A stretch of DNA of 64,000 nt from a virus (IMGVR_UViG_3300049137_000157:64001-128000), one strand, 5' to 3'. Shown: positions 1-64,000, numbered from the stretch's first letter. Numbers and translations: made by a program. Notes: generated by a model not told the origin, from the letters alone.

Positions 1-22
1 CCAAGACGTACAAGGACGCGGC

Positions 23-322
23 ATGAACAAGTCCTGGGAAAATTGCACGGACTGCGCGGATCCTCTGCGGCGTCCTTGCGACGCACACTGGGGCCAGTGG
101 TGCGAACACGGACATCGGTTGATCGAGCCGGTACAGGTTGAGCACATCTGCGAGACGGGCGGACGTGACTGTCCCGGCTGCTACCCGGAAGGTCGCTTTG
201 TCGACCCGTGGCCCTGCGGCACCTGCACTCGGGAAGACCTGGAGGCCGAGCAGAAACGGATGGAAGAGGAGTACTGGGAAGAGATGTGGAACGAGTACGC
301 CCGGATCACCTACTACGCCTAG
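23..322 (+). CDS. Hypothetical Cys/His-rich protein
   Basis: 99-aa ORF with several CxxC/CxxH motifs and an acidic C-terminal helix; same strand as the downstream gene run. Confidence 0.5.
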   Translation: MNKSWENCTDCADPLRRPCDAHWGQWCEHGHRLIEPVQVEHICETGGRDCPGCYPEGRFVDPWPCGTCTREDLEAEQKRMEEEYWEEMWNEYARITYYA

Positions 323-345
323 CTCTCGTCCGGCTGCTCGGATCC

Positions 346-361
346 TGTATCGCGCGATACA
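346..361. repeat. 16-bp perfect palindrome TGTATCGCGCGATACA, copy 1 (candidate parS)
   Basis: Intergenic and identical to the copies at 2667 and 4061. The 25-mer CTGTATCGCGCGATACAACTTCGGA is shared with copy 2. Confidence 0.85.
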
Positions 362-399
362 ACTTCGGAGGTCGTCTTGCGTGACGGACGGCCTCCGAA

Positions 400-639
400 G
401 TGGGGGGTGAAGTGGAGTCATCACGGCAGATTCGTTGGGTGGCAGACGGGCCGGGCTCGTTCCTCCGGCCGACCGGCGTAACGACAGTACGCGACCGGCA
501 GGGAATCATCTGGCGTCTGAACCCCAGCTTGAAGACGAGATGGAACAAGGACGGCAGCAACTGGATCCGGTGGCGGGTCCTCGTCGAGAACCACGGTCCG
601 CTGGTCCTGCACCAAGACTCGGAAGGAGAAGAAGCGTGA
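400..639 (+). CDS. Hypothetical protein
   Basis: 79-aa Trp-rich ORF; its stop overlaps the next start (GTGA). Confidence 0.45.
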   Translation: MGGEVESSRQIRWVADGPGSFLRPTGVTTVRDRQGIIWRLNPSLKTRWNKDGSNWIRWRVLVENHGPLVLHQDSEGEEA

Positions 640-926
640 CCGTCTATGTGGACGAGATTAAGGACTACGGCGTGATCGCCCGCGCCAAGGGCCTTCGGTA
701 CACGCACTGGAGTCACCTGCTCGCGGACACCGAGGAAGAATTGCACGCTTTCGCCATGCGTCTTGGCCTGCGCCGAAGCTGGTTCCAGAACCCGAGCAAC
801 TATCGGTGGCACTACGACGTGGTGCCGACGAAGCGGGCGCAGGCCATCGAAATGGGTGCGGTCGAGATCGACCGACAGCAAGTGGCGGAGCTGATGGCCC
901 GGCGTCGGGCCGCCGCCAGTACATAG
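636..926 (+). CDS. DUF4031-like protein
   Basis: GTG start after AAGGAG. Motifs VYVD, WSHLLADTEEELHAFA.RLGL.R.WFQ and HYDV...R..AI..GA, recognised from memory of the family. Confidence 0.7.
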   Translation: MTVYVDEIKDYGVIARAKGLRYTHWSHLLADTEEELHAFAMRLGLRRSWFQNPSNYRWHYDVVPTKRAQAIEMGAVEIDRQQVAELMARRRAAAST

Positions 927-951
927 AACTCTCGGAAAGGAAAAGATCAAG

Positions 952-1488
952 ATGAACAAAGTGACCCAGATGACCCTTCGCGACGTCGAGCGGATCGCCC
1001 GTGAGGCGCACACCGATGTGGACAAGATCGGGGTGCCGTACTTCAACCACGTCCGGGCCGTGGCCGATGGCCTCGAACCCCTCGGCGTCGAACTGGAGAT
1101 GGCAGGACTCCTGCACGACATCATCGAAGACACGCCCTGGACCGCACAGGCGCTGAAGGATGCGGGCGTCCCGGTCTCGGTGGTGGACATCGTCGAGTCG
1201 GTGACCAATACCCCCGGCCAGCGCTACCTGGAGAAGATCGAAGCGATCACCCGGCACCCGGACGGCCTCCTGGTGAAGATCTCCGACAACGCACACAACA
1301 GCCGTCAGGACCGACTCGACAAGCTGCCCGAGGACACGCGACGACGGCTCATCCAGAAGTACGAGAAGACTCGCCGGATCCTGTGGACGGCGGCCCGTCC
1401 GGACGACGTCCGCACCATCGTCAACATCGTGAACCCGGCGCTCTTGCAGACGGAGAGGCACCTCCTCTCCCGGGGCGAGGTGACGTGA
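952..1488 (+). CDS. HD-domain phosphohydrolase (RelA/SpoT-hydrolase/Mesh1-like)
   Basis: AREAH..VDK.G.PY..H...VA, AGLLHDIIEDT and VKISDN.HN motifs; RBS AAGGA. Confidence 0.8.
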   Translation: MNKVTQMTLRDVERIAREAHTDVDKIGVPYFNHVRAVADGLEPLGVELEMAGLLHDIIEDTPWTAQALKDAGVPVSVVDIVESVTNTPGQRYLEKIEAITRHPDGLLVKISDNAHNSRQDRLDKLPEDTRRRLIQKYEKTRRILWTAARPDDVRTIVNIVNPALLQTERHLLSRGEVT

Positions 1489-2192
1489 ACGTGGGCATCC
1501 GCGTGCACAAGATCCTGGGTTACGGCCTCACCGATGTGACCCACACGGACTGGGACATCGCCGACCCCCGGATCAACCCGGACAGCTTTTGGGTGACCCG
1601 TTCCGAACCCGAGACGACCTACTTCGAGTTCCTCACGGAGAAGCTCTCGAAGGTCGAGGGTGATCGTGACTTCGCGCTGGAACTGGAGCTGCATTTCCAC
1701 CGGGACCAGGAAGAGGACGGCACCGACTCTTTCACGTGGAAGAACGCGGAGACTGGACTTCCGAACGTGTTGATCGTTCGGCCGATCGGTCATCCCAGGT
1801 GGTACCGGTTCGACGATCCCCTGGACTACGAAGAGGAGTACCTCCGGGGATCTTCCATGGTGCACCGGGTCGACCTCCTGGAGTCCGGGCCGCACCCGTA
1901 CGAGGGTCTCTACATGGACGCCGAGACGGGTGAGAGACTGACGAACGACGGCGCGGTCATCTCGTGGAGGCGTCTCCTACGCAAACTTCCCGAGGACGAC
2001 AGCGACAAGCGCATGCGCCTCCTGGACATGCTGGCCACGGCAATCGGCTACGAGAGTCACGACGAGGCCATGCGACGCGTGGTGCCCCTCGTGCCGGAGG
2101 AGGTCCGCCGCGTCTGCGAGTGGGCTGGATTGTTCACCAGTCCGACAGGGTGGAAAGACCTGAGGCCCATGCTGTACACGTACTGGGCCTGA
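1485..2192 (+). CDS. Hypothetical protein
   Basis: GTG start overlapping the HD gene stop (GTGA); high-GC codon pattern. Confidence 0.7.
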   Translation: MNVGIRVHKILGYGLTDVTHTDWDIADPRINPDSFWVTRSEPETTYFEFLTEKLSKVEGDRDFALELELHFHRDQEEDGTDSFTWKNAETGLPNVLIVRPIGHPRWYRFDDPLDYEEEYLRGSSMVHRVDLLESGPHPYEGLYMDAETGERLTNDGAVISWRRLLRKLPEDDSDKRMRLLDMLATAIGYESHDEAMRRVVPLVPEEVRRVCEWAGLFTSPTGWKDLRPMLYTYWA

Positions 2193-2208
2193 CGGAAAGG
2201 AAAAGGGC

Positions 2209-2619
2209 ATGGGTGCCTACGACAGCAAGGTGGCCGGGAAACTCCACATCGAGCCACCGCTGAACGACCGGGAGATCCGAGCGCTGCACCTCGGAACCCA
2301 CCACAGCATCGTCCTCTCGGTGAAGACCCGGGAAGAGGAGCTGGACGACGGCCGTATGGTCGTCTCGCACACGGCCTCCCAGGTCCGTCCGATGCATCAG
2401 GGCTGGTCGAGCTTCTACACCCTGAAGGACGACACCACGGTTCTGGTCTCGCGGGTGACAGGATTCGGCAAGACGGTGTTCGGTCGGTTCATTCGGATGG
2501 GTATCGACTCCGGCGACATCGAGGTCATCTCCGTGAAGGACGGTCAGGTGACATCCGAGCAGGCGCAACTCGTCATCCCGTCCACGGGTGAGGTCATCGC
2601 GGCCTCCGACCTGCCGTGA
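2209..2619 (+). CDS. Hypothetical actinophage-type protein, paralogue of 8084-8515
   Basis: RBS AAAGG. N-terminus YDSKVAGKLHIEPPLNDREIRAL resembles HYSKLAGKLEISPALDWEEIQAL of the 8084 gene. Confidence 0.65.
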   Translation: MGAYDSKVAGKLHIEPPLNDREIRALHLGTHHSIVLSVKTREEELDDGRMVVSHTASQVRPMHQGWSSFYTLKDDTTVLVSRVTGFGKTVFGRFIRMGIDSGDIEVISVKDGQVTSEQAQLVIPSTGEVIAASDLP

Positions 2620-2666
2620 CGACAGCCACCCAGGGGCGGGCACTCGAACCCGCCCCTGGGTGGTGC

Positions 2667-2682
2667 TGTATCGCGCGATACA
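2667..2682. repeat. 16-bp perfect palindrome, copy 2 (candidate parS)
   Basis: Lies between the stop at 2619 and the RBS/GTG at 2703. Confidence 0.85.
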
Positions 2683-2702
2683 ACTTCGGAAAGGGAAAGA
2701 AC

Positions 2703-3878
2703 GTGGGGAAGAAGCCTCCGGAGAGAGTCCGTCGGGCCAGTGAGGCCAACGACGCAGTGGAACGGATCCTCTCCGAGACTCAGCAGCTCTGGGAAGAACT
2801 CGGCAAGATTCCCCAGGGTCAGGAGAACGCAGTTCGTGTGAGACGCGGAGACATGCCCGTCTGGCCCGTCCAGCTCGAACGCGCTCTGGGCTTCGGAGGG
2901 CTGGCGCATGTCATGGACCGGGTGGTCAGGTATTCGATCGTCGATATGTGGCGCAAGCAGGGGCGGGTTGCCTACGACCTGCATCCGGAGATTGCGGCGC
3001 AGCTCTATCGGACAGACCTGAAGGGCAAGATGCCGGGAGGACTGTTCCATAGGATCAGTCACATCAACCCCATGATCCCGCTCCCTCGCCCTTGGCCGTT
3101 CAAAGAGAAGAACCGCGAGGGGCTGATCCGGGGATACTTCCTCACCGGTCGGACGGGTACTGCGATCTGCACGACTACGGACAAGCGATCCGAGGGCCTC
3201 ATGCTGTCCGCCTGGATCGAATTCCCCGACCGGACCACCGGTGAGATCGAGACGGTCACCCCGTTCTTCGCCCTCCCGGACATGGGCGAGGACCCTTTCA
3301 CTTTCGACGACGTCCTCCAGGCCACACATGCCTGGCACGACCAGGAGATCACCGCAGAGGACCGCAAGCTCATCAAACAGATCGTCCCGGGCGCGCTGTC
3401 CATCCTCACGTACCTGTGTTGCGACAACCGGGACGTACAAGAGCCGCCTCCGGAACGGCCGAACGCCAAGCGAAAGCAGGCCCCTCCCCGGGATCCGTAC
3501 TACGTCCGGGTCGGATGGAAAATCGGACCCAAGCTCCACGCGAACCGGATGCGCGTCCAGGGGCGCACACGCGACGGAGTGTCCTTCCCTTCAGGCATCG
3601 AACAGGAGCCGCAGCATCGAGCAGGGCACTACAAGGTCATTCATCATGGCCCCAGGAAGAGCCTCTGGAGTCTGAAATGGGTGGACCCGTACTGGACCAA
3701 GCTGGATCTGCTGGAGGAGGGGAAGGAGCCGGTCACCTCGGTCGTCCCGGTGGACGCGCAGAGACGGGATCCTGCCGGTCACCGCGACGTCCGGTTGGCG
3801 AACCTCGGTACCGAGAAGGCCAAGGAGATCAGAGACAGGGAGCGTCAGCAGGCCCGAGAGGAGCGGTGGTCTTGGTAA
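2703..3878 (+). CDS. Hypothetical protein (about 390 aa)
   Basis: Long ORF. Start re-picked at GTG 2703 after AAAGGGA, so that the palindrome is intergenic. C-terminal HRAGHYK...GP.....KWVDPYW motif. Confidence 0.75.
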   Translation: MGKKPPERVRRASEANDAVERILSETQQLWEELGKIPQGQENAVRVRRGDMPVWPVQLERALGFGGLAHVMDRVVRYSIVDMWRKQGRVAYDLHPEIAAQLYRTDLKGKMPGGLFHRISHINPMIPLPRPWPFKEKNREGLIRGYFLTGRTGTAICTTTDKRSEGLMLSAWIEFPDRTTGEIETVTPFFALPDMGEDPFTFDDVLQATHAWHDQEITAEDRKLIKQIVPGALSILTYLCCDNRDVQEPPPERPNAKRKQAPPRDPYYVRVGWKIGPKLHANRMRVQGRTRDGVSFPSGIEQEPQHRAGHYKVIHHGPRKSLWSLKWVDPYWTKLDLLEEGKEPVTSVVPVDAQRRDPAGHRDVRLANLGTEKAKEIRDRERQQAREERWSW

Positions 3879-3886
3879 GGAAGGGC

Positions 3887-4012
3887 GTGCTGAAGACGGT
3901 GCTGCGACGAGTCTTGCAAGAAGTGGGGATCATGCTGGTCATCTTCATCGTTTTCTCGGTCCTTTTCATCGTGTGCAGTTTGCTGATCCATGGCACGGTG
4001 AAGTGGTACTGA
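3887..4012 (+). CDS. Small single-TM membrane protein (41 aa)
   Basis: RBS AAGGAAGG, GTG start, hydrophobic stretch IMLVIFIVFSVLFIVCSLLI. Confidence 0.45.
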   Translation: MLKTVLRRVLQEVGIMLVIFIVFSVLFIVCSLLIHGTVKWY

Positions 4013-4023
4013 CGGGTGGATGA

Positions 4024-4058
4024 AAAGAGGGCGGACCCCGGCAGGGTCCGCCCTCTTT
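4024..4058. terminator. Bidirectional intrinsic terminator
   Basis: Perfect 15-bp stem AAAGAGGGCGGACCC/GGGTCCGCCCTCTTT between convergent genes. Confidence 0.85.
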
Positions 4059-4060
4059 CC

Positions 4061-4076
4061 TGTATCGCGCGATACA
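4061..4076. repeat. 16-bp perfect palindrome, copy 3 (candidate parS)
   Basis: 9 bp beyond the stop codon of the ParA partner gene. Confidence 0.85.
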
Positions 4077-4085
4077 ACTCCGGGG

Positions 4086-4967
4086 TCACTCCTCCAGAGA
4101 GTCGACTCCGAGTTCCTTGAAGATCGTGCGGGCTACAAGGAGGGACACCTCGGGCTGACTTCGAGCGACCCTCCGTACGAGGTCCGGATCGAAGGCCCCC
4201 GGCCGGGACTGGAAACGCAGCACCGGGACATCGCTCTTGCTTTCGTTGCTCTCACCCTCAGAGACCTCTTTGACCGAGTCCAGACCGAACTGTTTGCGCA
4301 GACGCAGCAGAGACGGTGCGCTGGTGTCATTCAGGTCGAGTGCGGCCTCCCAGACAGTGCGTACCTTCTCGGGTCCGTGGCCGGTCAGAACGGGTGACAG
4401 GGCGTCGATCTGACGAACTCCCAGGGATTCCACCGAGAGTCCCGCCAAGGCGTCCCTGAGAGGCTCCTCGCGCGTCATCCGGTAGGCATGCTGCCGGGAA
4501 ACCTTGACCAGCTTCAGCCAGGCCGACCAGGATCGACACGGCTTGCCTGTGGAAGGATCTACCGCTTCTCGCCAGGACTCCGTCGACCAAGCCAGCCGCA
4601 CGGCCGGACCCGCGTACTGGAAATACGACGACAGGGCCTTCTGCTGCATAGCGTCCAGCAGGGCGTTCGCCGCGTGCAAACGCTTCTCGCAGGCGACAAC
4701 GATCTCGGCCGGGCTGTGCGAGATATCCGGCAGTTCCGCCACCAGGGCCTTACCGACGACGTCAGGCAGCAGTCTGTCCGGTTCCGCTGCGGGTGCCGGG
4801 GCGGCCTCGGCCTCTTCGACCGGCTGAGCAGTGTCCTCGGAGGTCTGCTGCTGGGAGGGGACGGGCGAGGTCTCCCCGTCCTTCGTCACCTCGATCGGAC
4901 CGTGGCCCGACGGGGGGAGCATCCCTCGTCGCGGGGTTTTTGGGCCGATGATCTGTCCCTTCGACAT
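4086..4967 (-). CDS. ParA partner, putative centromere-binding (ParB-role) protein
   Basis: Translationally coupled downstream of parA. Disordered N-terminus and HTH-like segment WSAWLKLVKVSRQHAYRM. No ParB CTPase GxxR box recognised. Confidence 0.6.
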   Translation of the reverse strand: MSKGQIIGPKTPRRGMLPPSGHGPIEVTKDGETSPVPSQQQTSEDTAQPVEEAEAAPAPAAEPDRLLPDVVGKALVAELPDISHSPAEIVVACEKRLHAANALLDAMQQKALSSYFQYAGPAVRLAWSTESWREAVDPSTGKPCRSWSAWLKLVKVSRQHAYRMTREEPLRDALAGLSVESLGVRQIDALSPVLTGHGPEKVRTVWEAALDLNDTSAPSLLRLRKQFGLDSVKEVSEGESNESKSDVPVLRFQSRPGAFDPDLVRRVARSQPEVSLLVARTIFKELGVDSLEE

Positions 4968-5758
4968 CAGATGCTCACCTTCTCGACCTCGCGCTGGGTC
5001 ATCAAGCCGGAATCCAGGACTTCGCGGGCCGTCAGAATCTCCGTCTCCAGGAGCAGCGGCAGGAAGCCCACGAGGTCCTTCCAGCGGGGGCAGTCCTCGT
5101 CGACGGCGGACCCGCGCATTTGCGGAACCCGCCCGAAGGCCCGCTTGTAAGCCACCAGCATCGGGATGTCGGTGTCGACGAGAGGATAGGACCCGTCAGG
5201 TCCGTTCTCCTCCTCCAGCAAGAGCTGGTACCGGGCGTCGTCCTTGTCGCGGGAGTTCTCACACCTGGACAGGACGTAGTACATGGCGCAGCCGCCGACG
5301 GAGTTCCGGCTGGCCGCCATCAGCGCGGCGTCCCGGGTCTTCGGGGCCTGCTCCAGATCACCTTCGTCGGGGCACAGGGGCACGAGCAGCTTGTGGGCCC
5401 GCTTCACCGCCGCCTGGAACGCGGCGACGTTGCCGCCGCCGACGTCCACGATGACGTAATCGACATCGCCCCTGGCGAGGACCTTGTCGATCTCCCGGTC
5501 CAGGGTGTCGAAGGGGTGCCGAATCACTTCCACCGGCCAGTCGTAGCCGCGCTGCTGGGCCTTGACCGGCCAGTTCGAGGAGGTCTGCGAGCCGGAGTCC
5601 GCGTCGAAGACCACGACCGTCCGGCGGAAAACTGTCGAGAGAATGAGGGCGATCAGCATAGCCAGTCGCGTTTTGCCGGTTCCGCCCTTGAGCGCGCCGA
5701 CGACGTAGACCTTGGTTTCCACCCTGTCCGCAGGCGGGGTCGGGGAGGGGACCTTCAT
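4967..5758 (-). CDS. parA: ParA-family partition ATPase
   Basis: Deviant Walker A LKGGTGKT, VVVFDADSGSQ, Walker B YVIVDVGG and LLVPL.P motifs; start re-picked at ATG 5758 after AAAGGA. Confidence 0.92.
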   Translation of the reverse strand: MKVPSPTPPADRVETKVYVVGALKGGTGKTRLAMLIALILSTVFRRTVVVFDADSGSQTSSNWPVKAQQRGYDWPVEVIRHPFDTLDREIDKVLARGDVDYVIVDVGGGNVAAFQAAVKRAHKLLVPLCPDEGDLEQAPKTRDAALMAASRNSVGGCAMYYVLSRCENSRDKDDARYQLLLEEENGPDGSYPLVDTDIPMLVAYKRAFGRVPQMRGSAVDEDCPRWKDLVGFLPLLLETEILTAREVLDSGLMTQREVEKVSI

Positions 5759-5861
5759 GTGTGTTCCTTTCCGATGGACCGCACCAGAGTAGCGGGCACG
5801 TTCCACGGAGCTTCGTGGGGAATCACTAGAACATCACACGAAGTTGACCAGCAACGCAGAA

Positions 5862-5883
5862 GGCCCGGCGCTGTGGCCGGGCC
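5862..5883. terminator. GC-rich hairpin between the lysis cassette and parA
   Basis: GGCCCGGC/GCCGGGCC inverted repeat. Confidence 0.5.
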
Positions 5884-5901
5884 CTGCGAGACCAGACTTC
5901 C

Positions 5902-6276
5902 CTACACGCCGGTCCGGTTGTACTCCTTCACACGCTCCGGCGGGTCGGGCGGCTCGATGTGCTGAGTTCTCATCTGTGCCGTGAGGTCCGAGACGTACAT
6001 CGTGAAGGCTCTGACCAGTGACCGCAACGAGAGGGCCTCCGCTTTCAAGTTGTCGATCTCGTGCTGCATGTCGTCCCGGATCGCCTGGAACGCGGCGAGA
6101 TCGGCTGCCCTCTGAGCGGGCTCGGCGGCCATCTGTGTTTGGTACCTCTGGGCCTCTGCCGTGGTACGGGCGGCTGCCTTCGTCGCCCTTGCCGCGAAAA
6201 GCCCGCTCGCAAGCAGGGCGGATGCCCCGAGGAAGGCACTGACTACCCCGGCCAGGACACCCCAAGTTCCCGTCAT
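5902..6276 (-). CDS. Lysis-cassette membrane protein (N-terminal TM plus coiled coil)
   Basis: Hydrophobic N-terminus, heptad-like helix, C-terminal EPPDPPE; coupled to the upstream gene. Confidence 0.7.
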   Translation of the reverse strand: MTGTWGVLAGVVSAFLGASALLASGLFAARATKAAARTTAEAQRYQTQMAAEPAQRAADLAAFQAIRDDMQHEIDNLKAEALSLRSLVRAFTMYVSDLTAQMRTQHIEPPDPPERVKEYNRTGV

Positions 6277-6701
6277 CGTCTCCTCCGCCAGAGTGAATAA
6301 GGGAGAGAATGCTCCGGGATGGTGGAGATCCAGAGGATGACTCCGACGTGACTGGTGGCGAACCAGAGGAACACCGCGAGACCTCGCGTATACCCGTAGA
6401 ACAGCGCGGAAGACAGGTAGGCGATGCCCCAGATCAGCGGAGGAGTGAGTGCGGCGATGAATCCCAGCAGGTCACGGCCGATCCGGAGCCAGGCGCAGGC
6501 GAATGTGAGCGCACCGCACACCACCCAGGTCAGCGACCACAAGCGGATCCCACCTGCTTCCTGAAGAAGGACAAGGCCCCGAGGGACCGGCCCTGTCGCC
6601 TGGACCGCCAGTCCGTACGACACTTTGCCGATGCCGAGGAGCGCGAGAGCAGTGCCTCGGCGGCCCAGGAGCTTTCCGAGCCGCCGGACCGCCGAGAGCA
6701 T
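6273..6701 (-). CDS. Lysis-cassette multi-TM protein (holin-like accessory)
   Basis: Four hydrophobic segments; directly follows the holin. Confidence 0.7.
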   Translation of the reverse strand: MLSAVRRLGKLLGRRGTALALLGIGKVSYGLAVQATGPVPRGLVLLQEAGGIRLWSLTWVVCGALTFACAWLRIGRDLLGFIAALTPPLIWGIAYLSSALFYGYTRGLAVFLWFATSHVGVILWISTIPEHSLPYSLWRRRR

Positions 6702-6704
6702 GGG

Positions 6705-6965
6705 TCAGACCCCCTTGACGGTGGAGGCCGAGTTCTTCGTGCCGAGGTAGCGGGCCACCAGTCCCTTCACGAGGGACCCGACGGCTGCGACCCCAGCGGC
6801 GAGGGTGGTCTCCCAGAAGGAAGCGGAGAACAGATCGCCGGGTCCGGCAAGAACGGCGACACTGCCTGCCGCGAACAGGAACGTCCACACGATCCGTTCG
6901 AGCAAGTCCTTGGCGTACGTGGTCCCCGTCTTGACGACGGTCTCCATGTCGGGGATGTCAGTCAC
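6705..6965 (-). CDS. Holin (actinophage type)
   Basis: 86 aa with two TMs and KDLLERIVWTF...AAGVAAVGSLVKGL; directly downstream of the endolysin. Confidence 0.75.
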   Translation of the reverse strand: MTDIPDMETVVKTGTTYAKDLLERIVWTFLFAAGSVAVLAGPGDLFSASFWETTLAAGVAAVGSLVKGLVARYLGTKNSASTVKGV

Positions 6966-7002
6966 TGCTTGTCCTTGTCGTGGTTGGATTCAGTTGGTTC
7001 AG

Positions 7003-7914
7003 TTACGAGACGACCTCGAAGCCGTACTTGTTGCCGAGGCGGGTCAGGGAGTCTCGTCCGGGGATTCCGTCGGCGGCCTGTCCGGTGTAGCCACACTTGC
7101 GCTGCCAGGCGGAGTAGGCGTCGAGAGTGGTCGTCCCGTAGTGGCCGTCGGAGAATCGCTTTTCCAGCAGACCGGCATTGACGAGGGCAACTTCGACTGT
7201 CTTGACGCCGCTGTAGCTGACGGGTGTGCCCCTCTTCTCCGGGTCGGAGTTCGCCGCGATGATCAGCTTGGAAAGGTCGACCTTCGGCTTCTGTGGGGCC
7301 GGAAGCGGTGCGGGCTTGTTCTGCTGCTTCAGCCGGTCCGCGATACGGGCCCGCATGGTGTTCATCGAGAACCCACGGGGGTCGGGTTTGCCCGGCTGCC
7401 ACTCCAGGTGACCGATGACGCTTCCCGAGGACCAGCGGTGATAACGGCACAGGGCGGCTGCGGCCATCTCGATTGCTTCAAGTTGGGCCTCCGGCCACGG
7501 ATCCTTCCCGTCGCCCAGGTTGACGCACTCGAAACCATAGAAATGGGCGTTGCCGTCGACCGTCGCTTGGTTGTCGACGGGAAGTGCGGTTTCGGCGACG
7601 ACGGCGCGCAGCACGTCCGGGTCACCGAGACCGGCGTGATTGGCGCGGCCGTAGCCGACGAGGTGAACGGTTCCGTCCTTGGCGATGACTCCGTGACACA
7701 GCGGGCCCGGAAGGGTGGAATGTCCGTCCCGACAGAGCTGAACGCTGTAATTGGTCCCCTCGGTGACGGTGTGGTGGATCATCACGCCATTGAGTGGACC
7801 CCAAGCACCCTTGGAGTTTCGGTTGTGCGTCTCCCAGTCACCATGCTCGATGACTTTGAGGCCCTCACTCCGAAGGAGGTCCGCGAATTTCGCGGCGGTG
7901 GGCGGCTTGGCCAT
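7003..7914 (-). CDS. Endolysin, N-acetylmuramoyl-L-alanine amidase with C-terminal peptidoglycan-binding domain
   Basis: Amidase_2 motifs GVMIHHT, ANHAG, FYGFECVN and GHLEWQPGKPDP; PG-binding repeat DGHYG..T..AYSAWQ...G.....ADGIPG. Confidence 0.93.
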   Translation of the reverse strand: MAKPPTAAKFADLLRSEGLKVIEHGDWETHNRNSKGAWGPLNGVMIHHTVTEGTNYSVQLCRDGHSTLPGPLCHGVIAKDGTVHLVGYGRANHAGLGDPDVLRAVVAETALPVDNQATVDGNAHFYGFECVNLGDGKDPWPEAQLEAIEMAAAALCRYHRWSSGSVIGHLEWQPGKPDPRGFSMNTMRARIADRLKQQNKPAPLPAPQKPKVDLSKLIIAANSDPEKRGTPVSYSGVKTVEVALVNAGLLEKRFSDGHYGTTTLDAYSAWQRKCGYTGQAADGIPGRDSLTRLGNKYGFEVVS

Positions 7915-8083
7915 GATTCCCTCCTTTGTTTCGCAGCCAGCATCCCACAGGATCTTTTCAAGGTTTTGGTGAAAGGTTCCCTGTTCTGTGAAATGCGGCT
8001 AGGCAAAAGGGAATTCCTCTGGAAGAATCGAATTGACGAGAGGCAGGGTGAAAAGGTCTCTCGCGGGAAAGGAGAGAGAAAAG

Positions 8084-8515
8084 GTGACGCACTACAGCAA
8101 ACTCGCCGGAAAGCTGGAGATCTCCCCGGCTCTCGACTGGGAAGAGATCCAGGCGCTGGACTATTCGCACAGGGTCAACGGCCTCGTCGTGAACCTCGGC
8201 CATCGGGCAGCACCTCGGTCGGTTGTCGTGGACGTGGAAACCGAGGAGAAGGAGATTCCGGGTGGTGTCGAGTTCAACTACATCGCCAAGGCGATCGTCC
8301 CGAACTACGAGGAGGGGGACCACGACGGCTTGGAGAGGGATCTCGAAGACATCCTCGCCGCCCTCCCTCGATACAGCAGGGTCAGCGGGGAGCTGGTCCG
8401 GGTCGGCCAGAGGGACGTGGTGGACATCGAGTACTTCACGATCGTCAGCCGGACCGTCCTGACGGAGAAGGCCGTCATCTCGCGCCCGAGCGGCAGCGAA
8501 GTCTGGATGCCGTAG
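8084..8515 (+). CDS. Hypothetical protein, paralogue of 2209-2619
   Basis: GTG start after GAAAGGAG; shared N-terminal motif with 2209-2619. Confidence 0.65.
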   Translation: MTHYSKLAGKLEISPALDWEEIQALDYSHRVNGLVVNLGHRAAPRSVVVDVETEEKEIPGGVEFNYIAKAIVPNYEEGDHDGLERDLEDILAALPRYSRVSGELVRVGQRDVVDIEYFTIVSRTVLTEKAVISRPSGSEVWMP

Positions 8516-8572
8516 TCCAACTCCTGCTACTTTCGTTGTACGTCCCACGCTGTCGTACGTGGGCCCTCGGTG

Positions 8573-8614
8573 AAACGCCCCCTGGAGAAGCCCCCAGCCA
8601 TCCAGGGGGCGTTT
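8573..8614 (+). terminator. Intrinsic terminator
   Basis: 14-bp stem AAACGCCCCCTGGA/TCCAGGGGGCGTTT followed by T. Confidence 0.75.
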
Positions 8615-8708
8615 TGCGTGTCCGGGAAGAGGAGTTCGAGAGTCCGGTTCTCCCGGATGGGGTCTACGTAACCTTCACGAACTCACAAGAAGTTACTGGG
8701 AAGTCAGT

Positions 8709-8968
8709 CGAATCCGGATGGAAGCCCTCCGAATCCCGAGGGCGAATCAGGCGAAACGGACACGCATGGAAGGCGCTCCGACCTGGGCGAACAGAGCGAA
8801 TGTCCAGATTCGCTGCGATTCGCCCGGCGGAGAATGCACCGGGATGTCCGAGTTCACCTCCGAGGGGTCGGCCGTTCCCTTATGTCGGCCCAAAGGCTTC
8901 GCCTCGATTACCCAGGTGTGTCCGTATTCGCCGTGATTCGCGAACGGGTTCGGCTGGTGGGGTGAATC
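8709..8968. repeat. Non-coding cluster of CGAATC/GATTCG hexamers
   Basis: CGAATC at 8709, 8730 and 8743; GATTCG at 8807, 8817 and 8935; TGAATC at 8963. Confidence 0.6.
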
Positions 8969-9127
8969 GGGCGTATCACCCGAACATGTACATACAGGAT
9001 CTTATGTGCGCAGAGACGTGGGTCGAGGGATCCGAGAGCGCACCGGGGAGGGGTCGCGCAGGGGATGTCCCTATTCGGGGGCGTTCGCCCGATGCGTCGG
9101 ACCACGGCTCGTGAAGTGGCCTGGCGT

Positions 9128-9151
9128 GACCTAGGCCATTGCTGCTAGGGT
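9128..9151 (+). promoter_or_regulatory. GACCTAGGCC operator-like site plus -10-like TAGGGT
   Basis: One mismatch to GGCCTAGGCC; upstream of the 9189 gene. Confidence 0.5.
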
Positions 9152-9188
9152 TTGAGGACCTACTTGAATCCCACTGGGAGGAACCTCT

Positions 9189-9602
9189 GTGAAGGTTCTG
9201 ATCACCGGCTCCCGCGAATGGCGCGACCGATGGGCCGTCGAGGACGTACTGAACCGACTGCTCCGCAGGTACGGGGTCTTCACTCTGATCGAGGGTGAAG
9301 CGCGGGGTGCCGACAAGCTGAGTGGGGTCTGGGCGGCGCGCCACCTACCCGAAGACAGCCTCGTCAAGGTGCCGGTCACTCCGCAGGAATGGGATCTGCA
9401 CGGCAACGGGGCAGGCCACAAGCGCAACCAAAGGATGGTCAACATGGGGCCGGACATGGTGCTCGTGTTCGCCCTGGCCTGTACCTCCAGCCGCTGTCGA
9501 CGACCCGAAGAACACGCCACGCATGGCACGGAAGGTTGCGTGGCGATGGCTCGCAAGGCGAACATCCCCGTGTTCTTCTGCCCGCAAGGTCTAAGGTGGT
9601 AG
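9189..9602 (+). CDS. DUF2493/SLOG-family protein
   Basis: VLITGSREW, IEGEARGAD, AGHKRNQ.MV and GT motifs of the YspA-like SLOG fold. Confidence 0.8.
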   Translation: MKVLITGSREWRDRWAVEDVLNRLLRRYGVFTLIEGEARGADKLSGVWAARHLPEDSLVKVPVTPQEWDLHGNGAGHKRNQRMVNMGPDMVLVFALACTSSRCRRPEEHATHGTEGCVAMARKANIPVFFCPQGLRW

Positions 9603-9767
9603 GGGGAGTTCGCCTGGAATTACAAGGCGAATCGCGTTCGAACCGCAAGAACACCCAGATCCCCTTCACGTGAAGGTCCGTCACCACCTCGTCAAGATCG
9701 AAAGAATGGCCAGGTGGAGCGAGGTCCACAACACCTCGGACGTCACGATCCCGAAGGAGAAATCACC

Positions 9768-9920
9768 GTGAAGGACGCCAGCGAGGAGCGCTGCACCCGC
9801 TGTACGCACTCCGCTCAGCAGCACACCGGCACCGGAACCGCCTGTCAGGCGCGCCTCCAGCAGCGGAAGCTCACCTGCGCCTGCCGGTCGCTGCACCGCC
9901 CGACGGGCACCGTCGGGTGA
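9768..9920 (+). CDS. Small Cys/His-rich protein (50 aa)
   Basis: RBS GAAGGAG, GTG start, CxxCxH...H...C...CxC pattern. Confidence 0.5.
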   Translation: MKDASEERCTRCTHSAQQHTGTGTACQARLQQRKLTCACRSLHRPTGTVG

Positions 9921-9974
9921 CCTCGGGTCCGCAGGCCAGACCCTGCGGACCCCCATCGGAAAGGAGAAGAGATC

Positions 9975-11396
9975 GTGGACACGAAGAAGATGTCCGTCCC
10001 CCGGGTGCTGACCGACCTCAAGCAGGCACCCGAGATCAGTGACGCCAAGAAGGGCGTCGCCAACATGCTTCGACGGGGGCTGCACGGCATCAAGAACTGG
10101 GTGCTGGAGGACGGCCGGGACGGTCCCGCAGGCCCCGGCCTGAAGTGCGGCAGGCTGACCGTTCCCGCCCTTCCCGCCCTCATCGTGATCGCCTCCGCGA
10201 CGAGTCCTTCCCGCCCCGGAGAGCCTGGACCTCCCGGCATGCCGCAGGCGTTCCTCCTCGCCTTCCTGGTGGCCGTCGGTCTGCTCTGCTGGTTCTCCGC
10301 CAGGGAGCGCAAGCTGGGCCGTGAGGAACCGTGGAAAACGGCGTCGGATGGCAAGAAGTCGACGGTGGTTGCTCCCGGCGAAGAGAGTGCGGACGCGTCG
10401 GAAAATCCGCAGGTCAACAAGGTGAGCCTCGTGAAGGACGACGTGCCCACTCCGGCAAACCGGAACGAAACGGGTGAAAACAACCCCACGATCCCGGTGG
10501 CTGCCCCGGTGGGTGGGCACCCGACTCTTCCGGAGACCCCGGAAAGCGGTCCTGACCTGCGACAGAACCTCCTTGGAGGGGGTGGGCACAGGGTGTCAAC
10601 TCGTCCGGATATGGACCGAAACGCCGGAAACATCGCGATGGGCACCGAGGGAAAGGGTGGGCACCTCCGCCCTTTTGACCCTCCGTTTCCGCAGGTCGCG
10701 GGCGCTTTCGAAGGTGGGCAGACCGAGGTGATGCAGCCTCCGTTGGTGGGTGACGATTCGGCCACCCTCGATCTGAGTGGGCACGCAGATGAGTTCGTGA
10801 TCTTCGACGAACCTACGGTGCCCACTGAATCCTCGCAGGTCAACGCCGGTTTTTCGGCCTCCGGTGCCCAGCCTCCGGAGGGCCCGGAAGAGGTGGGCAC
10901 GGAAGAGGTGGGCACGGAGCCCCTCGGGCCATGGCCCGTAACGGACGAGCCGGTTCGGGATGACTGGTTCAAGATCGACGAGGACGAAGCCAAGGCTCTG
11001 CTGGAGGAGGGCCAGGAGGGCGACGGAGAGGCTTCCGCGAAGCCTGACGCCCCAGCAATCGAGACCGCCCCGGAAGGCGCTGTGGAGGGGCCGGAGAAGG
11101 CTTCCCAGCCCTCGTCGGCCGGAGTGGTCCAGGATTCTCCCGAGGGCGAGATCCCGGTCCAGGTCCTGATGTACTCCTGGGCCAAGGTGAACGGGGACGA
11201 GGCGGCGAAGGAGAAGGCCCGGCAGGACCTGGCGGAGTGGGCCAAGGGTGCCGTGGCGCGGGGCGAGGTCACGCAGGTCCAGTTGGAGAAGATGACCGGC
11301 GTGAGCCGTAAGACGCTTCGGCGCTGGATAGGAGCGGCGGAGCCGGACGAGATCGACCTGATCGACCCCTGGGAGGGGCCGGAGAGCGACGGCTGA
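9975..11396 (+). CDS. Membrane-anchored protein with long acidic disordered linker and C-terminal HTH (Spd-like)
   Basis: RBS AAAGGAG, TM FLLAFLVAVGLLCWF, C-terminal VTQVQLEKMTGVSRKTLRRWI HTH. Confidence 0.65.
   Translation: MDTKKMSVPRVLTDLKQAPEISDAKKGVANMLRRGLHGIKNWVLEDGRDGPAGPGLKCGRLTVPALPALIVIASATSPSRPGEPGPPGMPQAFLLAFLVAVGLLCWFSARERKLGREEPWKTASDGKKSTVVAPGEESADASENPQVNKVSLVKDDVPTPANRNETGENNPTIPVAAPVGGHPTLPETPESGPDLRQNLLGGGGHRVSTRPDMDRNAGNIAMGTEGKGGHLRPFDPPFPQVAGAFEGGQTEVMQPPLVGDDSATLDLSGHADEFVIFDEPTVPTESSQVNAGFSASGAQPPEGPEEVGTEEVGTEPLGPWPVTDEPVRDDWFKIDEDEAKALLEEGQEGDGEASAKPDAPAIETAPEGAVEGPEKASQPSSAGVVQDSPEGEIPVQVLMYSWAKVNGDEAAKEKARQDLAEWAKGAVARGEVTQVQLEKMTGVSRKTLRRWIGAAEPDEIDLIDPWEGPESDG
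10443..10915. repeat. Array of 8-bp GTGGGCAC repeats inside the 9975 ORF
   Basis: Direct copies at 10513, 10582, 10657, 10777, 10893 and 10908; inverted copies at 10443 and 10818; one-mismatch copies at 10638 and 10714. Confidence 0.75.
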
Positions 11397-11430
11397 CCTT
11401 GATCCCGAACCGGCAACGGATCAACACGAG

Positions 11431-11461
11431 AAGGCCCTCGGAGATCATTTCCGAGGGCCTT
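11431..11461 (+). terminator. Intrinsic terminator
   Basis: 12-bp stem AAGGCCCTCGGA/TCCGAGGGCCTT. Confidence 0.7.
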
Positions 11462-11509
11462 TCGTCGTACCCTCGGAAGGCCCGAATGCAGGCCATCTGA
11501 GGGGATTTC

Positions 11510-11983
11510 ATGACCGACATACCGACCGACAGGGTGGCGCTCTCCCCGGACGCCCTGAAGCTCCTGGCGAGCCTCATGCAGGATGCCGGGGTGGACGGCA
11601 CCTATCAGGTGTCCATAGCCGCTCTCTGCACGTCCAGCGGCCTCTCCAAGGCCGCCTTCACCAAGGCGAGGGCGGAGCTGGTCACAGCGGGCCTCGTGTC
11701 GTACGAAGCGCCTCGCTCCGACAAGGGGCTTCGCGGCCCCACCATCTACACGCTGCACCGGTCCGCCGTGGGTGAAGGTCTGCCCGGACGGTCCGTCAGC
11801 ACTGCGGAAGCACCGGTTCCACCACTTTGCGAACCGGTCGAATCGGACCGAACAGGCACAGAAGATCTGCCTCCCGAGAGGGAAGTGCAGGTCCCGCAGC
11901 ATTCGGAGGAGCCGAAGCCGGTTCTCTCCGGCTGGCAGAGGGTGCTCGCGTGGTTCGGCCTTCGTCCGAAGTCTTCGACCTGA
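11510..11983 (+). CDS. Winged-helix DNA-binding protein
   Basis: VSIAALCTSSGLSKAAFTKARAELVTAGLV helix-turn-helix followed by a wing (R...GPTIYTL). Confidence 0.75.
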   Translation: MTDIPTDRVALSPDALKLLASLMQDAGVDGTYQVSIAALCTSSGLSKAAFTKARAELVTAGLVSYEAPRSDKGLRGPTIYTLHRSAVGEGLPGRSVSTAEAPVPPLCEPVESDRTGTEDLPPEREVQVPQHSEEPKPVLSGWQRVLAWFGLRPKSST

Positions 11984-12023
11984 GCGAACCGGAGTTCGGA
12001 AGTCCGGATGAACCCGTCCCGGG

Positions 12024-12165
12024 GATTCGAACCGGCCTGTAAGACTCCGAATCTCGTCGGCGAAATGGGTGGTTCAGTGTGCGAATCGGACGAATCAACA
12101 CAACCTGTGGCGACACTCTGGTTTATCAGGGTTGAACCGGCGGTTCGTCGGGCGAATCTGGACAT
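12024..12165. repeat. Second non-coding CGAATC cluster
   Basis: GATTCG at 12024; CGAATC at 12048, 12082, 12091 and 12153. GCGAATCTGGACAT (12152-12165) is the exact reverse complement of 8800-8813. Confidence 0.6.
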
Positions 12166-12211
12166 ACTCGGCTCTGTGGCCCAGGTCACAGATCATCGAG
12201 AGAAAGTGGCC

Positions 12212-12241
12212 TTGACTCGGCCTAGGCCATCCTGGCAGAGT
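12212..12241 (+). promoter_or_regulatory. Housekeeping-sigma-like promoter TTGACT-N18-CAGAGT with GGCCTAGGCC in the spacer
   Basis: Palindrome at 12219-12228, upstream of the SpdB-like gene. Confidence 0.65.
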
Positions 12242-12303
12242 CAGGTGTGTCGCCAGAAGCGGGAAACCGCGAAAACGGTGAAAACGGAAAAGGAGAAGAA
12301 ACG

Positions 12304-13425
12304 GTGCTGAAGAAGCTGAGGGGAAACACGGTTCAGGTCGAGGGCCCCGCCCCGGAGCTGACGCCGAAGAAGAAGAAGTTCACCGGAATGGCGGTCTTCG
12401 CAAGTCTCCTGACCGTCGGAACCATCGCCTGGTCGACCCACTCGATCCTCGACGTGCTGGACGCAGGCAAGATCGGCCTGGCGTTCGCGGGACTGGCCGA
12501 CCTTGGCTGGCTCTCCATCACCTACGCCAAGTGGCGCGGCACCCGGCTCCCCGTTCCTCACCGGGAGAAGTACACCGAGGTCTACGAGGACGGCAGCAAG
12601 GTCGAGCGGAAGGTCTGGAACCCCCGGCGCAGCACCTGGCCGGTCACCCTGATCGGCTGGATCATCGCGGTGATCGTCTCCGGCCTCCTCGTCCTCCACG
12701 GTGTGCAGGACGAGAACCTCGGTACCATGCTGGCCGCCATCTTCCCGATCATCACCAAGCTGATCTGGACTGTCGCCATCGCCGACGCCAAGGACCCGGC
12801 CGACCTGACCGAGGACGATCTGGAGGAGATCGCCGAGACGAAGCGAGAGGCCGCCAAGGTCCTGGCGCTGGCCGAGGCCGAGAAGGCCCAGAAGCAGGCC
12901 GAGCTGGAGGCCGCCCGCATCGACCGGCAGAACCAGAGGGAAGAGGCGGAGGCCAAGGCGGAGATGGAGCGGGCCGAGCGGCGTCGGAAGCACGAGGCCA
13001 ACCTCGACGAGGCCGAGATGTCCGCCGAGCTGGAGTTCGTCACCGCCGAGCGGACCATCGAACACCAGATCCGGATGCAGGACATGTACGGGAAGCTGGA
13101 TGCCCGGCAGGCGGAGGCCGAGCGGGCCCGTCGCTACCTGATGCCGCCGACCTACACGATCCCGGGTCAGATCGTCCGTACCGACCAGCAGGTTTCGGGC
13201 AGCGCCCCGTCTCTTGGGCAGGCTCCGGTCTTCCCGGGGCAGCAGCAGGAGCCGCTCTCCCCGAAGGAGGAGCTGGCACTCAAGTACTGGCAGGAGCACC
13301 AGGCGACCCAGATCACCAAGAAGGACTTCGCCACGACCATCGCGATGGTTCACCCGGCACGCGTGACGGAGGCGACCAAGGACTTCTCCCCCGAGTACTT
13401 CATGGCCAAGGGGCTGCTCGCCTGA
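12304..13425 (+). CDS. SpdB-like plasmid spread protein (4 TM plus coiled coil)
   Basis: Four N-terminal hydrophobic segments, a long E/A/K/R coiled coil and a C-terminal helical domain. Start re-picked at GTG 12304 after AAGGAG; the ORF is open from 12247. Confidence 0.6.
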   Translation: MLKKLRGNTVQVEGPAPELTPKKKKFTGMAVFASLLTVGTIAWSTHSILDVLDAGKIGLAFAGLADLGWLSITYAKWRGTRLPVPHREKYTEVYEDGSKVERKVWNPRRSTWPVTLIGWIIAVIVSGLLVLHGVQDENLGTMLAAIFPIITKLIWTVAIADAKDPADLTEDDLEEIAETKREAAKVLALAEAEKAQKQAELEAARIDRQNQREEAEAKAEMERAERRRKHEANLDEAEMSAELEFVTAERTIEHQIRMQDMYGKLDARQAEAERARRYLMPPTYTIPGQIVRTDQQVSGSAPSLGQAPVFPGQQQEPLSPKEELALKYWQEHQATQITKKDFATTIAMVHPARVTEATKDFSPEYFMAKGLLA

Positions 13426-13443
13426 GCGGCTCAGGAACTCCGT

Positions 13444-13469
13444 AAAACCCCCTCTCCGGAGGGGGTTTT
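13444..13469 (+). terminator. Intrinsic terminator
   Basis: AAAACCCCCTC/GAGGGGGTTTT followed by more T. Confidence 0.85.
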
Positions 13470-13516
13470 TTCGTTGCCCAACTTGCAGCTATGGTGGGAG
13501 TGTTGACCAATAAGGG

Positions 13517-13855
13517 GTGATTGCCATGTGGTGCATCGAAACATCACGCGCGGCGGGAATGCAGAACCGAATTCGAGTCCAGCCCATGGAGGACAACGAC
13601 CCCAATCCACTGAGCACGAAATACGCCGAGATTCTCGTGAGCCCTTGGAGCGGGGGAGAGCACCCGACACTCCCGCTTTTCCCGCCGGGATTCCTTTACC
13701 GGGATCGAGTGGGACTGAGCTACCGGATCATTCAGGGTGTCGTCGAGGAGACGGTGCTCCAGGGTGACGACGGGAACACGGACCCGCTTGACAGCCCTCA
13801 GACCACCGTGTGGGTGTACCGATACATCGCGGTGATCGAACTCAACAGTCCCTGA
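13517..13855 (+). CDS. Hypothetical protein
   Basis: 112-aa ORF; start uncertain. Confidence 0.45.
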   Translation: MIAMWCIETSRAAGMQNRIRVQPMEDNDPNPLSTKYAEILVSPWSGGEHPTLPLFPPGFLYRDRVGLSYRIIQGVVEETVLQGDDGNTDPLDSPQTTVWVYRYIAVIELNSP

Positions 13856-13887
13856 AACATCGACAGAAAACGGAAAGGGAGAAGGGC

Positions 13888-14361
13888 GTGGGAGTTCAGT
13901 CCGTGCACATCCGGGTCTCGGCCTATCGAGTCCCGTACTGGGTCACCAAGAGCGAGAATCACTTCTACACCGTCGAGCGGCAGTCGGATCGTCATGGCGG
14001 TGAGAAGTGGGGAATCTTCGAAGGGGACCAGGCTTGGGTCGGAGACCAGTGGATCCCTTCCTTCCGGCACCCGGACTCGTACGCCTGGGACGAAGACCTT
14101 GCCAAGGCGTTGGCGGGCCGCCTCGCCTTCGAGGAAAACCAGCGGATCGTCGACATCATGGAGAACCGCTTCCCGGGAGAGTTCCGTCACGGCCCGTACG
14201 ACATGTCCGAGCACATCGCGGTCCACTACTACAGCTTCGACGACGAACCGGGGATCAACATTCCGGCCGAGATCTGTGAACGCTGCTCCTGGATCAGCAA
14301 GGGGATCCTCGTCCCGGCCTCCTTCTGCCCGGAGGCCCGCCTCGTGATGTGGGGCGTCTGA
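13888..14361 (+). CDS. Hypothetical protein
   Basis: GTG start after AAGGG; C-terminal CxxC...WPC-like (CERC...SFC) motif; stop overlaps the next ATG. Confidence 0.6.
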   Translation: MGVQSVHIRVSAYRVPYWVTKSENHFYTVERQSDRHGGEKWGIFEGDQAWVGDQWIPSFRHPDSYAWDEDLAKALAGRLAFEENQRIVDIMENRFPGEFRHGPYDMSEHIAVHYYSFDDEPGINIPAEICERCSWISKGILVPASFCPEARLVMWGV

Positions 14362-14570
14362 TGCTGGAGAAGATACTCGGGGCCGTGGTCGAGAAGGCCC
14401 TGGAGAGCAGCACCACCGGCACGAGCGTCGGAGCCAGCGCAGCGCTCGGTGCCGTCACCACGGGTTCGACGCTCAAGGGCCTGGGTCTGCCGAGTACGGC
14501 AGCCGCTGCGGCAGGGGCTGCCGCCGGAGCGGCGGGCGCGGTTTTCGAGAAGCGCAGGAAGAAGAGGTAA
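14361..14570 (+). CDS. Gly/Ala-rich hydrophobic peptide with basic tail (69 aa)
   Basis: TGATG coupling; sequence ...AAAAAGAAAGAAGAVFEKRRKKR. Confidence 0.55.
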   Translation: MLEKILGAVVEKALESSTTGTSVGASAALGAVTTGSTLKGLGLPSTAAAAAGAAAGAAGAVFEKRRKKR

Positions 14571-14596
14571 CCCGTCTTTTCTTTTTGGCCAAAGAT

Positions 14597-14616
14597 GGCC
14601 TAGGCCGTGTTAGCCT
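14597..14616 (+). promoter_or_regulatory. GGCCTAGGCC operator plus -10-like TAGCCT
   Basis: Shares TGGCCTAGGCCGTGYTAGYYT with the 19260 site. Confidence 0.65.
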
Positions 14617-14645
14617 GGCTGTACGGAAACGGAGAAGGAGAAGAC

Positions 14646-14777
14646 ATGGGCAAGTGGTCCGGCGAATCGACCGACTCCAACGAACGCTGGTGGAGCACCC
14701 AGCAGGAGGAAACTCCCCAGCAGAACGGCAACGACTGGTGGAACAAGGAGAAGGACTCCGATGCCTCCGACCGATGA
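14646..14777 (+). CDS. 43-aa WW-motif peptide (not in the ORF track)
   Basis: RBS GGAGAAGGAG, then MGKWSGESTDSNERWWSTQQEETPQQNGNDWWNKEKDSDASDR*. Confidence 0.55.
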   Translation: MGKWSGESTDSNERWWSTQQEETPQQNGNDWWNKEKDSDASDR

Positions 14778-15429
14778 CCGCTGGTGGGAGCGTCCGGCCG
14801 AGAACGGGCAGTGGTGGCACAACCCGCCCGTCGCTCTCGACGAGGAGAAACCCCGTCCGGCTGTACCGTCAACTCCCCCCGCCCTGCCCGTTCCGGCCGC
14901 ACCGGAGGAGTTGACGGAGGACGGAAGTCGCAAGAGGAACAGGCTTGCCGGAGCAGGGGCGGCTGCCGCCCTGATCGCGGTCTTCGCCCTCGGGGCCACA
15001 GTCTTCGGCGACGGCCCCGACAAGCCCGCCACGCAAACGCCCGTCTCCATGCAGACTGCACCGGCCGAGCAGACACCCTCGGAGAACCCCGCACCCCCGG
15101 CGTCCAAGCCTTCGGCCACAGCCAAACCGTCGTCGCCCAGCGTCTCGGCCCCGGCTGCCAAGCCGTACGAGATGTCCTCCTCGATCATCGGGTCAGGCAA
15201 CTATGGCGCGAAGGTCGAGATCACGTTCACGAACAACACCAGCAAGCCTCTGACCCTCAACCCGTCGGCATTCGAGGCAGACGGAGAAGGTGTCATCGGG
15301 CAGTGGGTCCACCAGGTGCCTGCCGGGGAGTCGATCACCGTGGTCGTCGAGACTCAGACCGACAAGCCCCGACAGGTCACCTTCGACGCCACCGGCATGG
15401 GCGAGGTGTCCGCCGTGTCCGACATTTAG
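14761..15429 (+). CDS. Bitopic membrane protein with extracellular Ig-like (DUF4352-like) domain
   Basis: N-terminal WW motifs, TM LAGAGAAAALIAVFALGATVF, P/A/S linker, beta-rich C-terminus VEITFTNNTSKPL...VPAGES. Confidence 0.7.
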   Translation: MPPTDDRWWERPAENGQWWHNPPVALDEEKPRPAVPSTPPALPVPAAPEELTEDGSRKRNRLAGAGAAAALIAVFALGATVFGDGPDKPATQTPVSMQTAPAEQTPSENPAPPASKPSATAKPSSPSVSAPAAKPYEMSSSIIGSGNYGAKVEITFTNNTSKPLTLNPSAFEADGEGVIGQWVHQVPAGESITVVVETQTDKPRQVTFDATGMGEVSAVSDI

Positions 15430-15471
15430 GCAGGGTTGACGGAGTGACTTACGGCGATCGAACGGAGCATC

Positions 15472-15771
15472 GTGAGGACTGAGATGACAGATCGCCTGGC
15501 CGAGCACATCAAGGAGAAGGGGGGCGTGTGGGACGGAGAACGGGCTCTCGCCTTCTACCGCTCCATCGGCTTCGGCTGCACGCTCGGACGCGCCGAAGCC
15601 AACCTGGGCATGGCCGCTGAGGCGAACCCGGACCTCCTGACTCGTATGCCGGACAAGCGGTTCACCTGGACGACCGAGCCGCTGGACCTCTCCGGCGGCG
15701 AGACGGATCCCGACGACAGCGCCTCGGACCTGAAGATGGGAAGAATTCGGCACGAAGGAGAGGCTTCATGA
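15472..15771 (+). CDS. Hypothetical protein
   Basis: 99-aa ORF; stop overlaps the next ATG. Confidence 0.6.
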   Translation: MRTEMTDRLAEHIKEKGGVWDGERALAFYRSIGFGCTLGRAEANLGMAAEANPDLLTRMPDKRFTWTTEPLDLSGGETDPDDSASDLKMGRIRHEGEAS

Positions 15772-16118
15772 GCTGTAACTACCACGCCTTCGGGCCCTTC
15801 CCGGGAGGGGAGGAGAACGGCGAGGGCCTGCACATCGGCCTGCACACGGGGGGCTACTGCTTCCTGCTCAGGGCCTACTGGGGGCGAGGTCTGTTCAGTT
15901 GGCACACCTGGCAGCTCTTCTTGCAGCACCCCGATGTCATCATCAAGTCGGACACAGGGGAGGAGGTCTCCTTCGCCGAGTTCCGGGATCTCGTGACTCG
16001 GCGATACGACCGGCACGGCCTTCCTCTGCGGCAGCGGTGGAGGTCGGAACCTCTCCGGCACCTGGGTCAGCTTCGCGACGCGGACGGATACGAACTGGAC
16101 GAGAAGGAGTTCTGCTGA
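15768..16118 (+). CDS. Hypothetical protein
   Basis: ATGA coupling and RBS GGAGAGG. Confidence 0.6.
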   Translation: MSCNYHAFGPFPGGEENGEGLHIGLHTGGYCFLLRAYWGRGLFSWHTWQLFLQHPDVIIKSDTGEEVSFAEFRDLVTRRYDRHGLPLRQRWRSEPLRHLGQLRDADGYELDEKEFC

Positions 16119-16165
16119 GATGGACGACCACACCTGATCTGTCCACCAGGACTGAAGCCGGACAC

Positions 16166-16207
16166 AGAAGGACCCCCGAGCGGAACCTCAAGCTCGGGGG
16201 TCCTTCT
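16166..16207. terminator. Bidirectional terminator
   Basis: Perfect 16-bp stem AGAAGGACCCCCGAGC/GCTCGGGGGTCCTTCT between convergent genes. Confidence 0.85.
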
Positions 16208-16327
16208 CGCGTACGGGCCTCGGGCCCGTTGCCGCGTGATCACTCACCGGTAATAACTTACGGGAAGATCCGGTGCATCGTCCGGGGAAACGACAGCACG
16301 CGCGCAGCGCCATGGCAGGTCACTTCC

Positions 16328-17059
16328 TCAGACCTCTTCGTTGGCGACGAGGGGGATGCTTCCCTTCTGCACCTTGGTCGCGACCTCGACGATCTTGCCG
16401 TTCTTCAGCCGGACGATGCGCAGGGCCTGGAGGACCGGGGTGTACGGGGACGGCAGGCCCAGGGACTCCATCTCCTGCTCGGTCGGGACCCGGCCGGTGG
16501 TCAGGATGCGGCGCTTCTTCATCGGGCTGCCCATCCGCTCGATGGCCAGCTCGCGAGATCCGGACGGCATCGACTCGGCGACGGCCAGTTCCGGGGTCTT
16601 CTCCGAGACCTCCGGCGGGTAGAAGCTCCGACCGGTGGCCATCGGCTGGTCGTCAATGTAGTTCACCCGCTCCCGGCAGATGACCGGGGTGCCGGGCTCG
16701 ACTTCCATGTGGACGGCGATGTCCGGAGGGCAGGGCATCCATCCGGCGAACAGGATCTCGGTCCGCTCGTTCTTCGCGAGAGCCCGACCTGTCTGTGCAG
16801 CGAGACCGGCACGGTCGGCGACAGTGAGCATCCTGCTCTTTATGTCGGCGATGACGTGCGGTCGGTTGCGGTCGGAGGGCTCCACGGTTCCGTCGGCGAC
16901 GAGCATCTGCACGGCCCCGTCGACAGTCTGACGGGACGTGGCGTACTCGGTTGCCAGCTTCCGGTGTGAGGGCAGCTTGTCGCCCGGGAGGAGTTCCCCG
17001 GAGAGCACCTTGTTGCGGATGCTGGTTGCGATCTGCTGCGCCTTCGTGGGGCGAGCCAT
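16328..17059 (-). CDS. GntR/HutC-family repressor (KorA/KorSA/TraR-like), wHTH plus UTRA
   Basis: QQIATSIRNKVLSGELLPGDKLPS..KLATEYATSRQTV..AVQML..DG, then UTRA-like VICRERVNY.DD.P.....SFYP; start ATG 17059 after AAAGGAAGG. Confidence 0.9.
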   Translation of the reverse strand: MARPTKAQQIATSIRNKVLSGELLPGDKLPSHRKLATEYATSRQTVDGAVQMLVADGTVEPSDRNRPHVIADIKSRMLTVADRAGLAAQTGRALAKNERTEILFAGWMPCPPDIAVHMEVEPGTPVICRERVNYIDDQPMATGRSFYPPEVSEKTPELAVAESMPSGSRELAIERMGSPMKKRRILTTGRVPTEQEMESLGLPSPYTPVLQALRIVRLKNGKIVEVATKVQKGSIPLVANEEV

Positions 17060-17091
17060 CTTTCGTTTTCCCCTTCCTTTCGAGTGCTTGC

Positions 17092-17101
17092 GGCCTAGGC
17101 C
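17092..17101. promoter_or_regulatory. GGCCTAGGCC operator upstream of the GntR gene
   Basis: 32 bp upstream of the GntR ATG, in the divergent intergenic region. Confidence 0.7.
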
Positions 17102-17346
17102 ACTAGTGTGCCATGCTGAAGACACGAAAAGCCAGCCGAGAAAGGCGGAAAGGCACCGAAGAGCGTAACAATCTGTGCCTCTGGGCACCTTTGTGCCCTG
17201 GGACGCGTACCCAGCGTGACGAAACCGTCCGCCGGGAAACGTTGTAACCCTGCTCAGGATACAGAGAGACGCTCACTCCGCCGAGTGGCCAGGGCCATTG
17301 ATTTGACCTTGATCCAACGGTTGCAACGGTGAGGAGAGGAAGCGTG

Positions 17347-18378
17347 ATGGCCGCGACAACACCCGTTTCGCAGCCTTCCATCCCTCCCGCCCCCGAGATG
17401 AAGGCCCCCCCTCGCAAGAGGCTGGACGCCTTCAAGGACCGAGTGGCGGCAACCTTCCAGAACCAGATTGCCGCAGCTCGGACGAAGTGGGCCGAGGGGC
17501 GGAAGGCGTCGGAGAGCAAACAGCAGGAGGTTCGCGAGGAAGCCCGGGTTGTGATCGACCCGGTCAAGGAGAAGATCAACGAAAGCAAGGACCTCGCCGG
17601 GCAGATCGTCGTCCCCGTCCTGAGCGGCATACAGGACACCGTCGATCCGATCGTCCAGGCATCGGGACGCGAGAAGGCCAAGGGCAAGTCCCGGCCACTG
17701 GTGACATCCTTCGGCTGGTCGATGATCCTGGCGTGGGCCGTCAACCCCATCATGCTGATGGAGGCGATGTACGACAGGGCTCTCGGCTCGAAGGCACCCC
17801 GCGACTGGGGGCTGCTGATGGGCCCCGGCCGCTGGTTCCGGGACACCATCGTCATGGCCTGGGAGACCGGACAGAAGGCCAGCTTCACCTGGGCGGTCGT
17901 CATCGGCCTCCTCCCGATGGTCATCGGTACCTGCAAGAACGTCGCACAGAGCAACCCGGAAGGCGCGCTCTACAACTCGATGAGGTTCCTGGACCGGGCA
18001 GTCGGCACGGTCTGGGGGGTCATCCGCTGGGCCCTCTGCCTTGTTCTGCCCTTCCTGCGGGGGAGCATTCCGCAGAAGTCGCAGAACGAGAGCCCGGTGA
18101 AGTGGCTCACCCGCCTCTCCTACGCCACCCCGCTGTTCTACCTGCTCGGCCTGTCCTACCCCGGCGCGACCCAGTGGCTGTTCGGGGTGACCTGGACTCT
18201 CCAGTGGTGGCAGGTGGGGGTCATGGCCCTGACCTGCTTCTCCTACTACGGAGTCATGTGGGCCCTCGACCGCATGGAAGACGGCAAGGGCTTCGACATG
18301 ACCCACGTGATCATCATGATGCCCCTGGCGAGCATGATCTCGGGCTACGCCCTGAACGGCATGGACGCCGCCATGTGA
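17347..18378 (+). CDS. Multi-TM membrane protein (transfer/spread region)
   Basis: RBS GAGGAGAGG; charged N-terminus followed by several hydrophobic segments; divergent from the GntR gene. Confidence 0.7.
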   Translation: MAATTPVSQPSIPPAPEMKAPPRKRLDAFKDRVAATFQNQIAAARTKWAEGRKASESKQQEVREEARVVIDPVKEKINESKDLAGQIVVPVLSGIQDTVDPIVQASGREKAKGKSRPLVTSFGWSMILAWAVNPIMLMEAMYDRALGSKAPRDWGLLMGPGRWFRDTIVMAWETGQKASFTWAVVIGLLPMVIGTCKNVAQSNPEGALYNSMRFLDRAVGTVWGVIRWALCLVLPFLRGSIPQKSQNESPVKWLTRLSYATPLFYLLGLSYPGATQWLFGVTWTLQWWQVGVMALTCFSYYGVMWALDRMEDGKGFDMTHVIIMMPLASMISGYALNGMDAAM

Positions 18379-18572
18379 CGGCGGACCTTCCGCAAGGCCG
18401 TGACACCGCCGAAGCCATCGGCGAGACGGTGCCGGATCGAATCCGGCCGGAAGGACTCAGAGCACCACCAGCCTGACGGAAAGCGAGAAGAGACGTGAAC
18501 AACGACAACAACGGCATGCCGGTTCTGATCCCGTCGCGTCCCGGCGGCAACTGAGAGAAGGGAACCATCGAG

Positions 18573-19205
18573 ATGAACATCGCGGCAGCGCAGACCGCCA
18601 TCGAGACCGGCGCGACACTGCCCACCACCTCCTGGGTCGGGAACATCACGTTCTTCGGCCTCGGCTTCACCATCCTGCTCCTGTCGTTCCTGTCCCAGCC
18701 CAAGGCGGCCTCCGCCGACGGCAAGAAGCCTGCTCGAAATGGTCGCCTCTTCTGGAGCCCGGTCGTCATCGGCCTTGGTAACCGATTCATCGGTGAGCCG
18801 TCCGTCCGGCTCAAGAAGAAGGTCATCGGCAAGGCGAACAAGGACGCCTCGGGACAGGTGATCATCGAGGACCCGGAGCCGTTCGACTGGATGAGCCTGC
18901 TGAGCTTCTTCATCGGGTTCATCGGCATGACGTCGATCCTGATGACCAGCAACGGAGACATCACTGTCGTCCTGGACTTCCTGTGGTCCGGGGTCTTCCT
19001 GATCATCGGCTTCCCGGGCATCTCCGACATGGGGGCCGGTGCCATCGCTCTGATCCTCCTGTTCTTGGCGATGGCCAAGCAGGGCGACAGCAAGAAGGAC
19101 CTGGTCTTCGGCATCGTGTGTGCCGTGTTCTTCTCCGTCGCGGGTGGCGGTTTCGCCAGCCTGTCGAACGCCATCAGCAATTGGATCCCGACGCTGTTCG
19201 GTTGA
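18573..19205 (+). CDS. Multi-TM membrane protein (transfer/spread region)
   Basis: RBS AAGGGA; at least five hydrophobic segments with Gly-rich packing motifs. Confidence 0.7.
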   Translation: MNIAAAQTAIETGATLPTTSWVGNITFFGLGFTILLLSFLSQPKAASADGKKPARNGRLFWSPVVIGLGNRFIGEPSVRLKKKVIGKANKDASGQVIIEDPEPFDWMSLLSFFIGFIGMTSILMTSNGDITVVLDFLWSGVFLIIGFPGISDMGAGAIALILLFLAMAKQGDSKKDLVFGIVCAVFFSVAGGGFASLSNAISNWIPTLFG

Positions 19206-19215
19206 TCCTCGCCAC

Positions 19216-19247
19216 AAAGGGGCGGCCTCTCCGGAGGTCGCCCCTTT
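19216..19247 (+). terminator. Intrinsic terminator
   Basis: AAAGGGGCGGCCTC/GAGGTCGCCCCTTT followed by T. Confidence 0.75.
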
Positions 19248-19250
19248 TGC

Positions 19251-19280
19251 TTGTCCTACTGGCCTAGGCCGTGCTAGTTT
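19251..19280 (+). promoter_or_regulatory. Promoter TTGTCC-N18-TAGTTT with GGCCTAGGCC (19261-19270) in the spacer
   Basis: Directly upstream of RBS AAGGAGGAG and the hydrolase operon. Confidence 0.7.
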
Positions 19281-19301
19281 CGAGGTACGGAAGGAGGAGA
19301 A

Positions 19302-19958
19302 ATGAGACGACGATCGAACGGGGTTTTTCTCTTCGGATTCGGTGCAGTGTTCGTGGTTCAGATGGTCACTGGATTCGTTCCCGGAGTCCCGTCCATTGCT
19401 GCTCCTTCGACACCTGCCGAAGCCAAGGAAGTTTCGAAGGAGTTCAAGGTGCCGAAAGGTGCGGTGAAGCCCGCACTGATCAGCGCCGACAAGCCCGTCC
19501 GCAAGGGGTCCATCCCCAACAAGCGCTTCGAGGACCTGATCAACGTCTGGGGTAGGCAGTGTGAAACTCTCAGCCCTGCCATCCTCGCAGCGCAGATGTA
19601 CCAGGAAAGCGGATTCCGGACGAGCAGGGACACCGTGTCCAGCGCCAACGCACAGGGCTTCGCGCAGTTCATACCTTCCACCTGGAAGGTGCACGGGAAG
19701 GATGGCGACGGAGACGGAAAAGCTGACGTCTGGAACCCCGAGGACGCCATTCCGTCCGCCGCCATGTACGACTGCTACCTCGCGCGGATCGTACGAAATG
19801 AGCCCGGCGACGACGTCGGAAACATGCTCGCTTCGTACAACGCCGGAGCGGGCCGGGTGAAGGAACACGATGGCGTTCCTCCGCCGACTTTCGCCCGAGG
19901 CGAGACCTACAACTACGTGAAGAACATCAAGGCGATGGCGAAGGAGAAGTTCTCGTGA
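19302..19958 (+). CDS. Lytic transglycosylase (SLT family), secreted
   Basis: AILAAQMYQESGF, AQGFAQFIPSTW, LASYNAG and ETYNYV motifs; N-terminal signal/anchor. Confidence 0.92.
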   Translation: MRRRSNGVFLFGFGAVFVVQMVTGFVPGVPSIAAPSTPAEAKEVSKEFKVPKGAVKPALISADKPVRKGSIPNKRFEDLINVWGRQCETLSPAILAAQMYQESGFRTSRDTVSSANAQGFAQFIPSTWKVHGKDGDGDGKADVWNPEDAIPSAAMYDCYLARIVRNEPGDDVGNMLASYNAGAGRVKEHDGVPPPTFARGETYNYVKNIKAMAKEKFS

Positions 19959-20566
19959 AGCGACGGACGTTCCTCGTCGTCCCGGCCGGGGTTCTGATCA
20001 GTGGGTGCAGCGCACTTCACGCAGCCCCGATCTCGAACTCCACGAACAACCCGAACCCGAACATCAAGAAGATCAACTTCTACTCGGACGGCTATCAGCC
20101 CACCGAGGAAGACGAAAAGGCGCAGCCCGAAAAGGTCCGGATGGACAAGCCGGTGAAAACTCGCAGGTGGGTCCAGCCGGTCGACGCACCCATTGGCACC
20201 CCTTACCGGCAAGCCGGATCGTCATGGTCCAGCGGCTACCACACCGGCACCGACTTCGCCGCACCGAACGGAACCCCGATCCGGGCTGTCGGTGCGGGCG
20301 TCGTCATCTACGCCGGAGCGGCCGGACAGTACGGCAATCAGGTCGTCATCCAGCACGACCACGGCACGTTCAGTCAGTACGCACACCTGAGCAAGGTTCA
20401 GGTCAAACGTTGGCAGGCAGTCGATGCAGGGCACGTCATCGGCCGCGTCGGATCCACCGGCAACAGCTCCGGCCCGCACCTCCACTTCGAGATGCGCAAC
20501 GGCCCCGCCTACGGGTCCGACATGGACCCCGTGAAGTTCCTCAGGAACAAAGGCGTCAGCCTCTAA
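19955..20566 (+). CDS. M23 metallopeptidase lipoprotein
   Basis: HTGTDFAA (HxxxD), YAHL and GPHLHFE (HxH); N-terminal KRRTFL twin-Arg-like motif and lipobox ISGC. Confidence 0.92.
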   Translation: MKRRTFLVVPAGVLISGCSALHAAPISNSTNNPNPNIKKINFYSDGYQPTEEDEKAQPEKVRMDKPVKTRRWVQPVDAPIGTPYRQAGSSWSSGYHTGTDFAAPNGTPIRAVGAGVVIYAGAAGQYGNQVVIQHDHGTFSQYAHLSKVQVKRWQAVDAGHVIGRVGSTGNSSGPHLHFEMRNGPAYGSDMDPVKFLRNKGVSL

Positions 20567-20593
20567 CAGACATGCACGGAAAGGAGGAAAAAC

Positions 20594-21286
20594 GTGAAGA
20601 GGCGAAACGTGGGCCTCACTGTCGCTGCGACAGTTCTCTCGATCGGCCTCACCGGCTGCGCCAGTGACCCGCAGGAGGGTGGAGAGGGATTCAGCGTGGC
20701 GGACACCCTGCGCTCTCTCGGCAACCCCGGTGACGAAGTGCAGCGGCATGCCGACCAGACCTCCAAGAAGGCCGAGGAGGACAAGGCGTCCGCCGACGCT
20801 GCGGAGAAGGCCGAAAAGAACAAGAAGGCCGCGTCCCGCGAGGACCCGGTAGTAACCCGCAACGACAGGGCCGTGAAGGAGGCACCGTCCGGAGTGCCCG
20901 CCTTCGTCACTGCCACCAACTGGGCACAGACCAAGCTCGGTCACAAGTACGTCTGGGGCGGTGAGTCGGACGAGGAGGGTGGCTTCGACTGTTCGGGGCT
21001 CATGCAGGCCGCCTGGGCCGAGGCCGGGGTCAAGCTGCCCCGCGTGGCGCACGCCCAGTACTACGCCTCCAAGGTTCACCCGAAGCGCAGTCAGCTCAAT
21101 CCCGGGGACCTCGTTTTCTACAAGAACTCCTCGGGCGAGATCTACCACGTCGGGCTGTATGTGGGCCTCGACGAGAAGGGGCGTCAGACGATGCTGCACG
21201 CCCCCAACCGCAACCGGGTCATCCAGTTCGACCCGATCGACTACATGAACGGCTACTTCGGAGCAACGAGGGTGGGAGAAGAGTGA
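20594..21286 (+). CDS. NlpC/P60 peptidase lipoprotein
   Basis: YVWGG, FDCSGL, PGDLVFY, YHVGLYVG and MLHAP motifs; lipobox LTGC. Confidence 0.92.
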   Translation: MKRRNVGLTVAATVLSIGLTGCASDPQEGGEGFSVADTLRSLGNPGDEVQRHADQTSKKAEEDKASADAAEKAEKNKKAASREDPVVTRNDRAVKEAPSGVPAFVTATNWAQTKLGHKYVWGGESDEEGGFDCSGLMQAAWAEAGVKLPRVAHAQYYASKVHPKRSQLNPGDLVFYKNSSGEIYHVGLYVGLDEKGRQTMLHAPNRNRVIQFDPIDYMNGYFGATRVGEE

Positions 21287-21516
21287 TGAACACGTACCTC
21301 GCACACGTGCAGGTGAGGGAACCCGGCCACGCCGACCTCGTCGAATTTGACACGGTCGTGGTCACCGAGTCCGCTGAGGACTCGGAGCTGCGCAAGGCGG
21401 CGGAGCGGGTCTGGTCGGACGAGGTGCAGGAGGGCTGCCGGGTCCACGTGGATCTGCTGGACCTGGCGACCGGTAAGGCGCTGGTCTCCACCGGGGATCA
21501 GGTGATGACGGCATGA
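21283..21516 (+). CDS. Hypothetical protein
   Basis: 77 aa, coupled to both neighbours. Confidence 0.55.
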   Translation: MMNTYLAHVQVREPGHADLVEFDTVVVTESAEDSELRKAAERVWSDEVQEGCRVHVDLLDLATGKALVSTGDQVMTA

Positions 21517-21734
21517 GTACCCAGATCGACTTCGGACAGGACTACGCCCGCTTCGTCATCGCCGATTTCCTGGAATGGCTCCAGGGGAAGGGCGGGGTCG
21601 AAGGGCGCAAGGGTGTCTACCACTTGACCCGTCACGTCCCGGGCGGCACTCCCGACACCGAGACCCCCGACGACCAGGAGAACCTCGACCTCGTCGAGGC
21701 GTTCCTCACGGAGATGGATTCCGTGCCCGAGTGA
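21513..21734 (+). CDS. Hypothetical protein
   Basis: 73 aa, ATGA coupling. Confidence 0.55.
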   Translation: MSTQIDFGQDYARFVIADFLEWLQGKGGVEGRKGVYHLTRHVPGGTPDTETPDDQENLDLVEAFLTEMDSVPE

Positions 21735-21747
21735 GGGGGGCCGTCGC

Positions 21748-22461
21748 ATGATGGGTCGGACGCATGCCGCGATCGGAGCGGCAACCCCTCTTTCTCTTCT
21801 ACTGACCGGAGGGGCGACGGCGCAGGAGGTGGCGGTCATGGCTGTCGTCTCAGCGGCGTTCTCTCTGCTCCCGGACCTCGACCACCAGGACTCGATCGCC
21901 AGCAGGGCGCTCGGAGGCTGGTCACACCAGGTGGCTCAGAGCGCAAGCAAACTGGCTCTGCGTCTCGCGTCCACCACCCGGGATGTCCGGACTCGACGAC
22001 ACCGAGCCATGCGGGGAATCTCGCCGACTCACCGGACGTTCACGCACACGCTTCTGGCATCTTTTCTCCTCACGAGTTTCGTGCTTTTGGGGGCCGCTTC
22101 CAGTCAGATTTTTGTCGGGGTTCTGTCTGGCGCGGGGGTGCTGCTGCTCCGTCCGGTTCTTCGGCTTCCGTGGCTGCTTACCGGGGTCCTTTCGGTCACC
22201 CTCGGCGTCGGAGCCTATCTGTGGTTTCCCCCGGTTCTCCTGGTTCTTGCCGCAGGTGGGGGCTACGTGGGAAGCATCCTCGCGGACGGGTGTACGAAGC
22301 AGGGCGTCCCCCTGTTCTGGCCGATGAAGATCAACGACAAGCGCTGGTGGGACATCGTCCTGCTGAGACGCCCGGTGGTGGTGGGTGGCGGGCGCGAGGC
22401 GAGTGTGGCTGTCGGGGTGGCGGTGGTGATGAACGGCATCTTGGCGGTTCTCGCCATCTGA
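21748..22461 (+). CDS. Membrane-bound metal-dependent hydrolase (YdjM/DUF457-like)
   Basis: MMGRTH, LLPDLDH, HRTFTH and AD..TK.GVPLFWP motifs with multiple TMs. Confidence 0.85.
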   Translation: MMGRTHAAIGAATPLSLLLTGGATAQEVAVMAVVSAAFSLLPDLDHQDSIASRALGGWSHQVAQSASKLALRLASTTRDVRTRRHRAMRGISPTHRTFTHTLLASFLLTSFVLLGAASSQIFVGVLSGAGVLLLRPVLRLPWLLTGVLSVTLGVGAYLWFPPVLLVLAAGGGYVGSILADGCTKQGVPLFWPMKINDKRWWDIVLLRRPVVVGGGREASVAVGVAVVMNGILAVLAI

Positions 22462-22491
22462 GGGAGTCCGACTTCGGTCGGACTCCCTTTT
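22461..22491 (+). terminator. Intrinsic terminator
   Basis: 11-bp stem AGGGAGTCCGA/TCGGACTCCCT followed by TTTT. Confidence 0.85.
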
Positions 22492-22560
22492 TGGTGACAT
22501 TGACTGAGAGTTCCTGCACAATGAGGAACGGAAGTGGAGGGGAAAGGTGATGCGGCTGAC

Positions 22561-23052
22561 ATGAACTACGAGAAGGATGCCTACTACAGCGAGGCACCGA
22601 CGCGCCGTCTCCCGGTGGACCCGAAGACTCGGATCTACGGCGAGCCGGAACGCCCGACCCGCGTGTACCCCGAGGCCCCCACCAGGCGCTTTACCGAGCC
22701 CGCACAGCCTGCTGCTCCCGCTCGGGCTCCCCGTTCGTCCGGATCGTCCGGCACCAACAGCCCTGCCGCTTTCGTGCAGGCCACCGGGGAGATGTACGAC
22801 CTCGTCCGACGCATTCAGGACGATGTCTCCCTGGCGCAGCCCGTGGAGGAGGAGCTGGGGGAGGTCTACGAGCGGACCCACGTCGTGCACGACAAGAACC
22901 TTCTGCTCGGCATGCGACTGACGGCGGGTGTGGGCGGCGTGACTTGCTGGCTGACCCAGTTCCACCTCGGATGCCTGGTCATCACAGCGGTCGCCGTGCT
23001 GTTCTGGATCTACAACGAGACCGGAGTGGAGTACCTGAAGAAGAGCAGGTAA
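22561..23052 (+). CDS. Membrane protein with two C-terminal TMs
   Basis: Pro-rich N-terminus with repeated PTR motifs; two hydrophobic C-terminal segments. Confidence 0.6.
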   Translation: MNYEKDAYYSEAPTRRLPVDPKTRIYGEPERPTRVYPEAPTRRFTEPAQPAAPARAPRSSGSSGTNSPAAFVQATGEMYDLVRRIQDDVSLAQPVEEELGEVYERTHVVHDKNLLLGMRLTAGVGGVTCWLTQFHLGCLVITAVAVLFWIYNETGVEYLKKSR

Positions 23053-23066
23053 ACCTCGGAAACGGG

Positions 23067-23095
23067 TTGATGTATTACAACGTCACACGTAGTCT
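23067..23095 (+). promoter_or_regulatory. Promoter TTGATG-N17-TAGTCT for the replication arm
   Basis: Matches the actinobacterial housekeeping consensus; overlaps a short dyad (TGTATTACA); upstream of the RHH gene. Confidence 0.6.
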
Positions 23096-23123
23096 GGATT
23101 CAGTACCGGAGAGGAGGAAAAAA

Positions 23124-23276
23124 ATGGGTGAACCACTCTCGGAACTGATCCCCCTGAGGGTCACCAAAACGATGCGCCTGAAGATCGAGGAAGCGGCCAA
23201 GAAGGACGGCCGGAACCGCTCGAACTACCTCCGCCACTTGGTGGAGAGGGCACTCGTTCAGGAGGGTGCGTCGTGA
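23124..23276 (+). CDS. Ribbon-helix-helix (CopG/Arc-like) DNA-binding protein
   Basis: 50 aa, LIPLRVTKTMRLKIEEAAKKDGRNRSNYLRHLVERAL; RBS GAGGAGG. Confidence 0.8.
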   Translation: MGEPLSELIPLRVTKTMRLKIEEAAKKDGRNRSNYLRHLVERALVQEGAS

Positions 23277-23716
23277 ACGAGCAGGAGATACGCGCAGCCG
23301 CCCTCCATGCCGCAGGCACCTACGCCGGATCCATCGGAGGAGCGAAGCCCGAGGACCTGCTCTACGTAGCAGACGTCTACGCCGTCTACATCACGGACGG
23401 CCGAGATGCGGCCCTCGCCCGCTTCGCCCAGATGGAGGCCGAAAAGGCGGCGGCGAAGAAGTCGGTCGACAGCCCGTCGACGCACACGCTGCCGACGACG
23501 GAGCTGCGGGAAGCGCGTCCTCTCGGGCTGGTGCAGCCCGACGTGCACCCGGAGAAGATCCGAACTGCCCAGAACCTGCTGACGGAGGCGAGGAAGGCCA
23601 AGGTGGCCGCCCACAAGAACCTGTTGAAGCAGAGGGCAGTCAACGCGGGAGTCCTGGACGTACCGATCACTGACGGGAACCGGACGGTGACCCTGAAGGA
23701 CGTCCTCGGCGTGTAG
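23273..23716 (+). CDS. Hypothetical protein
   Basis: 147 aa, GTGA-coupled. Confidence 0.65.
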   Translation: MNEQEIRAAALHAAGTYAGSIGGAKPEDLLYVADVYAVYITDGRDAALARFAQMEAEKAAAKKSVDSPSTHTLPTTELREARPLGLVQPDVHPEKIRTAQNLLTEARKAKVAAHKNLLKQRAVNAGVLDVPITDGNRTVTLKDVLGV

Positions 23717-23794
23717 GAACCTGCGGCAAAATCGCAGAAGACTGTCATGAGGCGCTACCCTGACGTGAAATGATCGCGTCGGGAGGATTTCACC

Positions 23795-24070
23795 ATGTCT
23801 ACGGCTGAAACCATCAGCGCCTCGGTCCGCAACCTGCTCACCCTCGCGATGAGTGAGGACGACGACCGTCTGACGACACCGCCGAACAAGCTGTACAGCA
23901 GGAAGGTCAAGGAACTCGCGGCCAAGCTCGGCGTCTCCGAACCGTACATGTTCCGGAAGATCAAGGATAGTACGTGGACGATCGGAGACCTCGACCGGCT
24001 TGCCGAGTATTTCGGGGTGCACCCGGCAGATCTCGTGCCGGGTCCTCACGACGGAGAGGAAAAGGGATAA
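23795..24070 (+). CDS. Xre/Cro-like HTH regulator
   Basis: VKELAAKLGVSEPYMFRKIK...WTIGDLDRLAEYFGV.PADL. Confidence 0.8.
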   Translation: MSTAETISASVRNLLTLAMSEDDDRLTTPPNKLYSRKVKELAAKLGVSEPYMFRKIKDSTWTIGDLDRLAEYFGVHPADLVPGPHDGEEKG

Positions 24071-24072
24071 GG

Positions 24073-25578
24073 GTGACGTTCAAACTCACGGACGAACAGC
24101 AGTACGCGGTCGACCTTGCAGGCAAGGGCGAGCGCACCAAGGTCATCGCCCCTGCCGGATCGGGCAAGTCCAAGACGGCCGAGGAGATGGCCAGGGCGAT
24201 GATCCGGGCTGGCAAGCGGAACATCCTCTATCTGGTCTACAACACCGAGGCCCGGCGCGACGCCGAACGGCGCTTCAAGGGACTGGACCAGGTCAAGGTC
24301 CGGACGACCAGTCAGATCGGCTACCGGGCCTTCGCCGGTACCCACAAGGATCGCATGAACTTCAAGACGGCCCCCAAGGTCCCGAGCTGGCAGTTGGCGG
24401 AATGGCTCAAGTTGAAGCCGCTGAACTTCGGGGACGGGCTCGTCCTTGACGGGCCCCAGCAGGCCCTGTACGCCACAAGGGCGATCGACCAGTTCTGCTC
24501 TTCCAACCGCCGGTCCATCACCGCCGACGATGTCCCGTTGGAGATGCATGGAGTCGACGACTCCGCGCTGAAGTCGGTCAAGACGGCCATCGCCACACTG
24601 GCGCAGAGCATCTGGTTCGACGCCAAGCGCGCCGGATCCCGCTTCCCGTTCGACATGACCATGGCCTTCAAGCATGTCGCCCTCGACGGCAAGGACGAGG
24701 GCTACGACGCGGTTCTGCTCGACGAGGCGCAGGACTCCAACGACAACACCATGGCGTACCTCAACAACCAGGAGAACGCTCAGATCTGCGTGCTCGGAGA
24801 CCCTGCGCAGACCCTCTACGCCTGGAGGGGGTCGACAGACCAGATCCTTCAGTTCGACGGAGTCCCGGCCCCCCTCACGCAGAGCTTCCGATTCGGCGAG
24901 GCCATCGCCGAGGAGGCAATGAAGCACCTTCCGTTCACGGAGACCGGGGTTGTCGTGAAGGGCCTGCCGAGCATCCGGGACAAGGTGTTCTACGGCGGGA
25001 TGGAGAAGCCGGACGTCGTCCTCACCCGGACGAACGTGGGCTCCATGTCCTACGCGCTCTCCCTCATGGAGGCGGGTTACCGAGTGGCACTCGTCAAGGG
25101 AGCCGACCCCATTCGGTCGCTGGCCTTCGCCGCGATCGAGCTGCGCAAGGGCAAGCGGCCCACCCGGAACATCGAGTTGTCCGCGTTCGAGGACTGGTCC
25201 GAGCTGGTGTCCTTCACGGAGGAGCCCAGCGGTGGCCATCTGAAGGCGCTGGTGAACCTCGTGAACATCCACGGCACCAAGCCCCTGATCGATGCGTGCG
25301 GCAACATCGTCCCGTACAGCGCTCGCAACCCTCAGCACGACGTCGCGGTGACCACGTGCCACTCCATCAAGGGACTGGAGTGGGACAACGTCCTCATCGG
25401 TGACGATTTCGACGAGCCGAAGCCGCACGTCGACCCGAAGACCGAAGAGGTCACCCCGGGAGAGATCAAGCGATTCGACGCGATGGTGAACTACGTGGCC
25501 GTCAGTCGAGCACGTAAGGCTCTCGACGCCGAGGGCCTGGCGTGGATCAACAAGTACCTGGAATCTGCGACGACGTAA
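24073..25578 (+). CDS. UvrD/Rep-like SF1 helicase
   Basis: Walker A APAGSGKS, LLDEAQD, LGDPAQTLYAWRG, LTQSFRFG, TTCHSIKGLEWDNV and NYVAVSRAR motifs. Confidence 0.93.
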   Translation: MTFKLTDEQQYAVDLAGKGERTKVIAPAGSGKSKTAEEMARAMIRAGKRNILYLVYNTEARRDAERRFKGLDQVKVRTTSQIGYRAFAGTHKDRMNFKTAPKVPSWQLAEWLKLKPLNFGDGLVLDGPQQALYATRAIDQFCSSNRRSITADDVPLEMHGVDDSALKSVKTAIATLAQSIWFDAKRAGSRFPFDMTMAFKHVALDGKDEGYDAVLLDEAQDSNDNTMAYLNNQENAQICVLGDPAQTLYAWRGSTDQILQFDGVPAPLTQSFRFGEAIAEEAMKHLPFTETGVVVKGLPSIRDKVFYGGMEKPDVVLTRTNVGSMSYALSLMEAGYRVALVKGADPIRSLAFAAIELRKGKRPTRNIELSAFEDWSELVSFTEEPSGGHLKALVNLVNIHGTKPLIDACGNIVPYSARNPQHDVAVTTCHSIKGLEWDNVLIGDDFDEPKPHVDPKTEEVTPGEIKRFDAMVNYVAVSRARKALDAEGLAWINKYLESATT

Positions 25579-25664
25579 TCCCCGCATTCCCGGTCGGCGG
25601 CGCTGGCCTCCTGCTCGTTGGGGGACCAGCGCCGCTGCCCTATCCAAGCGTCAGGAGAAGAAAC

Positions 25665-25940
25665 GTGACGAAGCGAAAGTCTGTTACCCGACTGGTTCAG
25701 CTAGAGGAGCGATTCAAGACCCTGGGTGCGGTGTTGCTCGAAATTCGGAAGATGCACAGCGAGGTATATCTGGAATACATCGAAGAAGCGGGACGGATCC
25801 TTGACAAGGATCCGTCGACTTTCGTCTTGGGTACACGGAACTGCCTCACGTCCCCCATCACGAAATGTGTCCATTCCTTCTCCGAAGAGATGGGAGTGGA
25901 CGAATGCATCTTCTGCGGGAAGCCGGAGGGGCGTAAGTAG
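25665..25940 (+). CDS. Hypothetical protein with Cys motifs
   Basis: GTG start after AGGAG; C...C.H....CIFCG. Confidence 0.5.
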   Translation: MTKRKSVTRLVQLEERFKTLGAVLLEIRKMHSEVYLEYIEEAGRILDKDPSTFVLGTRNCLTSPITKCVHSFSEEMGVDECIFCGKPEGRK

Positions 25941-25941
25941 C

Positions 25942-26427
25942 ATGGTGCAAGTGGATCTGACACAGACGGAAAACGGGATTCCCGAACACTTGCAGGACAT
26001 CGCTTTCCACTTGGAACGCTGCCGGTATTTCGTCCGGTACAGCGAGAAGAAGCGGTGCGGGTGTCATGTTCGGCAAATATTGCACGCCGACAATGACCAA
26101 GGAATCTATCTTCGTATCAGCGTGGACGAAGATCCCGTCGGCCGACTTGGCAATCTCCTTTTCGAAGGCCGATTCGAAACTCCGGAAGGGATGAGCACGG
26201 CTTTCCACGAGTTCACCGACGTCGAGAGGTTCCTCGCTTTCGCCCAGGCCGGAACCGGATGCCCTTGCAGGAAGAAGATTTTCGAAGAGAACCGGGCGAG
26301 GAAGGTGCTGGAGGACTCTCTCAAGGCCCGGGTGCTGGAAAGGCGGCTTCACCGCAGAGAATCCAGCCTCTACCTCTGCCCTTTCTGGTGGGTTCAGGGG
26401 AAGGACTACTTTCACGTCTCCGCATAG
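25942..26427 (+). CDS. Hypothetical protein
   Basis: ORF in the gene run; start re-picked. Confidence 0.45.
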   Translation: MVQVDLTQTENGIPEHLQDIAFHLERCRYFVRYSEKKRCGCHVRQILHADNDQGIYLRISVDEDPVGRLGNLLFEGRFETPEGMSTAFHEFTDVERFLAFAQAGTGCPCRKKIFEENRARKVLEDSLKARVLERRLHRRESSLYLCPFWWVQGKDYFHVSA

Positions 26428-26460
26428 GGGAGGTGGAGTCGACAGGAAAGGGAGGGTGAA

Positions 26461-26832
26461 GTGTACGGCGGAAGACAAGGAGAGTGGAGCAAGTGGCACA
26501 CTCTGGAAGTCGGTGAACCGTTCGTCGAGAACGGGAAAACGTACCCCCAGTACACCTGGAAGCATGACAAGGAATGCCCTCGTGAAGTGGATTCGGTGAC
26601 ATTCGACGGAGTCAATTACTATCGCGTGGACTTCCGCTGTTACCTGGGATACATCGAAGAAAGCGGTGCGGAGAATCTTCTCGGTGACTGGGTGACCACA
26701 CCCGGCCTGTATCGCGTTCGCGCCCGTACCGTCTGGGACTACTGGGGCGAGGCCGACGAGGACATCGAGGTCGCGATCCTGCACGGCCCCGTCGACGCGC
26801 GCGAGTTCGACGAACCCCTGAAGGACGAGTGA
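26461..26832 (+). CDS. Hypothetical protein
   Basis: RBS GGAGGG; aromatic-rich 123 aa. Confidence 0.6.
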   Translation: MYGGRQGEWSKWHTLEVGEPFVENGKTYPQYTWKHDKECPREVDSVTFDGVNYYRVDFRCYLGYIEESGAENLLGDWVTTPGLYRVRARTVWDYWGEADEDIEVAILHGPVDAREFDEPLKDE

Positions 26833-27044
26833 AGCCCAGCGGCAACACTCCGGACCCCGACAATTTCCTGAAGGCCCTGGCCAAGATCAGCAAGAAGTAC
26901 GGCGTCGAGATCGGCGGCTGCGGCTGCCAGGGCTCCCCGTACGTCTCCGACAAGAAGGGCCGCGTCCTCGTCGAAGGGCTGATGTTCTGCAAGCTCCACG
27001 ACCGATACGGACCGAGTGCCGAGCACTACCACTGCGACGACTGA
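26829..27044 (+). CDS. Hypothetical protein
   Basis: GTGA-coupled; IGGCGCQGSP motif. Confidence 0.55.
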   Translation: MKPSGNTPDPDNFLKALAKISKKYGVEIGGCGCQGSPYVSDKKGRVLVEGLMFCKLHDRYGPSAEHYHCDD

Positions 27045-27066
27045 CCGAACCGGCAAGGAGAAGAAA

Positions 27067-27708
27067 ATGAAGGAACGCTGGCCCGACTTCACATTCGTCG
27101 GCATCGACCTGGAGTTCCTCCGGGACATTCCCGGTCAGCCCGGACTCATCTCAATGGCCCTGGCCTACCGAGACAAGGACCACCGGACTCACTCCCTCTA
27201 CGTGATCAACGGCGACGTCGACCAGGACGAGGTCCTCAGGCGGCCCTGGATGGTGGACAACGTCTGGTCCAAGCTGCCGCTCGACACCGACGGGCGCTAC
27301 TTGGACCTGCGGTCTTCTGAGGTCCAGGCGTACTACGACATCCCGGGTCTCGTCAGCGACTTCCTCAGCCCGCTGACGGACGGGGAGAGTTACCGCCAGC
27401 ACATCGGTCTGATCGCAGACCACGGCACCCAGGACGTGCAGCGTCTCCACGAGCTGTGGGGTCACGACTGGAGTCCGGGGGCGATGCCCCCGTGGATCCC
27501 GAAGCGACTCTTCCAGGACCTTGCCACGCTGGAAGACGTCGCGGGCGTGAGCGAGGGCAGGATGCCCGACGGGGAGCGTCTCCCCGAGATGGACCCCGTC
27601 AACGAGCACGTGGCCCTCTGGGACGCCGTGCATGACCTCGACGTCCTGGAGTTCCTCCTGGCTCGTTCACGGGCTGTGCGGGTCGCCTGCGGGGTCGAGC
27701 TGATCTGA
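27067..27708 (+). CDS. DEDDh 3'-5' exonuclease (Rv2179c-like)
   Basis: GIDLEF, LISMAL and EHVALWDA motifs. Confidence 0.75.
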   Translation: MKERWPDFTFVGIDLEFLRDIPGQPGLISMALAYRDKDHRTHSLYVINGDVDQDEVLRRPWMVDNVWSKLPLDTDGRYLDLRSSEVQAYYDIPGLVSDFLSPLTDGESYRQHIGLIADHGTQDVQRLHELWGHDWSPGAMPPWIPKRLFQDLATLEDVAGVSEGRMPDGERLPEMDPVNEHVALWDAVHDLDVLEFLLARSRAVRVACGVELI

Positions 27709-27721
27709 CCCAAGGCGCAAG

Positions 27722-27753
27722 GGGCGGGTCCCGGACGCAGCCGGGGCCCGCCC
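27722..27753 (+). terminator. GC hairpin terminator
   Basis: GGGCGGGTCCCGG/CCGGGGCCCGCCC. Confidence 0.6.
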
Positions 27754-27855
27754 TTCCCGTTCCCCGAACCTTTGAGTGGTTGTTTTTTGGTCCACTGGTG
27801 TACTAAACTTGCACCAAGGTCATCGAAGGATGGCCTCGGAGGGGAGAGGAAAAGA

Positions 27856-28599
27856 ATGAGGACTGGCGACCGGTACGAGAACGTGAAGACCGGCGAGATC
27901 GTCTCCATCCTGAACATCCGCACCGAGGACGGGCAAGCGACTGTCGCCCATCTTGACGACGAGGGTCGTCCCGTGAGTGCGTTCTCGGTTCCGCTCAGTC
28001 GATTTCGTTCGGGAATCTGCGGCAGGAACGGCGCTCCGTACAAGACCGGGTACATTCCGATGGACAACCCGGCCGCGCGGAATGAAACGGAGAGCGCCAT
28101 CGACGAGGAAGCGCTGAATTCTCTCGACAAGGATCAGCTCGCCGCCTATCTCGAAAACCTTCCGGACGACCAGCTCACCAACCTGGGTGCCAAGTACCAC
28201 GAAATCCAGGCGAAGGCGAAGGCGGTCGAAGACGCGGTCAAGAAGGTGATCGTCGCGAGGAAGAGGCCGCACGGTACGTACGTCCACGGCAATTCCACGT
28301 ACGTCGTGTCGCCGAACTCCCGTTTCGACGACGCCACGGCCAAGAAGAACCTCCCCAAGGAGGAATACGCGCGGATCTGCGTGCCGAAGGCCGATTCCAC
28401 CCTCGCGAAGAAGATGTTCGGAGGAGAGGACTCTCCGCTCTACCGGCTCTGCCAGAAGGACCTCGGGGCACCGAAGGTCACCCTTCGGGCGGCCACCGAC
28501 AAGGACCGGGCAGAAGCCGTGAACACTCCGGTCCAGGGCGACGCGTTCAACGGGGACATCCTCGAAGACTTCGACCTGGGAGACATCGAGATCGGCTGA
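27856..28599 (+). CDS. Hypothetical phage protein
   Basis: ATG after GGAGAGG; strong high-GC codon bias. Confidence 0.7.
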   Translation: MRTGDRYENVKTGEIVSILNIRTEDGQATVAHLDDEGRPVSAFSVPLSRFRSGICGRNGAPYKTGYIPMDNPAARNETESAIDEEALNSLDKDQLAAYLENLPDDQLTNLGAKYHEIQAKAKAVEDAVKKVIVARKRPHGTYVHGNSTYVVSPNSRFDDATAKKNLPKEEYARICVPKADSTLAKKMFGGEDSPLYRLCQKDLGAPKVTLRAATDKDRAEAVNTPVQGDAFNGDILEDFDLGDIEIG

Positions 28600-28607
28600 C
28601 GAAAAAG

Positions 28608-28642
28608 CAGATTCCGCCCGTCCCCTGCTCGGGCGGAATCTG
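28608..28642. terminator. Intrinsic terminator
   Basis: 13-bp stem CAGATTCCGCCCG/CGGGCGGAATCTG preceded by an A-run. Confidence 0.7.
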
Positions 28643-28660
28643 TCGTGTCAGGATACCTGC

Positions 28661-29371
28661 ATGTTTCGAGACGTCGCCGTTCTCATACCTTTCGGCAACG
28701 AGACGCCCTTGAGGAAACAGGCTCTGGGGCACGTGGCGAAATGGTACCTGGAGACCCTTCCTTTGGCTTCGGTCGGGACCGGAGGAAGCGACGGCGTCTG
28801 GTGCAAGGCGGAAGCCGTCGCCGAAGCCCTGAAGGAGACCTCGGCCGAGATCCTCGTGATCGCCGACGCGGACTGCATCGCACCTGGAATCCACGAAGCC
28901 ATTCGCAACGTGCGTCAGGGGGCCTCCTGGGCCATGCCGCACACCAAGGTCTACCGGCTCAACGAAAGCGCGACCCAGACGGTCCTGGGCGGGCGCAACC
29001 CGGCCGAACTGGCAGGAGTGCCCGCCCATCAGGACCAGGACCCGTACATCGGGTTCGAGGGCGGCGGGGTGACGGTCCTTCGGCGGTCCGTCTATCTCAA
29101 CTGCCCACTGGATCCGGAGTTCCGGGGGTGGGGTCAGGAGGACGAAGCGTGGGCTGTCGCCCTGAACGCCCTCCACGGCCCGCCCCGGCGAAGCCCGGCC
29201 CCGCTCTACCACCTGTTCCACGAGAAGCCGTCACGGATCAACCGCTACGCCGGTTCCGTGGCCAGCGTCCAGCGCCTCTGTCAGTACAAGGAGGCCGAAG
29301 TGACAGGAAGTTGGAATGAAATTCTCGAAACTGCGAGGAATCTCCTGAGGAGTGTCAGTGGTGTTCCCTAA
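28661..29371 (+). CDS. GT-A fold glycosyltransferase (GT2/GT7-like)
   Basis: VAVLIPF, LVIADAD (DxD) and FRGWGQED (galactosyltransferase-type GWG.ED). Confidence 0.8.
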   Translation: MFRDVAVLIPFGNETPLRKQALGHVAKWYLETLPLASVGTGGSDGVWCKAEAVAEALKETSAEILVIADADCIAPGIHEAIRNVRQGASWAMPHTKVYRLNESATQTVLGGRNPAELAGVPAHQDQDPYIGFEGGGVTVLRRSVYLNCPLDPEFRGWGQEDEAWAVALNALHGPPRRSPAPLYHLFHEKPSRINRYAGSVASVQRLCQYKEAEVTGSWNEILETARNLLRSVSGVP

Positions 29372-29380
29372 GCTGGCGGC

Positions 29381-30226
29381 ATGAGCAACCAAACCAGCGA
29401 CGAAATGACAGGGGAGCAGCTCGACGACTTCGCCCTGGGCCTCGCCACTGCCACGATCATGCGCCCCTCGAAGCGCGACCAGCAGAGCGCCCCCGGTCCG
29501 AGTGATCTGGCCGACGACTGCGACCGGTGCCTGGGCGGAAAGATCGCCCACTACCTGGGGCTCGGCTCTCCCGTGATGTCGGGGTTCTCCTTGGCCGCCT
29601 GGGTAGGAACGGCCGTCCACGAGAAGATGGAGCGCGACCTTCCCAAGGTGTACCGACATGCGGAGATCGAGATCGATGTCGAGGTCGGTGATGTCCCGGA
29701 TCTCGGGCACATCACCGGGCACACCGACGTGTTCCTGACCAACAAGTACACGGTCATCGACTGGAAGACCGCGTACAAGGAGGCCATCTTCCGGTACCGA
29801 AAGGCGGCTCGGGTTCCGGCGGAACTCCTGTCGGCGAACGAGGTCAGGGAGCTGGAGGACCTGAAGGCACTGGACCGGGAGAGCCGGTCCACTCCGGAGA
29901 GCCTGCTCCGCCTGGTCGAGCTGATGGCGAAGGCCAACCCGGACGGCAACGGACTTCCGGGCAACTATGTCCGGCAGACGCAGGTGTATCTCTACGGCCT
30001 GCACCGCATGGGTCGCAAGGTACGTCGCGCCGTCCTCGTCTTCATCCCCCGGGACAGCAACAGCATCGACGACGTCTGGGCGGCGGGCTTCACGTACCGA
30101 CCGGAGATCGCCGAGGCCGTACTCCAGAGGGCCTCCCACCTGGCACGACTCGTCAAGGCGGGCAAGCTCAACGAGCTGCGTACCAAAAGTGGATGCTACG
30201 TGTGCTCAAAAGCTCGACGCCTCTGA
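29381..30226 (+). CDS. PD-(D/E)XK Cas4/RecB-like phage exonuclease
   Basis: PSDLADDCDRC, GTAVHE, GHTD...VIDWKT, QTQVYLYG and a C-terminal CxxC. Confidence 0.82.
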   Translation: MSNQTSDEMTGEQLDDFALGLATATIMRPSKRDQQSAPGPSDLADDCDRCLGGKIAHYLGLGSPVMSGFSLAAWVGTAVHEKMERDLPKVYRHAEIEIDVEVGDVPDLGHITGHTDVFLTNKYTVIDWKTAYKEAIFRYRKAARVPAELLSANEVRELEDLKALDRESRSTPESLLRLVELMAKANPDGNGLPGNYVRQTQVYLYGLHRMGRKVRRAVLVFIPRDSNSIDDVWAAGFTYRPEIAEAVLQRASHLARLVKAGKLNELRTKSGCYVCSKARRL

Positions 30227-30313
30227 CTCGAATCTGGTACGCTGGAAGCACAGAAAGAGAACACACGAAATCAACGAAGCGATGAAGAAGACACCGGCAG
30301 TGAGGACAACAGG

Positions 30314-31489
30314 ATGAGCGAACTGGTCAAGAGGAACCCGGACTTCGATCCGGAGGCGATCAAGAAGAGCAAGCTGCTCCCGGAGCATCTCCAGAACGAC
30401 CGGGCTTCCCTGGAGTTCATGGCGATCATCGCCGACGGTCTGGGCATCAAGCCCGGCACTGCCATCCAGCACATCTACGTCTTCAAGCCGAAGAACGGCA
30501 ACCGCCTCCAAGCAGGGATGTCGGCCCACCTGTACGGTGCTCTCGCCATCGCCGCAGGTCATGACCTGCACGTCTCCGGCAACGCCATCGAGGCCAAGGG
30601 TGTCCTCATCCGCAAGGCCGACAACGAGAAGATCCAGCGATACCGGATCCTCGCCGAGGACGAACGCCGCAATCGTCAGCAGGCCATCGAAACAGCCCAC
30701 GGCCTGTACCGGCACGAACGCGAGTTCCTCCGGGACCAGATCGAGGACCTGGAGAGGCTGGCCCTGATCGCCGCCGAGAAGCCCGACAGCCCCGAGGCCA
30801 AGGGAGTTCAGGCGGAGATCGCGAAGATCCAGAAGCAGCTTCAGGGATTGCAGAAACAGTACGGCTTCGACACTCTTCGCCAGAGCCTCACCCAGGGTTC
30901 ACCGTTCGATCTGGAGAAGATTCTCCGGCACGAGGTGGTCTGGACGATGGCCATGGCGCAGCAGGCGGGCTTCACCAGCAATCCGAAGTACGGAACCCAG
31001 CCTCGCGAGATGTTGGAAGCTCGGGCTCAGGTCAGCGTCGTCCGGCGAGGTGCGATCGACGTGATCCTCGGCGTCCGTTCCTTCTTCGCCGACCTTGGCG
31101 TGGAGTACGACGGCGACCCGAACAAGGACCTGGCGATCGACGGTCTCCTTCTCGACGAGGACGAGATGCACCTCATTCAGGGCAGCGACGGCGAACCGAT
31201 CATGGACGCGGAACTGGTCGACGTCACCTCTCCAAAGGTCAGCCCCCGGCAGGCCCAGCTTCTGGACCTCGCGGCGGAAGGTGTCTCCAAGCGTGACGCC
31301 GACGGTGTCGCCCGATGGGCCCAGAGCATCCTGGCCAACGAGAAGCGGTCCGCCCGGCAGCGGGAGACCCAGCTCATGGCTATCCAGAGCGTCCTCCTGG
31401 AGGACCCCAAGGGGGACACCCTCCTGGAGAACGGCAACACCCTGAGGGACGAAATCCGCACCCTCACCGACTCACTCACCGCCAAGTAA
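30314..31489 (+). CDS. RecT/Redbeta-like single-strand annealing protein with helical insertion
   Basis: GLGIKPGTAIQHIYV, A.L..ALAIAAGH, VVWTM..A.QAG...PKY..QPREMLEARA...R...DV..G; directly follows the exonuclease. Confidence 0.65.
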   Translation: MSELVKRNPDFDPEAIKKSKLLPEHLQNDRASLEFMAIIADGLGIKPGTAIQHIYVFKPKNGNRLQAGMSAHLYGALAIAAGHDLHVSGNAIEAKGVLIRKADNEKIQRYRILAEDERRNRQQAIETAHGLYRHEREFLRDQIEDLERLALIAAEKPDSPEAKGVQAEIAKIQKQLQGLQKQYGFDTLRQSLTQGSPFDLEKILRHEVVWTMAMAQQAGFTSNPKYGTQPREMLEARAQVSVVRRGAIDVILGVRSFFADLGVEYDGDPNKDLAIDGLLLDEDEMHLIQGSDGEPIMDAELVDVTSPKVSPRQAQLLDLAAEGVSKRDADGVARWAQSILANEKRSARQRETQLMAIQSVLLEDPKGDTLLENGNTLRDEIRTLTDSLTAK

Positions 31490-31526
31490 ACCCACACGAA
31501 AACACGAAGAAGAGAAGGACATAGAG

Positions 31527-32789
31527 ATGAGCGACGAGTTCCAGGACGACCCGTTCAACAGCACCGACAACGACGGCGAGGGTGTGGTCGACGCCGACAT
31601 CGTCGAGGAGGACGAGACCGAGGAGGACGAGTTCGACATCCTCGGCGACGACGACCTCGAAGGCTTCTCCGAGACGGAGGACGGCGAGGCCCTCAAGGCC
31701 CAGGCCGACTCCGGCAAGAAGTACCGCGACCCCACCGAGGTCGGCCTCAAGGACCGTCAGTGGGTCCCCGTGGTCGTCAAGGAGATCACCGTCCACAAGA
31801 AGTACGCGCCGGAGTTCGGCGGCAACCCCGTGGTCCTCGCCAAGGACAAGACGGGCAAGCTGAAGTACCTCTTCAACGATGTCGCAGCCGCCATCCAGGA
31901 CGGTGCGACCCCGATGATCGGCGAGTACAAGCTCCCCTACGTCGTCGTCAAGATGAACCACGTGGCCCCGGCCTACGGCGAGCGGTTCTTCGACTACCAG
32001 GCCGACATCCCGATCCTCCCGATCATGACGAAGTACCGGAACGACCCGCGTGAGGGTCAGCTCCCGGGCTACAAGAACGAGAGGGGACTCGCCTTCCGTA
32101 AGGCGGCCGAGGTCCTCGCCGAGGGCGAGACCATGACCATGGCCAACATGGAGGAGATCCACCTCCGCGCCAAGGGCACCGTCGTGATGGCCCAGCTCAA
32201 CATCTACCAGAAGTCGAACCCGATCGCCCAGCAGGTCTGGGAGAACAACAAGCCGATCATGGTGCGTCTGGACCCGGCCGTGGGCGGACCGCTGCGGGTC
32301 TTCAAGAACGAGGCCACCGGCCAGTACATCAAGGTCGGCACCGCCGAGGTCGTCGAGGAGCTGAACGATCTGGACGAGACGGCCGAGCGGGTTCTGCTTT
32401 ACCCGCTGGGCGACGGCGAGTTCGCCATCCTCGACGACGGCCCGGCGGCCGGTCGCCTCACCAAGATGGTCAAGCCCTGGACCGACACTCTGATGCCGGG
32501 CGGACAGCCGGTGCCGTTCCTCCCGGTCCCCGAGCGGGACATCCAGGTCGAGACCCTGGACGGCACCATGATGGCGGGTGAGATCACCTGGGACACGATC
32601 GGCAACATCTGCCCGACCCTCGCCCCGGGTGCCTCGGTCGACGTGCTCCTCCAGAACGGCCGCACCGTCCAGGCGATCTACATGAAGTCGCACTGGGTCG
32701 AGATGGCGACCGAAGGCACCCCCTCGGTCCCCGCTCAGCGGCAGGAGGCTCCGGCCCGTGAGGAGCAGGTGACCGGCCAGGCCGCCTGA
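31527..32789 (+). CDS. Hypothetical protein with very acidic N-terminus (possible SSB-like replication protein)
   Basis: 420 aa with extreme high-GC codon bias; located between the recombinase and the primase. The function is a guess. Confidence 0.6.
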   Translation: MSDEFQDDPFNSTDNDGEGVVDADIVEEDETEEDEFDILGDDDLEGFSETEDGEALKAQADSGKKYRDPTEVGLKDRQWVPVVVKEITVHKKYAPEFGGNPVVLAKDKTGKLKYLFNDVAAAIQDGATPMIGEYKLPYVVVKMNHVAPAYGERFFDYQADIPILPIMTKYRNDPREGQLPGYKNERGLAFRKAAEVLAEGETMTMANMEEIHLRAKGTVVMAQLNIYQKSNPIAQQVWENNKPIMVRLDPAVGGPLRVFKNEATGQYIKVGTAEVVEELNDLDETAERVLLYPLGDGEFAILDDGPAAGRLTKMVKPWTDTLMPGGQPVPFLPVPERDIQVETLDGTMMAGEITWDTIGNICPTLAPGASVDVLLQNGRTVQAIYMKSHWVEMATEGTPSVPAQRQEAPAREEQVTGQAA

Positions 32790-32831
32790 TCCCGCGCCGG
32801 TAACGGTACGAAGGCCCCGGCCTTCACACGG

Positions 32832-32870
32832 CAAGCCCCTCGGTCCTCCCTGTGGAGGCCGGGGGGCTTG
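32832..32870 (+). terminator. Intrinsic terminator
   Basis: CAAGCCCC...GGGGCTTG hairpin followed by TTCGTTTT. Confidence 0.7.
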
Positions 32871-33135
32871 TTCGTTTTCGCTGATAACCCAATACAAGGA
32901 AACTCAAAAGAAATTGACGAGCAACTCGAATAACTGAATGCGAGGAAACCTCGTTTCTTCTCCTTCCGTGTCCTTGCTTTTCCTCGGGAAGTTGCTGACT
33001 GAAGCGATACATCTGGCGGCGAAATAGCGTCGGGCGGATACGATCAGTTTTCAGTCCGTGAAATCGGGTGGGATCTCCCGTGACCTCCGCCCCTTCGCGC
33101 TCCCGGGAAACGTCGCAAGCACGAGGAGAAGCACA

Positions 33136-35403
33136 TTGAGTTTCGTCTTCTTCGATACTCTCTTCCCGCCGGTCTCCGAAGACGGAAAAGACCTGGGATT
33201 CGTTGCTGTCTCCCTCTACCCCGGCGGAACCTTCAACAACGAAGAGGGCCCCACCCAGACGCACTTCTTCGCGTGGCCCAGCCAGAGGGACGACCTCGTC
33301 GCCTTCTGTCTGCACAACACAGAGAAGGACATCTACACCGTCCCGGCGCTGTTCGGCACCCGCAGCAGCCGCAAGGCCGCCAACATCGTCCACCAGTGGG
33401 CCGCCTACGCCGACGCCGACGACCTCGACCTGACCAAGGTGAAGACCGAGCCCACCATGGTCGTCGAGACCAGCGAGGGGCGGCACCACCTGTACTGGGT
33501 GACCAACGTCGACGACCCCACCCGCCTGGTGGCGATATCCCGGGGCATCGCCGAGGTGCACAAGGCAGACGGCTGCGACCCCGGGGGCTGGGACGCAGGC
33601 CAACTCCTGCGAGTCCCGGGCACATCCAACAACAAGCGTCAGCGCTGGCAGATACCCCAGCCCAAGATGGGCCCGACGTACGACGTCGACGCGCTCGCCA
33701 AGATCTACCCGCCCTTCGAGAAGAGCGAGCGGCCGGTCGAAGGCGATGCGATGCCGCCCAAGACGACCTGGTACTACACGGCCCAGTCGATCCGCGAAAG
33801 CGCCGAGGCGTTCCGATCGTCGCCGGAGATCTACGAGCTGTACGCCCAGGACCTGCGCCCCGACCAGGACCGCTCCCGAATGCTGTGGAAGCTCCTCAGC
33901 CTGCTCTCCCGGCTGAGCGTCTCCCGGCTCACCGCGATGCACATCGCCTGGGACGCCAAGTGCAACAAGTACAAGATCGAGGGTCGCCCGGAAGAACACC
34001 TCTGGAACCAGCTCTGCAAGGCGTACCAGGACCCCGAGAACCAGCCGATCAAAAGCTCGTTCGCCAACCCGGAATTCCGGAGCGCCGTCGACAAGAGCGA
34101 CGAGAACCCGGAGAACAAGCTCCTCGCATTCGCCGAGTCGGTGGCCATTCTGAATCCGGAGGAGCGCGACCGGGTTCCCGAGGACACGTTCATCGACCGG
34201 TATGCGAGCTGGGCCTCCACTCGGACCGACGCGCCTGAGATCTACCACCGGGCCATGGCCGCCATGATTCTCTCGGCGATCTTCGGTGAATTCGGAAAGT
34301 GTCCCACGAAGTTCGAGACCAACCTGACGCTCTGGTTCTTCATTCTCGGCCCGACCACCCGGGCAAGGAAGACCACCGCGATGATGCTGGGCATCGACCT
34401 CATCGACGATTTGATGAACGACATGTTCCAGTACCTGCTCGGGTCGGACGTCACCTCCGAGGCCCTGTCCGCAATCCTTCCCCAGCGCAACGGCCGCACC
34501 TCGGTCTTCTACAGGGATGAAGCCCACGGGCTGTTGTTCGAACAGTCCCAGAAGCGCTACCTCGCGGGCGTCCGTGAGCACATGACCGAGCTGTTCTCCG
34601 GCCGCGTCCGCACCTCGCTCCGCGTCTCGAACCTGAAGGAGGTCGAGGAGCGGGACATGACGGTGATCCGTACGAACTTCATCATGTACCTGTGCGGAAC
34701 CCTCGACCAGGTGGCCGCCAACCTCACGCTGGAGGACTACCAGTCCGGCCACCTCGCGCGGTTCCTGATCGCCGAGGCCGACCCGCCGCCCATCACTCGC
34801 GAGGGCATGTACACCAGCCAGTTCGACGGTCAGACCCTTGAGGAGGACGCCGTCCGGCAGGGTCTGATCAACGACATGGCGGCGGCCCGCACCTTCTGGC
34901 TCCAGGTGACCGCCCCCGGCGACCCCGTCATCATCCCGTTCGCCCCCGACGCCTGGGACCGCCTCCAGGACGCGAAGTACGTGCTCTACAAGACGGCCGA
35001 GGACCACGAGCTGCGCGAGGTTCTGCTGCCCACCACGGCCCGCATGGGTGACTCCATGATGAAGCTGGCCGTCCTGATCGCCATGGGCGAGCGCGAGAAG
35101 GTGGTGAAGCTGCGTCACCTCTTCAAGGCCGCCGAGCTGGCCGAGGAGTGGTACCGGTGCACGGTGAAGGTCGCGGGCAAGATCCTGCACTCGGAGTGGG
35201 CGGCCCGGCAGAACGAGATCCTGACGGCGATCCAGACTCGGCGGGACGGACTGACCGAGCAGGACATCTACTCCAGGTTCCGGTCCAAGGCACAGGAGAA
35301 GGACATCGAGTCCGATCTCCGTGTGCTCTGCAAGGCCAAGCTGATCCACCGGACCGAGGAACGCGGGCGGGTGCGCTACATCCCCCTGAGCCGAGCTGCC
35401 TGA
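33136..35403 (+). CDS. AEP (RepB-type) primase fused to a DUF3987/YfjI-like helicase-type domain
   Basis: AYADAD, TSEGRHHLYW and QLLRVPGTSNNK primase motifs; ILGPTTRARKTT and FYRDEA P-loop-like motifs; TTG start after AGGAG. Confidence 0.82.
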   Translation: MSFVFFDTLFPPVSEDGKDLGFVAVSLYPGGTFNNEEGPTQTHFFAWPSQRDDLVAFCLHNTEKDIYTVPALFGTRSSRKAANIVHQWAAYADADDLDLTKVKTEPTMVVETSEGRHHLYWVTNVDDPTRLVAISRGIAEVHKADGCDPGGWDAGQLLRVPGTSNNKRQRWQIPQPKMGPTYDVDALAKIYPPFEKSERPVEGDAMPPKTTWYYTAQSIRESAEAFRSSPEIYELYAQDLRPDQDRSRMLWKLLSLLSRLSVSRLTAMHIAWDAKCNKYKIEGRPEEHLWNQLCKAYQDPENQPIKSSFANPEFRSAVDKSDENPENKLLAFAESVAILNPEERDRVPEDTFIDRYASWASTRTDAPEIYHRAMAAMILSAIFGEFGKCPTKFETNLTLWFFILGPTTRARKTTAMMLGIDLIDDLMNDMFQYLLGSDVTSEALSAILPQRNGRTSVFYRDEAHGLLFEQSQKRYLAGVREHMTELFSGRVRTSLRVSNLKEVEERDMTVIRTNFIMYLCGTLDQVAANLTLEDYQSGHLARFLIAEADPPPITREGMYTSQFDGQTLEEDAVRQGLINDMAAARTFWLQVTAPGDPVIIPFAPDAWDRLQDAKYVLYKTAEDHELREVLLPTTARMGDSMMKLAVLIAMGEREKVVKLRHLFKAAELAEEWYRCTVKVAGKILHSEWAARQNEILTAIQTRRDGLTEQDIYSRFRSKAQEKDIESDLRVLCKAKLIHRTEERGRVRYIPLSRAA

Positions 35404-35423
35404 CCACCTGAAAGGTCCCCCGA

Positions 35424-36395
35424 ATGCCCCGGGTGTACAAACCCACCGGGCGTCCCGTGGGGCGGCCGACCGGGGACCGCTCAGGATCACCTCTCGAACG
35501 GGTGGAGAGGGCCAAGACACTCCTCCCGAACCTGAGGCACTTCCCGCACCTCGTGCGGGCGGTGGATCGCGCCCTCGCCTACCCCAACCTGACCGTCCTG
35601 CGGAGCCCGTACCCGAGCAATCCCGTCGACGTGGACGTGATGCACGTCTACAGCCCTGCCGAGCGGGGGCAGATCCTCGCGTTCGTGTGGTGGGCCTACG
35701 TGAACCGGAAGTGGTGGGCCAAGCGCCGCAGGCTCGCCGCGATCACTCTGCTGTCACCGCTGATGTTGTTCTCGTCGACCTTCTTCGAGGAGATGACGGG
35801 GATCCCGTTCAAGAACGCCTCGAAGTGGATGACGCGGCCGGAGGGGATGAGCGTCAGCCGGGTCACGGGGTCCGTCGACATGCGGTCCGTGCACCTAGCC
35901 TTGGAGGCCGCTACGCGGGGGGACGAGGAGTTCCGGCTCTTCGCTTCCGAGATGCATTCCAAGGGCTTCCCGAAGGCCGCTGTGTCCCGCCTGACGGGTG
36001 TCCCGCCGAAGGGCCTGCTGGATCCGCACGAGGGTATCCAGTTCACGCCCGTGTGGCCGGACCTCCACACCTTCTCGGTGTCCTCCCGGGAGACGTACCT
36101 GTACTGGCTCCGGGACGCCAGTGAGCTGGAGAAGAACCTGATGCCCGTGGTGTACGGGCAGGAGTGGGTTCGAGACGTACTCCCAGAAACGGGCCTGATT
36201 CGTACCGTTTTTACGGCAACTCCCGTTCCAAGAAACGGTGAGGATTGGTACCATTTTTGTATCCCAGGACTGCCAAAACCGCACCGCGCGAAGCGGCTCG
36301 GCCCGCGCTACTTCGAGAACATCCTCGCCTGGGAGACCAAGTACCTCCTGCCTGGACTGATGCCTACACGCGACGACACCGGGACTGACACATGA
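35424..36395 (+). CDS. Hypothetical protein (possible DNA-binding)
   Basis: 323-aa ORF between primase and polymerase; ATGA-coupled to the polymerase. Confidence 0.65.
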   Translation: MPRVYKPTGRPVGRPTGDRSGSPLERVERAKTLLPNLRHFPHLVRAVDRALAYPNLTVLRSPYPSNPVDVDVMHVYSPAERGQILAFVWWAYVNRKWWAKRRRLAAITLLSPLMLFSSTFFEEMTGIPFKNASKWMTRPEGMSVSRVTGSVDMRSVHLALEAATRGDEEFRLFASEMHSKGFPKAAVSRLTGVPPKGLLDPHEGIQFTPVWPDLHTFSVSSRETYLYWLRDASELEKNLMPVVYGQEWVRDVLPETGLIRTVFTATPVPRNGEDWYHFCIPGLPKPHRAKRLGPRYFENILAWETKYLLPGLMPTRDDTGTDT

Positions 36396-38416
36396 CGACA
36401 GTTGGCTTCGACATTGAGACGGGATCCGTCGACGACCTCTACATGCTCGACCCGAGGAGCCCCGAGTACGACTACGTACGTCTCGTCGGCTGGGTCGTGG
36501 GAGACGGCGACGTCCAGATCTCCACGAACCCTCAGGACCTCATCGACGTCCTCAACGCCGCCGACATCATCTACGGCCACGGCATTCTGAACTTCGACCT
36601 CCAGGCCCTGTGCCGCTACCACGGAGCCGACTACTGGAAGCTCGCCGCCAAGTGCATCGACACCCTTGTCGTCGAGCGCACCATCAACCCGCCCTACCCG
36701 AAGGCCAAGCCCGGTATCCCGCTCAACCTCCAGGCCATGCGCAGGCGCGGCATCACCCCGGCCGACCTCCGCATCCCCTACAGCCTGGACGAAACCGCCG
36801 CGCGTTACGGCGTCGCGGGCAAGACGGACAACATCAAGGAACTCGCGGCCAAGCACGGAGGCTTCCACCTCATCCCGCAGGACGACCCGGAGTACCGGGC
36901 CTACCTGAAGGGTGACGTCATCTCCTCCAGGGCGCTCTACCGGGCCACCGGACAGGCTGCGGCCAAGGCGGGCCTCATATCTGTGGTGCGTCGCGAGATC
37001 CGGATCGCCGCCATCCAGAACGGCATGCGGATCAAGGGCCTGGGCGTCGACCGGGCCGAGGTCGAGCACCAGATCGAACTCGCCGAGAAGCAGCGTCAGG
37101 ACGCCTACCACGTACTGCACGAGAAGGCAGGCGTCCCTCTCCCCGGCCAGGAGATCGTCTGGTACGAGGAGAAGGAGAAACCGATCCCGCGCACCACGCC
37201 CTACGGCAAGCGGGTCCGGCACCTGTGGCACGTCCTTCACCCGAACGACCCCTGTCCCGACCTGCGCACCGTCCGGGTGAAGAAGACCAAGCGGATCGAC
37301 AAGTCCCCGCTGTCCACCAACGAGGGACGCAACGCCTTCGAGAAGGCCCTGAAAGCTGCCGGGGTCAAGGACACGGACATCCCGTTCACCCTGCCCACCA
37401 AGTCCAACCCCGGGGGCAAGCTCGCCCTGTCCAAGGATGCCCTCGGCACCGGCCGCTGGGTGCGCGGCAAGGAAGCGGTCCCGGGCCTCCAGGCGAAGTA
37501 CCCCGACAACCCGGCGGTGAAGGAGTTGTGCGAGGCGGCCATCCTGGCCACGTCCACCTCCGGCAAGGCCGAGGAGGTCATGAAGTGGCTCAGCCCCGAC
37601 GGCCGGGTCCACTCCCAGATCGGCGACATCCAGGCGTCCGGCAGGTGGGCCCACATCAAGGCGTCCATCACCAACATCGGGAAGCGGGGGAAGGCCCAGA
37701 AGATGCAGCGCCGGATGTTCCGCTCCCGGCGTGGGTTCGTCTTCATCTGCATCGACCTCGACCAGGTCGACGCGCGCGCCGTCGCCGGATGGTGCCAGGA
37801 CCCGGAGTACCGGAAGATGGCCCTCCCTGGCATGGACATGCACTATGAGACCGCGAAGCGAGTCTTCGGGGTCGGGTCCTGCAACGACTGCCGCAACTGC
37901 GCGGAGTGTTCCGAGCGGCGCAGCAAGGCGAAGGCGAACACCCACTCCTGGAACTACGGACAGGGCGTCAAGGGGTTGGCTGCTTCGACGGGTCTTCCGC
38001 TGGAAGTCTGCGAGACGTTCGACAAGGGGATGAAGAGGTCTTTCCCGGTGCTGTGTGCCTGGAAAGACAAGGTCCGCAGGTACGCGGAACGCACCGGAGT
38101 GGTGCCCAGCAAGTGGGGTCGCCCGCTGCGCGTCATCCCCGGCCAGGAGTACACACAGGCCCCGGCGCAGATCGGCCAGTCGACCACGCGAGACCTGCTG
38201 TGCGACGGACTGATCCGACTCCAGGACGAACACCCGGAAGTTCTGGAATGCTTGGTCCTGGTGATTCACGACGAAATCGTCCTGGAGGTCCCGGAAAACC
38301 TCGCCGACGAGTACGGAGAAAAGGCGATGGCCGCCCTGACGACCTCCTTCGAAGGAGTGCCGATCACATGTGGAAGGTCGCCCGCAGCAAGCGTCTGGGC
38401 GGAGTGTTACGACTGA
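36392..38416 (+). CDS. Family A DNA polymerase with 3'-5' exonuclease domain
   Basis: ExoI FDIET, ExoII GHGILNFD, ExoIII YLKGDV; motif A IDLDQVDAR, motif B RSKAKANTHSWNYG, motif C VIHDEIV. Confidence 0.93.
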   Translation: MTTVGFDIETGSVDDLYMLDPRSPEYDYVRLVGWVVGDGDVQISTNPQDLIDVLNAADIIYGHGILNFDLQALCRYHGADYWKLAAKCIDTLVVERTINPPYPKAKPGIPLNLQAMRRRGITPADLRIPYSLDETAARYGVAGKTDNIKELAAKHGGFHLIPQDDPEYRAYLKGDVISSRALYRATGQAAAKAGLISVVRREIRIAAIQNGMRIKGLGVDRAEVEHQIELAEKQRQDAYHVLHEKAGVPLPGQEIVWYEEKEKPIPRTTPYGKRVRHLWHVLHPNDPCPDLRTVRVKKTKRIDKSPLSTNEGRNAFEKALKAAGVKDTDIPFTLPTKSNPGGKLALSKDALGTGRWVRGKEAVPGLQAKYPDNPAVKELCEAAILATSTSGKAEEVMKWLSPDGRVHSQIGDIQASGRWAHIKASITNIGKRGKAQKMQRRMFRSRRGFVFICIDLDQVDARAVAGWCQDPEYRKMALPGMDMHYETAKRVFGVGSCNDCRNCAECSERRSKAKANTHSWNYGQGVKGLAASTGLPLEVCETFDKGMKRSFPVLCAWKDKVRRYAERTGVVPSKWGRPLRVIPGQEYTQAPAQIGQSTTRDLLCDGLIRLQDEHPEVLECLVLVIHDEIVLEVPENLADEYGEKAMAALTTSFEGVPITCGRSPAASVWAECYD

Positions 38417-38469
38417 CCGGAGGCCGGAAACACAACGAACTCCGGACCCTGTTCGACAGGCTCGACCTG

Positions 38470-38790
38470 ATGAACCGCCGGTACTCCCTGGGGGTGGCGC
38501 TGAAGGAACCGCCCAACCCCTGGGGCACCGAGGAGGCGATGATGGTTCTGCGGGTCAACGTCTCACGGATCCGCAAGGCCGTTGACCTGCTCGACTATGA
38601 GGTCAACGGCCCCGAGTTGCGGACTCTCGCTCAGATCCTGAACGACGCGGTCGAGGATGCGGTGCTCTGCCGGATGCGCATCCCCGACCCGGGGGGCCGC
38701 TCGCCCGATGTCGTCGCGCGGAATCTCCGCTACGACGTCGCGGTGCTCTCCTCCCACGGCCGGGTCCGGGCGGAGGACCTCCTGTCGTAG
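38470..38790 (+). CDS. Hypothetical protein
   Basis: 3' part of the 37906 ORF lying outside the polymerase; start uncertain. Confidence 0.45.
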   Translation: MNRRYSLGVALKEPPNPWGTEEAMMVLRVNVSRIRKAVDLLDYEVNGPELRTLAQILNDAVEDAVLCRMRIPDPGGRSPDVVARNLRYDVAVLSSHGRVRAEDLLS

Positions 38791-38916
38791 AGGTGGCCGA
38801 TCTGCTTCTCCAGAGCGCCGACCTGGAGAAGTAGATCGGCCATCATGCGGTTCGCACGTCGGTTCCGCCAGAGAGAAAGAAGGGAGGAAATCACGGAAAA
38901 CTCCTAGAATTACCCT

Positions 38917-39447
38917 ATGAACTCACCTTACTTCCTCAACGCGATGGACCCCGGTGGAGACACGGGGATGATCCTTCTTTCTGTGCAGCCGGAGCGGTTC
39001 GAACTGATCGAAGCGGCCACCGTCGAGTTCCGCCCCGACAAGGGTGTGCATCCCGTCGACACACTGGTCCGCTGGCAGCGTGAACATCCCGGTGACCATC
39101 GTCTCGTCTACGAGAGCTTCCACGTCACCAATCAGGCCGGGGCAGCAGGCATCGACCTGACGGCCCTGAAGGTGCTGGAGGGCCTCCAGGAAGCCCTGAA
39201 GACGCGCACCCTCACGTATTCCTCGGTGACGGTCCAGCAGCCCACCCAGCGCAAGCTCCAGGGCACTGACGACAACTTGGAGAAGACGGGTCTGCACTTC
39301 GGGCACAAGCATGCGCAGCGCCACGTCCGTGACGCCGCCCGGCATGCCGTCACTCACCTCGTCCGCCGCAGCTACCGGCCGCTGTGCGAACTGATCGCCC
39401 CTAGGAGCCAGGCGTCCCGCCCGGCGGGTGGAGCTTGTTCCAGGTAA
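38917..39447 (+). CDS. RuvC-like Holliday junction resolvase
   Basis: AMDPGGDTG, LVYESF and HVRDAARHA motifs at the end of the replication arm. Confidence 0.75.
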   Translation: MNSPYFLNAMDPGGDTGMILLSVQPERFELIEAATVEFRPDKGVHPVDTLVRWQREHPGDHRLVYESFHVTNQAGAAGIDLTALKVLEGLQEALKTRTLTYSSVTVQQPTQRKLQGTDDNLEKTGLHFGHKHAQRHVRDAARHAVTHLVRRSYRPLCELIAPRSQASRPAGGACSR

Positions 39448-39895
39448 CCCAGTCCACGACCTTGATCGTGGCGATGTCCACCCAGTCCGACAGGACCGGC
39501 TGCTCGCCGAACCAGAAGAACGGATAATTCGGATAGCCGCTCTCCGTCTGGACGCCCGCGATGGACACCGTGGCGGTGTGGTTGGCCAGGGCGTTGGTGC
39601 CTGAGTCGGTCCACAGCAGCAGTTCGGCGGGCCAGGGCGCGGTGAAGAACCGGGGCATGTAGTCAGGATCCTGGCAGGGAATCTCGATGACCGTCCCGCT
39701 CGGTGCGTAGTCCGACACCGGTCGCAAGTACTCCCCGCCGGGACCTGTGATCTCGCACATCAACTGCTGAGCTGCCACGGAGTCCCAGGTCACCCTGACG
39801 ACGACCCCCGAGAACGACCCGACGCTGGGCATGGGGATCGAATCCACCGTCAGGGTGGTCCGTTCCGAATTGGGCGGTATGACGACCTCGATCAT
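39401..39895 (-). CDS. Tail-associated hypothetical protein
   Basis: Last gene of the tail operon; beta-rich; overlaps the resolvase end convergently. Confidence 0.6.
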   Translation of the reverse strand: MIEVVIPPNSERTTLTVDSIPMPSVGSFSGVVVRVTWDSVAAQQLMCEITGPGGEYLRPVSDYAPSGTVIEIPCQDPDYMPRFFTAPWPAELLLWTDSGTNALANHTATVSIAGVQTESGYPNYPFFWFGEQPVLSDWVDIATIKVVDWVTWNKLHPPGGTPGS

Positions 39896-40077
39896 CGGGC
39901 GATCTCCTCGTTGGCCTGGGTCTCCCTGAAGTGGTTGCGTGCCTGCTCGACCTGCGCCTCAAGGATGGCAACGCGATGCAGGGCGTCGGAGAGCTGCCGT
40001 CGGTAAGACTCGATCACGGCGTCCGACGAGACGGCGCTGAAGGGGGCGCTCAGGGTGGAGATGTCCAAGGTGTTCAC
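39892..40077 (-). CDS. Small coiled-coil tail/chaperone-like protein
   Basis: VIESYRRQLSDALHRVAILEAQVEQ; located after the tail tip genes. Confidence 0.6.
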   Translation of the reverse strand: MNTLDISTLSAPFSAVSSDAVIESYRRQLSDALHRVAILEAQVEQARNHFRETQANEEIAR

Positions 40078-40099
40078 CTTCGGCTGTACAGGATTTCTG

Positions 40100-40867
40100 T
40101 CACTGGTGGATCGCGGCCAGGGATCGCGAGATTTCGGGAATCATTCGCCGTTCCTTCGCGATCATGTCGAGTTGGTACGCGTAGAGCGATGCTCCCGATT
40201 CCCTGAGAGCGTAGCCTGCGTGACGGTCGGCGAGGAGGGAGATGTCTTCGGACCTTTTGGTGAGGTCTACATGAATTTTCCCCAGGACGTCGTTCTTCGT
40301 GACGGATACTTCAGCGTGAAAATTCCTTAGCCGGTCCACACGCTTCCCTCGTCGCTCTTTGAACTTCGACGACAGGCCGGAAAGATCTGCACTCGTCCGC
40401 AGATTCATCATCCCGGCGGGCACCGCAGCCGATCGGAGAAAGTCGCGGGAATTCTGCATGAGCACCTCGCCGGGGGTTGCCGAACTGGCGAGAGAGAACT
40501 CGGAAATGTCCCGCAAGGCTACGGTCTGTTGCGAGAGAGTCTCGAAGGAGTCTTTCGCGTAGTCGTGGGCCGTCTGGAAGTAGTCGGCCACCAGTTCCTG
40601 CCAGGTCAGGTCCTCGTCGGGGATCTCGTCACCATTGGCCTCCTTGATGATGTGGTCCAGGGAGTCCTTTTCGGTGGCCAGGCCGAGCAGTTCCATTCGG
40701 TGGGCCAAGGCGTCGAAAGGGACGACATGTCCGTGGGACTTGGCTGTCGGATCCCCTCGGAAGGGATACTGAAGAAGAAGATTTGGAGGACCGGGGTCTT
40801 CACTGAGCAGCAGCTTGGGTGGAGTCTTGATCCAGTATTCCTGGATTTCGATTGTCTTTTTTGCCAC
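40100..40867 (-). CDS. Tail-region hypothetical protein
   Basis: 255-aa ORF directly after the tail tip gene. Confidence 0.6.
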   Translation of the reverse strand: MAKKTIEIQEYWIKTPPKLLLSEDPGPPNLLLQYPFRGDPTAKSHGHVVPFDALAHRMELLGLATEKDSLDHIIKEANGDEIPDEDLTWQELVADYFQTAHDYAKDSFETLSQQTVALRDISEFSLASSATPGEVLMQNSRDFLRSAAVPAGMMNLRTSADLSGLSSKFKERRGKRVDRLRNFHAEVSVTKNDVLGKIHVDLTKRSEDISLLADRHAGYALRESGASLYAYQLDMIAKERRMIPEISRSLAAIHQ

Positions 40868-40879
40868 TTGAACACGCTT

Positions 40880-43800
40880 TCAGATGTTGGATCCACCGGC
40901 AAAGCAGAAGATTTCCATGCGAGTGGTCGCGAGAGAAGATTTCACGGAGAAGGACGTCTCGTCTCGCTTGAGAACCAAACAGGTGGCGGCGTCCGTGTTG
41001 GTGGTGGAGGTTCCACTGAGAACCGTAGGCTGGCAGATCGGATAGTAAAGCCAGTTCGGAGATCCCCAAGTGACGGTCCACATGTTCCAGCTTCCGCTGG
41101 CTGCTGCGTAGTTGATTCCACGGAACATGTCGTTGGACCTGTTGGTGGTTTCCATCAGTCCGCAAATCTGGAGACGTGCGTCGGAGGTCCTCCAGATGAT
41201 TCCTTGCGCGTTCTGCGTATTGGCACCCCAGTTTCGCTTCATGAAGCTGCCCGTAATTCCGTAGGCGAGCTGAATGTCCACCCTTCCGGTGTCGTTCACA
41301 AGCCTTTCAGGTCCAGCCATGACGAAACCGTTCGGATCCCAGCCTCCACTACCTGCGGGGTCAGTCAGGAAAATCTTGGGAGGTGCCGAAATGTTCTGTG
41401 AAGGGTTCGGTATGAAACGCATACCGGCCTGATTCACATAGTTGGCATTGTTCGTTATCTCGACACTGGAAACACCATCGGCACTCTTCATCATGTAATA
41501 CGAAGAGTCGATCCGGTGTCGCGCCTGAAGAGCGTTCACGTCGATCTTGTCGGCGGTCACCGCGTCCGCCGCCAGTAGCGGAGTGCGGATCTGGCCGTCT
41601 CCGATGTTGATCGAGGTCTCCTGCCAGATCTCGATCTGGTTGAGGGTGACGGTCACCCCAGAGAAGGATGCGCTGCCGGAGAGAACGACGACCGGCTGCA
41701 TGGCCGCCACGTTGAGCACGTTTGGCAGCAGGCCCTGACCTGCCGTCTCGTAGGTGAAGGTGCCGTTGCCCGTGAGGGTCGTGACCGGAATGAGGAAGGG
41801 AGGGCTTCCGCCTTGAGCTGAGCCGTCTCGGAGATACTGATACGCCTGCACGGCCATGATGAGGGATCCGGAAGGCGTAGTCGGGTATCCCGACACGGTG
41901 ACTTGAAGCCGAGCCTTGTATCCGCCGTTCAGAGGATCCCCGGTGTACTGAGGGCGTCGGTAGATCGGCCACGCCCTCTCCGGTGACGGCAGAATCATCG
42001 TCGGGCGGACGGCGTAGTTCAGAATCGGCATCAACGTGGTGTTGAGCAACGGGAAGACCGAGGTGATCTGGGCGGCCCCGCTGAAGGTACACACCGGTCG
42101 CATGCTCGCGTTGTAGGACCATGTCGCGTTCGTCGTGGAAGCTGTCGCAGCCTGAAGACGGTGCGCCCTCAGGTCGGACGACGTGAACATGGGGTCGACA
42201 AGCATGTTCCCGGCATTGCCCACAGACAGACTGTCAACGGACAGGCTGTGGGCCTTGATCTGCTCCGACGTCAGCGTGCCGGACACTACGTTGTTCGCCG
42301 TGATGGTATTGGCTTCGAGATCCGGGCCCTTCACGCCCTGCACGGCGACGGACGTCACGGCGGAAGGGCCGGTCGTTATCGCCGCACTGTTGCGGACCCA
42401 GAAGCGAACGTAGACGGTTTCGCCGACCGACCACGTAAGAGCGCCGTTCTGCCCGGATACGATCACCGAGGATTGCGGAGTGAAGATGTCACCCACGTGA
42501 TACCAGGTGTTCTGGTCCTTCGAGACCTCTATCTGGACTTCCTGGAACTGGGCGGGATACTCCTCACCTTCGTTGTCCGTGCCGTCCCAGGTCACCTGGA
42601 GAGTCGAGAGCTTCGATGTGACGATCGGAGCGGACGGAACCGGCAGACCTTCCTGGGGGTAGGACATCGTCGCGCTGATCGGATCCGACCAGTCCGAGCC
42701 CCTGCCGCTGTCCCGGATGGCCTGGACGTAGAAGTTGTACAGGTAGCCGGAGTCGAGGTCGTTCACGAAAGCGTGCAACCGCTGCTGGGACGGGGAGTTC
42801 GGCTGGTTCACCTGCACACTGCGCCCCTGGACGAAGGTCCAGTCGCTGCGGACCGCCATCACGTTGTACCGGTCTACAGTGATCTCTTCGCCTTCAATGT
42901 CCTGGGTGACCACGTCGAACGCGACGTCCGCCCGGGAGACCGGCCGCCCATCGGCCGCGAAGTACGGAGCCTGGGTGACCGCCAGGTTCGTCGGAACCTT
43001 CGGCTTCTCGAAGTTGTTCGGCGGAGCGGGCTGGGGTCGTCCGTTGCCGCCGGTTCCGCCACCGCCGACCGGGCCCCCGCCACCGGAGATTCGGTTGATC
43101 CAGCGCTGCGCCTGAAGGTCCCGGTCGAGGAACCTGTCGTTCAGGGTAAGGGCGATGTTCACTCCGTACGGGGCCGAGCCGGAGAGAGTGATTTGGTAGA
43201 TCCGCATGGCCGACTTCTGGCTTCCGAGGTCGTCGCGACCTCGGATCATGTCCCCTTGCCGGTAGTCCACCAGGGGGACCGGAGCCCCTTCGGTCCAGGC
43301 GAAATTCTTCGTGAACTGGGCTCGGGACTTGTATCGGGCACTCAAGAGGTGAGTGGCGAGCATGCTCAGGGTCGAGGTGTTGGTGACACCCTGAGCTTCA
43401 ATGGCCTCGTCCCACTTGCCCCAGGGAAGCTCGGCGGTTGCCGGTGCGGAGAGGGACACGGAGATCTTCTCGTCGCCGACCATGAGGAGTCGCCCGGCGG
43501 CATCCTCCAGTGATCGCTCTACCGGCTCCTCGGTCATCGCGAGCAGGGAGTGGACGATGACCCCGTTGTCATTGTCGAGGTCTCTGCGCAGGTAGGTGTT
43601 GGGATTGAAAACCCGGAGCTGACGCTTGTCGAAGATCCAGTCGATCAGTCCCTGGCGACTGAACTGGTCCGTGATCGCCCAGGCGTCCTGGCCAAGATCG
43701 AAATCCCCTTCGATCTTGTTCGCCCACGCAGCGTTGTTCGAGTCCTGTGTCGTGGTGAAATCCCAGGTCAGTCCGTTGAGGTTGTCTCGGCCCTTGGTCT

Positions 43801-44233
43801 CGTTCAACAGTTCCGTCAGGACGACTCCCGGAGAGACCTCCGGAAATCGGATGACCTTGTCCTTCTTGTTCCATCGGGAGATGTTCTTGGACATGAACCG
43901 AGCCTTCTTCAGCATCCACCCGTAGGACGGCATGGTGAAGGAGAGCGTCCTCGGTCGCTGCGCAAGATCCACGGATCGCTTGACGTTGATGAACCGGCAG
44001 CCCGGGTATTCCGCGAAGGTCCCTGTGCGGGGATTGGCTATCTCCAATGCCACTTCGCACGGGTTCTTCAGCAGGTCCGCGATGCCAGACACGTCCGGGT
44101 AAGTCATCGTCAGTGACGAGTTGTCGTTGAGCGGCAGGCCAGCTTCCCACGACAACGGGTGGGGCAGGATCCCCAGAGATGCTCCGTCCGGCTGATAGAC
44201 CCGGAATCGGACCACCAGGTTGTTGCCCGCCAC
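40880..44233 (-). CDS. Tail tip / baseplate hub protein with fibronectin-III-like domains (central fibre)
   Basis: 1117 aa after the distal-tail gene; Tal-like N-terminus, FN3-like segments (PTNLAV..., YNFYVQAI...GSDWS), and a fibre-like repeat TITANNVVSGTLTSEQIKAHSLSVD. Confidence 0.85.
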   Translation of the reverse strand: MAGNNLVVRFRVYQPDGASLGILPHPLSWEAGLPLNDNSSLTMTYPDVSGIADLLKNPCEVALEIANPRTGTFAEYPGCRFINVKRSVDLAQRPRTLSFTMPSYGWMLKKARFMSKNISRWNKKDKVIRFPEVSPGVVLTELLNETKGRDNLNGLTWDFTTTQDSNNAAWANKIEGDFDLGQDAWAITDQFSRQGLIDWIFDKRQLRVFNPNTYLRRDLDNDNGVIVHSLLAMTEEPVERSLEDAAGRLLMVGDEKISVSLSAPATAELPWGKWDEAIEAQGVTNTSTLSMLATHLLSARYKSRAQFTKNFAWTEGAPVPLVDYRQGDMIRGRDDLGSQKSAMRIYQITLSGSAPYGVNIALTLNDRFLDRDLQAQRWINRISGGGGPVGGGGTGGNGRPQPAPPNNFEKPKVPTNLAVTQAPYFAADGRPVSRADVAFDVVTQDIEGEEITVDRYNVMAVRSDWTFVQGRSVQVNQPNSPSQQRLHAFVNDLDSGYLYNFYVQAIRDSGRGSDWSDPISATMSYPQEGLPVPSAPIVTSKLSTLQVTWDGTDNEGEEYPAQFQEVQIEVSKDQNTWYHVGDIFTPQSSVIVSGQNGALTWSVGETVYVRFWVRNSAAITTGPSAVTSVAVQGVKGPDLEANTITANNVVSGTLTSEQIKAHSLSVDSLSVGNAGNMLVDPMFTSSDLRAHRLQAATASTTNATWSYNASMRPVCTFSGAAQITSVFPLLNTTLMPILNYAVRPTMILPSPERAWPIYRRPQYTGDPLNGGYKARLQVTVSGYPTTPSGSLIMAVQAYQYLRDGSAQGGSPPFLIPVTTLTGNGTFTYETAGQGLLPNVLNVAAMQPVVVLSGSASFSGVTVTLNQIEIWQETSINIGDGQIRTPLLAADAVTADKIDVNALQARHRIDSSYYMMKSADGVSSVEITNNANYVNQAGMRFIPNPSQNISAPPKIFLTDPAGSGGWDPNGFVMAGPERLVNDTGRVDIQLAYGITGSFMKRNWGANTQNAQGIIWRTSDARLQICGLMETTNRSNDMFRGINYAAASGSWNMWTVTWGSPNWLYYPICQPTVLSGTSTTNTDAATCLVLKRDETSFSVKSSLATTRMEIFCFAGGSNI

Positions 44234-45076
44234 TTACACCACCGCTTCTCGAACGCGAACCCAGACGCCGTTGTTACTGCCAACGTGATTGATCGTAAAA
44301 GTACCTTGCCTGGCGGCAAACTCGCCCGATGTTCTGGCAGTGAAAGTGAGAGGTCCGTTGCCACGGAATTCCAGGGCTCCGGTCACGTTCGTGCCCGACG
44401 AGAAGTTCCAGTTGGTCATCGCGTCGACCACACGAGCCCTCATGTACTTCGGGTCAATGATCAGATATTTGCCACTGGCGACCGTCGTGTTTCCGTCGCC
44501 CCAGAAGATCGAGGTGTTCGAGGTGTTGTCGGTGAGCTGGAACGTGGTCACCGGGCCTGCGACCATCAACAGCGGATCGGCGATCGGGAGATTCGACGCC
44601 AGGGCGGCAGGCAACGTGTGCGTGCCGTTGAAGTACTGAGTCGTAACCTGCGGACCTCGCCAGGCCCCGCCAGGGATGTTGAAGACAATGGTCGCGTCCA
44701 CCCTGCTCCTCGGGCAGGAGAAGTCGGGAGTGGCCATGGAGACGAGCTGAGCGTCCGCCGTGTACGAGAAGCTGCCGGTGTGCCGGGTGAGCGTGACAGG
44801 CTGATTGGTGCCCATCCCCAGCAATGCCATCAGATCCATCCAGCGTGACTGCAAGTCGTCGGCGTCCACACCCTTCACCCGTATGGCGAGGGACACCGTG
44901 ATCTGCGACAGGGGGTCGTTCCACAGGGGCAGGGCGTAGTGGGTGTTCGGCACCTCCAGCACCGCACGGCGCGGCGCGAGGGCCGGGGCATACTCCGTCC
45001 CCTGAAGCAGATAGGTGCCCGGGTCGACGGCCTTGCCGCCGATCGGATACCCGTTTATCTCGTACCAGGTAGACAC
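44234..45076 (-). CDS. Distal tail protein (Dit-like)
   Basis: 280 aa immediately after the tape measure gene, the canonical siphovirus position. Confidence 0.75.
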   Translation of the reverse strand: MSTWYEINGYPIGGKAVDPGTYLLQGTEYAPALAPRRAVLEVPNTHYALPLWNDPLSQITVSLAIRVKGVDADDLQSRWMDLMALLGMGTNQPVTLTRHTGSFSYTADAQLVSMATPDFSCPRSRVDATIVFNIPGGAWRGPQVTTQYFNGTHTLPAALASNLPIADPLLMVAGPVTTFQLTDNTSNTSIFWGDGNTTVASGKYLIIDPKYMRARVVDAMTNWNFSSGTNVTGALEFRGNGPLTFTARTSGEFAARQGTFTINHVGSNNGVWVRVREAVV

Positions 45077-45080
45077 CGCG

Positions 45081-48000
45081 TCACCCCGACCCGCTGATCG
45101 TCGCCGCGTAAGCCAAGGACCGGTTGATCGTCGTGGACGTCGGCTCGGCCTGCGGGTACTGGTTGGTGATGTAGAAGGTCGTCGACGGGCCTGCCTGTTG
45201 CATCTGCGGCAGTCCGGCCAGATACGTCGACACCGATTCCGGCGGCATCTCCCGGACGAGGGACCGGGTCATCCGGGTCCCGCCGTCGTCACTGGAGAGG
45301 GTCACCGGGTTGTATTGCGGAGTGGCCGACTCGGACAGGTTGGAGAAGAAGTTCTTCAGCCCGGAGCCGCCGCCCCGGTTGATCATTTCCAGCAGTGCGC
45401 CGTACCGCTTCGCCGAGGCCGCGTTCACGACGAACTCACCGTTGGAGAGCATCATCGGAATCGAGTCGGACCTCGGACCGCCCGGCCCGTAGATCCAGCC
45501 ACCCGTCGCCGCCTGGCCCACCTTGGGCCCCGACGGCGGCTTGTTCTGCTGATAGTAGAAATACCCCACCCGAACCGTAGCGCTCCGCGTCAGGGCGCGC
45601 TGGATGCGCCCACCGGCCGTCTGGGCGGCCTGCACGATGCCGCCGAGCTGGCCCTTGAATGCTGCGACGTTCGCCAGTGTGACGCGGCCCTTCGGGTCGA
45701 GCTGGCCCTTGTTCGCCCGAGCGACCGCGTCCTTCAGGCCCTGGAGCAGTGCTTTGAACTCGTCGTCGTCGAGGTCGCCACTGCCGTCGACGTCGAACTT
45801 GCCGACAGCCTCCTCGCCCATGATCAGCAGGGCCAGGTTCTCCATCTGCTGCCGGTACTTCTCGTCGTGGAGCTGAGCGTCTCCCTTGGGGTTCAGCAGA
45901 CCCTGGCCCTCGGTGCTCGCGAGGAACTGCGTCAGGGCGAGGACCTTGGCCCGGAACTCTTCGTCGCTGAAGGCACCCTTGCCGTCCGCGTCCAGACGGC
46001 GTTCCAGCTTCAGCGCGTCGAGTTCACCGACCAAACGGGTGAGCTGCCAGTGGAAGAGGCGGGCGTCCAGGGTGGCGAGGCCCTTCGCGTCGAGCTTCCC
46101 GGACGCCTTCGCCTCGGCGATGATCTGCTGGAGCTTCCCGATGTCGAGTCGCGCCTTGATCATGTCGATCGCGATCTCGGGGGAGATCTTCAGCTTGTCG
46201 ACGTAGTAGATGTAGCGTTCGACCTCGCGCAGGCTGTTGAATGCCTCGACGTCGTTCGCCGACAGGGTGATCTCGACCTTCGAGTCCTTCAGCTTCCCGA
46301 TGATCTTCTGGTACTGGTCGGACACGTAGGCGAATTCCTCTGCGGTCTCCGCTTTGTTCACCAGGTTGCCGAAGGTGTTGGAGATCGCTGTCCGCATGTT
46401 CAGGCTGGCATTCTCGACCTTGCCCGAGTTCGCGATGATCGAGGTGGCCAGTTCGTTGACAGCGTCAGACCCGATCGCCCGGAGGCGGGGAGCCAGCTCC
46501 TCCATCTCGGCGGCCGACAGATTCGCCAGTTCCTCGACGGCCGGAGCGGCCTCCGGACCCAGCTTGCGGAACTGCTCCGCGATGTCCGGACCGAGGGTCG
46601 AGGCGATACGGATCAGGTTGGTCGACCAGTCCCGCTGCGCCTCTGCAATTTTCTCCAGTTGATCGAGGTACAGGTCCAGGCTGGCGCGTGAGTTCAGGGA
46701 GAACTTCTCGATCGCGTCCTCGGCCCCCGGGAACGCCGCCTCGGCCGCAGCCTTGAAGGCGTCCATCGGGCCGCCGAACCCCTCCAAGGACTTCGACAGC
46801 TCATCGATCACGGCCTTGGCGTCTTCGGCGCTCAGATCAAGATCTTCGAGAGACGCCGTGGTCAGCTTGATGGCCCCCGACGCCGAGCCGATCTCCTTGC
46901 CGGTCGAGCTGTACGCCTCTCCAAGCAGCGAGGCCGCAATCTCGTTCTTGGTGAACTCGCCCTCCTGCGCGATCAGCGTCGTCCGGAGGGCCTCAAGGAA
47001 TCCCTTCAGCCGCTGGGCGGCAGCCGCCTCGTTGCTGAGCTGTTCGGCGAACTCACCCTTCATGCCACCGGGCATGTAGTTGTCCGCCGTGGCGCTGACC
47101 TTGGTGATGGCCGCGTCGAGTTCGTCGAGCGCACCCTGCGGATCGGTCATGGACCGCTTCAGCAGCTCACCCACATTGAGGCCGGACTTGCCGAGCTGGT
47201 CCAGGGCGTCGGCACTGATCTTGCTGCCGTTGGCGAGCTTGGAAGAGCCGACAGCGGCCTCCGCCGTCGACCGGAGCCACGCTGCGGCCTGCTCGCCGAG
47301 AACCATCGTGTTCTCGCTGAGCGCCTGGGTGTTCTTGCGGATGACCCCTTCGGCCTTCTCCCATTCGGCCACGTAACCTGCGGCAGCCCGAGCAGATTCC
47401 CCGGTCCCCTTGGCCTGCTCACGCAGACTGCTGATAGAGGAGTTCGCCGTCTCAATGGCGATCTGCTCCGCCCTCGCACGGGCGATGGCGTTCTCGGCGG
47501 CCTCACGGTCCTTGGTGGAGGCGTTCTCCTTGGAGACCGTCAGGGTGCGATACGCGCCGATGCCCCGGAGAGCCTCGGCGGACCCACTGGCGACGGCAGC
47601 GTTGTACTTCTCCTGGCCTCCGGCCGCCTTGATCGCGGCCTCCGTGTCAGCACGGATTGCGTTGCCCAGCGCTTTCGTGCCGCCGGTCGCCTCAAGAGCT
47701 GCCTTGGAGATCTTCTCGGCCTCGCTCGTGAACAGGCCCATGCTTGCGATGGTCGGGCCGAAAATCAGAGCCAACGTGGTCAGGGCGATGCCCCACGGGC
47801 CGAAGGCGATCGAAGCCGCCCTGGCGGCCATGCCGGTCGCACCGATGGACCCCGCCGCACGACCCGACTGCACGGCAGCCGCCGAGATGGCAGCCGAGGT
47901 GGCGACACTCTGAGTGGCCAGACTCCTCTGTCCAATGGTGGCCTGAGCGGCGGCGGTGGTCTGCTGACGCAGGGAATTGGCCGAGGCGAAGGTGCCCGAC

Positions 48001-50585
48001 ACCAAGGCGGTCTGTCGCTGCGCCACCTGAGTGACAGCCTGACCCTGCTGCCGCAAGGCGTTGCCCGAGGCCGTGGCTCCCGCCGCCAGAACGGCCTGCT
48101 GCTGCGCGACCAAATGAGTGGCCTGCGCCTGGCGTTGGAAAGATCCTCCGGTCAGGGCGACCGCGTTCGTCAGACCCCGGGATGCCGCAGTTGCGACTGC
48201 CGAAGCTGTTGCCTGCTGCATCAAGGCGTTGGTCGCCTGGCTCGTGGCCAGGGCGTAAGCGCGGGCACCTGGAACGGCGGTGACCGTTGCCCGATTCTGG
48301 GCGAGGATGCTGGCGGTGTACCGAGCCGAATTCGTAGCCGCTTGTTGGTTCACCGTCAGGTTCTGCATGTAAGCCGAAGTGGCGACCCGTGTCGCGGCGG
48401 CCACTCGGCCCTGCGCGGCAACCTGAGACGCCATGGCCTGGCTGCTGGCGGTCTGCGCCGTGTTGAGTCGCCCCTGTGCGGCGGCGGCGGCGGGAAGGCC
48501 GTCGCGATAGATCGTCATGGCGTCCCGCATGCGCAGGGTCGTCGTGCCGAGAGTGGCCATCACCTCCCGGGATGCGATGGCGGCAGTGATGGCCTTCGCC
48601 GAGGCGATCCGCCACACCAGCCAGGCCGCAGCGCCCGCCGTTGCGGCCGTGGCGACCGAGCCGAGGATTCCGGCGATCGGACCCAGCTCGCCAACGAACT
48701 CGACAACCTCGGACAGGGCACCCGCAACCGTGCCGACTGCCTGACCGAGCGGTCCGCCCAGAATTGCCAGGGTGTTCTGGAAGGAGTCACCCAGGTTCTG
48801 GATCTCGGCGGCCGTGGTCTCGTAGATACCCTTGGACTGGCGCATCAGCTCGGAGCCCTTGGCGTACTCTTCGTCCGCTCGGCTGAACGACTCCCGGACG
48901 ATGTCGACGTTGTTCGCCAGACGCGAGAACACGTCGATGTCACGGACTGCGTTCACGCCGAGTTCGCGCAGAACACCTTGAACTTCGCCACCAGCTCCGG
49001 CGGCCCGAGACAGACCTTCCACGAACGTCAGGAAGAATCCACCGGGGTCCGTCTTGTACAGCTTCTTGGCCTCCTCGGACGTGATGCCCATGACGGTCGA
49101 GAGTTTGGCCACTTCGGTAGAGCTGCCGTTGACGGCAGTGCTGAGCTGGTTGAAGACACGTGTCAGGGCACCACGTGACAGCTCCGGGCGGACCTGAAGA
49201 GACGCCAGCGCTGCGGAGAGACCGGCCGTCTCCTGCTTGGTCAGTCCGAACAGGTTGGACACCGTGGCGATCGAGCTGTTGATCCGCAGGATCTCCTGGT
49301 CGGTGGCCACCGACGCCGTACCCAGCGCAAGGATTGCCGAGCCGAGCTGTTCCATCTCCGAGATCGGCACGTCCTGCATCTGCGCGATACGGCCGAGCAG
49401 CAGAGTCGCCTCGTCGGCGGACACCCCGGTCGTCAACGAGAAACGGACGATGGTGTCCGTGAAGTTTTCGAGCTGCTGAGTGGAGATGCCGATCTGCGCA
49501 CCGAGCTGACCGATGCGGGACACTTCCTCGAAGGAGATCGGCGCGTTGGCGGCGATGTCCTGGAAGGCCCGCTTCAGCCCCTGTGTCTCTTCTTCTGTGG
49601 CCACGATGACTCGGGCCACCTGGGCGAATGCCTGCTCCTGGGAGATGGCCGCCTGCGCCATCGCCAAAGGCAGATGGGAAATGATCTGGAGCAGCGACAT
49701 GAAGGACTGCTCCAGCTCGCCAACGGACGACCGCATGGCGTAGGACGACCTGGAGTACGAGGCGTTCGCCCCGGTCGCGGTGTTCGTCTGCATGGCCAGT
49801 CGCTGCCGGGACAGGGCCAGCCGTTCATCTTCCTGCGCCAGCCGCTGCGCCGCCTGAGCATGCTTCTCCCGGGCCTGCCGGAGCTTCTCCTCCTGGAGGG
49901 CGAGCTTGGAGGTGGCTTCCAGGGCCTTGAGGCGAGCCAATTCGGCCTTCTGTTCGGCCGCCGCCGCGTTCTGGGTGATCTGGGCCATGGTTCGCTGCAC
50001 TCCTGCGAGCCGGGTGACCACAGCCGCCATCCGCTCGTACAGCGTGATGGTGCGCGAGAGTCGGGCGTACTCCTTCTCGCCCATGCCCTGAACACTCGAC
50101 AGGGCATTGCGTAGCCCCGTGAAGGCTTTCTCCACGCCTTTGGAGGTCTGGCCCATCTTCCCTTGGGCCTGAGAAAGTGTGGAGACAATCGTCGCCAGGT
50201 TCTTGTACAGAGCCATCGTCCGCTGCATCTCGGCGGACTGCGCCCGGGACGTGCCGTTGACCGTCCCCATGATGGTGTTCAGGGCGGTGAGCGCCTGGGC
50301 CATCCGCTTGGACCCGCGCTCGATTTCCTTCTTCTTCTGCGGCAAGTTACTGATGGCAGATGCGTAATTGCCGACCGTGCTGATGAGCGAGTTGTAGACC
50401 GAAAGAGACTTACGCAGTTCCGCAGCGGTCTGCTTTTCGACCTTGGCGACACTGCCCATGACGTTGTTCAGGTTCTGGAATATTCGCTCCATGTGGCCAC
50501 CGGCTTTGGTGATGGCCTGGGAACCCTGAGCAAACGAGCGGAGGTCCAGGTTGATCCGAGCAGTTGCGTCGAACCGCGTGGCCAC
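45081..50585 (-). CDS. Tape measure protein
   Basis: 1834 aa Ala-rich helical protein with TP901-type core (FAQVARV...F.EVSRIGQLGAQIGI) and C-terminal ATGGWIYGPG...DSIP.MLSNGEFVVNA. Confidence 0.95.
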   Translation of the reverse strand: MATRFDATARINLDLRSFAQGSQAITKAGGHMERIFQNLNNVMGSVAKVEKQTAAELRKSLSVYNSLISTVGNYASAISNLPQKKKEIERGSKRMAQALTALNTIMGTVNGTSRAQSAEMQRTMALYKNLATIVSTLSQAQGKMGQTSKGVEKAFTGLRNALSSVQGMGEKEYARLSRTITLYERMAAVVTRLAGVQRTMAQITQNAAAAEQKAELARLKALEATSKLALQEEKLRQAREKHAQAAQRLAQEDERLALSRQRLAMQTNTATGANASYSRSSYAMRSSVGELEQSFMSLLQIISHLPLAMAQAAISQEQAFAQVARVIVATEEETQGLKRAFQDIAANAPISFEEVSRIGQLGAQIGISTQQLENFTDTIVRFSLTTGVSADEATLLLGRIAQMQDVPISEMEQLGSAILALGTASVATDQEILRINSSIATVSNLFGLTKQETAGLSAALASLQVRPELSRGALTRVFNQLSTAVNGSSTEVAKLSTVMGITSEEAKKLYKTDPGGFFLTFVEGLSRAAGAGGEVQGVLRELGVNAVRDIDVFSRLANNVDIVRESFSRADEEYAKGSELMRQSKGIYETTAAEIQNLGDSFQNTLAILGGPLGQAVGTVAGALSEVVEFVGELGPIAGILGSVATAATAGAAAWLVWRIASAKAITAAIASREVMATLGTTTLRMRDAMTIYRDGLPAAAAAQGRLNTAQTASSQAMASQVAAQGRVAAATRVATSAYMQNLTVNQQAATNSARYTASILAQNRATVTAVPGARAYALATSQATNALMQQATASAVATAASRGLTNAVALTGGSFQRQAQATHLVAQQQAVLAAGATASGNALRQQGQAVTQVAQRQTALVSGTFASANSLRQQTTAAAQATIGQRSLATQSVATSAAISAAAVQSGRAAGSIGATGMAARAASIAFGPWGIALTTLALIFGPTIASMGLFTSEAEKISKAALEATGGTKALGNAIRADTEAAIKAAGGQEKYNAAVASGSAEALRGIGAYRTLTVSKENASTKDREAAENAIARARAEQIAIETANSSISSLREQAKGTGESARAAAGYVAEWEKAEGVIRKNTQALSENTMVLGEQAAAWLRSTAEAAVGSSKLANGSKISADALDQLGKSGLNVGELLKRSMTDPQGALDELDAAITKVSATADNYMPGGMKGEFAEQLSNEAAAAQRLKGFLEALRTTLIAQEGEFTKNEIAASLLGEAYSSTGKEIGSASGAIKLTTASLEDLDLSAEDAKAVIDELSKSLEGFGGPMDAFKAAAEAAFPGAEDAIEKFSLNSRASLDLYLDQLEKIAEAQRDWSTNLIRIASTLGPDIAEQFRKLGPEAAPAVEELANLSAAEMEELAPRLRAIGSDAVNELATSIIANSGKVENASLNMRTAISNTFGNLVNKAETAEEFAYVSDQYQKIIGKLKDSKVEITLSANDVEAFNSLREVERYIYYVDKLKISPEIAIDMIKARLDIGKLQQIIAEAKASGKLDAKGLATLDARLFHWQLTRLVGELDALKLERRLDADGKGAFSDEEFRAKVLALTQFLASTEGQGLLNPKGDAQLHDEKYRQQMENLALLIMGEEAVGKFDVDGSGDLDDDEFKALLQGLKDAVARANKGQLDPKGRVTLANVAAFKGQLGGIVQAAQTAGGRIQRALTRSATVRVGYFYYQQNKPPSGPKVGQAATGGWIYGPGGPRSDSIPMMLSNGEFVVNAASAKRYGALLEMINRGGGSGLKNFFSNLSESATPQYNPVTLSSDDGGTRMTRSLVREMPPESVSTYLAGLPQMQQAGPSTTFYITNQYPQAEPTSTTINRSLAYAATISGSG

Positions 50586-50594
50586 CTGAACCTC

Positions 50595-51047
50595 CTAATC
50601 CGGCATGTCGTTTTGATATGCGTGCACGCGAGAAGGAAGTCTGTACTCCTCGCCCCACACACTACGGGGATTCACATAGCGAGTCTCGCCCTTCATTCGC
50701 TGACGTCCGCCCCGATTCCTCTCCATGTCCTCCCGGTCGCGCTCAAGTTCTGCGCACCCGTAACAGACCGAGGATTTCATGTCGAAGACGATTTCATTGT
50801 TCGTGGAATGGCCGATCCAGGCCGGAGTCCCACAGCTCTTGCAGGTCTCTTCTTCCAGAATCGTCAGGGCGGTGGCGAGTTTCCGATTCCGCTCGTCCGA
50901 CCAGTCAGACGGCCTCCCGGTCAGCATCTGGAGCGGGGGAATCCCCCAGGCTCTGGCTGTCTTCAGTACGGGCCTCAACCAACTTGACGTCTTCCACGTC
51001 AGAGCCTCCGCCAGGAAACCCGGCATCGAGCTTGCTGGCCCACTCAC
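50595..51047 (-). CDS. Tail assembly chaperone, GT-like second part
   Basis: L.TARAWGIPP......WSD..RKLA.AL...E...C..CG.P.W; overlaps the upstream chaperone ORF by 143 bp. Confidence 0.75.
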   Translation of the reverse strand: MSGPASSMPGFLAEALTWKTSSWLRPVLKTARAWGIPPLQMLTGRPSDWSDERNRKLATALTILEEETCKSCGTPAWIGHSTNNEIVFDMKSSVCYGCAELERDREDMERNRGGRQRMKGETRYVNPRSVWGEEYRLPSRVHAYQNDMPD

Positions 51048-51705
51048 GCGAGGCCGACAGGCCCGTGCCCACCGACTCCATCAGTCGGACCATCTCGGAG
51101 GAGATCAGCTTGCGCATCAGCTTCTCGGCACCCTGCGGGGTGGGCGGGGCCACCACCCGGCCGTCGGACAGCGTCATGCGGATGCAGAAGTGCGAGATCT
51201 GCGCGGCCAGGGTGTACCGGGTCCGCGCGGTCATGTATTCGAGATCGTCCTCGGAGGCGTTCTTGTAGTTCGGGTGGTCGTGGAGGAATTTCCGAGCTGC
51301 CGCCCGGGTCACCTCACCCAGTTCCTCGGACGTCTTGACCTGGAACGTCAGCTTGATGGCCGTGGAGAGGATCTTCACTCGCAGCTCATCCTTGCGCTTC
51401 TGGAGCTGCTCGATCTCGGAGGTGATCGTGTCGCGGTCGTTCAAGTACTGGTCCAGGACCGGGTCGACGAGACCGCTGGCGGGGCTGTTCGACCGGTCGG
51501 ATATGACCTTGTCGAGCTTGTCCAGTTCCTCGACGAGGTCGTCCAGGGTGTCGGACACATCGGCCAGTTCGGCACCGCTGCGCTGGTCGATGTAGGCAAC
51601 GTGATCGAACTCGGGGAAGGTCGACTTTCCTTCGAGGTAGTCCTCGAAATTGAAAGTGTCGGGACCGGGTTCCGGGGACCCGGTGACCGTGGTGTTCTCC
51701 GTCAT
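50905..51705 (-). CDS. Tail assembly chaperone (G-like)
   Basis: Located between major tail and tape measure genes; coiled-coil-rich. Confidence 0.8.
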   Translation of the reverse strand: MTENTTVTGSPEPGPDTFNFEDYLEGKSTFPEFDHVAYIDQRSGAELADVSDTLDDLVEELDKLDKVISDRSNSPASGLVDPVLDQYLNDRDTITSEIEQLQKRKDELRVKILSTAIKLTFQVKTSEELGEVTRAAARKFLHDHPNYKNASEDDLEYMTARTRYTLAAQISHFCIRMTLSDGRVVAPPTPQGAEKLMRKLISSEMVRLMESVGTGLSASREWASKLDAGFPGGGSDVEDVKLVEARTEDSQSLGDSPAPDADREAV

Positions 51706-51731
51706 GGAATTTCCCGTTCCTTGGAGGTGGA

Positions 51732-52298
51732 TCAGCTAGCGAGAGCGCCGACCTGAACCAGGCCGTCGGACGAAACGCCCTGGGGGTAGAAAGTCGGCTG
51801 GAGCTGGAGAGGGGCGGACGCGTCGGTGATGACGTTCGGGTCACCGGAAAGGAACTTGAAAACGGTGACCCAGTCACCGTCGACGATGTTCGGGTTCCGG
51901 ACCGGGTGCTTGGAAATCCGCTGCACCAGGTAGCCCTGACGAAGGGGCTTCTTGAACAGACGCATCACATCGTTGTAGATGGACTCGTCCACCTTGTTCG
52001 GGTCCTGGTCGACGAAAATGTTGAGCTGACCCTCATAGTTCTTGGCGGTCGGGTTGGCCACATTCGAGTCGTCACACAAACCACGGGTGTCGTCGGTGTC
52101 ACGCTCCGTCCAGCCGAGCGTGAGATCGGTGGTCAGGGCACACGTGATGTTCAGGCCCGCGTTGATTTCGGCGGCCGTCGGAGCATCGACGTTGACTATC
52201 CCCTCGCCGTAGACCCCCTCGTATCCGAGAGTGGTCTGGTCGCCGTCATCGACCCAGAAGATCGAGATGTTCGGCGGTAGTGCCTTCACTGCTGCCAT
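51732..52298 (-). CDS. Major tail (tube) protein
   Basis: APTAAEINAG.NITCAL motif of actinophage tail tubes; RBS AAGGAG; canonical position. Confidence 0.85.
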   Translation of the reverse strand: MAAVKALPPNISIFWVDDGDQTTLGYEGVYGEGIVNVDAPTAAEINAGLNITCALTTDLTLGWTERDTDDTRGLCDDSNVANPTAKNYEGQLNIFVDQDPNKVDESIYNDVMRLFKKPLRQGYLVQRISKHPVRNPNIVDGDWVTVFKFLSGDPNVITDASAPLQLQPTFYPQGVSSDGLVQVGALAS

Positions 52299-52345
52299 CG
52301 AGATCTCCTTGCATACGACGTCGTTGATCTCGAAGCTGATATTAA

Positions 52346-52394
52346 CGACGAAAAGGCCCCCTCCGTGAATGTCTTAGAGAGGGCCTTTTCGTCG
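52346..52394. terminator. Strong hairpin between the tail terminator gene and the major tail gene
   Basis: CGACGAAAAGGCCC...GGGCCTTTTCGTCG, with T-runs available on both strands. Confidence 0.75.
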
Positions 52395-52452
52395 AGAAGG
52401 ACGTCAGGCGAAACCCGGTTTCCGAGTTCCCTTATTCAGTTCTTCGAATTAC

Positions 52453-52956
52453 TCAGGAATTACCAGCCGAGATAGGCGGATTCGGTGAAGTGCTGGTCCG
52501 GCCCACCGCGATGACTCCGGTCCACCCGACCGAAAGATAGAACCTGCGAGTGTCGCCGATTCCCACCAGATACGGGTCCCGGACCGTGCCGGAACCGGCC
52601 TCGGTCAGCTCACCCAGGCCCACCGGCTGATACCCGGTCAGCAGATCCCGGACCGCCTGCGCCAACTGAAGAGCCGACAGGCCGGACGGTGCGACGTTCT
52701 GCACAAGGAAGGACGCCTGCTTCACCACGCTGTCACCACCCGTTCCGCAGAGGTCGGTCATCCCGTTCGATCCGCCATAGGTCGCCATGTCGTACGCCTG
52801 GCCGAACCACAGGATCAGAGACGGCTTGAAGAACGCGGACGGGTCCTTGACCACGTCGACGTTCTCGGTGATGCCCTCCAGGTAGACCGGGGTGTTGGGC
52901 AGCCCCTCCTCCAGTCGCCGTTTCACGTCGAGCTGCCAGTCGAGCAGTGTCGGCAT
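52453..52956 (-). CDS. Tail terminator / tail completion protein
   Basis: 167 aa directly upstream of the major tail gene; ...VRDLLTGYQP motif. Confidence 0.7.
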   Translation of the reverse strand: MPTLLDWQLDVKRRLEEGLPNTPVYLEGITENVDVVKDPSAFFKPSLILWFGQAYDMATYGGSNGMTDLCGTGGDSVVKQASFLVQNVAPSGLSALQLAQAVRDLLTGYQPVGLGELTEAGSGTVRDPYLVGIGDTRRFYLSVGWTGVIAVGRTSTSPNPPISAGNS

Positions 52957-52968
52957 ACTCTTCCCCTC

Positions 52969-53376
52969 CTACTTGAGCCGGGCCTGAAGCTCGGCGACCA
53001 CCTGCGTGTAGCCGTTCAACACGGCCTTCATCGCGGTGATGCCGTTCTGCGTGCCGAACTCCTGGAAGGGCGCGTAGTAGGGGGCCAGCTCCTCCCAGCC
53101 GAACGTGATCTTCAGGATGTCGGTGCCGAAGTCGCCCGTTCCCGTGACCTGGCGCTTCATCGATCCGGTATCCACACGGGACCGCGCCCGGACAAGACCC
53201 TCGCCACGACGCCGCGCATTCGACATATCCAGCACCAGCCGCTGTCGGGTCTGGTTCAGATGGTTGACCACGAACGCGGACAGCCCCGTGTTCTGAGCGC
53301 TGCGGATGCTCCCGCCCCGGTAGTACCGGTAGGAGCTGCCAAACTGGTAGTTGTACTTGAACTCCACGTACGCCAT
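52969..53376 (-). CDS. HK97 gp10-like neck/tail component
   Basis: ARSRVDTGSMK and YAPFQEFGT motifs. Confidence 0.8.
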   Translation of the reverse strand: MAYVEFKYNYQFGSSYRYYRGGSIRSAQNTGLSAFVVNHLNQTRQRLVLDMSNARRRGEGLVRARSRVDTGSMKRQVTGTGDFGTDILKITFGWEELAPYYAPFQEFGTQNGITAMKAVLNGYTQVVAELQARLK

Positions 53377-53388
53377 GAGGAACGCCTC

Positions 53389-54237
53389 CTAGATCTGGTA
53401 GACGCCCCCCAGTGCGCCGACCTCCAGTGTCGTCGAAAGATTGCTGTTGAGGTCCACGGTTTCATGGTCCTTGTGGGAGACGGCGTGAGCGTTCAGTTCC
53501 CCGGAGGACATGGCCAGAAGACGTTCGGCGCGTTCCACCAATGAACCTCCGGACAGGGGCCGACCCTGCCGGTTGTATCCGTAGAAGCCCGCGTGATAGG
53601 CCCGGGGCCGCGCGGTGTAGACCGTCACGCCACCCACGCCTTCCCTCACCCGGTTGACGAGACCGTCCTGCTCGGCGAACGGGGCGGGGATCGCACTCGA
53701 AGGAAACGTCCGGGTGCAGTAGCCGACCATGTTCCGGAAGTACGCCGGGACCGCGTGCTCCAGGACGAGTTCCACCGCTTTCGGCCTGAGGGATACCCCG
53801 AGAGACTGGTACGAGGGATGCGTGTACGCGGCCCCGTCGTCCATGGCGTTCTGATTCCGGCAGGCACTCACAGCGAAGGCGTCCGGCACCGCCCGGTGCA
53901 TGTCCTCGTGGAACGAGAAGTACGTCGCGGCGACGAAGATGTCCTCCTCGACCACGTGCAGGAGGTCCGGCTTAAAGGTCAGACAGTCCCGCATCCCCGT
54001 CAGCACGTTGTAGGAGTTGCCGTGGAAGCGGTGCGGAGGGACCTGCCGCAGGTGCAGCCCGGCAAAAGCGTCCGAGGAGGCGAACGCCTGAGCCGCCTCC
54101 ACGCACTCGGAACTGCCCGCACGGTCAAGGCTGACCACAACGTGCACGTCCTCGGCTCGGGCGGCCTGAAGGCGCGTCAGGCAGGCGTACAGCATGTCGG
54201 GTCTACGCCAGGCCGGAACGAGGACGACATGCTTCAC
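53389..54237 (-). CDS. GT-A fold glycosyltransferase
   Basis: VVLVPAWRRPDML..CL..L, VVVSLD and LLHVVEEDIFV (acidic metal-binding motif). Confidence 0.78.
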   Translation of the reverse strand: MKHVVLVPAWRRPDMLYACLTRLQAARAEDVHVVVSLDRAGSSECVEAAQAFASSDAFAGLHLRQVPPHRFHGNSYNVLTGMRDCLTFKPDLLHVVEEDIFVAATYFSFHEDMHRAVPDAFAVSACRNQNAMDDGAAYTHPSYQSLGVSLRPKAVELVLEHAVPAYFRNMVGYCTRTFPSSAIPAPFAEQDGLVNRVREGVGGVTVYTARPRAYHAGFYGYNRQGRPLSGGSLVERAERLLAMSSGELNAHAVSHKDHETVDLNSNLSTTLEVGALGGVYQI

Positions 54238-55142
54238 AGCTTCTCCAGCAGTTCGAGGGCCGTGTCCCGGAACGCATGATTGCGGACGAGGAAGTGCCTG
54301 CGGGCAAGACGTCCCATCTCCGAGCGGTCCTCCGGGGCGAGGGACGCAGCCCGGCGTACAGCTTCAGCGATCGAATCGGGGCCCGCCAACAGAAGATGCG
54401 ACTGATGATGCTTGGAGGGGCCTGTCGGGGCGTCTATCAGGAAACCCCAGCCCGGCCGGATGTGCTCGTTCATCGGGGATCCGTTGGTCGTGACGACCAC
54501 GGCCTCCGCCGACATGGCCTCGGTGATGTAGTGGCCCCAGCCCTCCGCCCTCGACGGGCACACGTGGATCTCCGCCTGGTTGATAAGGGTGTCCAGCTCC
54601 TCCACGCTGGGACTCACGACCAGCCGGACTCCGTACGGCACGGGCATGTCGTCCCGGGACACCACCGTGAGCGGGGGCAGATCGGGGTGGGCCCGCCAGG
54701 CTTCGAGGACCTGCATGGTCCCCTTCATGTCGGATTTCCCCCGGATGTGCAGGCACTCCAGACGACGGGGAACGGACCGGTCCATGCGGTCCTTCCCCAG
54801 GAAGCCCGTCATGTACGTCGTCCGGCTGCCGTGCCGGACGCAGGTGTTGTGCGCATCCCAGCCCTTGGCCCAGATCTGATCGAAGGCCGGAATGTAACGG
54901 AGCCACTCGCGGGGGTACCACTCCATGTTCGGAACGAGCACGTTCCGGTGTGCCCGCTTGGCGAGCGTCACGCTGACGAGTTCCAGATGGAACGCCGCGT
55001 CGGCCAGTTCCATCGTGCGCGACTTCCACGGCACAAAGCTGACCTGGTGTCCGGCGCTCTCGAAGAGATCGGTCAGCAGCTCGACATCCAGCGACAAACC
55101 CACCCCGTTGTCGTTGGTGAGCAGGGCTATCTTCAGGCCCAC
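54234..55142 (-). CDS. GT-B fold glycosyltransferase (GT4-like)
   Basis: VCPSRAEGWGHYITEAMSAEAVVVTT..SPMNEHI, the EX7E motif of GT4 enzymes. Confidence 0.88.
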   Translation of the reverse strand: MGLKIALLTNDNGVGLSLDVELLTDLFESAGHQVSFVPWKSRTMELADAAFHLELVSVTLAKRAHRNVLVPNMEWYPREWLRYIPAFDQIWAKGWDAHNTCVRHGSRTTYMTGFLGKDRMDRSVPRRLECLHIRGKSDMKGTMQVLEAWRAHPDLPPLTVVSRDDMPVPYGVRLVVSPSVEELDTLINQAEIHVCPSRAEGWGHYITEAMSAEAVVVTTNGSPMNEHIRPGWGFLIDAPTGPSKHHQSHLLLAGPDSIAEAVRRAASLAPEDRSEMGRLARRHFLVRNHAFRDTALELLEKL

Positions 55143-55161
55143 GTTCGGGCTCCTCCGTTCG

Positions 55162-55677
55162 CTACGGTCCGTCCGGGCCCGACGAGTAGGGCGGGGGCAG
55201 GGTCTGCGGATGGGCCGCGTCCACGTCGCACAGGAGGTTTCGGATCCAGGCGTTCGACGACATGAGCGGGTTCCTCACATGGAAGATGTAGTTCGTCAGC
55301 TCCATGTCAGGAGGCGCGGACGTGACATGGACAATGTCACCGGCATGGATGGGCGGACATCCCCGGATGGGCACCTGGATGCGGACGGCGTGGACCGTGC
55401 CCATGTCACCTCGGCTGGTCCTCACGCGGGCGCGCCAGTCCTTGTTGTTGGCCACACGGGCTTGCCCCTCGTAGAGGGGGATCAGCTCGGGAAAGGTCGT
55501 CCCTCCCGAGCCGTCAGGAATCGTCAGCATGCCGCTGGCAGGGTCGAATCCGTAGTCGTTTCCGCTACCTGGTCGACGGAGGATTTTGACGATCGCGTTC
55601 ATGTGTCCGATGGGCACCGAACGCTGATGCCACGACCACCGTGGGTCGAGCGCCCTGCGTGAGTTGAGTGCGGCCAT
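55162..55677 (-). CDS. Head closure / head-tail adaptor (DUF6093-like)
   Basis: M.AIVKILR....YDP.SG......LYEG.ARV and I..GDIV.VT motifs; position after the connector. Confidence 0.7.
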   Translation of the reverse strand: MAALNSRRALDPRWSWHQRSVPIGHMNAIVKILRRPGSGNDYGFDPASGMLTIPDGSGGTTFPELIPLYEGQARVANNKDWRARVRTSRGDMGTVHAVRIQVPIRGCPPIHAGDIVHVTSAPPDMELTNYIFHVRNPLMSSNAWIRNLLCDVDAAHPQTLPPPYSSGPDGP

Positions 55678-55682
55678 GCCGC

Positions 55683-55883
55683 CTATTGTGCCGTCCGGAA
55701 GGAGAAGAGATCCCTTCGGATTCCTTCAAAGACCCGTCGGAGCCTTTCCGGAGCGCTCGGAGGGGCGTCTCCAGTCTGAGAGAACTCGACTTGTAAGCCG
55801 TCGCAACTGATGACACAGCCGCGACTGGACTCCCTGATGACGATCGGATCGGGGTACGTCTTCTCACCCATGCGGAACCTCAT
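55683..55883 (-). CDS. Possible small hypothetical protein
   Basis: 66-aa ORF filling the gap between two neck genes. Confidence 0.3.
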   Translation of the reverse strand: MRFRMGEKTYPDPIVIRESSRGCVISCDGLQVEFSQTGDAPPSAPERLRRVFEGIRRDLFSFRTAQ

Positions 55884-55968
55884 TCACCCGTAGTTCCGAG
55901 AACATACCCTTCTGGGATATTTCTCGTGAGGCTTTGATGCTTCCGATCCCAGATCCCGACGAGAATCA

Positions 55969-56460
55969 TCAGTAGAGCGACGTGAGCCAGCGTCCGATTC
56001 CAAGATTTGAAGCATAGGCCGGATCCACGGGAAACCCCCTGTTCCAGTAGGGGAGAGAGTCGATCGGATGAGGCTGGAAGTCCACGATCGCGAAGCCGCC
56101 GTCGGCCTCCTCGACCCTGTCCGCCTTGTCGTCGAGCTGCTTCGCACCGGCCAGCAGGGCGGTGGTGAGCTTCGCTCCGTCCGTCTGCAAGTCTTCCGTA
56201 CGGATGACCTTCTGGATCAGCCCTTCCGAGACGGCCACGGCCCGCAGGGCGGATGCAGCAGCGCGGTACACCCGAGGAGATCCCTCACCCTCCGCCGTCT
56301 GGTACAGGGCCTCCAGATGCGCGTCGGAGAACATGTACCCGGGGGTCCCCGAGTCCGTGTAATCCACCTGCTCGACATCGGGTATCTGGGCACGGATCTG
56401 ACCTATCGGACTTGACCAGTCCGGAGGGAAAACGTCGGGAGGTGAAGCCGGTGTAGTCAT
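55969..56460 (-). CDS. Head-tail connector (gp15-like adaptor)
   Basis: GQIRAQIPD....FSDAHLEAL...VYRAAASALRA..VSE...QKVIRTEDLQTDGAK; start re-picked at ATG 56460. Confidence 0.75.
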   Translation of the reverse strand: MTTPASPPDVFPPDWSSPIGQIRAQIPDVEQVDYTDSGTPGYMFSDAHLEALYQTAEGEGSPRVYRAAASALRAVAVSEGLIQKVIRTEDLQTDGAKLTTALLAGAKQLDDKADRVEEADGGFAIVDFQPHPIDSLPYWNRGFPVDPAYASNLGIGRWLTSLY

Positions 56461-56509
56461 GCTCAGGAGACTAGCTCGGAAAAGATCCAATGCGGCATAG
56501 CATCAGGAC

Positions 56510-57109
56510 GTGCTCCTTAGCGACTACCACCTGATCGCCGCGATCTCCACGCAGCGCATTTCCGTCGAGCCCTACAGCCCGAGGATGATCCAGCCCGCGT
56601 CCCTCGAAGTGAGTCTCGACCGAAGATTCCTGGTCTTCGACAGCCACCTCTACTCGCACATAGATCCGCAGGAAGAGCAGCCGGATCTGACGCGTCTCGT
56701 GGAGGTGGAGGACGACCAACCGTTCATTCTCCATCCCGGCGAGTTCGTCCTCGGCAGCGTCCTGGAGAAGACGACTCTCGGCAGTGACCTCGCAGCGCGC
56801 GTCGAAGGTAAAAGTTCCTTGGGGCGTCTCGGGCTTGTTGTTCATTCCACGGCGGGATTCATAGACCCGGGGTTCTCCGGTCACATCACGCTGGAGTTGT
56901 CCAACCTCGCCACCCTGCCGATCAAGCTGTGGCCCGGCATGAAGATCGGTCAACTCTGCTTCTTCGAACTGACAGGGCCAGCCGAGTTCCCCTACGGAAG
57001 CCCGGAACGCGGCTCCCACTACCAGGGGCAGTCCGGGCCCACGCCCTCCCGGTCATGGCAACGCTTCTATCGCAGCAAGATCCCGTCATCCGCAACCCGG
57101 CAGAGTTGA
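56510..57109 (+). CDS. dcd: dCTP deaminase
   Basis: MLLSD, QPASL...[48 protein letters not shown] and YQGQ motifs. Confidence 0.95.
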
Positions 57110-57213
57110 TTCAGAATCGCTCCAGTGTCAGCGCTGACGGAATTCCGACCGGTCAGGGCCTCTACAGTGGATACCGCCCTTTCGGTGCTGAGGCTCCAAC
57201 CGGATGGCCGTGG

Positions 57214-57259
57214 CGCGGTCCCGCAGGCGTGATCCCTTTGGCGAGGGTGCGGGACCGCG
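57214..57259 (+). other. Stem-loop upstream of a small ORF
   Basis: Perfect 12-bp stem CGCGGTCCCGCA/TGCGGGACCGCG with an internal CCCT/AGGG hairpin. Confidence 0.5.
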
Positions 57260-57282
57260 TTTCACGTTGAAAGGAGCCCTTC

Positions 57283-57408
57283 GTGGCACGCATGCTCGGG
57301 ACTTGGTCGAAGCGCTGGTGCCCCGTCTGTCGAGGACCGGCCGGGATGGACTGCCTGGACACCTCCAGGCCGAAGAAGTCGCAGAGGGCCCGCGAGAACC
57401 GACAGTGA
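57283..57408 (+). CDS. 41-aa Cys-containing protein (not in the ORF track)
   Basis: RBS GAAAGGAG, then MARMLGTWSKRWCPVCRGPAGMDCLDTSRPKKSQRARENRQ*. Confidence 0.55.
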   Translation: MARMLGTWSKRWCPVCRGPAGMDCLDTSRPKKSQRARENRQ

Positions 57409-57440
57409 AAGAACGAGTCCAGGATTGGACATTGTCCAAA

Positions 57441-57486
57441 AACAGAACTGCCCCGGACGCGGTGATGCGTCCGGGGCAGTTCTGTT
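57441..57486. terminator. Bidirectional terminator
   Basis: Perfect 20-bp stem AACAGAACTGCCCCGGACGC/GCGTCCGGGGCAGTTCTGTT between convergent genes. Confidence 0.9.
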
Positions 57487-57510
57487 CGTCAAGCCATCAC
57501 CGCAAAGCGG

Positions 57511-57840
57511 CTACCGCTTGAGGTGGTACGTGGAGGTGCACGTGCCGTCCTCTCGTAGGATGCTGTTGCAGTCGCCCCATTCGGCAGGTTCCTTGCAGCG
57601 GGGGATCCGCGTGTCACCCAGCGCGCGAAGCGCTTCGGCCAGCCGGTGGGCAGCGTTTATGGCGGCCTGCCACGACTCGTCGGTGAAATGTCCGTAACGC
57701 CGGTAGGAGTCCTTGTGAGCAAGTCGGGCTGCCGCGAACCCCTCCTGCGCGGGGCGGACCTCCGGGTGCAGCCACCCGAAGGCCAGGGTGGCTTCGTCGA
57801 GCATGGACAGGCCGCCTGTGTTGTGCGGGTGACCGTCCAT
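57511..57840 (-). CDS. Hypothetical protein
   Basis: Start re-picked at ATG 57840 after GGAGG. Confidence 0.5.
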   Translation of the reverse strand: MDGHPHNTGGLSMLDEATLAFGWLHPEVRPAQEGFAAARLAHKDSYRRYGHFTDESWQAAINAAHRLAEALRALGDTRIPRCKEPAEWGDCNSILREDGTCTSTYHLKR

Positions 57841-57881
57841 GACCTCCAGGGCTTCTGCCAACTCCCGGGCGCTGCGATCCT

Positions 57882-58112
57882 TCAGCACGCCGACCCCTCT
57901 CCCTTCGATGCCTGGATGATGTCGACCTGCTGCTCCCACGGCAGGTCGTGCAAGAACTGAGCCAAGCCGTAAAGCCTCGACTTGGCGGCACGCGCCTCGA
58001 TCTCGTTGCTGGCAGGCAAGGGGACCCAGGTGGCGGTGCACCACGGGGCACCCATGAAGCAGTGCAGCGCTCCGTGCGAGAAGCACCAGGCGTACTGAAG
58101 CGCCTCGGTCAT
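57882..58112 (-). CDS. Hypothetical protein
   Basis: 76 aa, WCFSHG.LH.F....WCTA.WV motif. Confidence 0.55.
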   Translation of the reverse strand: MTEALQYAWCFSHGALHCFMGAPWCTATWVPLPASNEIEARAAKSRLYGLAQFLHDLPWEQQVDIIQASKGEGSAC

Positions 58113-58122
58113 GAACGGTTCC

Positions 58123-58590
58123 TCACTCGTTCGTCAGAGACTGGGTCATCAGGTTCACGGACCGGGTGAGGGGCGGGTAGTCCGCATCCACACCGCCCAC
58201 CGTCGCGTCGACGACCCAGGTCGTCACGGCGTACTCGAAGTCCTGCCGGATCCGGTGGTACTCGCTCACGGCCGAACGGATGTAGTCGACGGCGGCCGAG
58301 CTGTACCGGGTGTACTCGGTGGTGCACGTCAGCATCTCCGCCAGCAGAGCATCGACGGCCTCGTGCCACTCGTTGAGCAGCTTCGCCTGTTCCTTCAGCA
58401 TCAGACGGGTGTTGCCCGGCCCGAACTCACGGGCGTACCACTGGAGGTACGTGAGGTCGAACAGGTCGAAACCGTCACGCAGGCCACCCTTCTCCACCAC
58501 GCCTTCGTAGCGGCCGATCGCCGCCTTCTCTCCGTAGGTGGTGACGGTGAAGATCTCCGCCTTGCTCTCCTGAACCTCTTGCTCACCCAT
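58123..58590 (-). CDS. Hypothetical protein
   Basis: RBS AAAGGAG; 155 aa. Confidence 0.6.
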   Translation of the reverse strand: MGEQEVQESKAEIFTVTTYGEKAAIGRYEGVVEKGGLRDGFDLFDLTYLQWYAREFGPGNTRLMLKEQAKLLNEWHEAVDALLAEMLTCTTEYTRYSSAAVDYIRSAVSEYHRIRQDFEYAVTTWVVDATVGGVDADYPPLTRSVNLMTQSLTNE

Positions 58591-58618
58591 GTTTCTTCTC
58601 CTTTCAGTCGACGTTGCT

Positions 58619-59353
58619 CTACTTGTCGGACTTCATGTCGGACGGGTACTGCGTGCACATGAAGCACCTGCCGTCGATGGTTCCGGCGTCCGGGTGCCGC
58701 GTGCACTTCTCGTAGAGCCCGAGGTTCTCGGTCTCGATCACAAGCTGAACGAGCGCCTTCTCGTGGGAGCACCCCGTCCCCGCGCACTGACCCCCCTCGC
58801 AGGGCTCGGACGCGGCTGCTTCGACAGGGCCCCGGGTACAGGCGCAGTCGCCAGAACCGGCCTCACCGCTGACGGGTCCCACGCACCCTTCCCACTCGTC
58901 GTGCCAGTCGGCGCGGTGGCCGCAGTACCCGCAGGGCATCTCATCGTTGACCTGCACAGTTGTCGGACGCAGGGCCCTGCCGACTGCGGTGTACAGCGTG
59001 CCCCAGTGGCCACTGTCCGGGTCGTTGCGCTGGATGGCCACGTTCACCCGGCTCATCAGGTCGGCGAACGTGCGGTCGCATCGGTGGCACCACCCGTTGA
59101 ACGCGCAGTGCTGGGTGGTGCGACAGGGCTTCCAGCCGTCCGGCGGCAGAGTTCCGTCAAGGTACGACAGCAGCATGTCGCTGGCGACACCCGCGAGGAG
59201 CGTGGCGTCGGTCTTCTCGCTTGCCGCGTTCTGCCACAGGCGGGCGAGATCCCGCACCCGGTCCAGTCGGGCGATCAGGCCGTCTCGGTCCTTCTCGATC
59301 TCCTGGGCCTTCGCCTTCCAGATGTCGCTTCGGCGCTGCTCCTTGTCAGACAC
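58619..59353 (-). CDS. Hypothetical mosaic Cys-rich protein
   Basis: Coiled-coil start followed by several CxxC/CxC/H clusters; start re-picked at GTG 59353. Confidence 0.55.
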   Translation of the reverse strand: MSDKEQRRSDIWKAKAQEIEKDRDGLIARLDRVRDLARLWQNAASEKTDATLLAGVASDMLLSYLDGTLPPDGWKPCRTTQHCAFNGWCHRCDRTFADLMSRVNVAIQRNDPDSGHWGTLYTAVGRALRPTTVQVNDEMPCGYCGHRADWHDEWEGCVGPVSGEAGSGDCACTRGPVEAAASEPCEGGQCAGTGCSHEKALVQLVIETENLGLYEKCTRHPDAGTIDGRCFMCTQYPSDMKSDK

Positions 59354-59561
59354 GGGTTGCTCCTTGTCGCTTGAGGGTGGCGATGCACTTGGTGCAGGTG
59401 ACCGGGTGATCACCGGGCAGCCACGTGTGGTCGATCCCGGGATCCAGCCAGACCAGACAGGCGGTGTTGTGGCCGCCCGCCAGGATGCTTCGGGCTGCAT
59501 GGACGGGGTCCATGCCGGGGTAGCGGACCCTCTCGGGGAATTCGACGGGGGGCAGAACCAT
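59346..59561 (-). CDS. Small Cys/His protein
   Basis: RBS GAGGAG; VH...HNTAC...VTCTKC. Confidence 0.5.
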   Translation of the reverse strand: MVLPPVEFPERVRYPGMDPVHAARSILAGGHNTACLVWLDPGIDHTWLPGDHPVTCTKCIATLKRQGATRV

Positions 59562-59627
59562 GGGGGTCTCCTCAGGGTTGAGTGCGTGATTTACCTTCGG
59601 TGATCGCGGCGCAGTAGAAGGCGAACC

Positions 59628-59960
59628 TCAAGGCCCCTCCAGGTCATCCAGTTCACCGGCCAGCACCTTGCGTCCGTTCTTGGTGAGGGTGACCGGCTCG
59701 TGCCAGTCGCTGAACTCGTTTCCGCCGTCGATCCGGGGGCCGTGTTCCACGAGACCCAGCGCGACGAGAGCGGACAGGGTGGGCCGGGGGATGGTGATCC
59801 ACGTGGAGGGGGTCCGCTCCTGCGACGTGTACGACCGGTAGTACGTGTACCGGGTTCGGTCGGTACCGGGGATGTTCTGGTGAATGACGCGATAGTTCCC
59901 GACGGTGCGCAAGGCGTTGAAGCGCGCCACCGTCATCTTCTTCCTTGGAGCGTCGAGCAC
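59628..59960 (-). CDS. Hypothetical winged-helix-like protein
   Basis: PTLSALVALGLVE...VTLTKNGRKVL. Confidence 0.5.
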   Translation of the reverse strand: MLDAPRKKMTVARFNALRTVGNYRVIHQNIPGTDRTRYTYYRSYTSQERTPSTWITIPRPTLSALVALGLVEHGPRIDGGNEFSDWHEPVTLTKNGRKVLAGELDDLEGP

Positions 59961-59980
59961 GTGTCTTCTCCTTTCGCCCG

Positions 59981-60337
59981 TCAGTCGACGGGTCGGTTTC
60001 GGCGGACTCGGGGCCGACCGTTGCGCTCCAACAGTCGGTAGAGCCGCGAGGGGGCCATGGCGGCGGCGATACCGATCGCCTTACGGTCCGCGTTGGGGCT
60101 GGTCAGGTCCGCCTTGACGATGGCTTGCTCCCAGAACAGGTCCAAGTGGCGACGGACCTGAGACGTCCTGCTGAGCGTGGCGGTCAGTTCCTCGAAGGAC
60201 CGCGCGTGACGAGGCGGGTCCACCGTTGTCGACTGCTTCAGGGCCGCGAGAATCGCGTCCGCGAGATCCGGGTCGACATCGGAGACCGTCTCGTTGTTGC
60301 CCTCGGCGTCGTGGAACGTGATGACCTTCTTGTTCAT
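59981..60337 (-). CDS. Small regulator with C-terminal HTH, probably leaderless
   Basis: RKAIGIAAAMAPSRLYRLL; promoter-like TTGTGT-N17-TAACGT lies 7 nt before the ATG. Confidence 0.6.
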   Translation of the reverse strand: MNKKVITFHDAEGNNETVSDVDPDLADAILAALKQSTTVDPPRHARSFEELTATLSRTSQVRRHLDLFWEQAIVKADLTSPNADRKAIGIAAAMAPSRLYRLLERNGRPRVRRNRPVD

Positions 60338-60344
60338 GTACCGA

Positions 60345-60373
60345 ACGTTACACGACTACCGATCGGTACACAA
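60345..60373 (-). promoter_or_regulatory. Promoter with the 12-bp palindrome TACCGATCGGTA (60357-60368)
   Basis: -35 at 60373-60368 and -10 at 60350-60345; the dyad lies across the spacer. Confidence 0.55.
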
Positions 60374-60406
60374 GAAGTTTCCGTACAACGTGCCACCGTT
60401 GACCGC

Positions 60407-60640
60407 GTGAGTGCATACGAAGACGACCCGACGCTCTATCCGCCGCAGCCCGACCCACCCGACGACCCCAGATTTGAGTGGATCGACGTGCAGGGCTTCG
60501 GCGACGAGGGCCCCAACTGGATCAGGGGTGCCTGTCGCCACCTGTTGTTCTCTGCGGAGTTCAGCGCCGACGGCAGGGGGCTCGCGGGCTTCCCCTGTCC
60601 GGACTGCGGGCGACGACTTCCGCCTGAGGGCAGCCCTTGA
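60407..60640 (+). CDS. Small hypothetical protein with CxH...CxxC
   Basis: WIDVQGFG...WIRGACRH...CPDCG; divergent from the HTH gene. Confidence 0.5.
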   Translation: MSAYEDDPTLYPPQPDPPDDPRFEWIDVQGFGDEGPNWIRGACRHLLFSAEFSADGRGLAGFPCPDCGRRLPPEGSP

Positions 60641-60647
60641 AACGCCT

Positions 60648-60690
60648 CAGCGCCCGCCAGGAAAACGAGAAAGAAACCTGGCGGGCGCTG
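60648..60690. terminator. Hairpin terminator closing the RiPP operon
   Basis: 14-bp stem CAGCGCCCGCCAGG/CCTGGCGGGCGCTG. Confidence 0.7.
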
Positions 60691-60819
60691 AAGGTTCATC
60701 TTGTCGTCGCGGGGACCATTTCCGTTTGCCCCGGGCGGCCCACGACGACATCCACTTCGCTCAACAGGTGAACCGAGAGCGTGGCCACCCTACTGAACTT
60801 GTAGACATGGAGGCAACGT

Positions 60820-61728
60820 TCAGCCGGAGAGCAGGTCGGCTATCGCCCGGGAGATGGGTTGCCCGGTGGCCAGCTCGATGAACCCGAACTGACCTCCCGG
60901 GTTGCACTCCAGGAACCACCACCGACCCTCGCGGTCCACGACGAAGTCGAACGCCCCGTAGGTCAGACCACTCAGCCCCATGAACGCGTTGACCGCAGCC
61001 TCCACGTACGGGGGTGTCGGAACTTCCTTCCACTGCACCCCTTCGGTGAACCGGACGTCCGCGTCGGCGCACTGGGCCTCGGCGCAGAACATCTCGGTGC
61101 CCACGACCGTGAGCCGGATGTCCGCGATCTTCTCCACGGCCTGCTGAAAACAGGTCGGAGACCCCGCAACCGAGGACAGGTCGACGTCGGGGGAGATCCG
61201 CGCAGTCGGCAGGGCAACGCCATCCGGCTGGCGGCCGGACACCGTCTTGCACACCATCGGACCATTGTGACTCCGAAAGTACCTGGCCTCGACATCGCAT
61301 GTCGTGACCAAGGTGGGGGGAGTGAGCAGTCCGGCCCGGTGGGCGAGGAGGAGCTGAGGCGTCTTGTAGCGAGCCCTCTCGTGGGCCTCCGGGTCATTGA
61401 CCCACCGGACCCCCGGCAAGGCCCTCAGGGAGCCGTAGAAGGCGTGCAGAGCTTCGTGCGCGGACCACTCCTGATGCGCCCCGGGAACCGCGCCAGGGAG
61501 CCCCGGGCGGCGCACCCAGACCGACCTGATCGACGACAGCAGGAGCCTGCGACGTCCGTCCCAGAGGTACCCATCGACCACCCCGTGCTCAGTGACAGAG
61601 GTGAGGTCGACCCGGCCCGGAAAATCGGCCGGGTCGACCCTGAAGACAGGCGTACCGGCCTGGTGGAGCTGGTGCACCACCATGTCCGCAGTCACGTCTT
61701 CCGGGCACGTGAGCACCAGCACCGTCAT
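60820..61728 (-). CDS. tgmB: ATP-grasp ribosomal peptide maturase (graspetide synthetase-like)
   Basis: YKTPQL..A...GL.TPPTLVT, VCKTVS, CFQQAVEK.ADIRLTVVG and YGAFDF...G.WWFLECNP.GQF motifs. Confidence 0.88.
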   Translation of the reverse strand: MTVLVLTCPEDVTADMVVHQLHQAGTPVFRVDPADFPGRVDLTSVTEHGVVDGYLWDGRRRLLLSSIRSVWVRRPGLPGAVPGAHQEWSAHEALHAFYGSLRALPGVRWVNDPEAHERARYKTPQLLLAHRAGLLTPPTLVTTCDVEARYFRSHNGPMVCKTVSGRQPDGVALPTARISPDVDLSSVAGSPTCFQQAVEKIADIRLTVVGTEMFCAEAQCADADVRFTEGVQWKEVPTPPYVEAAVNAFMGLSGLTYGAFDFVVDREGRWWFLECNPGGQFGFIELATGQPISRAIADLLSG

Positions 61729-61737
61729 GGCGAGGCC

Positions 61738-61920
61738 CTAGTCGTCGAAGTGGGTCTTCGACCCGGCCGTGGAGGTGGTGGTGCTGTAGAGCGAGGTGTC
61801 CGAACCAACCACTGCGGGTGTGCCATCGGACAAGATGTTGAGCTGGCGCTCCTGGTCGTAGACGTACGGAGCGGCCGAGACGCTGTGCGTCGGGACGGCG
61901 TAGTTCAGAGCGAAGTGCAC
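61738..61920 (-). CDS. tgmA: Putative ATP-grasp-modified RiPP precursor (60 aa)
   Basis: Immediately upstream of the ligase; leader-like PFAL/YVYD..RQLN segment and S/T-rich core STTTSTAGSKTHFDD ending in DD; RBS GGAGTG. Confidence 0.82.
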   Translation of the reverse strand: MHFALNYAVPTHSVSAAPYVYDQERQLNILSDGTPAVVGSDTSLYSTTTSTAGSKTHFDD

Positions 61921-61974
61921 GGAGGTTCACTCCCTACGGGGATGAGTTTGCGAAAACTCCGGCAGCAGGGCGTC

Positions 61975-62328
61975 TCAGGAGAACATCACCAGTAGGACGT
62001 CACTTCGCCGGAGGGTGTTCCTCAGGTCCTCGAACTCGTGCTCATCAAGGCCCGTGTGCGCTCGGGACGGGATGGCAACAACTTCCGCTTCCCCGGAAGT
62101 GTGGTCGAGGACCTTCCGCCATCCTCTCCGATGATCCAGAGAGGCGTGGGGGTCTTCTTCGATCACGGTGGCCACGTGCGGCCATCCTCGGAACCGTGTG
62201 TACTCCTCCGCCTTACGGGTCAAGCGCTCCCGGGCGGCCTCGTCGGAGGTGCAGATGTATGCGACGACGGGCGTAGGCCCGTGGCGGCAGGGACGGTCGT
62301 CGTGACACCCGTACATGAGGTGAGACAT
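61975..62328 (-). CDS. Serine-recombinase (resolvase) catalytic-domain-like small protein, probably degenerate
   Basis: VVAYI, GWPHV..VIEED, RRGWRKVL and VVAIPSR...G motifs echo the resolvase N-domain; no YxRxS and no HTH; ATG after GAGGAG. Confidence 0.5.
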   Translation of the reverse strand: MSHLMYGCHDDRPCRHGPTPVVAYICTSDEAARERLTRKAEEYTRFRGWPHVATVIEEDPHASLDHRRGWRKVLDHTSGEAEVVAIPSRAHTGLDEHEFEDLRNTLRRSDVLLVMFS

Positions 62329-62440
62329 CGGGCTCCTCGGGTCGACCGGCGACAAACTCTGACGGAAGTTCACCAGGTATCTCCGGTCGTACCGCAAGAG
62401 TAGAGCCGCGAATTCACTCGAAGGAAGGCCCGGTCGAGAG

Positions 62441-62456
62441 AGTGGCATATGCCACT
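62441..62456. promoter_or_regulatory. 16-bp perfect palindrome AGTGGCATATGCCACT
   Basis: Upstream of the recombinase-like/RiPP gene run. Confidence 0.55.
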
Positions 62457-62493
62457 TTTCCAGCCGGGCCTTCTGTGTGCTGACCTGCGGAAA

Positions 62494-62946
62494 CTACTTC
62501 TTGGGTGGATCTTCCCGAGTGGTCCGCCGGGCACTCAGGCTGGAAACCCCACGACTGAGCGAGTCGGCGCGGTCCGCTGCGGCCAGAAGCACCATCGCCA
62601 AGCGACGGGCGTCGGTCGGGTGCATGGCCACGAAGTCGAGCTGACGCTCCCAGTCGGCCAGCACGTACGGATCCGGCTGGGCGACGTAGACGCTGTCTCG
62701 GGCCTCCGTCTCGTCCACCGACCGCACGACCCACATCGGCGGCCGATGGGCGAAGGGTGCGTGCTGCACCACCCTCCACTCGGCCCCGGCCATGGAATGT
62801 CCTGGCGGGTTGATGATGTCTGGCTTAGGGCGTTCTGCGCTCTCCGCGATGGCGACGAGCCGGTGCAGCTCTTCGCGGAGATCACCCAGCTTGAGATCGT
62901 CGAAGCCGGTCACTGGCCGGAGGTTCGCTTCTGCTGCTCCCGCCAC
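62494..62946 (-). CDS. Hypothetical protein
   Basis: 150-aa ORF; start uncertain because of overlap with the next ORF. Confidence 0.5.
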   Translation of the reverse strand: MAGAAEANLRPVTGFDDLKLGDLREELHRLVAIAESAERPKPDIINPPGHSMAGAEWRVVQHAPFAHRPPMWVVRSVDETEARDSVYVAQPDPYVLADWERQLDFVAMHPTDARRLAMVLLAAADRADSLSRGVSSLSARRTTREDPPKK

Positions 62947-63107
62947 TCCAGGCGCAGCTCACGGAGATCGTTGCAGATCCCGTCGTAGACGCCTTTCGCG
63001 CGCACGAGAGTCTTTCGCGCATCTTCGGCGTCAGCTTCCAGACGCCTCTTTTGGTTTTCGTACTCTTTTTCGGTCATCACGTGACCTCCCCTTCCGATTG
63101 CAGCCAA
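62910..63107 (-). CDS. Small coiled-coil protein
   Basis: RBS GGGAGG before MTEKEYENQK... Confidence 0.45.
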   Translation of the reverse strand: MAAIGRGGHVMTEKEYENQKRRLEADAEDARKTLVRAKGVYDGICNDLRELRLEWREQQKRTSGQ

Positions 63108-63658
63108 TTCAGCCCGAACGCCTCCAGAACTGAGGCAGAGACGGGGGATCCTGCGACTTCCATTTCATCGACGAGCCGTAGGGCCCGATCGGCGATCACC
63201 AGCTCCCGGGGGACGGGCGCAACGTCGTCGCCGAGGCCACGGAGGAACTCCGCGACCCTGGACCAGGAGTAGAGCGAGGTTCCCCCCACCTTCTCTTCAG
63301 GTTGCGGAAATCCTCCCGGACCTCTTTGTCCCTTTGACAGTTGCACCAGTGACTGTCGGCTTCTCCCTGCCCGTTGTGCGGCGATGTCCAGGGTTACTGT
63401 GTCGTCGTGGATCACGCGCGATGCGCGAAGCCCTTCCATCCGGCGGATCTGTCGAGAGACCAGCGCGATGGCCTCAAGGATCGAGTCAGCCTCCACGTCG
63501 CAGTACAGCTCCGACACGCCAGGGCCGCCCGTGGTGTAAGAAATGGATCCGTCTGCGAAGAGCGAAAACCATCCGTTGGCGTTGAAGTCGATCAGGTTGG
63601 TCTCAGCTCGGGTCAGTTGCCGATTGAGAGCCAGAGCGAAGGTCCATTCGACAGACAC
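63077..63658 (-). CDS. HicB-like / HTH DNA-binding protein
   Basis: DVEADSILEAIALV N-domain, then VTLDIAAQRAGRSRQSLVQLSKGQRGPGGFPQP and LYSWSRV; start re-picked at GTG 63658. Confidence 0.6.
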   Translation of the reverse strand: MSVEWTFALALNRQLTRAETNLIDFNANGWFSLFADGSISYTTGGPGVSELYCDVEADSILEAIALVSRQIRRMEGLRASRVIHDDTVTLDIAAQRAGRSRQSLVQLSKGQRGPGGFPQPEEKVGGTSLYSWSRVAEFLRGLGDDVAPVPRELVIADRALRLVDEMEVAGSPVSASVLEAFGLNWLQSEGEVT

Positions 63659-64000
63659 GCCCTTGTCCTTTTCTTGAGTTGCGGCATTTTTGCTCGTGGT
63701 AGTGACAGGGGTGGACTCGTTGCAATTCACCTCTGTCATTTCTCGATCTTCAGGCGCTCCGCCTCCGGGTACTGATGTAGGGCTTGCCGGGTTCATGCCG
63801 CCCCTGGCAGTGAACCTTCTCGTCACCCCGGAAGTACTGGTGACCGTGATGGTTCATCTCCCCGAAGAGGTGGCAGCGGATGGTCCGGATGGCAGCCACC
63901 CCTCACCCCCCGGCCGATCGAGCGGCCTCAATTTCCGCCCGAGTCACGGTCTCGAAATGCCACCACCGGCCGCCCTCCCACTGCATGATCTTCGCGCTGG

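Follow-up and report, generated by a model that had tools for sequence, protein, structure and literature searches.

The genome analysed here probably persists outside the chromosome at low copy number, as a prophage of the phage-plasmid type, a lifestyle that we deduce from comparative evidence and to which we assign a probability of roughly 0.6. Persistence as a plasmid is considered probable because, unlike the known lytic relatives, this genome carries a plasmid-type partition cassette together with a recombinase. The window, the whole 64-kb stretch of DNA that was analysed, is the middle third of a single 199,468-bp IMG/VR virus contig assembled from a metagenome. The contig ends overlap exactly over 127 bp, IMG/VR places it in class DTR, and CheckV gives a completeness of 100%. 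The whole contig is a complete genome of a large Streptomyces siphovirus with about 199.3 kb of unique sequence; note that a linear genome bearing terminal repeats can also yield a circular assembly. An earlier note on the window had proposed a conjugative phage-plasmid and had suggested a search of the flanking sequence for circularity or linear telomeres and for head genes and a transfer ATPase; a chromosomal window, or a replicon lacking both head genes and transfer ATPase, was to count as its refutation. Genes for terminase, portal, protease and capsid were indeed found on the same replicon outside the window, as were a TraB-like ATPase and a tyrosine recombinase, and the replicon is not chromosomal. 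With tail and endolysin added, the virion, packaging and lysis set is complete, and the proposed union of a full siphovirus programme with a plasmid-type partition system on one replicon is borne out.

The tail, lysis and replication modules of the siphovirus lie where the earlier note had placed them, as evidenced by Pfam and other searches, and have counterparts in the cluster BM phage Frankenweenie. The endolysin, an N-acetylmuramoyl-L-alanine amidase (7003..7914, minus strand; Amidase_2, 1.6e-19), is 54% identical to Frankenweenie gp128. Downstream of it, three small holin-like membrane proteins (5902..6965, minus strand) have one, three and one predicted transmembrane segments, and two of them match the Frankenweenie membrane proteins gp130/gp131 at 54-60%. 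The replication block (24073..38416, plus strand) was assigned by Pfam and comprises a UvrD-type helicase (24073-25578), a primase/helicase (33136-35403) and PolA, a family A DNA polymerase (36392-38416), with 54-72% identity to Frankenweenie gp91, gp76 and gp74. The tail operon (40880..55142, minus strand; PhageMin_Tail, Phage_TTP_16, Glycos_transf_1) encodes minor tail proteins, a tape measure of 1834 aa (45081-50585), the tail tube (51732-52298) and two glycosyltransferases, and shares 49-81% identity with Frankenweenie gp60-gp69.

The partition cassette, whose ParA, partner and parS-like sites were all recovered at the places first proposed for them, begins with a ParA-type ATPase (4967..5758, minus strand) that matches CbiA in Pfam (1.5e-5) and phrog_164, 'ParA-like partition protein' (4.8e-17). 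Its deviant Walker A motif, KGGTGKT at residues 24-30, fits the pattern KGGxGK[ST]. The partner gene, presumed to encode the centromere-binding protein (4086..4967, minus strand), is translationally coupled to parA and overlaps its stop codon (ATCTGATG). The partner protein matches no Pfam, PHROG or NCBIfam family, and its AF2 model, which consists of helices, yielded no significant match in the fold search, Spo0J being reached only at Z 5.2. It is nevertheless kept alongside parA, with 52% identity to the gene adjoining parA on the Streptomyces plasmid pZL1 and 53-58% in the related genomes G002 and G003. The 16-bp palindrome TGTATCGCGCGATACA occurs in three perfect, intergenic copies within 3.7 kb, against a chance expectation of 0.07, and none of 100 shuffled sequences reached three. 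The first copy (346..361) is followed by ACTTCGG, the second (2667..2682) lies between a terminator hairpin and the ribosome binding site and GTG start (2704) of the next gene, and the third (4061..4076) is located 9 bp beyond the stop of the partner gene. The same palindrome is found twice just downstream of the partner homologue on pZL1 and is also present there in G002 and G003. As judged by sequence, the cassette is a type I partition system of plasmid origin with candidate parS sites. Its origin is assigned to plasmids because neither ParA nor the partner has a homologue among the 50,697 phage records of INPHARED, yet neighbouring genes on pZL1, accompanied by the same palindrome, match them at 59% and 52% identity.

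The statement that no integrase is present holds for the window but fails for the replicon as a whole, because a tyrosine recombinase (PF00589, 6e-17) is encoded elsewhere on it, at genome position 14494-15504 on the minus strand. This protein shares about 65-66% identity with recombinases from Streptomyces plasmids of 85-125 kb, pCQ4 among them, and less than 34% with actinophage integrases, so that it is classed by its sequence relationships as plasmid-type. Cassette and recombinase co-occur in four BM-like genomes, namely this one, G002, G003 and Scaffold14 of Streptomyces cucumeris; no classical BM phage has the pair. Together with about a dozen other genes they are present in the latter three relatives, and Frankenweenie, G004 and G005 lack the set. 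The combination of par, parS and recombinase is retained in at least three genomes besides this one, with protein identities of 25-79%; G002 and G003 alone have kept an unaltered parS sequence. In S. cucumeris the element has another par cassette, accompanied by a palindrome pair of its own, which points to independent acquisition. One of the genes confined to par-bearing genomes (2704..3878, plus strand) matches only phrog_6160, a family of unknown function; it has homologues of 54-58% identity in G002, G003 and S. cucumeris C6 and none in Frankenweenie, G004 or G005. Another, g238 (605 aa), was considered as a candidate plasmid replication initiator but has no family match; it adjoins a 3.2-kb repeat-rich non-coding region, which might contain an origin but may instead hold the virion ends. 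The plasmid-derived genes, comprising the par cassette, the recombinase and the further genes limited to par-bearing genomes, are scattered around the genome on top of the lineage core.

This core holds most of the genes that had suggested conjugative spread. The TraB-like protein (452 aa) is 28-31% identical to Tra of pIJ101 and other small conjugative plasmids from Streptomyces (tblastn, E 1e-23 to 5e-33) and matches phrog_17958 (6.5e-40), while the Pfam profile PF01580 gives no match. In Foldseek its predicted fold resembles the TcpA and FtsK motors, with a winged-helix-like C-terminus. Three cell-wall hydrolases (19347..21286, plus strand) were confirmed in the window, an SLT transglycosylase (19347-19958; Pfam 5e-13), an M23 peptidase (19955-20566; 1e-33) and an NlpC/P60 protein (20594-21286; 5e-24), followed by a YdjM-family membrane-bound hydrolase (21829..22461, plus strand; PF04307, 5e-16). 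SLT and M23 jointly match one fused hydrolase adjoining the T4SS genes of pZL1. The GntR repressor candidate and its neighbouring membrane proteins were likewise found as described in the earlier note. The regulator, of the GntR/HutC type with GntR and UTRA domains (16328..17059, minus strand; PF00392, 1.5e-15; PF07702, 1.4e-13), is 32% identical to KorA of pIJ101 and is core in all relatives compared. Divergent from it are genes for two polytopic membrane proteins with predicted transmembrane segments (17344..19205, plus strand; 17344-18378 and 18573-19205), which are core genes of the lineage, have no family match and give no SpdB signal by hhalign. Such a signal was obtained for another membrane protein (12247..13425, plus strand), whose family was compared by hhalign with SpdB/DUF2637 proteins from pIJ101, pZL1 and two small plasmids (probability 92.9%, E 3.7e-7, 121 columns). 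The alignment spans the membrane region and the gene is core in all six relatives; the homology is remote, as the Pfam DUF2637 profile by itself finds nothing here.

Could these genes nevertheless form a transfer system, in which the element moves as double-stranded DNA between hyphae and strains by means of the TraB-like translocase, Spd-like proteins and hydrolases under the control of a Kor/TraR-like GntR regulator? The homology to Tra of pIJ101, the TcpA/FtsK-like predicted fold, the SpdB-like protein, the match of SLT and M23 to a hydrolase beside the transfer genes of pZL1, and the divergent arrangement of the GntR gene and a membrane-protein operon, reminiscent of traR-spdB3 in pSVH1 (PMC4447253), all speak for it. 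The TraB-like, SpdB-like and GntR genes and most hydrolases (SLT, NlpC/P60) are however core across the lineage, lytic members included, and Streptomyces phages of about 57-68 kb have the TraB-like gene as well. These genes are therefore neither a plasmid add-on nor the mark of a conjugative plasmid. In addition, a Kyte-Doolittle scan of the TraB-like protein yields no hydrophobic or membrane segment, whereas two are present in TraA of pWTY27 (PMC3583192). A clt-type cluster of 8-bp repeats was found neither at the TraB-like gene nor within about 1 kb of it; non-coding DNA has 8-mer clusters only at 158.5-160.7 kb, some 100 kb away. Dispersed across 24 kb, the tra-like, spdB-like and GntR genes do not form an operon. 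Nor is the regulator likely to govern a separate circuit for spread, as had been suggested: its candidate operator, the palindrome GGCCTAGGCC at 17092..17101, 33 bp upstream of the GntR start, recurs in the window at 12219, 14597 and 19261 and reaches 16 copies around the genome, every one intergenic in spite of an approximately 7-fold depletion of CTAG. Conjugative spread is thus not borne out, and we regard a conjugative element as improbable. The TraB-like, SpdB-like and GntR genes and those for the secreted hydrolases are ancestral core genes of the lineage that would serve some phage function, possibly the movement of phage DNA or the remodelling of the cell wall within the mycelium.

A more serious competitor, though clearly the less probable one, is a strictly lytic large phage that uses par and recombinase during infection, for instance for positioning or separating replicating genomes along hyphae or for resolving concatemers or dimers, or that carries them as recent passengers without a role in lifestyle. 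The cultured BM relatives are all described as lytic and without integrase or repressor (PMC10652959), a search of the present genome recognised neither a clear immunity repressor nor a Rep protein or other plasmid replication initiator, and the finished plasmid records in PLSDB contain no BM-like capsid gene. On the other hand, the joint retention of par, parS and recombinase in other genomes and the separate acquisition of a par cassette by the S. cucumeris element argue for selection on partition. Moreover, the assembly of a purified and cultured isolate, S. cucumeris NEAU-Y11, includes a whole BM-like genome as a scaffold of its own, Scaffold14, which was assembled as a circle (185,382 bp, ends overlapping by 127 bp); this contig could stem from a carrier state rather than from stable maintenance. 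An assembly chimera of phage and plasmid, which the metagenomic source and the plasmid-like par genes might suggest, is hardly credible, as a separate Logan contig has the same ParA and partner adjoining the same phage genes, both are present in G002 and G003 next to a homologue of the neighbouring gene, and the GC content is even along the window.

The phage-plasmid part of the original proposal is accordingly plausible from the comparisons, in view of the pZL1-like par cassette, the plasmid-type recombinase, the co-occurrence of the two and the S. cucumeris scaffold. In a phage-plasmid of this kind, ParA and its partner would segregate genome copies through parS, the recombinase would resolve multimers, and virions would carry the spread between hosts. 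Against this reading, partition might equally be useful to a phage growing lytically in long hyphae. A further and rather speculative idea, which we hold to be doubtful, is that BM-like phages have co-opted the minimal actinomycete kit for double-stranded DNA conjugation, with the TraB-like protein as a pump, the SpdB-like protein as a pore, the GntR regulator and the hydrolases, in order to cross the cross-walls of hyphae. Such a kit would spread par-bearing plasmid-prophages through the mycelium and perhaps to other strains, and neighbouring compartments would be infected without an extracellular step.

Phage-plasmids such as P1 and N15 are tailed phages in which partition replaces or supplements integration. 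For cluster A mycobacteriophages, extrachromosomal parABS prophages are described (PMC7157519). None of these systems is related in sequence to the present genome, which is far larger, whose partner protein falls outside the recognised ParB families, and whose plasmid state is presumed. The plasmid-phages pZL12, pCQ4 and pSLE1 (85-90 kb, circular) combine a virion module with ParA/ParB on a Streptomyces replicon (PMC4487206). The tyrosine recombinase and a dCTP deaminase (67% identical) resemble those of pCQ4, but the six gene matches in the 24.9-kb pCQ4 stretch compared include none for structure or replication, and, as far as this stretch shows, the virion genes are unrelated to those of this group. 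The circular, conjugative plasmid pZL1 (127.9 kb, Streptomyces sp. 14R-10, NC_023316) shares parA, the partner, the palindrome and the SLT+M23 hydrolase. Its first 37.8 kb, the part that was compared, contain no annotated or matching phage structural gene, and the transfer genes there are of the T4SS type (TrbL, 'SCO6880 family protein' and a type IV conjugative DNA-transfer protein), none of them matched from this genome. The FtsK-like translocase, with its homology to Tra of pIJ101, the SpdB-like protein and the divergent GntR regulator recall the TraB/Spd/TraR system of pIJ101 and pSVH1 (PMC4447253), from which the present genome differs in its unanchored ATPase, the lack of detectable clt repeats, the dispersal of the genes and their occurrence in lytic phages.

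The closest known relatives are the cluster BM phages Frankenweenie (OQ921725), Satis, JustBecause and Kradal, with genomes of similar size (184-200 kb). BM phages have a prolate head and a direct terminal repeat of about 1 kb with defined ends; this contig displays only the 127-bp assembly overlap. They lack ParA, partner, parS and tyrosine recombinase, have a GC content of 66.5% versus 63.8% here and 6 rather than 16 GGCCTAGGCC sites, and the present genome is without a tRNA array. Cluster membership is defined by at least 35% shared gene content or more than 50% nucleotide identity (PMC10652959). By tblastn rather than Phamerator, 102-107 of 330 rough gene calls over the whole genome (31-32%) match Frankenweenie, at or just below that threshold, and by megablast no more than 20% of a 20-kb stretch is matched, with 73% identity. 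Gene order in the head, tail, lysis and replication modules is collinear with that of Frankenweenie in inverted orientation, and identity amounts to 82% for the capsid, 81% for the tail tube, 73-80% for terminase, 73% for the portal, 72% for primase/helicase, 63% for PolA and 53% for the tape measure. The TraB-like, SpdB-like and GntR genes and most hydrolase genes are likewise common to this genome and the BM phages.

The window spans bases 64,001-128,000 of a single contig of 199,468 bp, which IMG/VR classes as viral (direct terminal repeats, CheckV completeness of 100%); the 127 terminal bases of the contig at start and finish are identical. The G+C content is 63.8%, uniform along the window, and our in-house gene calling based on codon usage yielded approximately 330 genes in the genome, 84 of them inside the window. 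Megablast returned matches to Streptomyces phages of cluster BM only (Frankenweenie, 200,048 bp, Satis, Kradal and JustBecause) and none to plasmids, and 107 of the called genes matched Frankenweenie by tblastn (four annotated quarters), in an order that is collinear and inverted. Siphoviruses of cluster BM have prolate heads of great length, genome sizes of 184-200 kb and terminal repeats of about 1 kb, and were reported with 'no integrase or repressor' (PMC10652959, PMC6687918). The head genes are found just past the right edge of the window, with a major capsid protein at genome 133,352-134,746 (82% identity to Frankenweenie), a head fibre gene adjoining it, a protease gene adjoining the latter, a portal at 136,396-138,105 (73%) and a terminase at 138,460-140,805 (73% over residues 5-789). 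On the other side, a gene at genome 57,162-58,520 that stops 5.5 kb short of the window encodes a TraB-like ATPase. The earlier note had proposed a conjugative phage-plasmid and would have given it up if the window were chromosomal with separate att-bounded elements or if the replicon had neither head genes nor a transfer ATPase; capsid, portal, terminase and a TraB-like ATPase all reside on the same replicon, and the proposal is not refuted on these grounds. The observation of the note is confirmed. The assignment of the element to the BM-like phages is secure. An assembly chimera of phage and plasmid was considered as well and is excluded for practical purposes.

Some features differ from Frankenweenie or stand by themselves. 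The Frankenweenie terminal repeat shows no similarity to the studied genome, and while Frankenweenie carries 15 tRNAs, ARAGORN yielded one tRNA across the whole replicon, a tRNA-Val(GAC) at window 24247-24330 (minus strand) that lies antisense within the gene of the UvrD-type helicase and is likely a false call. About 30 kb past the window end a non-coding region of 3.2 kb (genome 157,743-160,977) holds several repeat arrays, with four copies of GCAGGTCA at a spacing of 58-68 bp, four of TCCCTGCC, five of GTCGACGC and three of TCTCTCGTGT. It adjoins a homologue of gp365, the last large gene of Frankenweenie near its right end, and may contain an origin, the ends of the virion DNA, or the two together. 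The window also encodes an MvdD-type ATP-grasp ligase (60820-61728, minus strand) and a dCTP deaminase (56510-57109, plus strand) with 67% identity to its counterpart on plasmid pCQ4.

ParA (263 aa, with the motif KGGTGKT) and its partner (293 aa) are encoded on the minus strand directly 3' of the lysis cassette, and their genes overlap in ATCTGATG. At E 1e-5 neither protein had a homologue among 50,697 phage records, and they are 59% and 52% identical to the products of adjacent genes on pZL1, which is a conjugative plasmid from Streptomyces sp. 14R-10, circular and 127.9 kb in size. A repeat search confined to the par locus gave no convincing array, and parS was found by a genome-wide palindrome count and comparison with pZL1. 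The palindrome TGTATCGCGCGATACA occurs in three perfect copies (window 346, 2667 and 4061; 0.07 expected), all intergenic and each directly followed by ACTTCGG, and an imperfect copy (14/16) adjoins the recombinase gene described below. On pZL1 the same palindrome is present twice, immediately 3' of the partner gene. Judged by these sequence comparisons, parA, its partner and parS are a genuine cassette of plasmid ancestry. The partner matches no recognised family, and neither Foldseek nor VIA-align returned a significant match for its helical AF2 model (pLDDT 66); presumably it is the centromere-binding protein.

The statement in the earlier note that no integrase is present needs correcting, as a tyrosine recombinase is encoded outside the window at genome 14,494-15,504 (Phage_integrase, 6e-17, with a SAM-like N-domain); a serine recombinase was not found. 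The tyrosine recombinase has its best matches among those of Streptomyces plasmids of 85-125 kb (66%), the phage-like plasmid pCQ4 included, and identity to actinophage integrases reaches 28-34% at most. These plasmid-type matches and the occurrence of the gene in par-bearing relatives favour a role in multimer resolution on an episome over one in chromosomal integration. A gene for a protein of 76 aa (window 57882-58112, minus strand) lies about 107 kb from the recombinase in the studied genome, and its homologue directly adjoins the recombinase in all three par-bearing relatives.

A search with the capsid protein identified 37 loci in IMG/VR and, among bacterial genomes, a single one, that of Streptomyces cucumeris NEAU-Y11, whose Scaffold14 (185,382 bp) comes from a cultured isolate and is circularly assembled with an exact end overlap of 127 bp. 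It is collinear with the studied genome in head, tail, replication, lysis and Tra/Spd/GntR genes and encodes a recombinase of 63% identity, while its ParA and partner are a different pair (32% and 25% identity) at another position (132,961-134,816), with two copies of the palindrome GTGAACCATGGTTCAC, spaced by 34 bp, shortly after the partner gene. Two IMG/VR genomes, G002 (259,646 bp) and G003 (251,159 bp), encode ParA at 77% and 74% identity and likewise have the genes for partner and recombinase as well as an identical parS. Note that these closest par-bearing relatives exceed any described BM phage by 50-60 kb. Frankenweenie and two further IMG/VR genomes, G004 and G005, are devoid of ParA, partner, parS and recombinase, and in five additional BM-like IMG/VR records, where ParA alone was sought, none was found.

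Across the six fetched relatives, three par-bearing and three par-less, 67 genes are common to all, and approximately 15 are present in every par-bearing and absent from every par-less genome. The latter set includes par and the recombinase, the gene adjoining parS-2, a weakly matching winged-helix protein and a protein of 605 aa that belongs to no known family and retrieved only unnamed actinobacterial clusters in an Atlas search. A capsid tree unites the par-less genomes in a single clade with strong support (99/95), which is nested among par-bearing rows. The par-linked genes were either lost by the classical BM phages or gained by the others. The distinct par type carried by S. cucumeris indicates that partition cassettes were acquired more than once, apparently at least twice.

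The likeness to conjugation genes seen in the earlier note is real, with matches to Tra, SpdB and KorA, but it fails as a sign of a conjugative plasmid, the genes being core in lytic relatives. The TraB-like protein, which has 452 aa and GSSGSGKS as its Walker A motif, gave zero matches in sequence searches of Pfam, NCBIfam and PDB, and its homology surfaced only via tblastn to plasmids, PHROGs and a fold search. It is 28-31% identical to Tra of small conjugative Streptomyces plasmids, including pIJ101, and matches the PHROG 'FtsK/SpoIIIE-like' at 6.5e-40; a modest AF2 model (pLDDT 58), in which the C-terminus is winged-helix-like, retrieved FtsK motors and the coupling protein TcpA. A membrane protein of 392 aa (window 12,247-13,425), for which a precomputed PF27080 assignment exists, is missed by the DUF2637 Pfam profile and found only itself in a homologous-protein search, but matched SpdB/DUF2637 in profile-profile comparison (92.9%, E 3.7e-7). 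The two membrane proteins beside the GntR gene, probably those that the earlier note called 'Spd-like', gave no SpdB signal in such a comparison. The GntR/UTRA regulator shares 32% identity with KorA of pIJ101, and its gene is divergent from an operon of membrane-protein and hydrolase genes, in the manner of traR and spdB3 on pSVH1 (PMC4447253). On pZL1 a single fused hydrolase encoded beside the transfer genes matches SLT and M23 together.

With the exception of the separate M23 gene, however, these conjugation-like genes are core in six of six relatives, lytic ones included. The set is dispersed over 24 kb, the TraB-like gene also occurs in Streptomyces phages of about 57-68 kb, the ATPase has no predicted membrane segment, and no clt-type repeat cluster is found near its gene. 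A paper of 2015 drew attention to SpdB2 homologues of phiC31 and VWB and suggested that they might aid the spread of phage DNA (PMC4447253). Together these features point to a phage function common to the lineage rather than to the fusion of a phage with a conjugative plasmid.

The commonest 10-bp palindrome in the genome, GGCCTAGGCC, has 16 copies, despite an approximately 7-fold depletion of CTAG; every copy is intergenic and precedes a gene start by 5-145 bp. Four are in the window (12219, 14597, 17092 and 19261) and 12 elsewhere; one precedes the GntR gene by 33 bp, and others are found ahead of the SpdB-like and SLT genes. In the relatives, too, it ranks first among the palindromes, with 15-20 copies in par-bearing and 6 in par-less genomes. 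GGCCTAGGCC is probably the operator of some regulator, and as its CTAG core resembles HutC/DasR-type operators, we propose it as a candidate GntR operator. If so, the regulator would control many operons instead of a private 'spread' circuit.

A phage-plasmid lifestyle is the reading best supported by the comparative evidence, with a probability of roughly 0.6, while conjugative transfer, though possible, is poorly supported and appears quite improbable. The lineage offers a testable system for the upkeep of very large phage genomes in multinucleate hyphae, for the origin of lytic clades from temperate ones or vice versa, and for the role of a conserved TraB/SpdB/GntR gene set in a virus. Phage-plasmids have been much studied in enterobacteria and mycobacteria, and among those of Streptomyces only the 85-90-kb pZL12 type has, to our knowledge, been characterised. 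The present lineage, whose known isolates are all lytic phages with prolate heads and about 190 kb of DNA, has relatives of 185-260 kb with plasmid partition cassettes and a plasmid-type recombinase, and one such relative resides in a cultured isolate.
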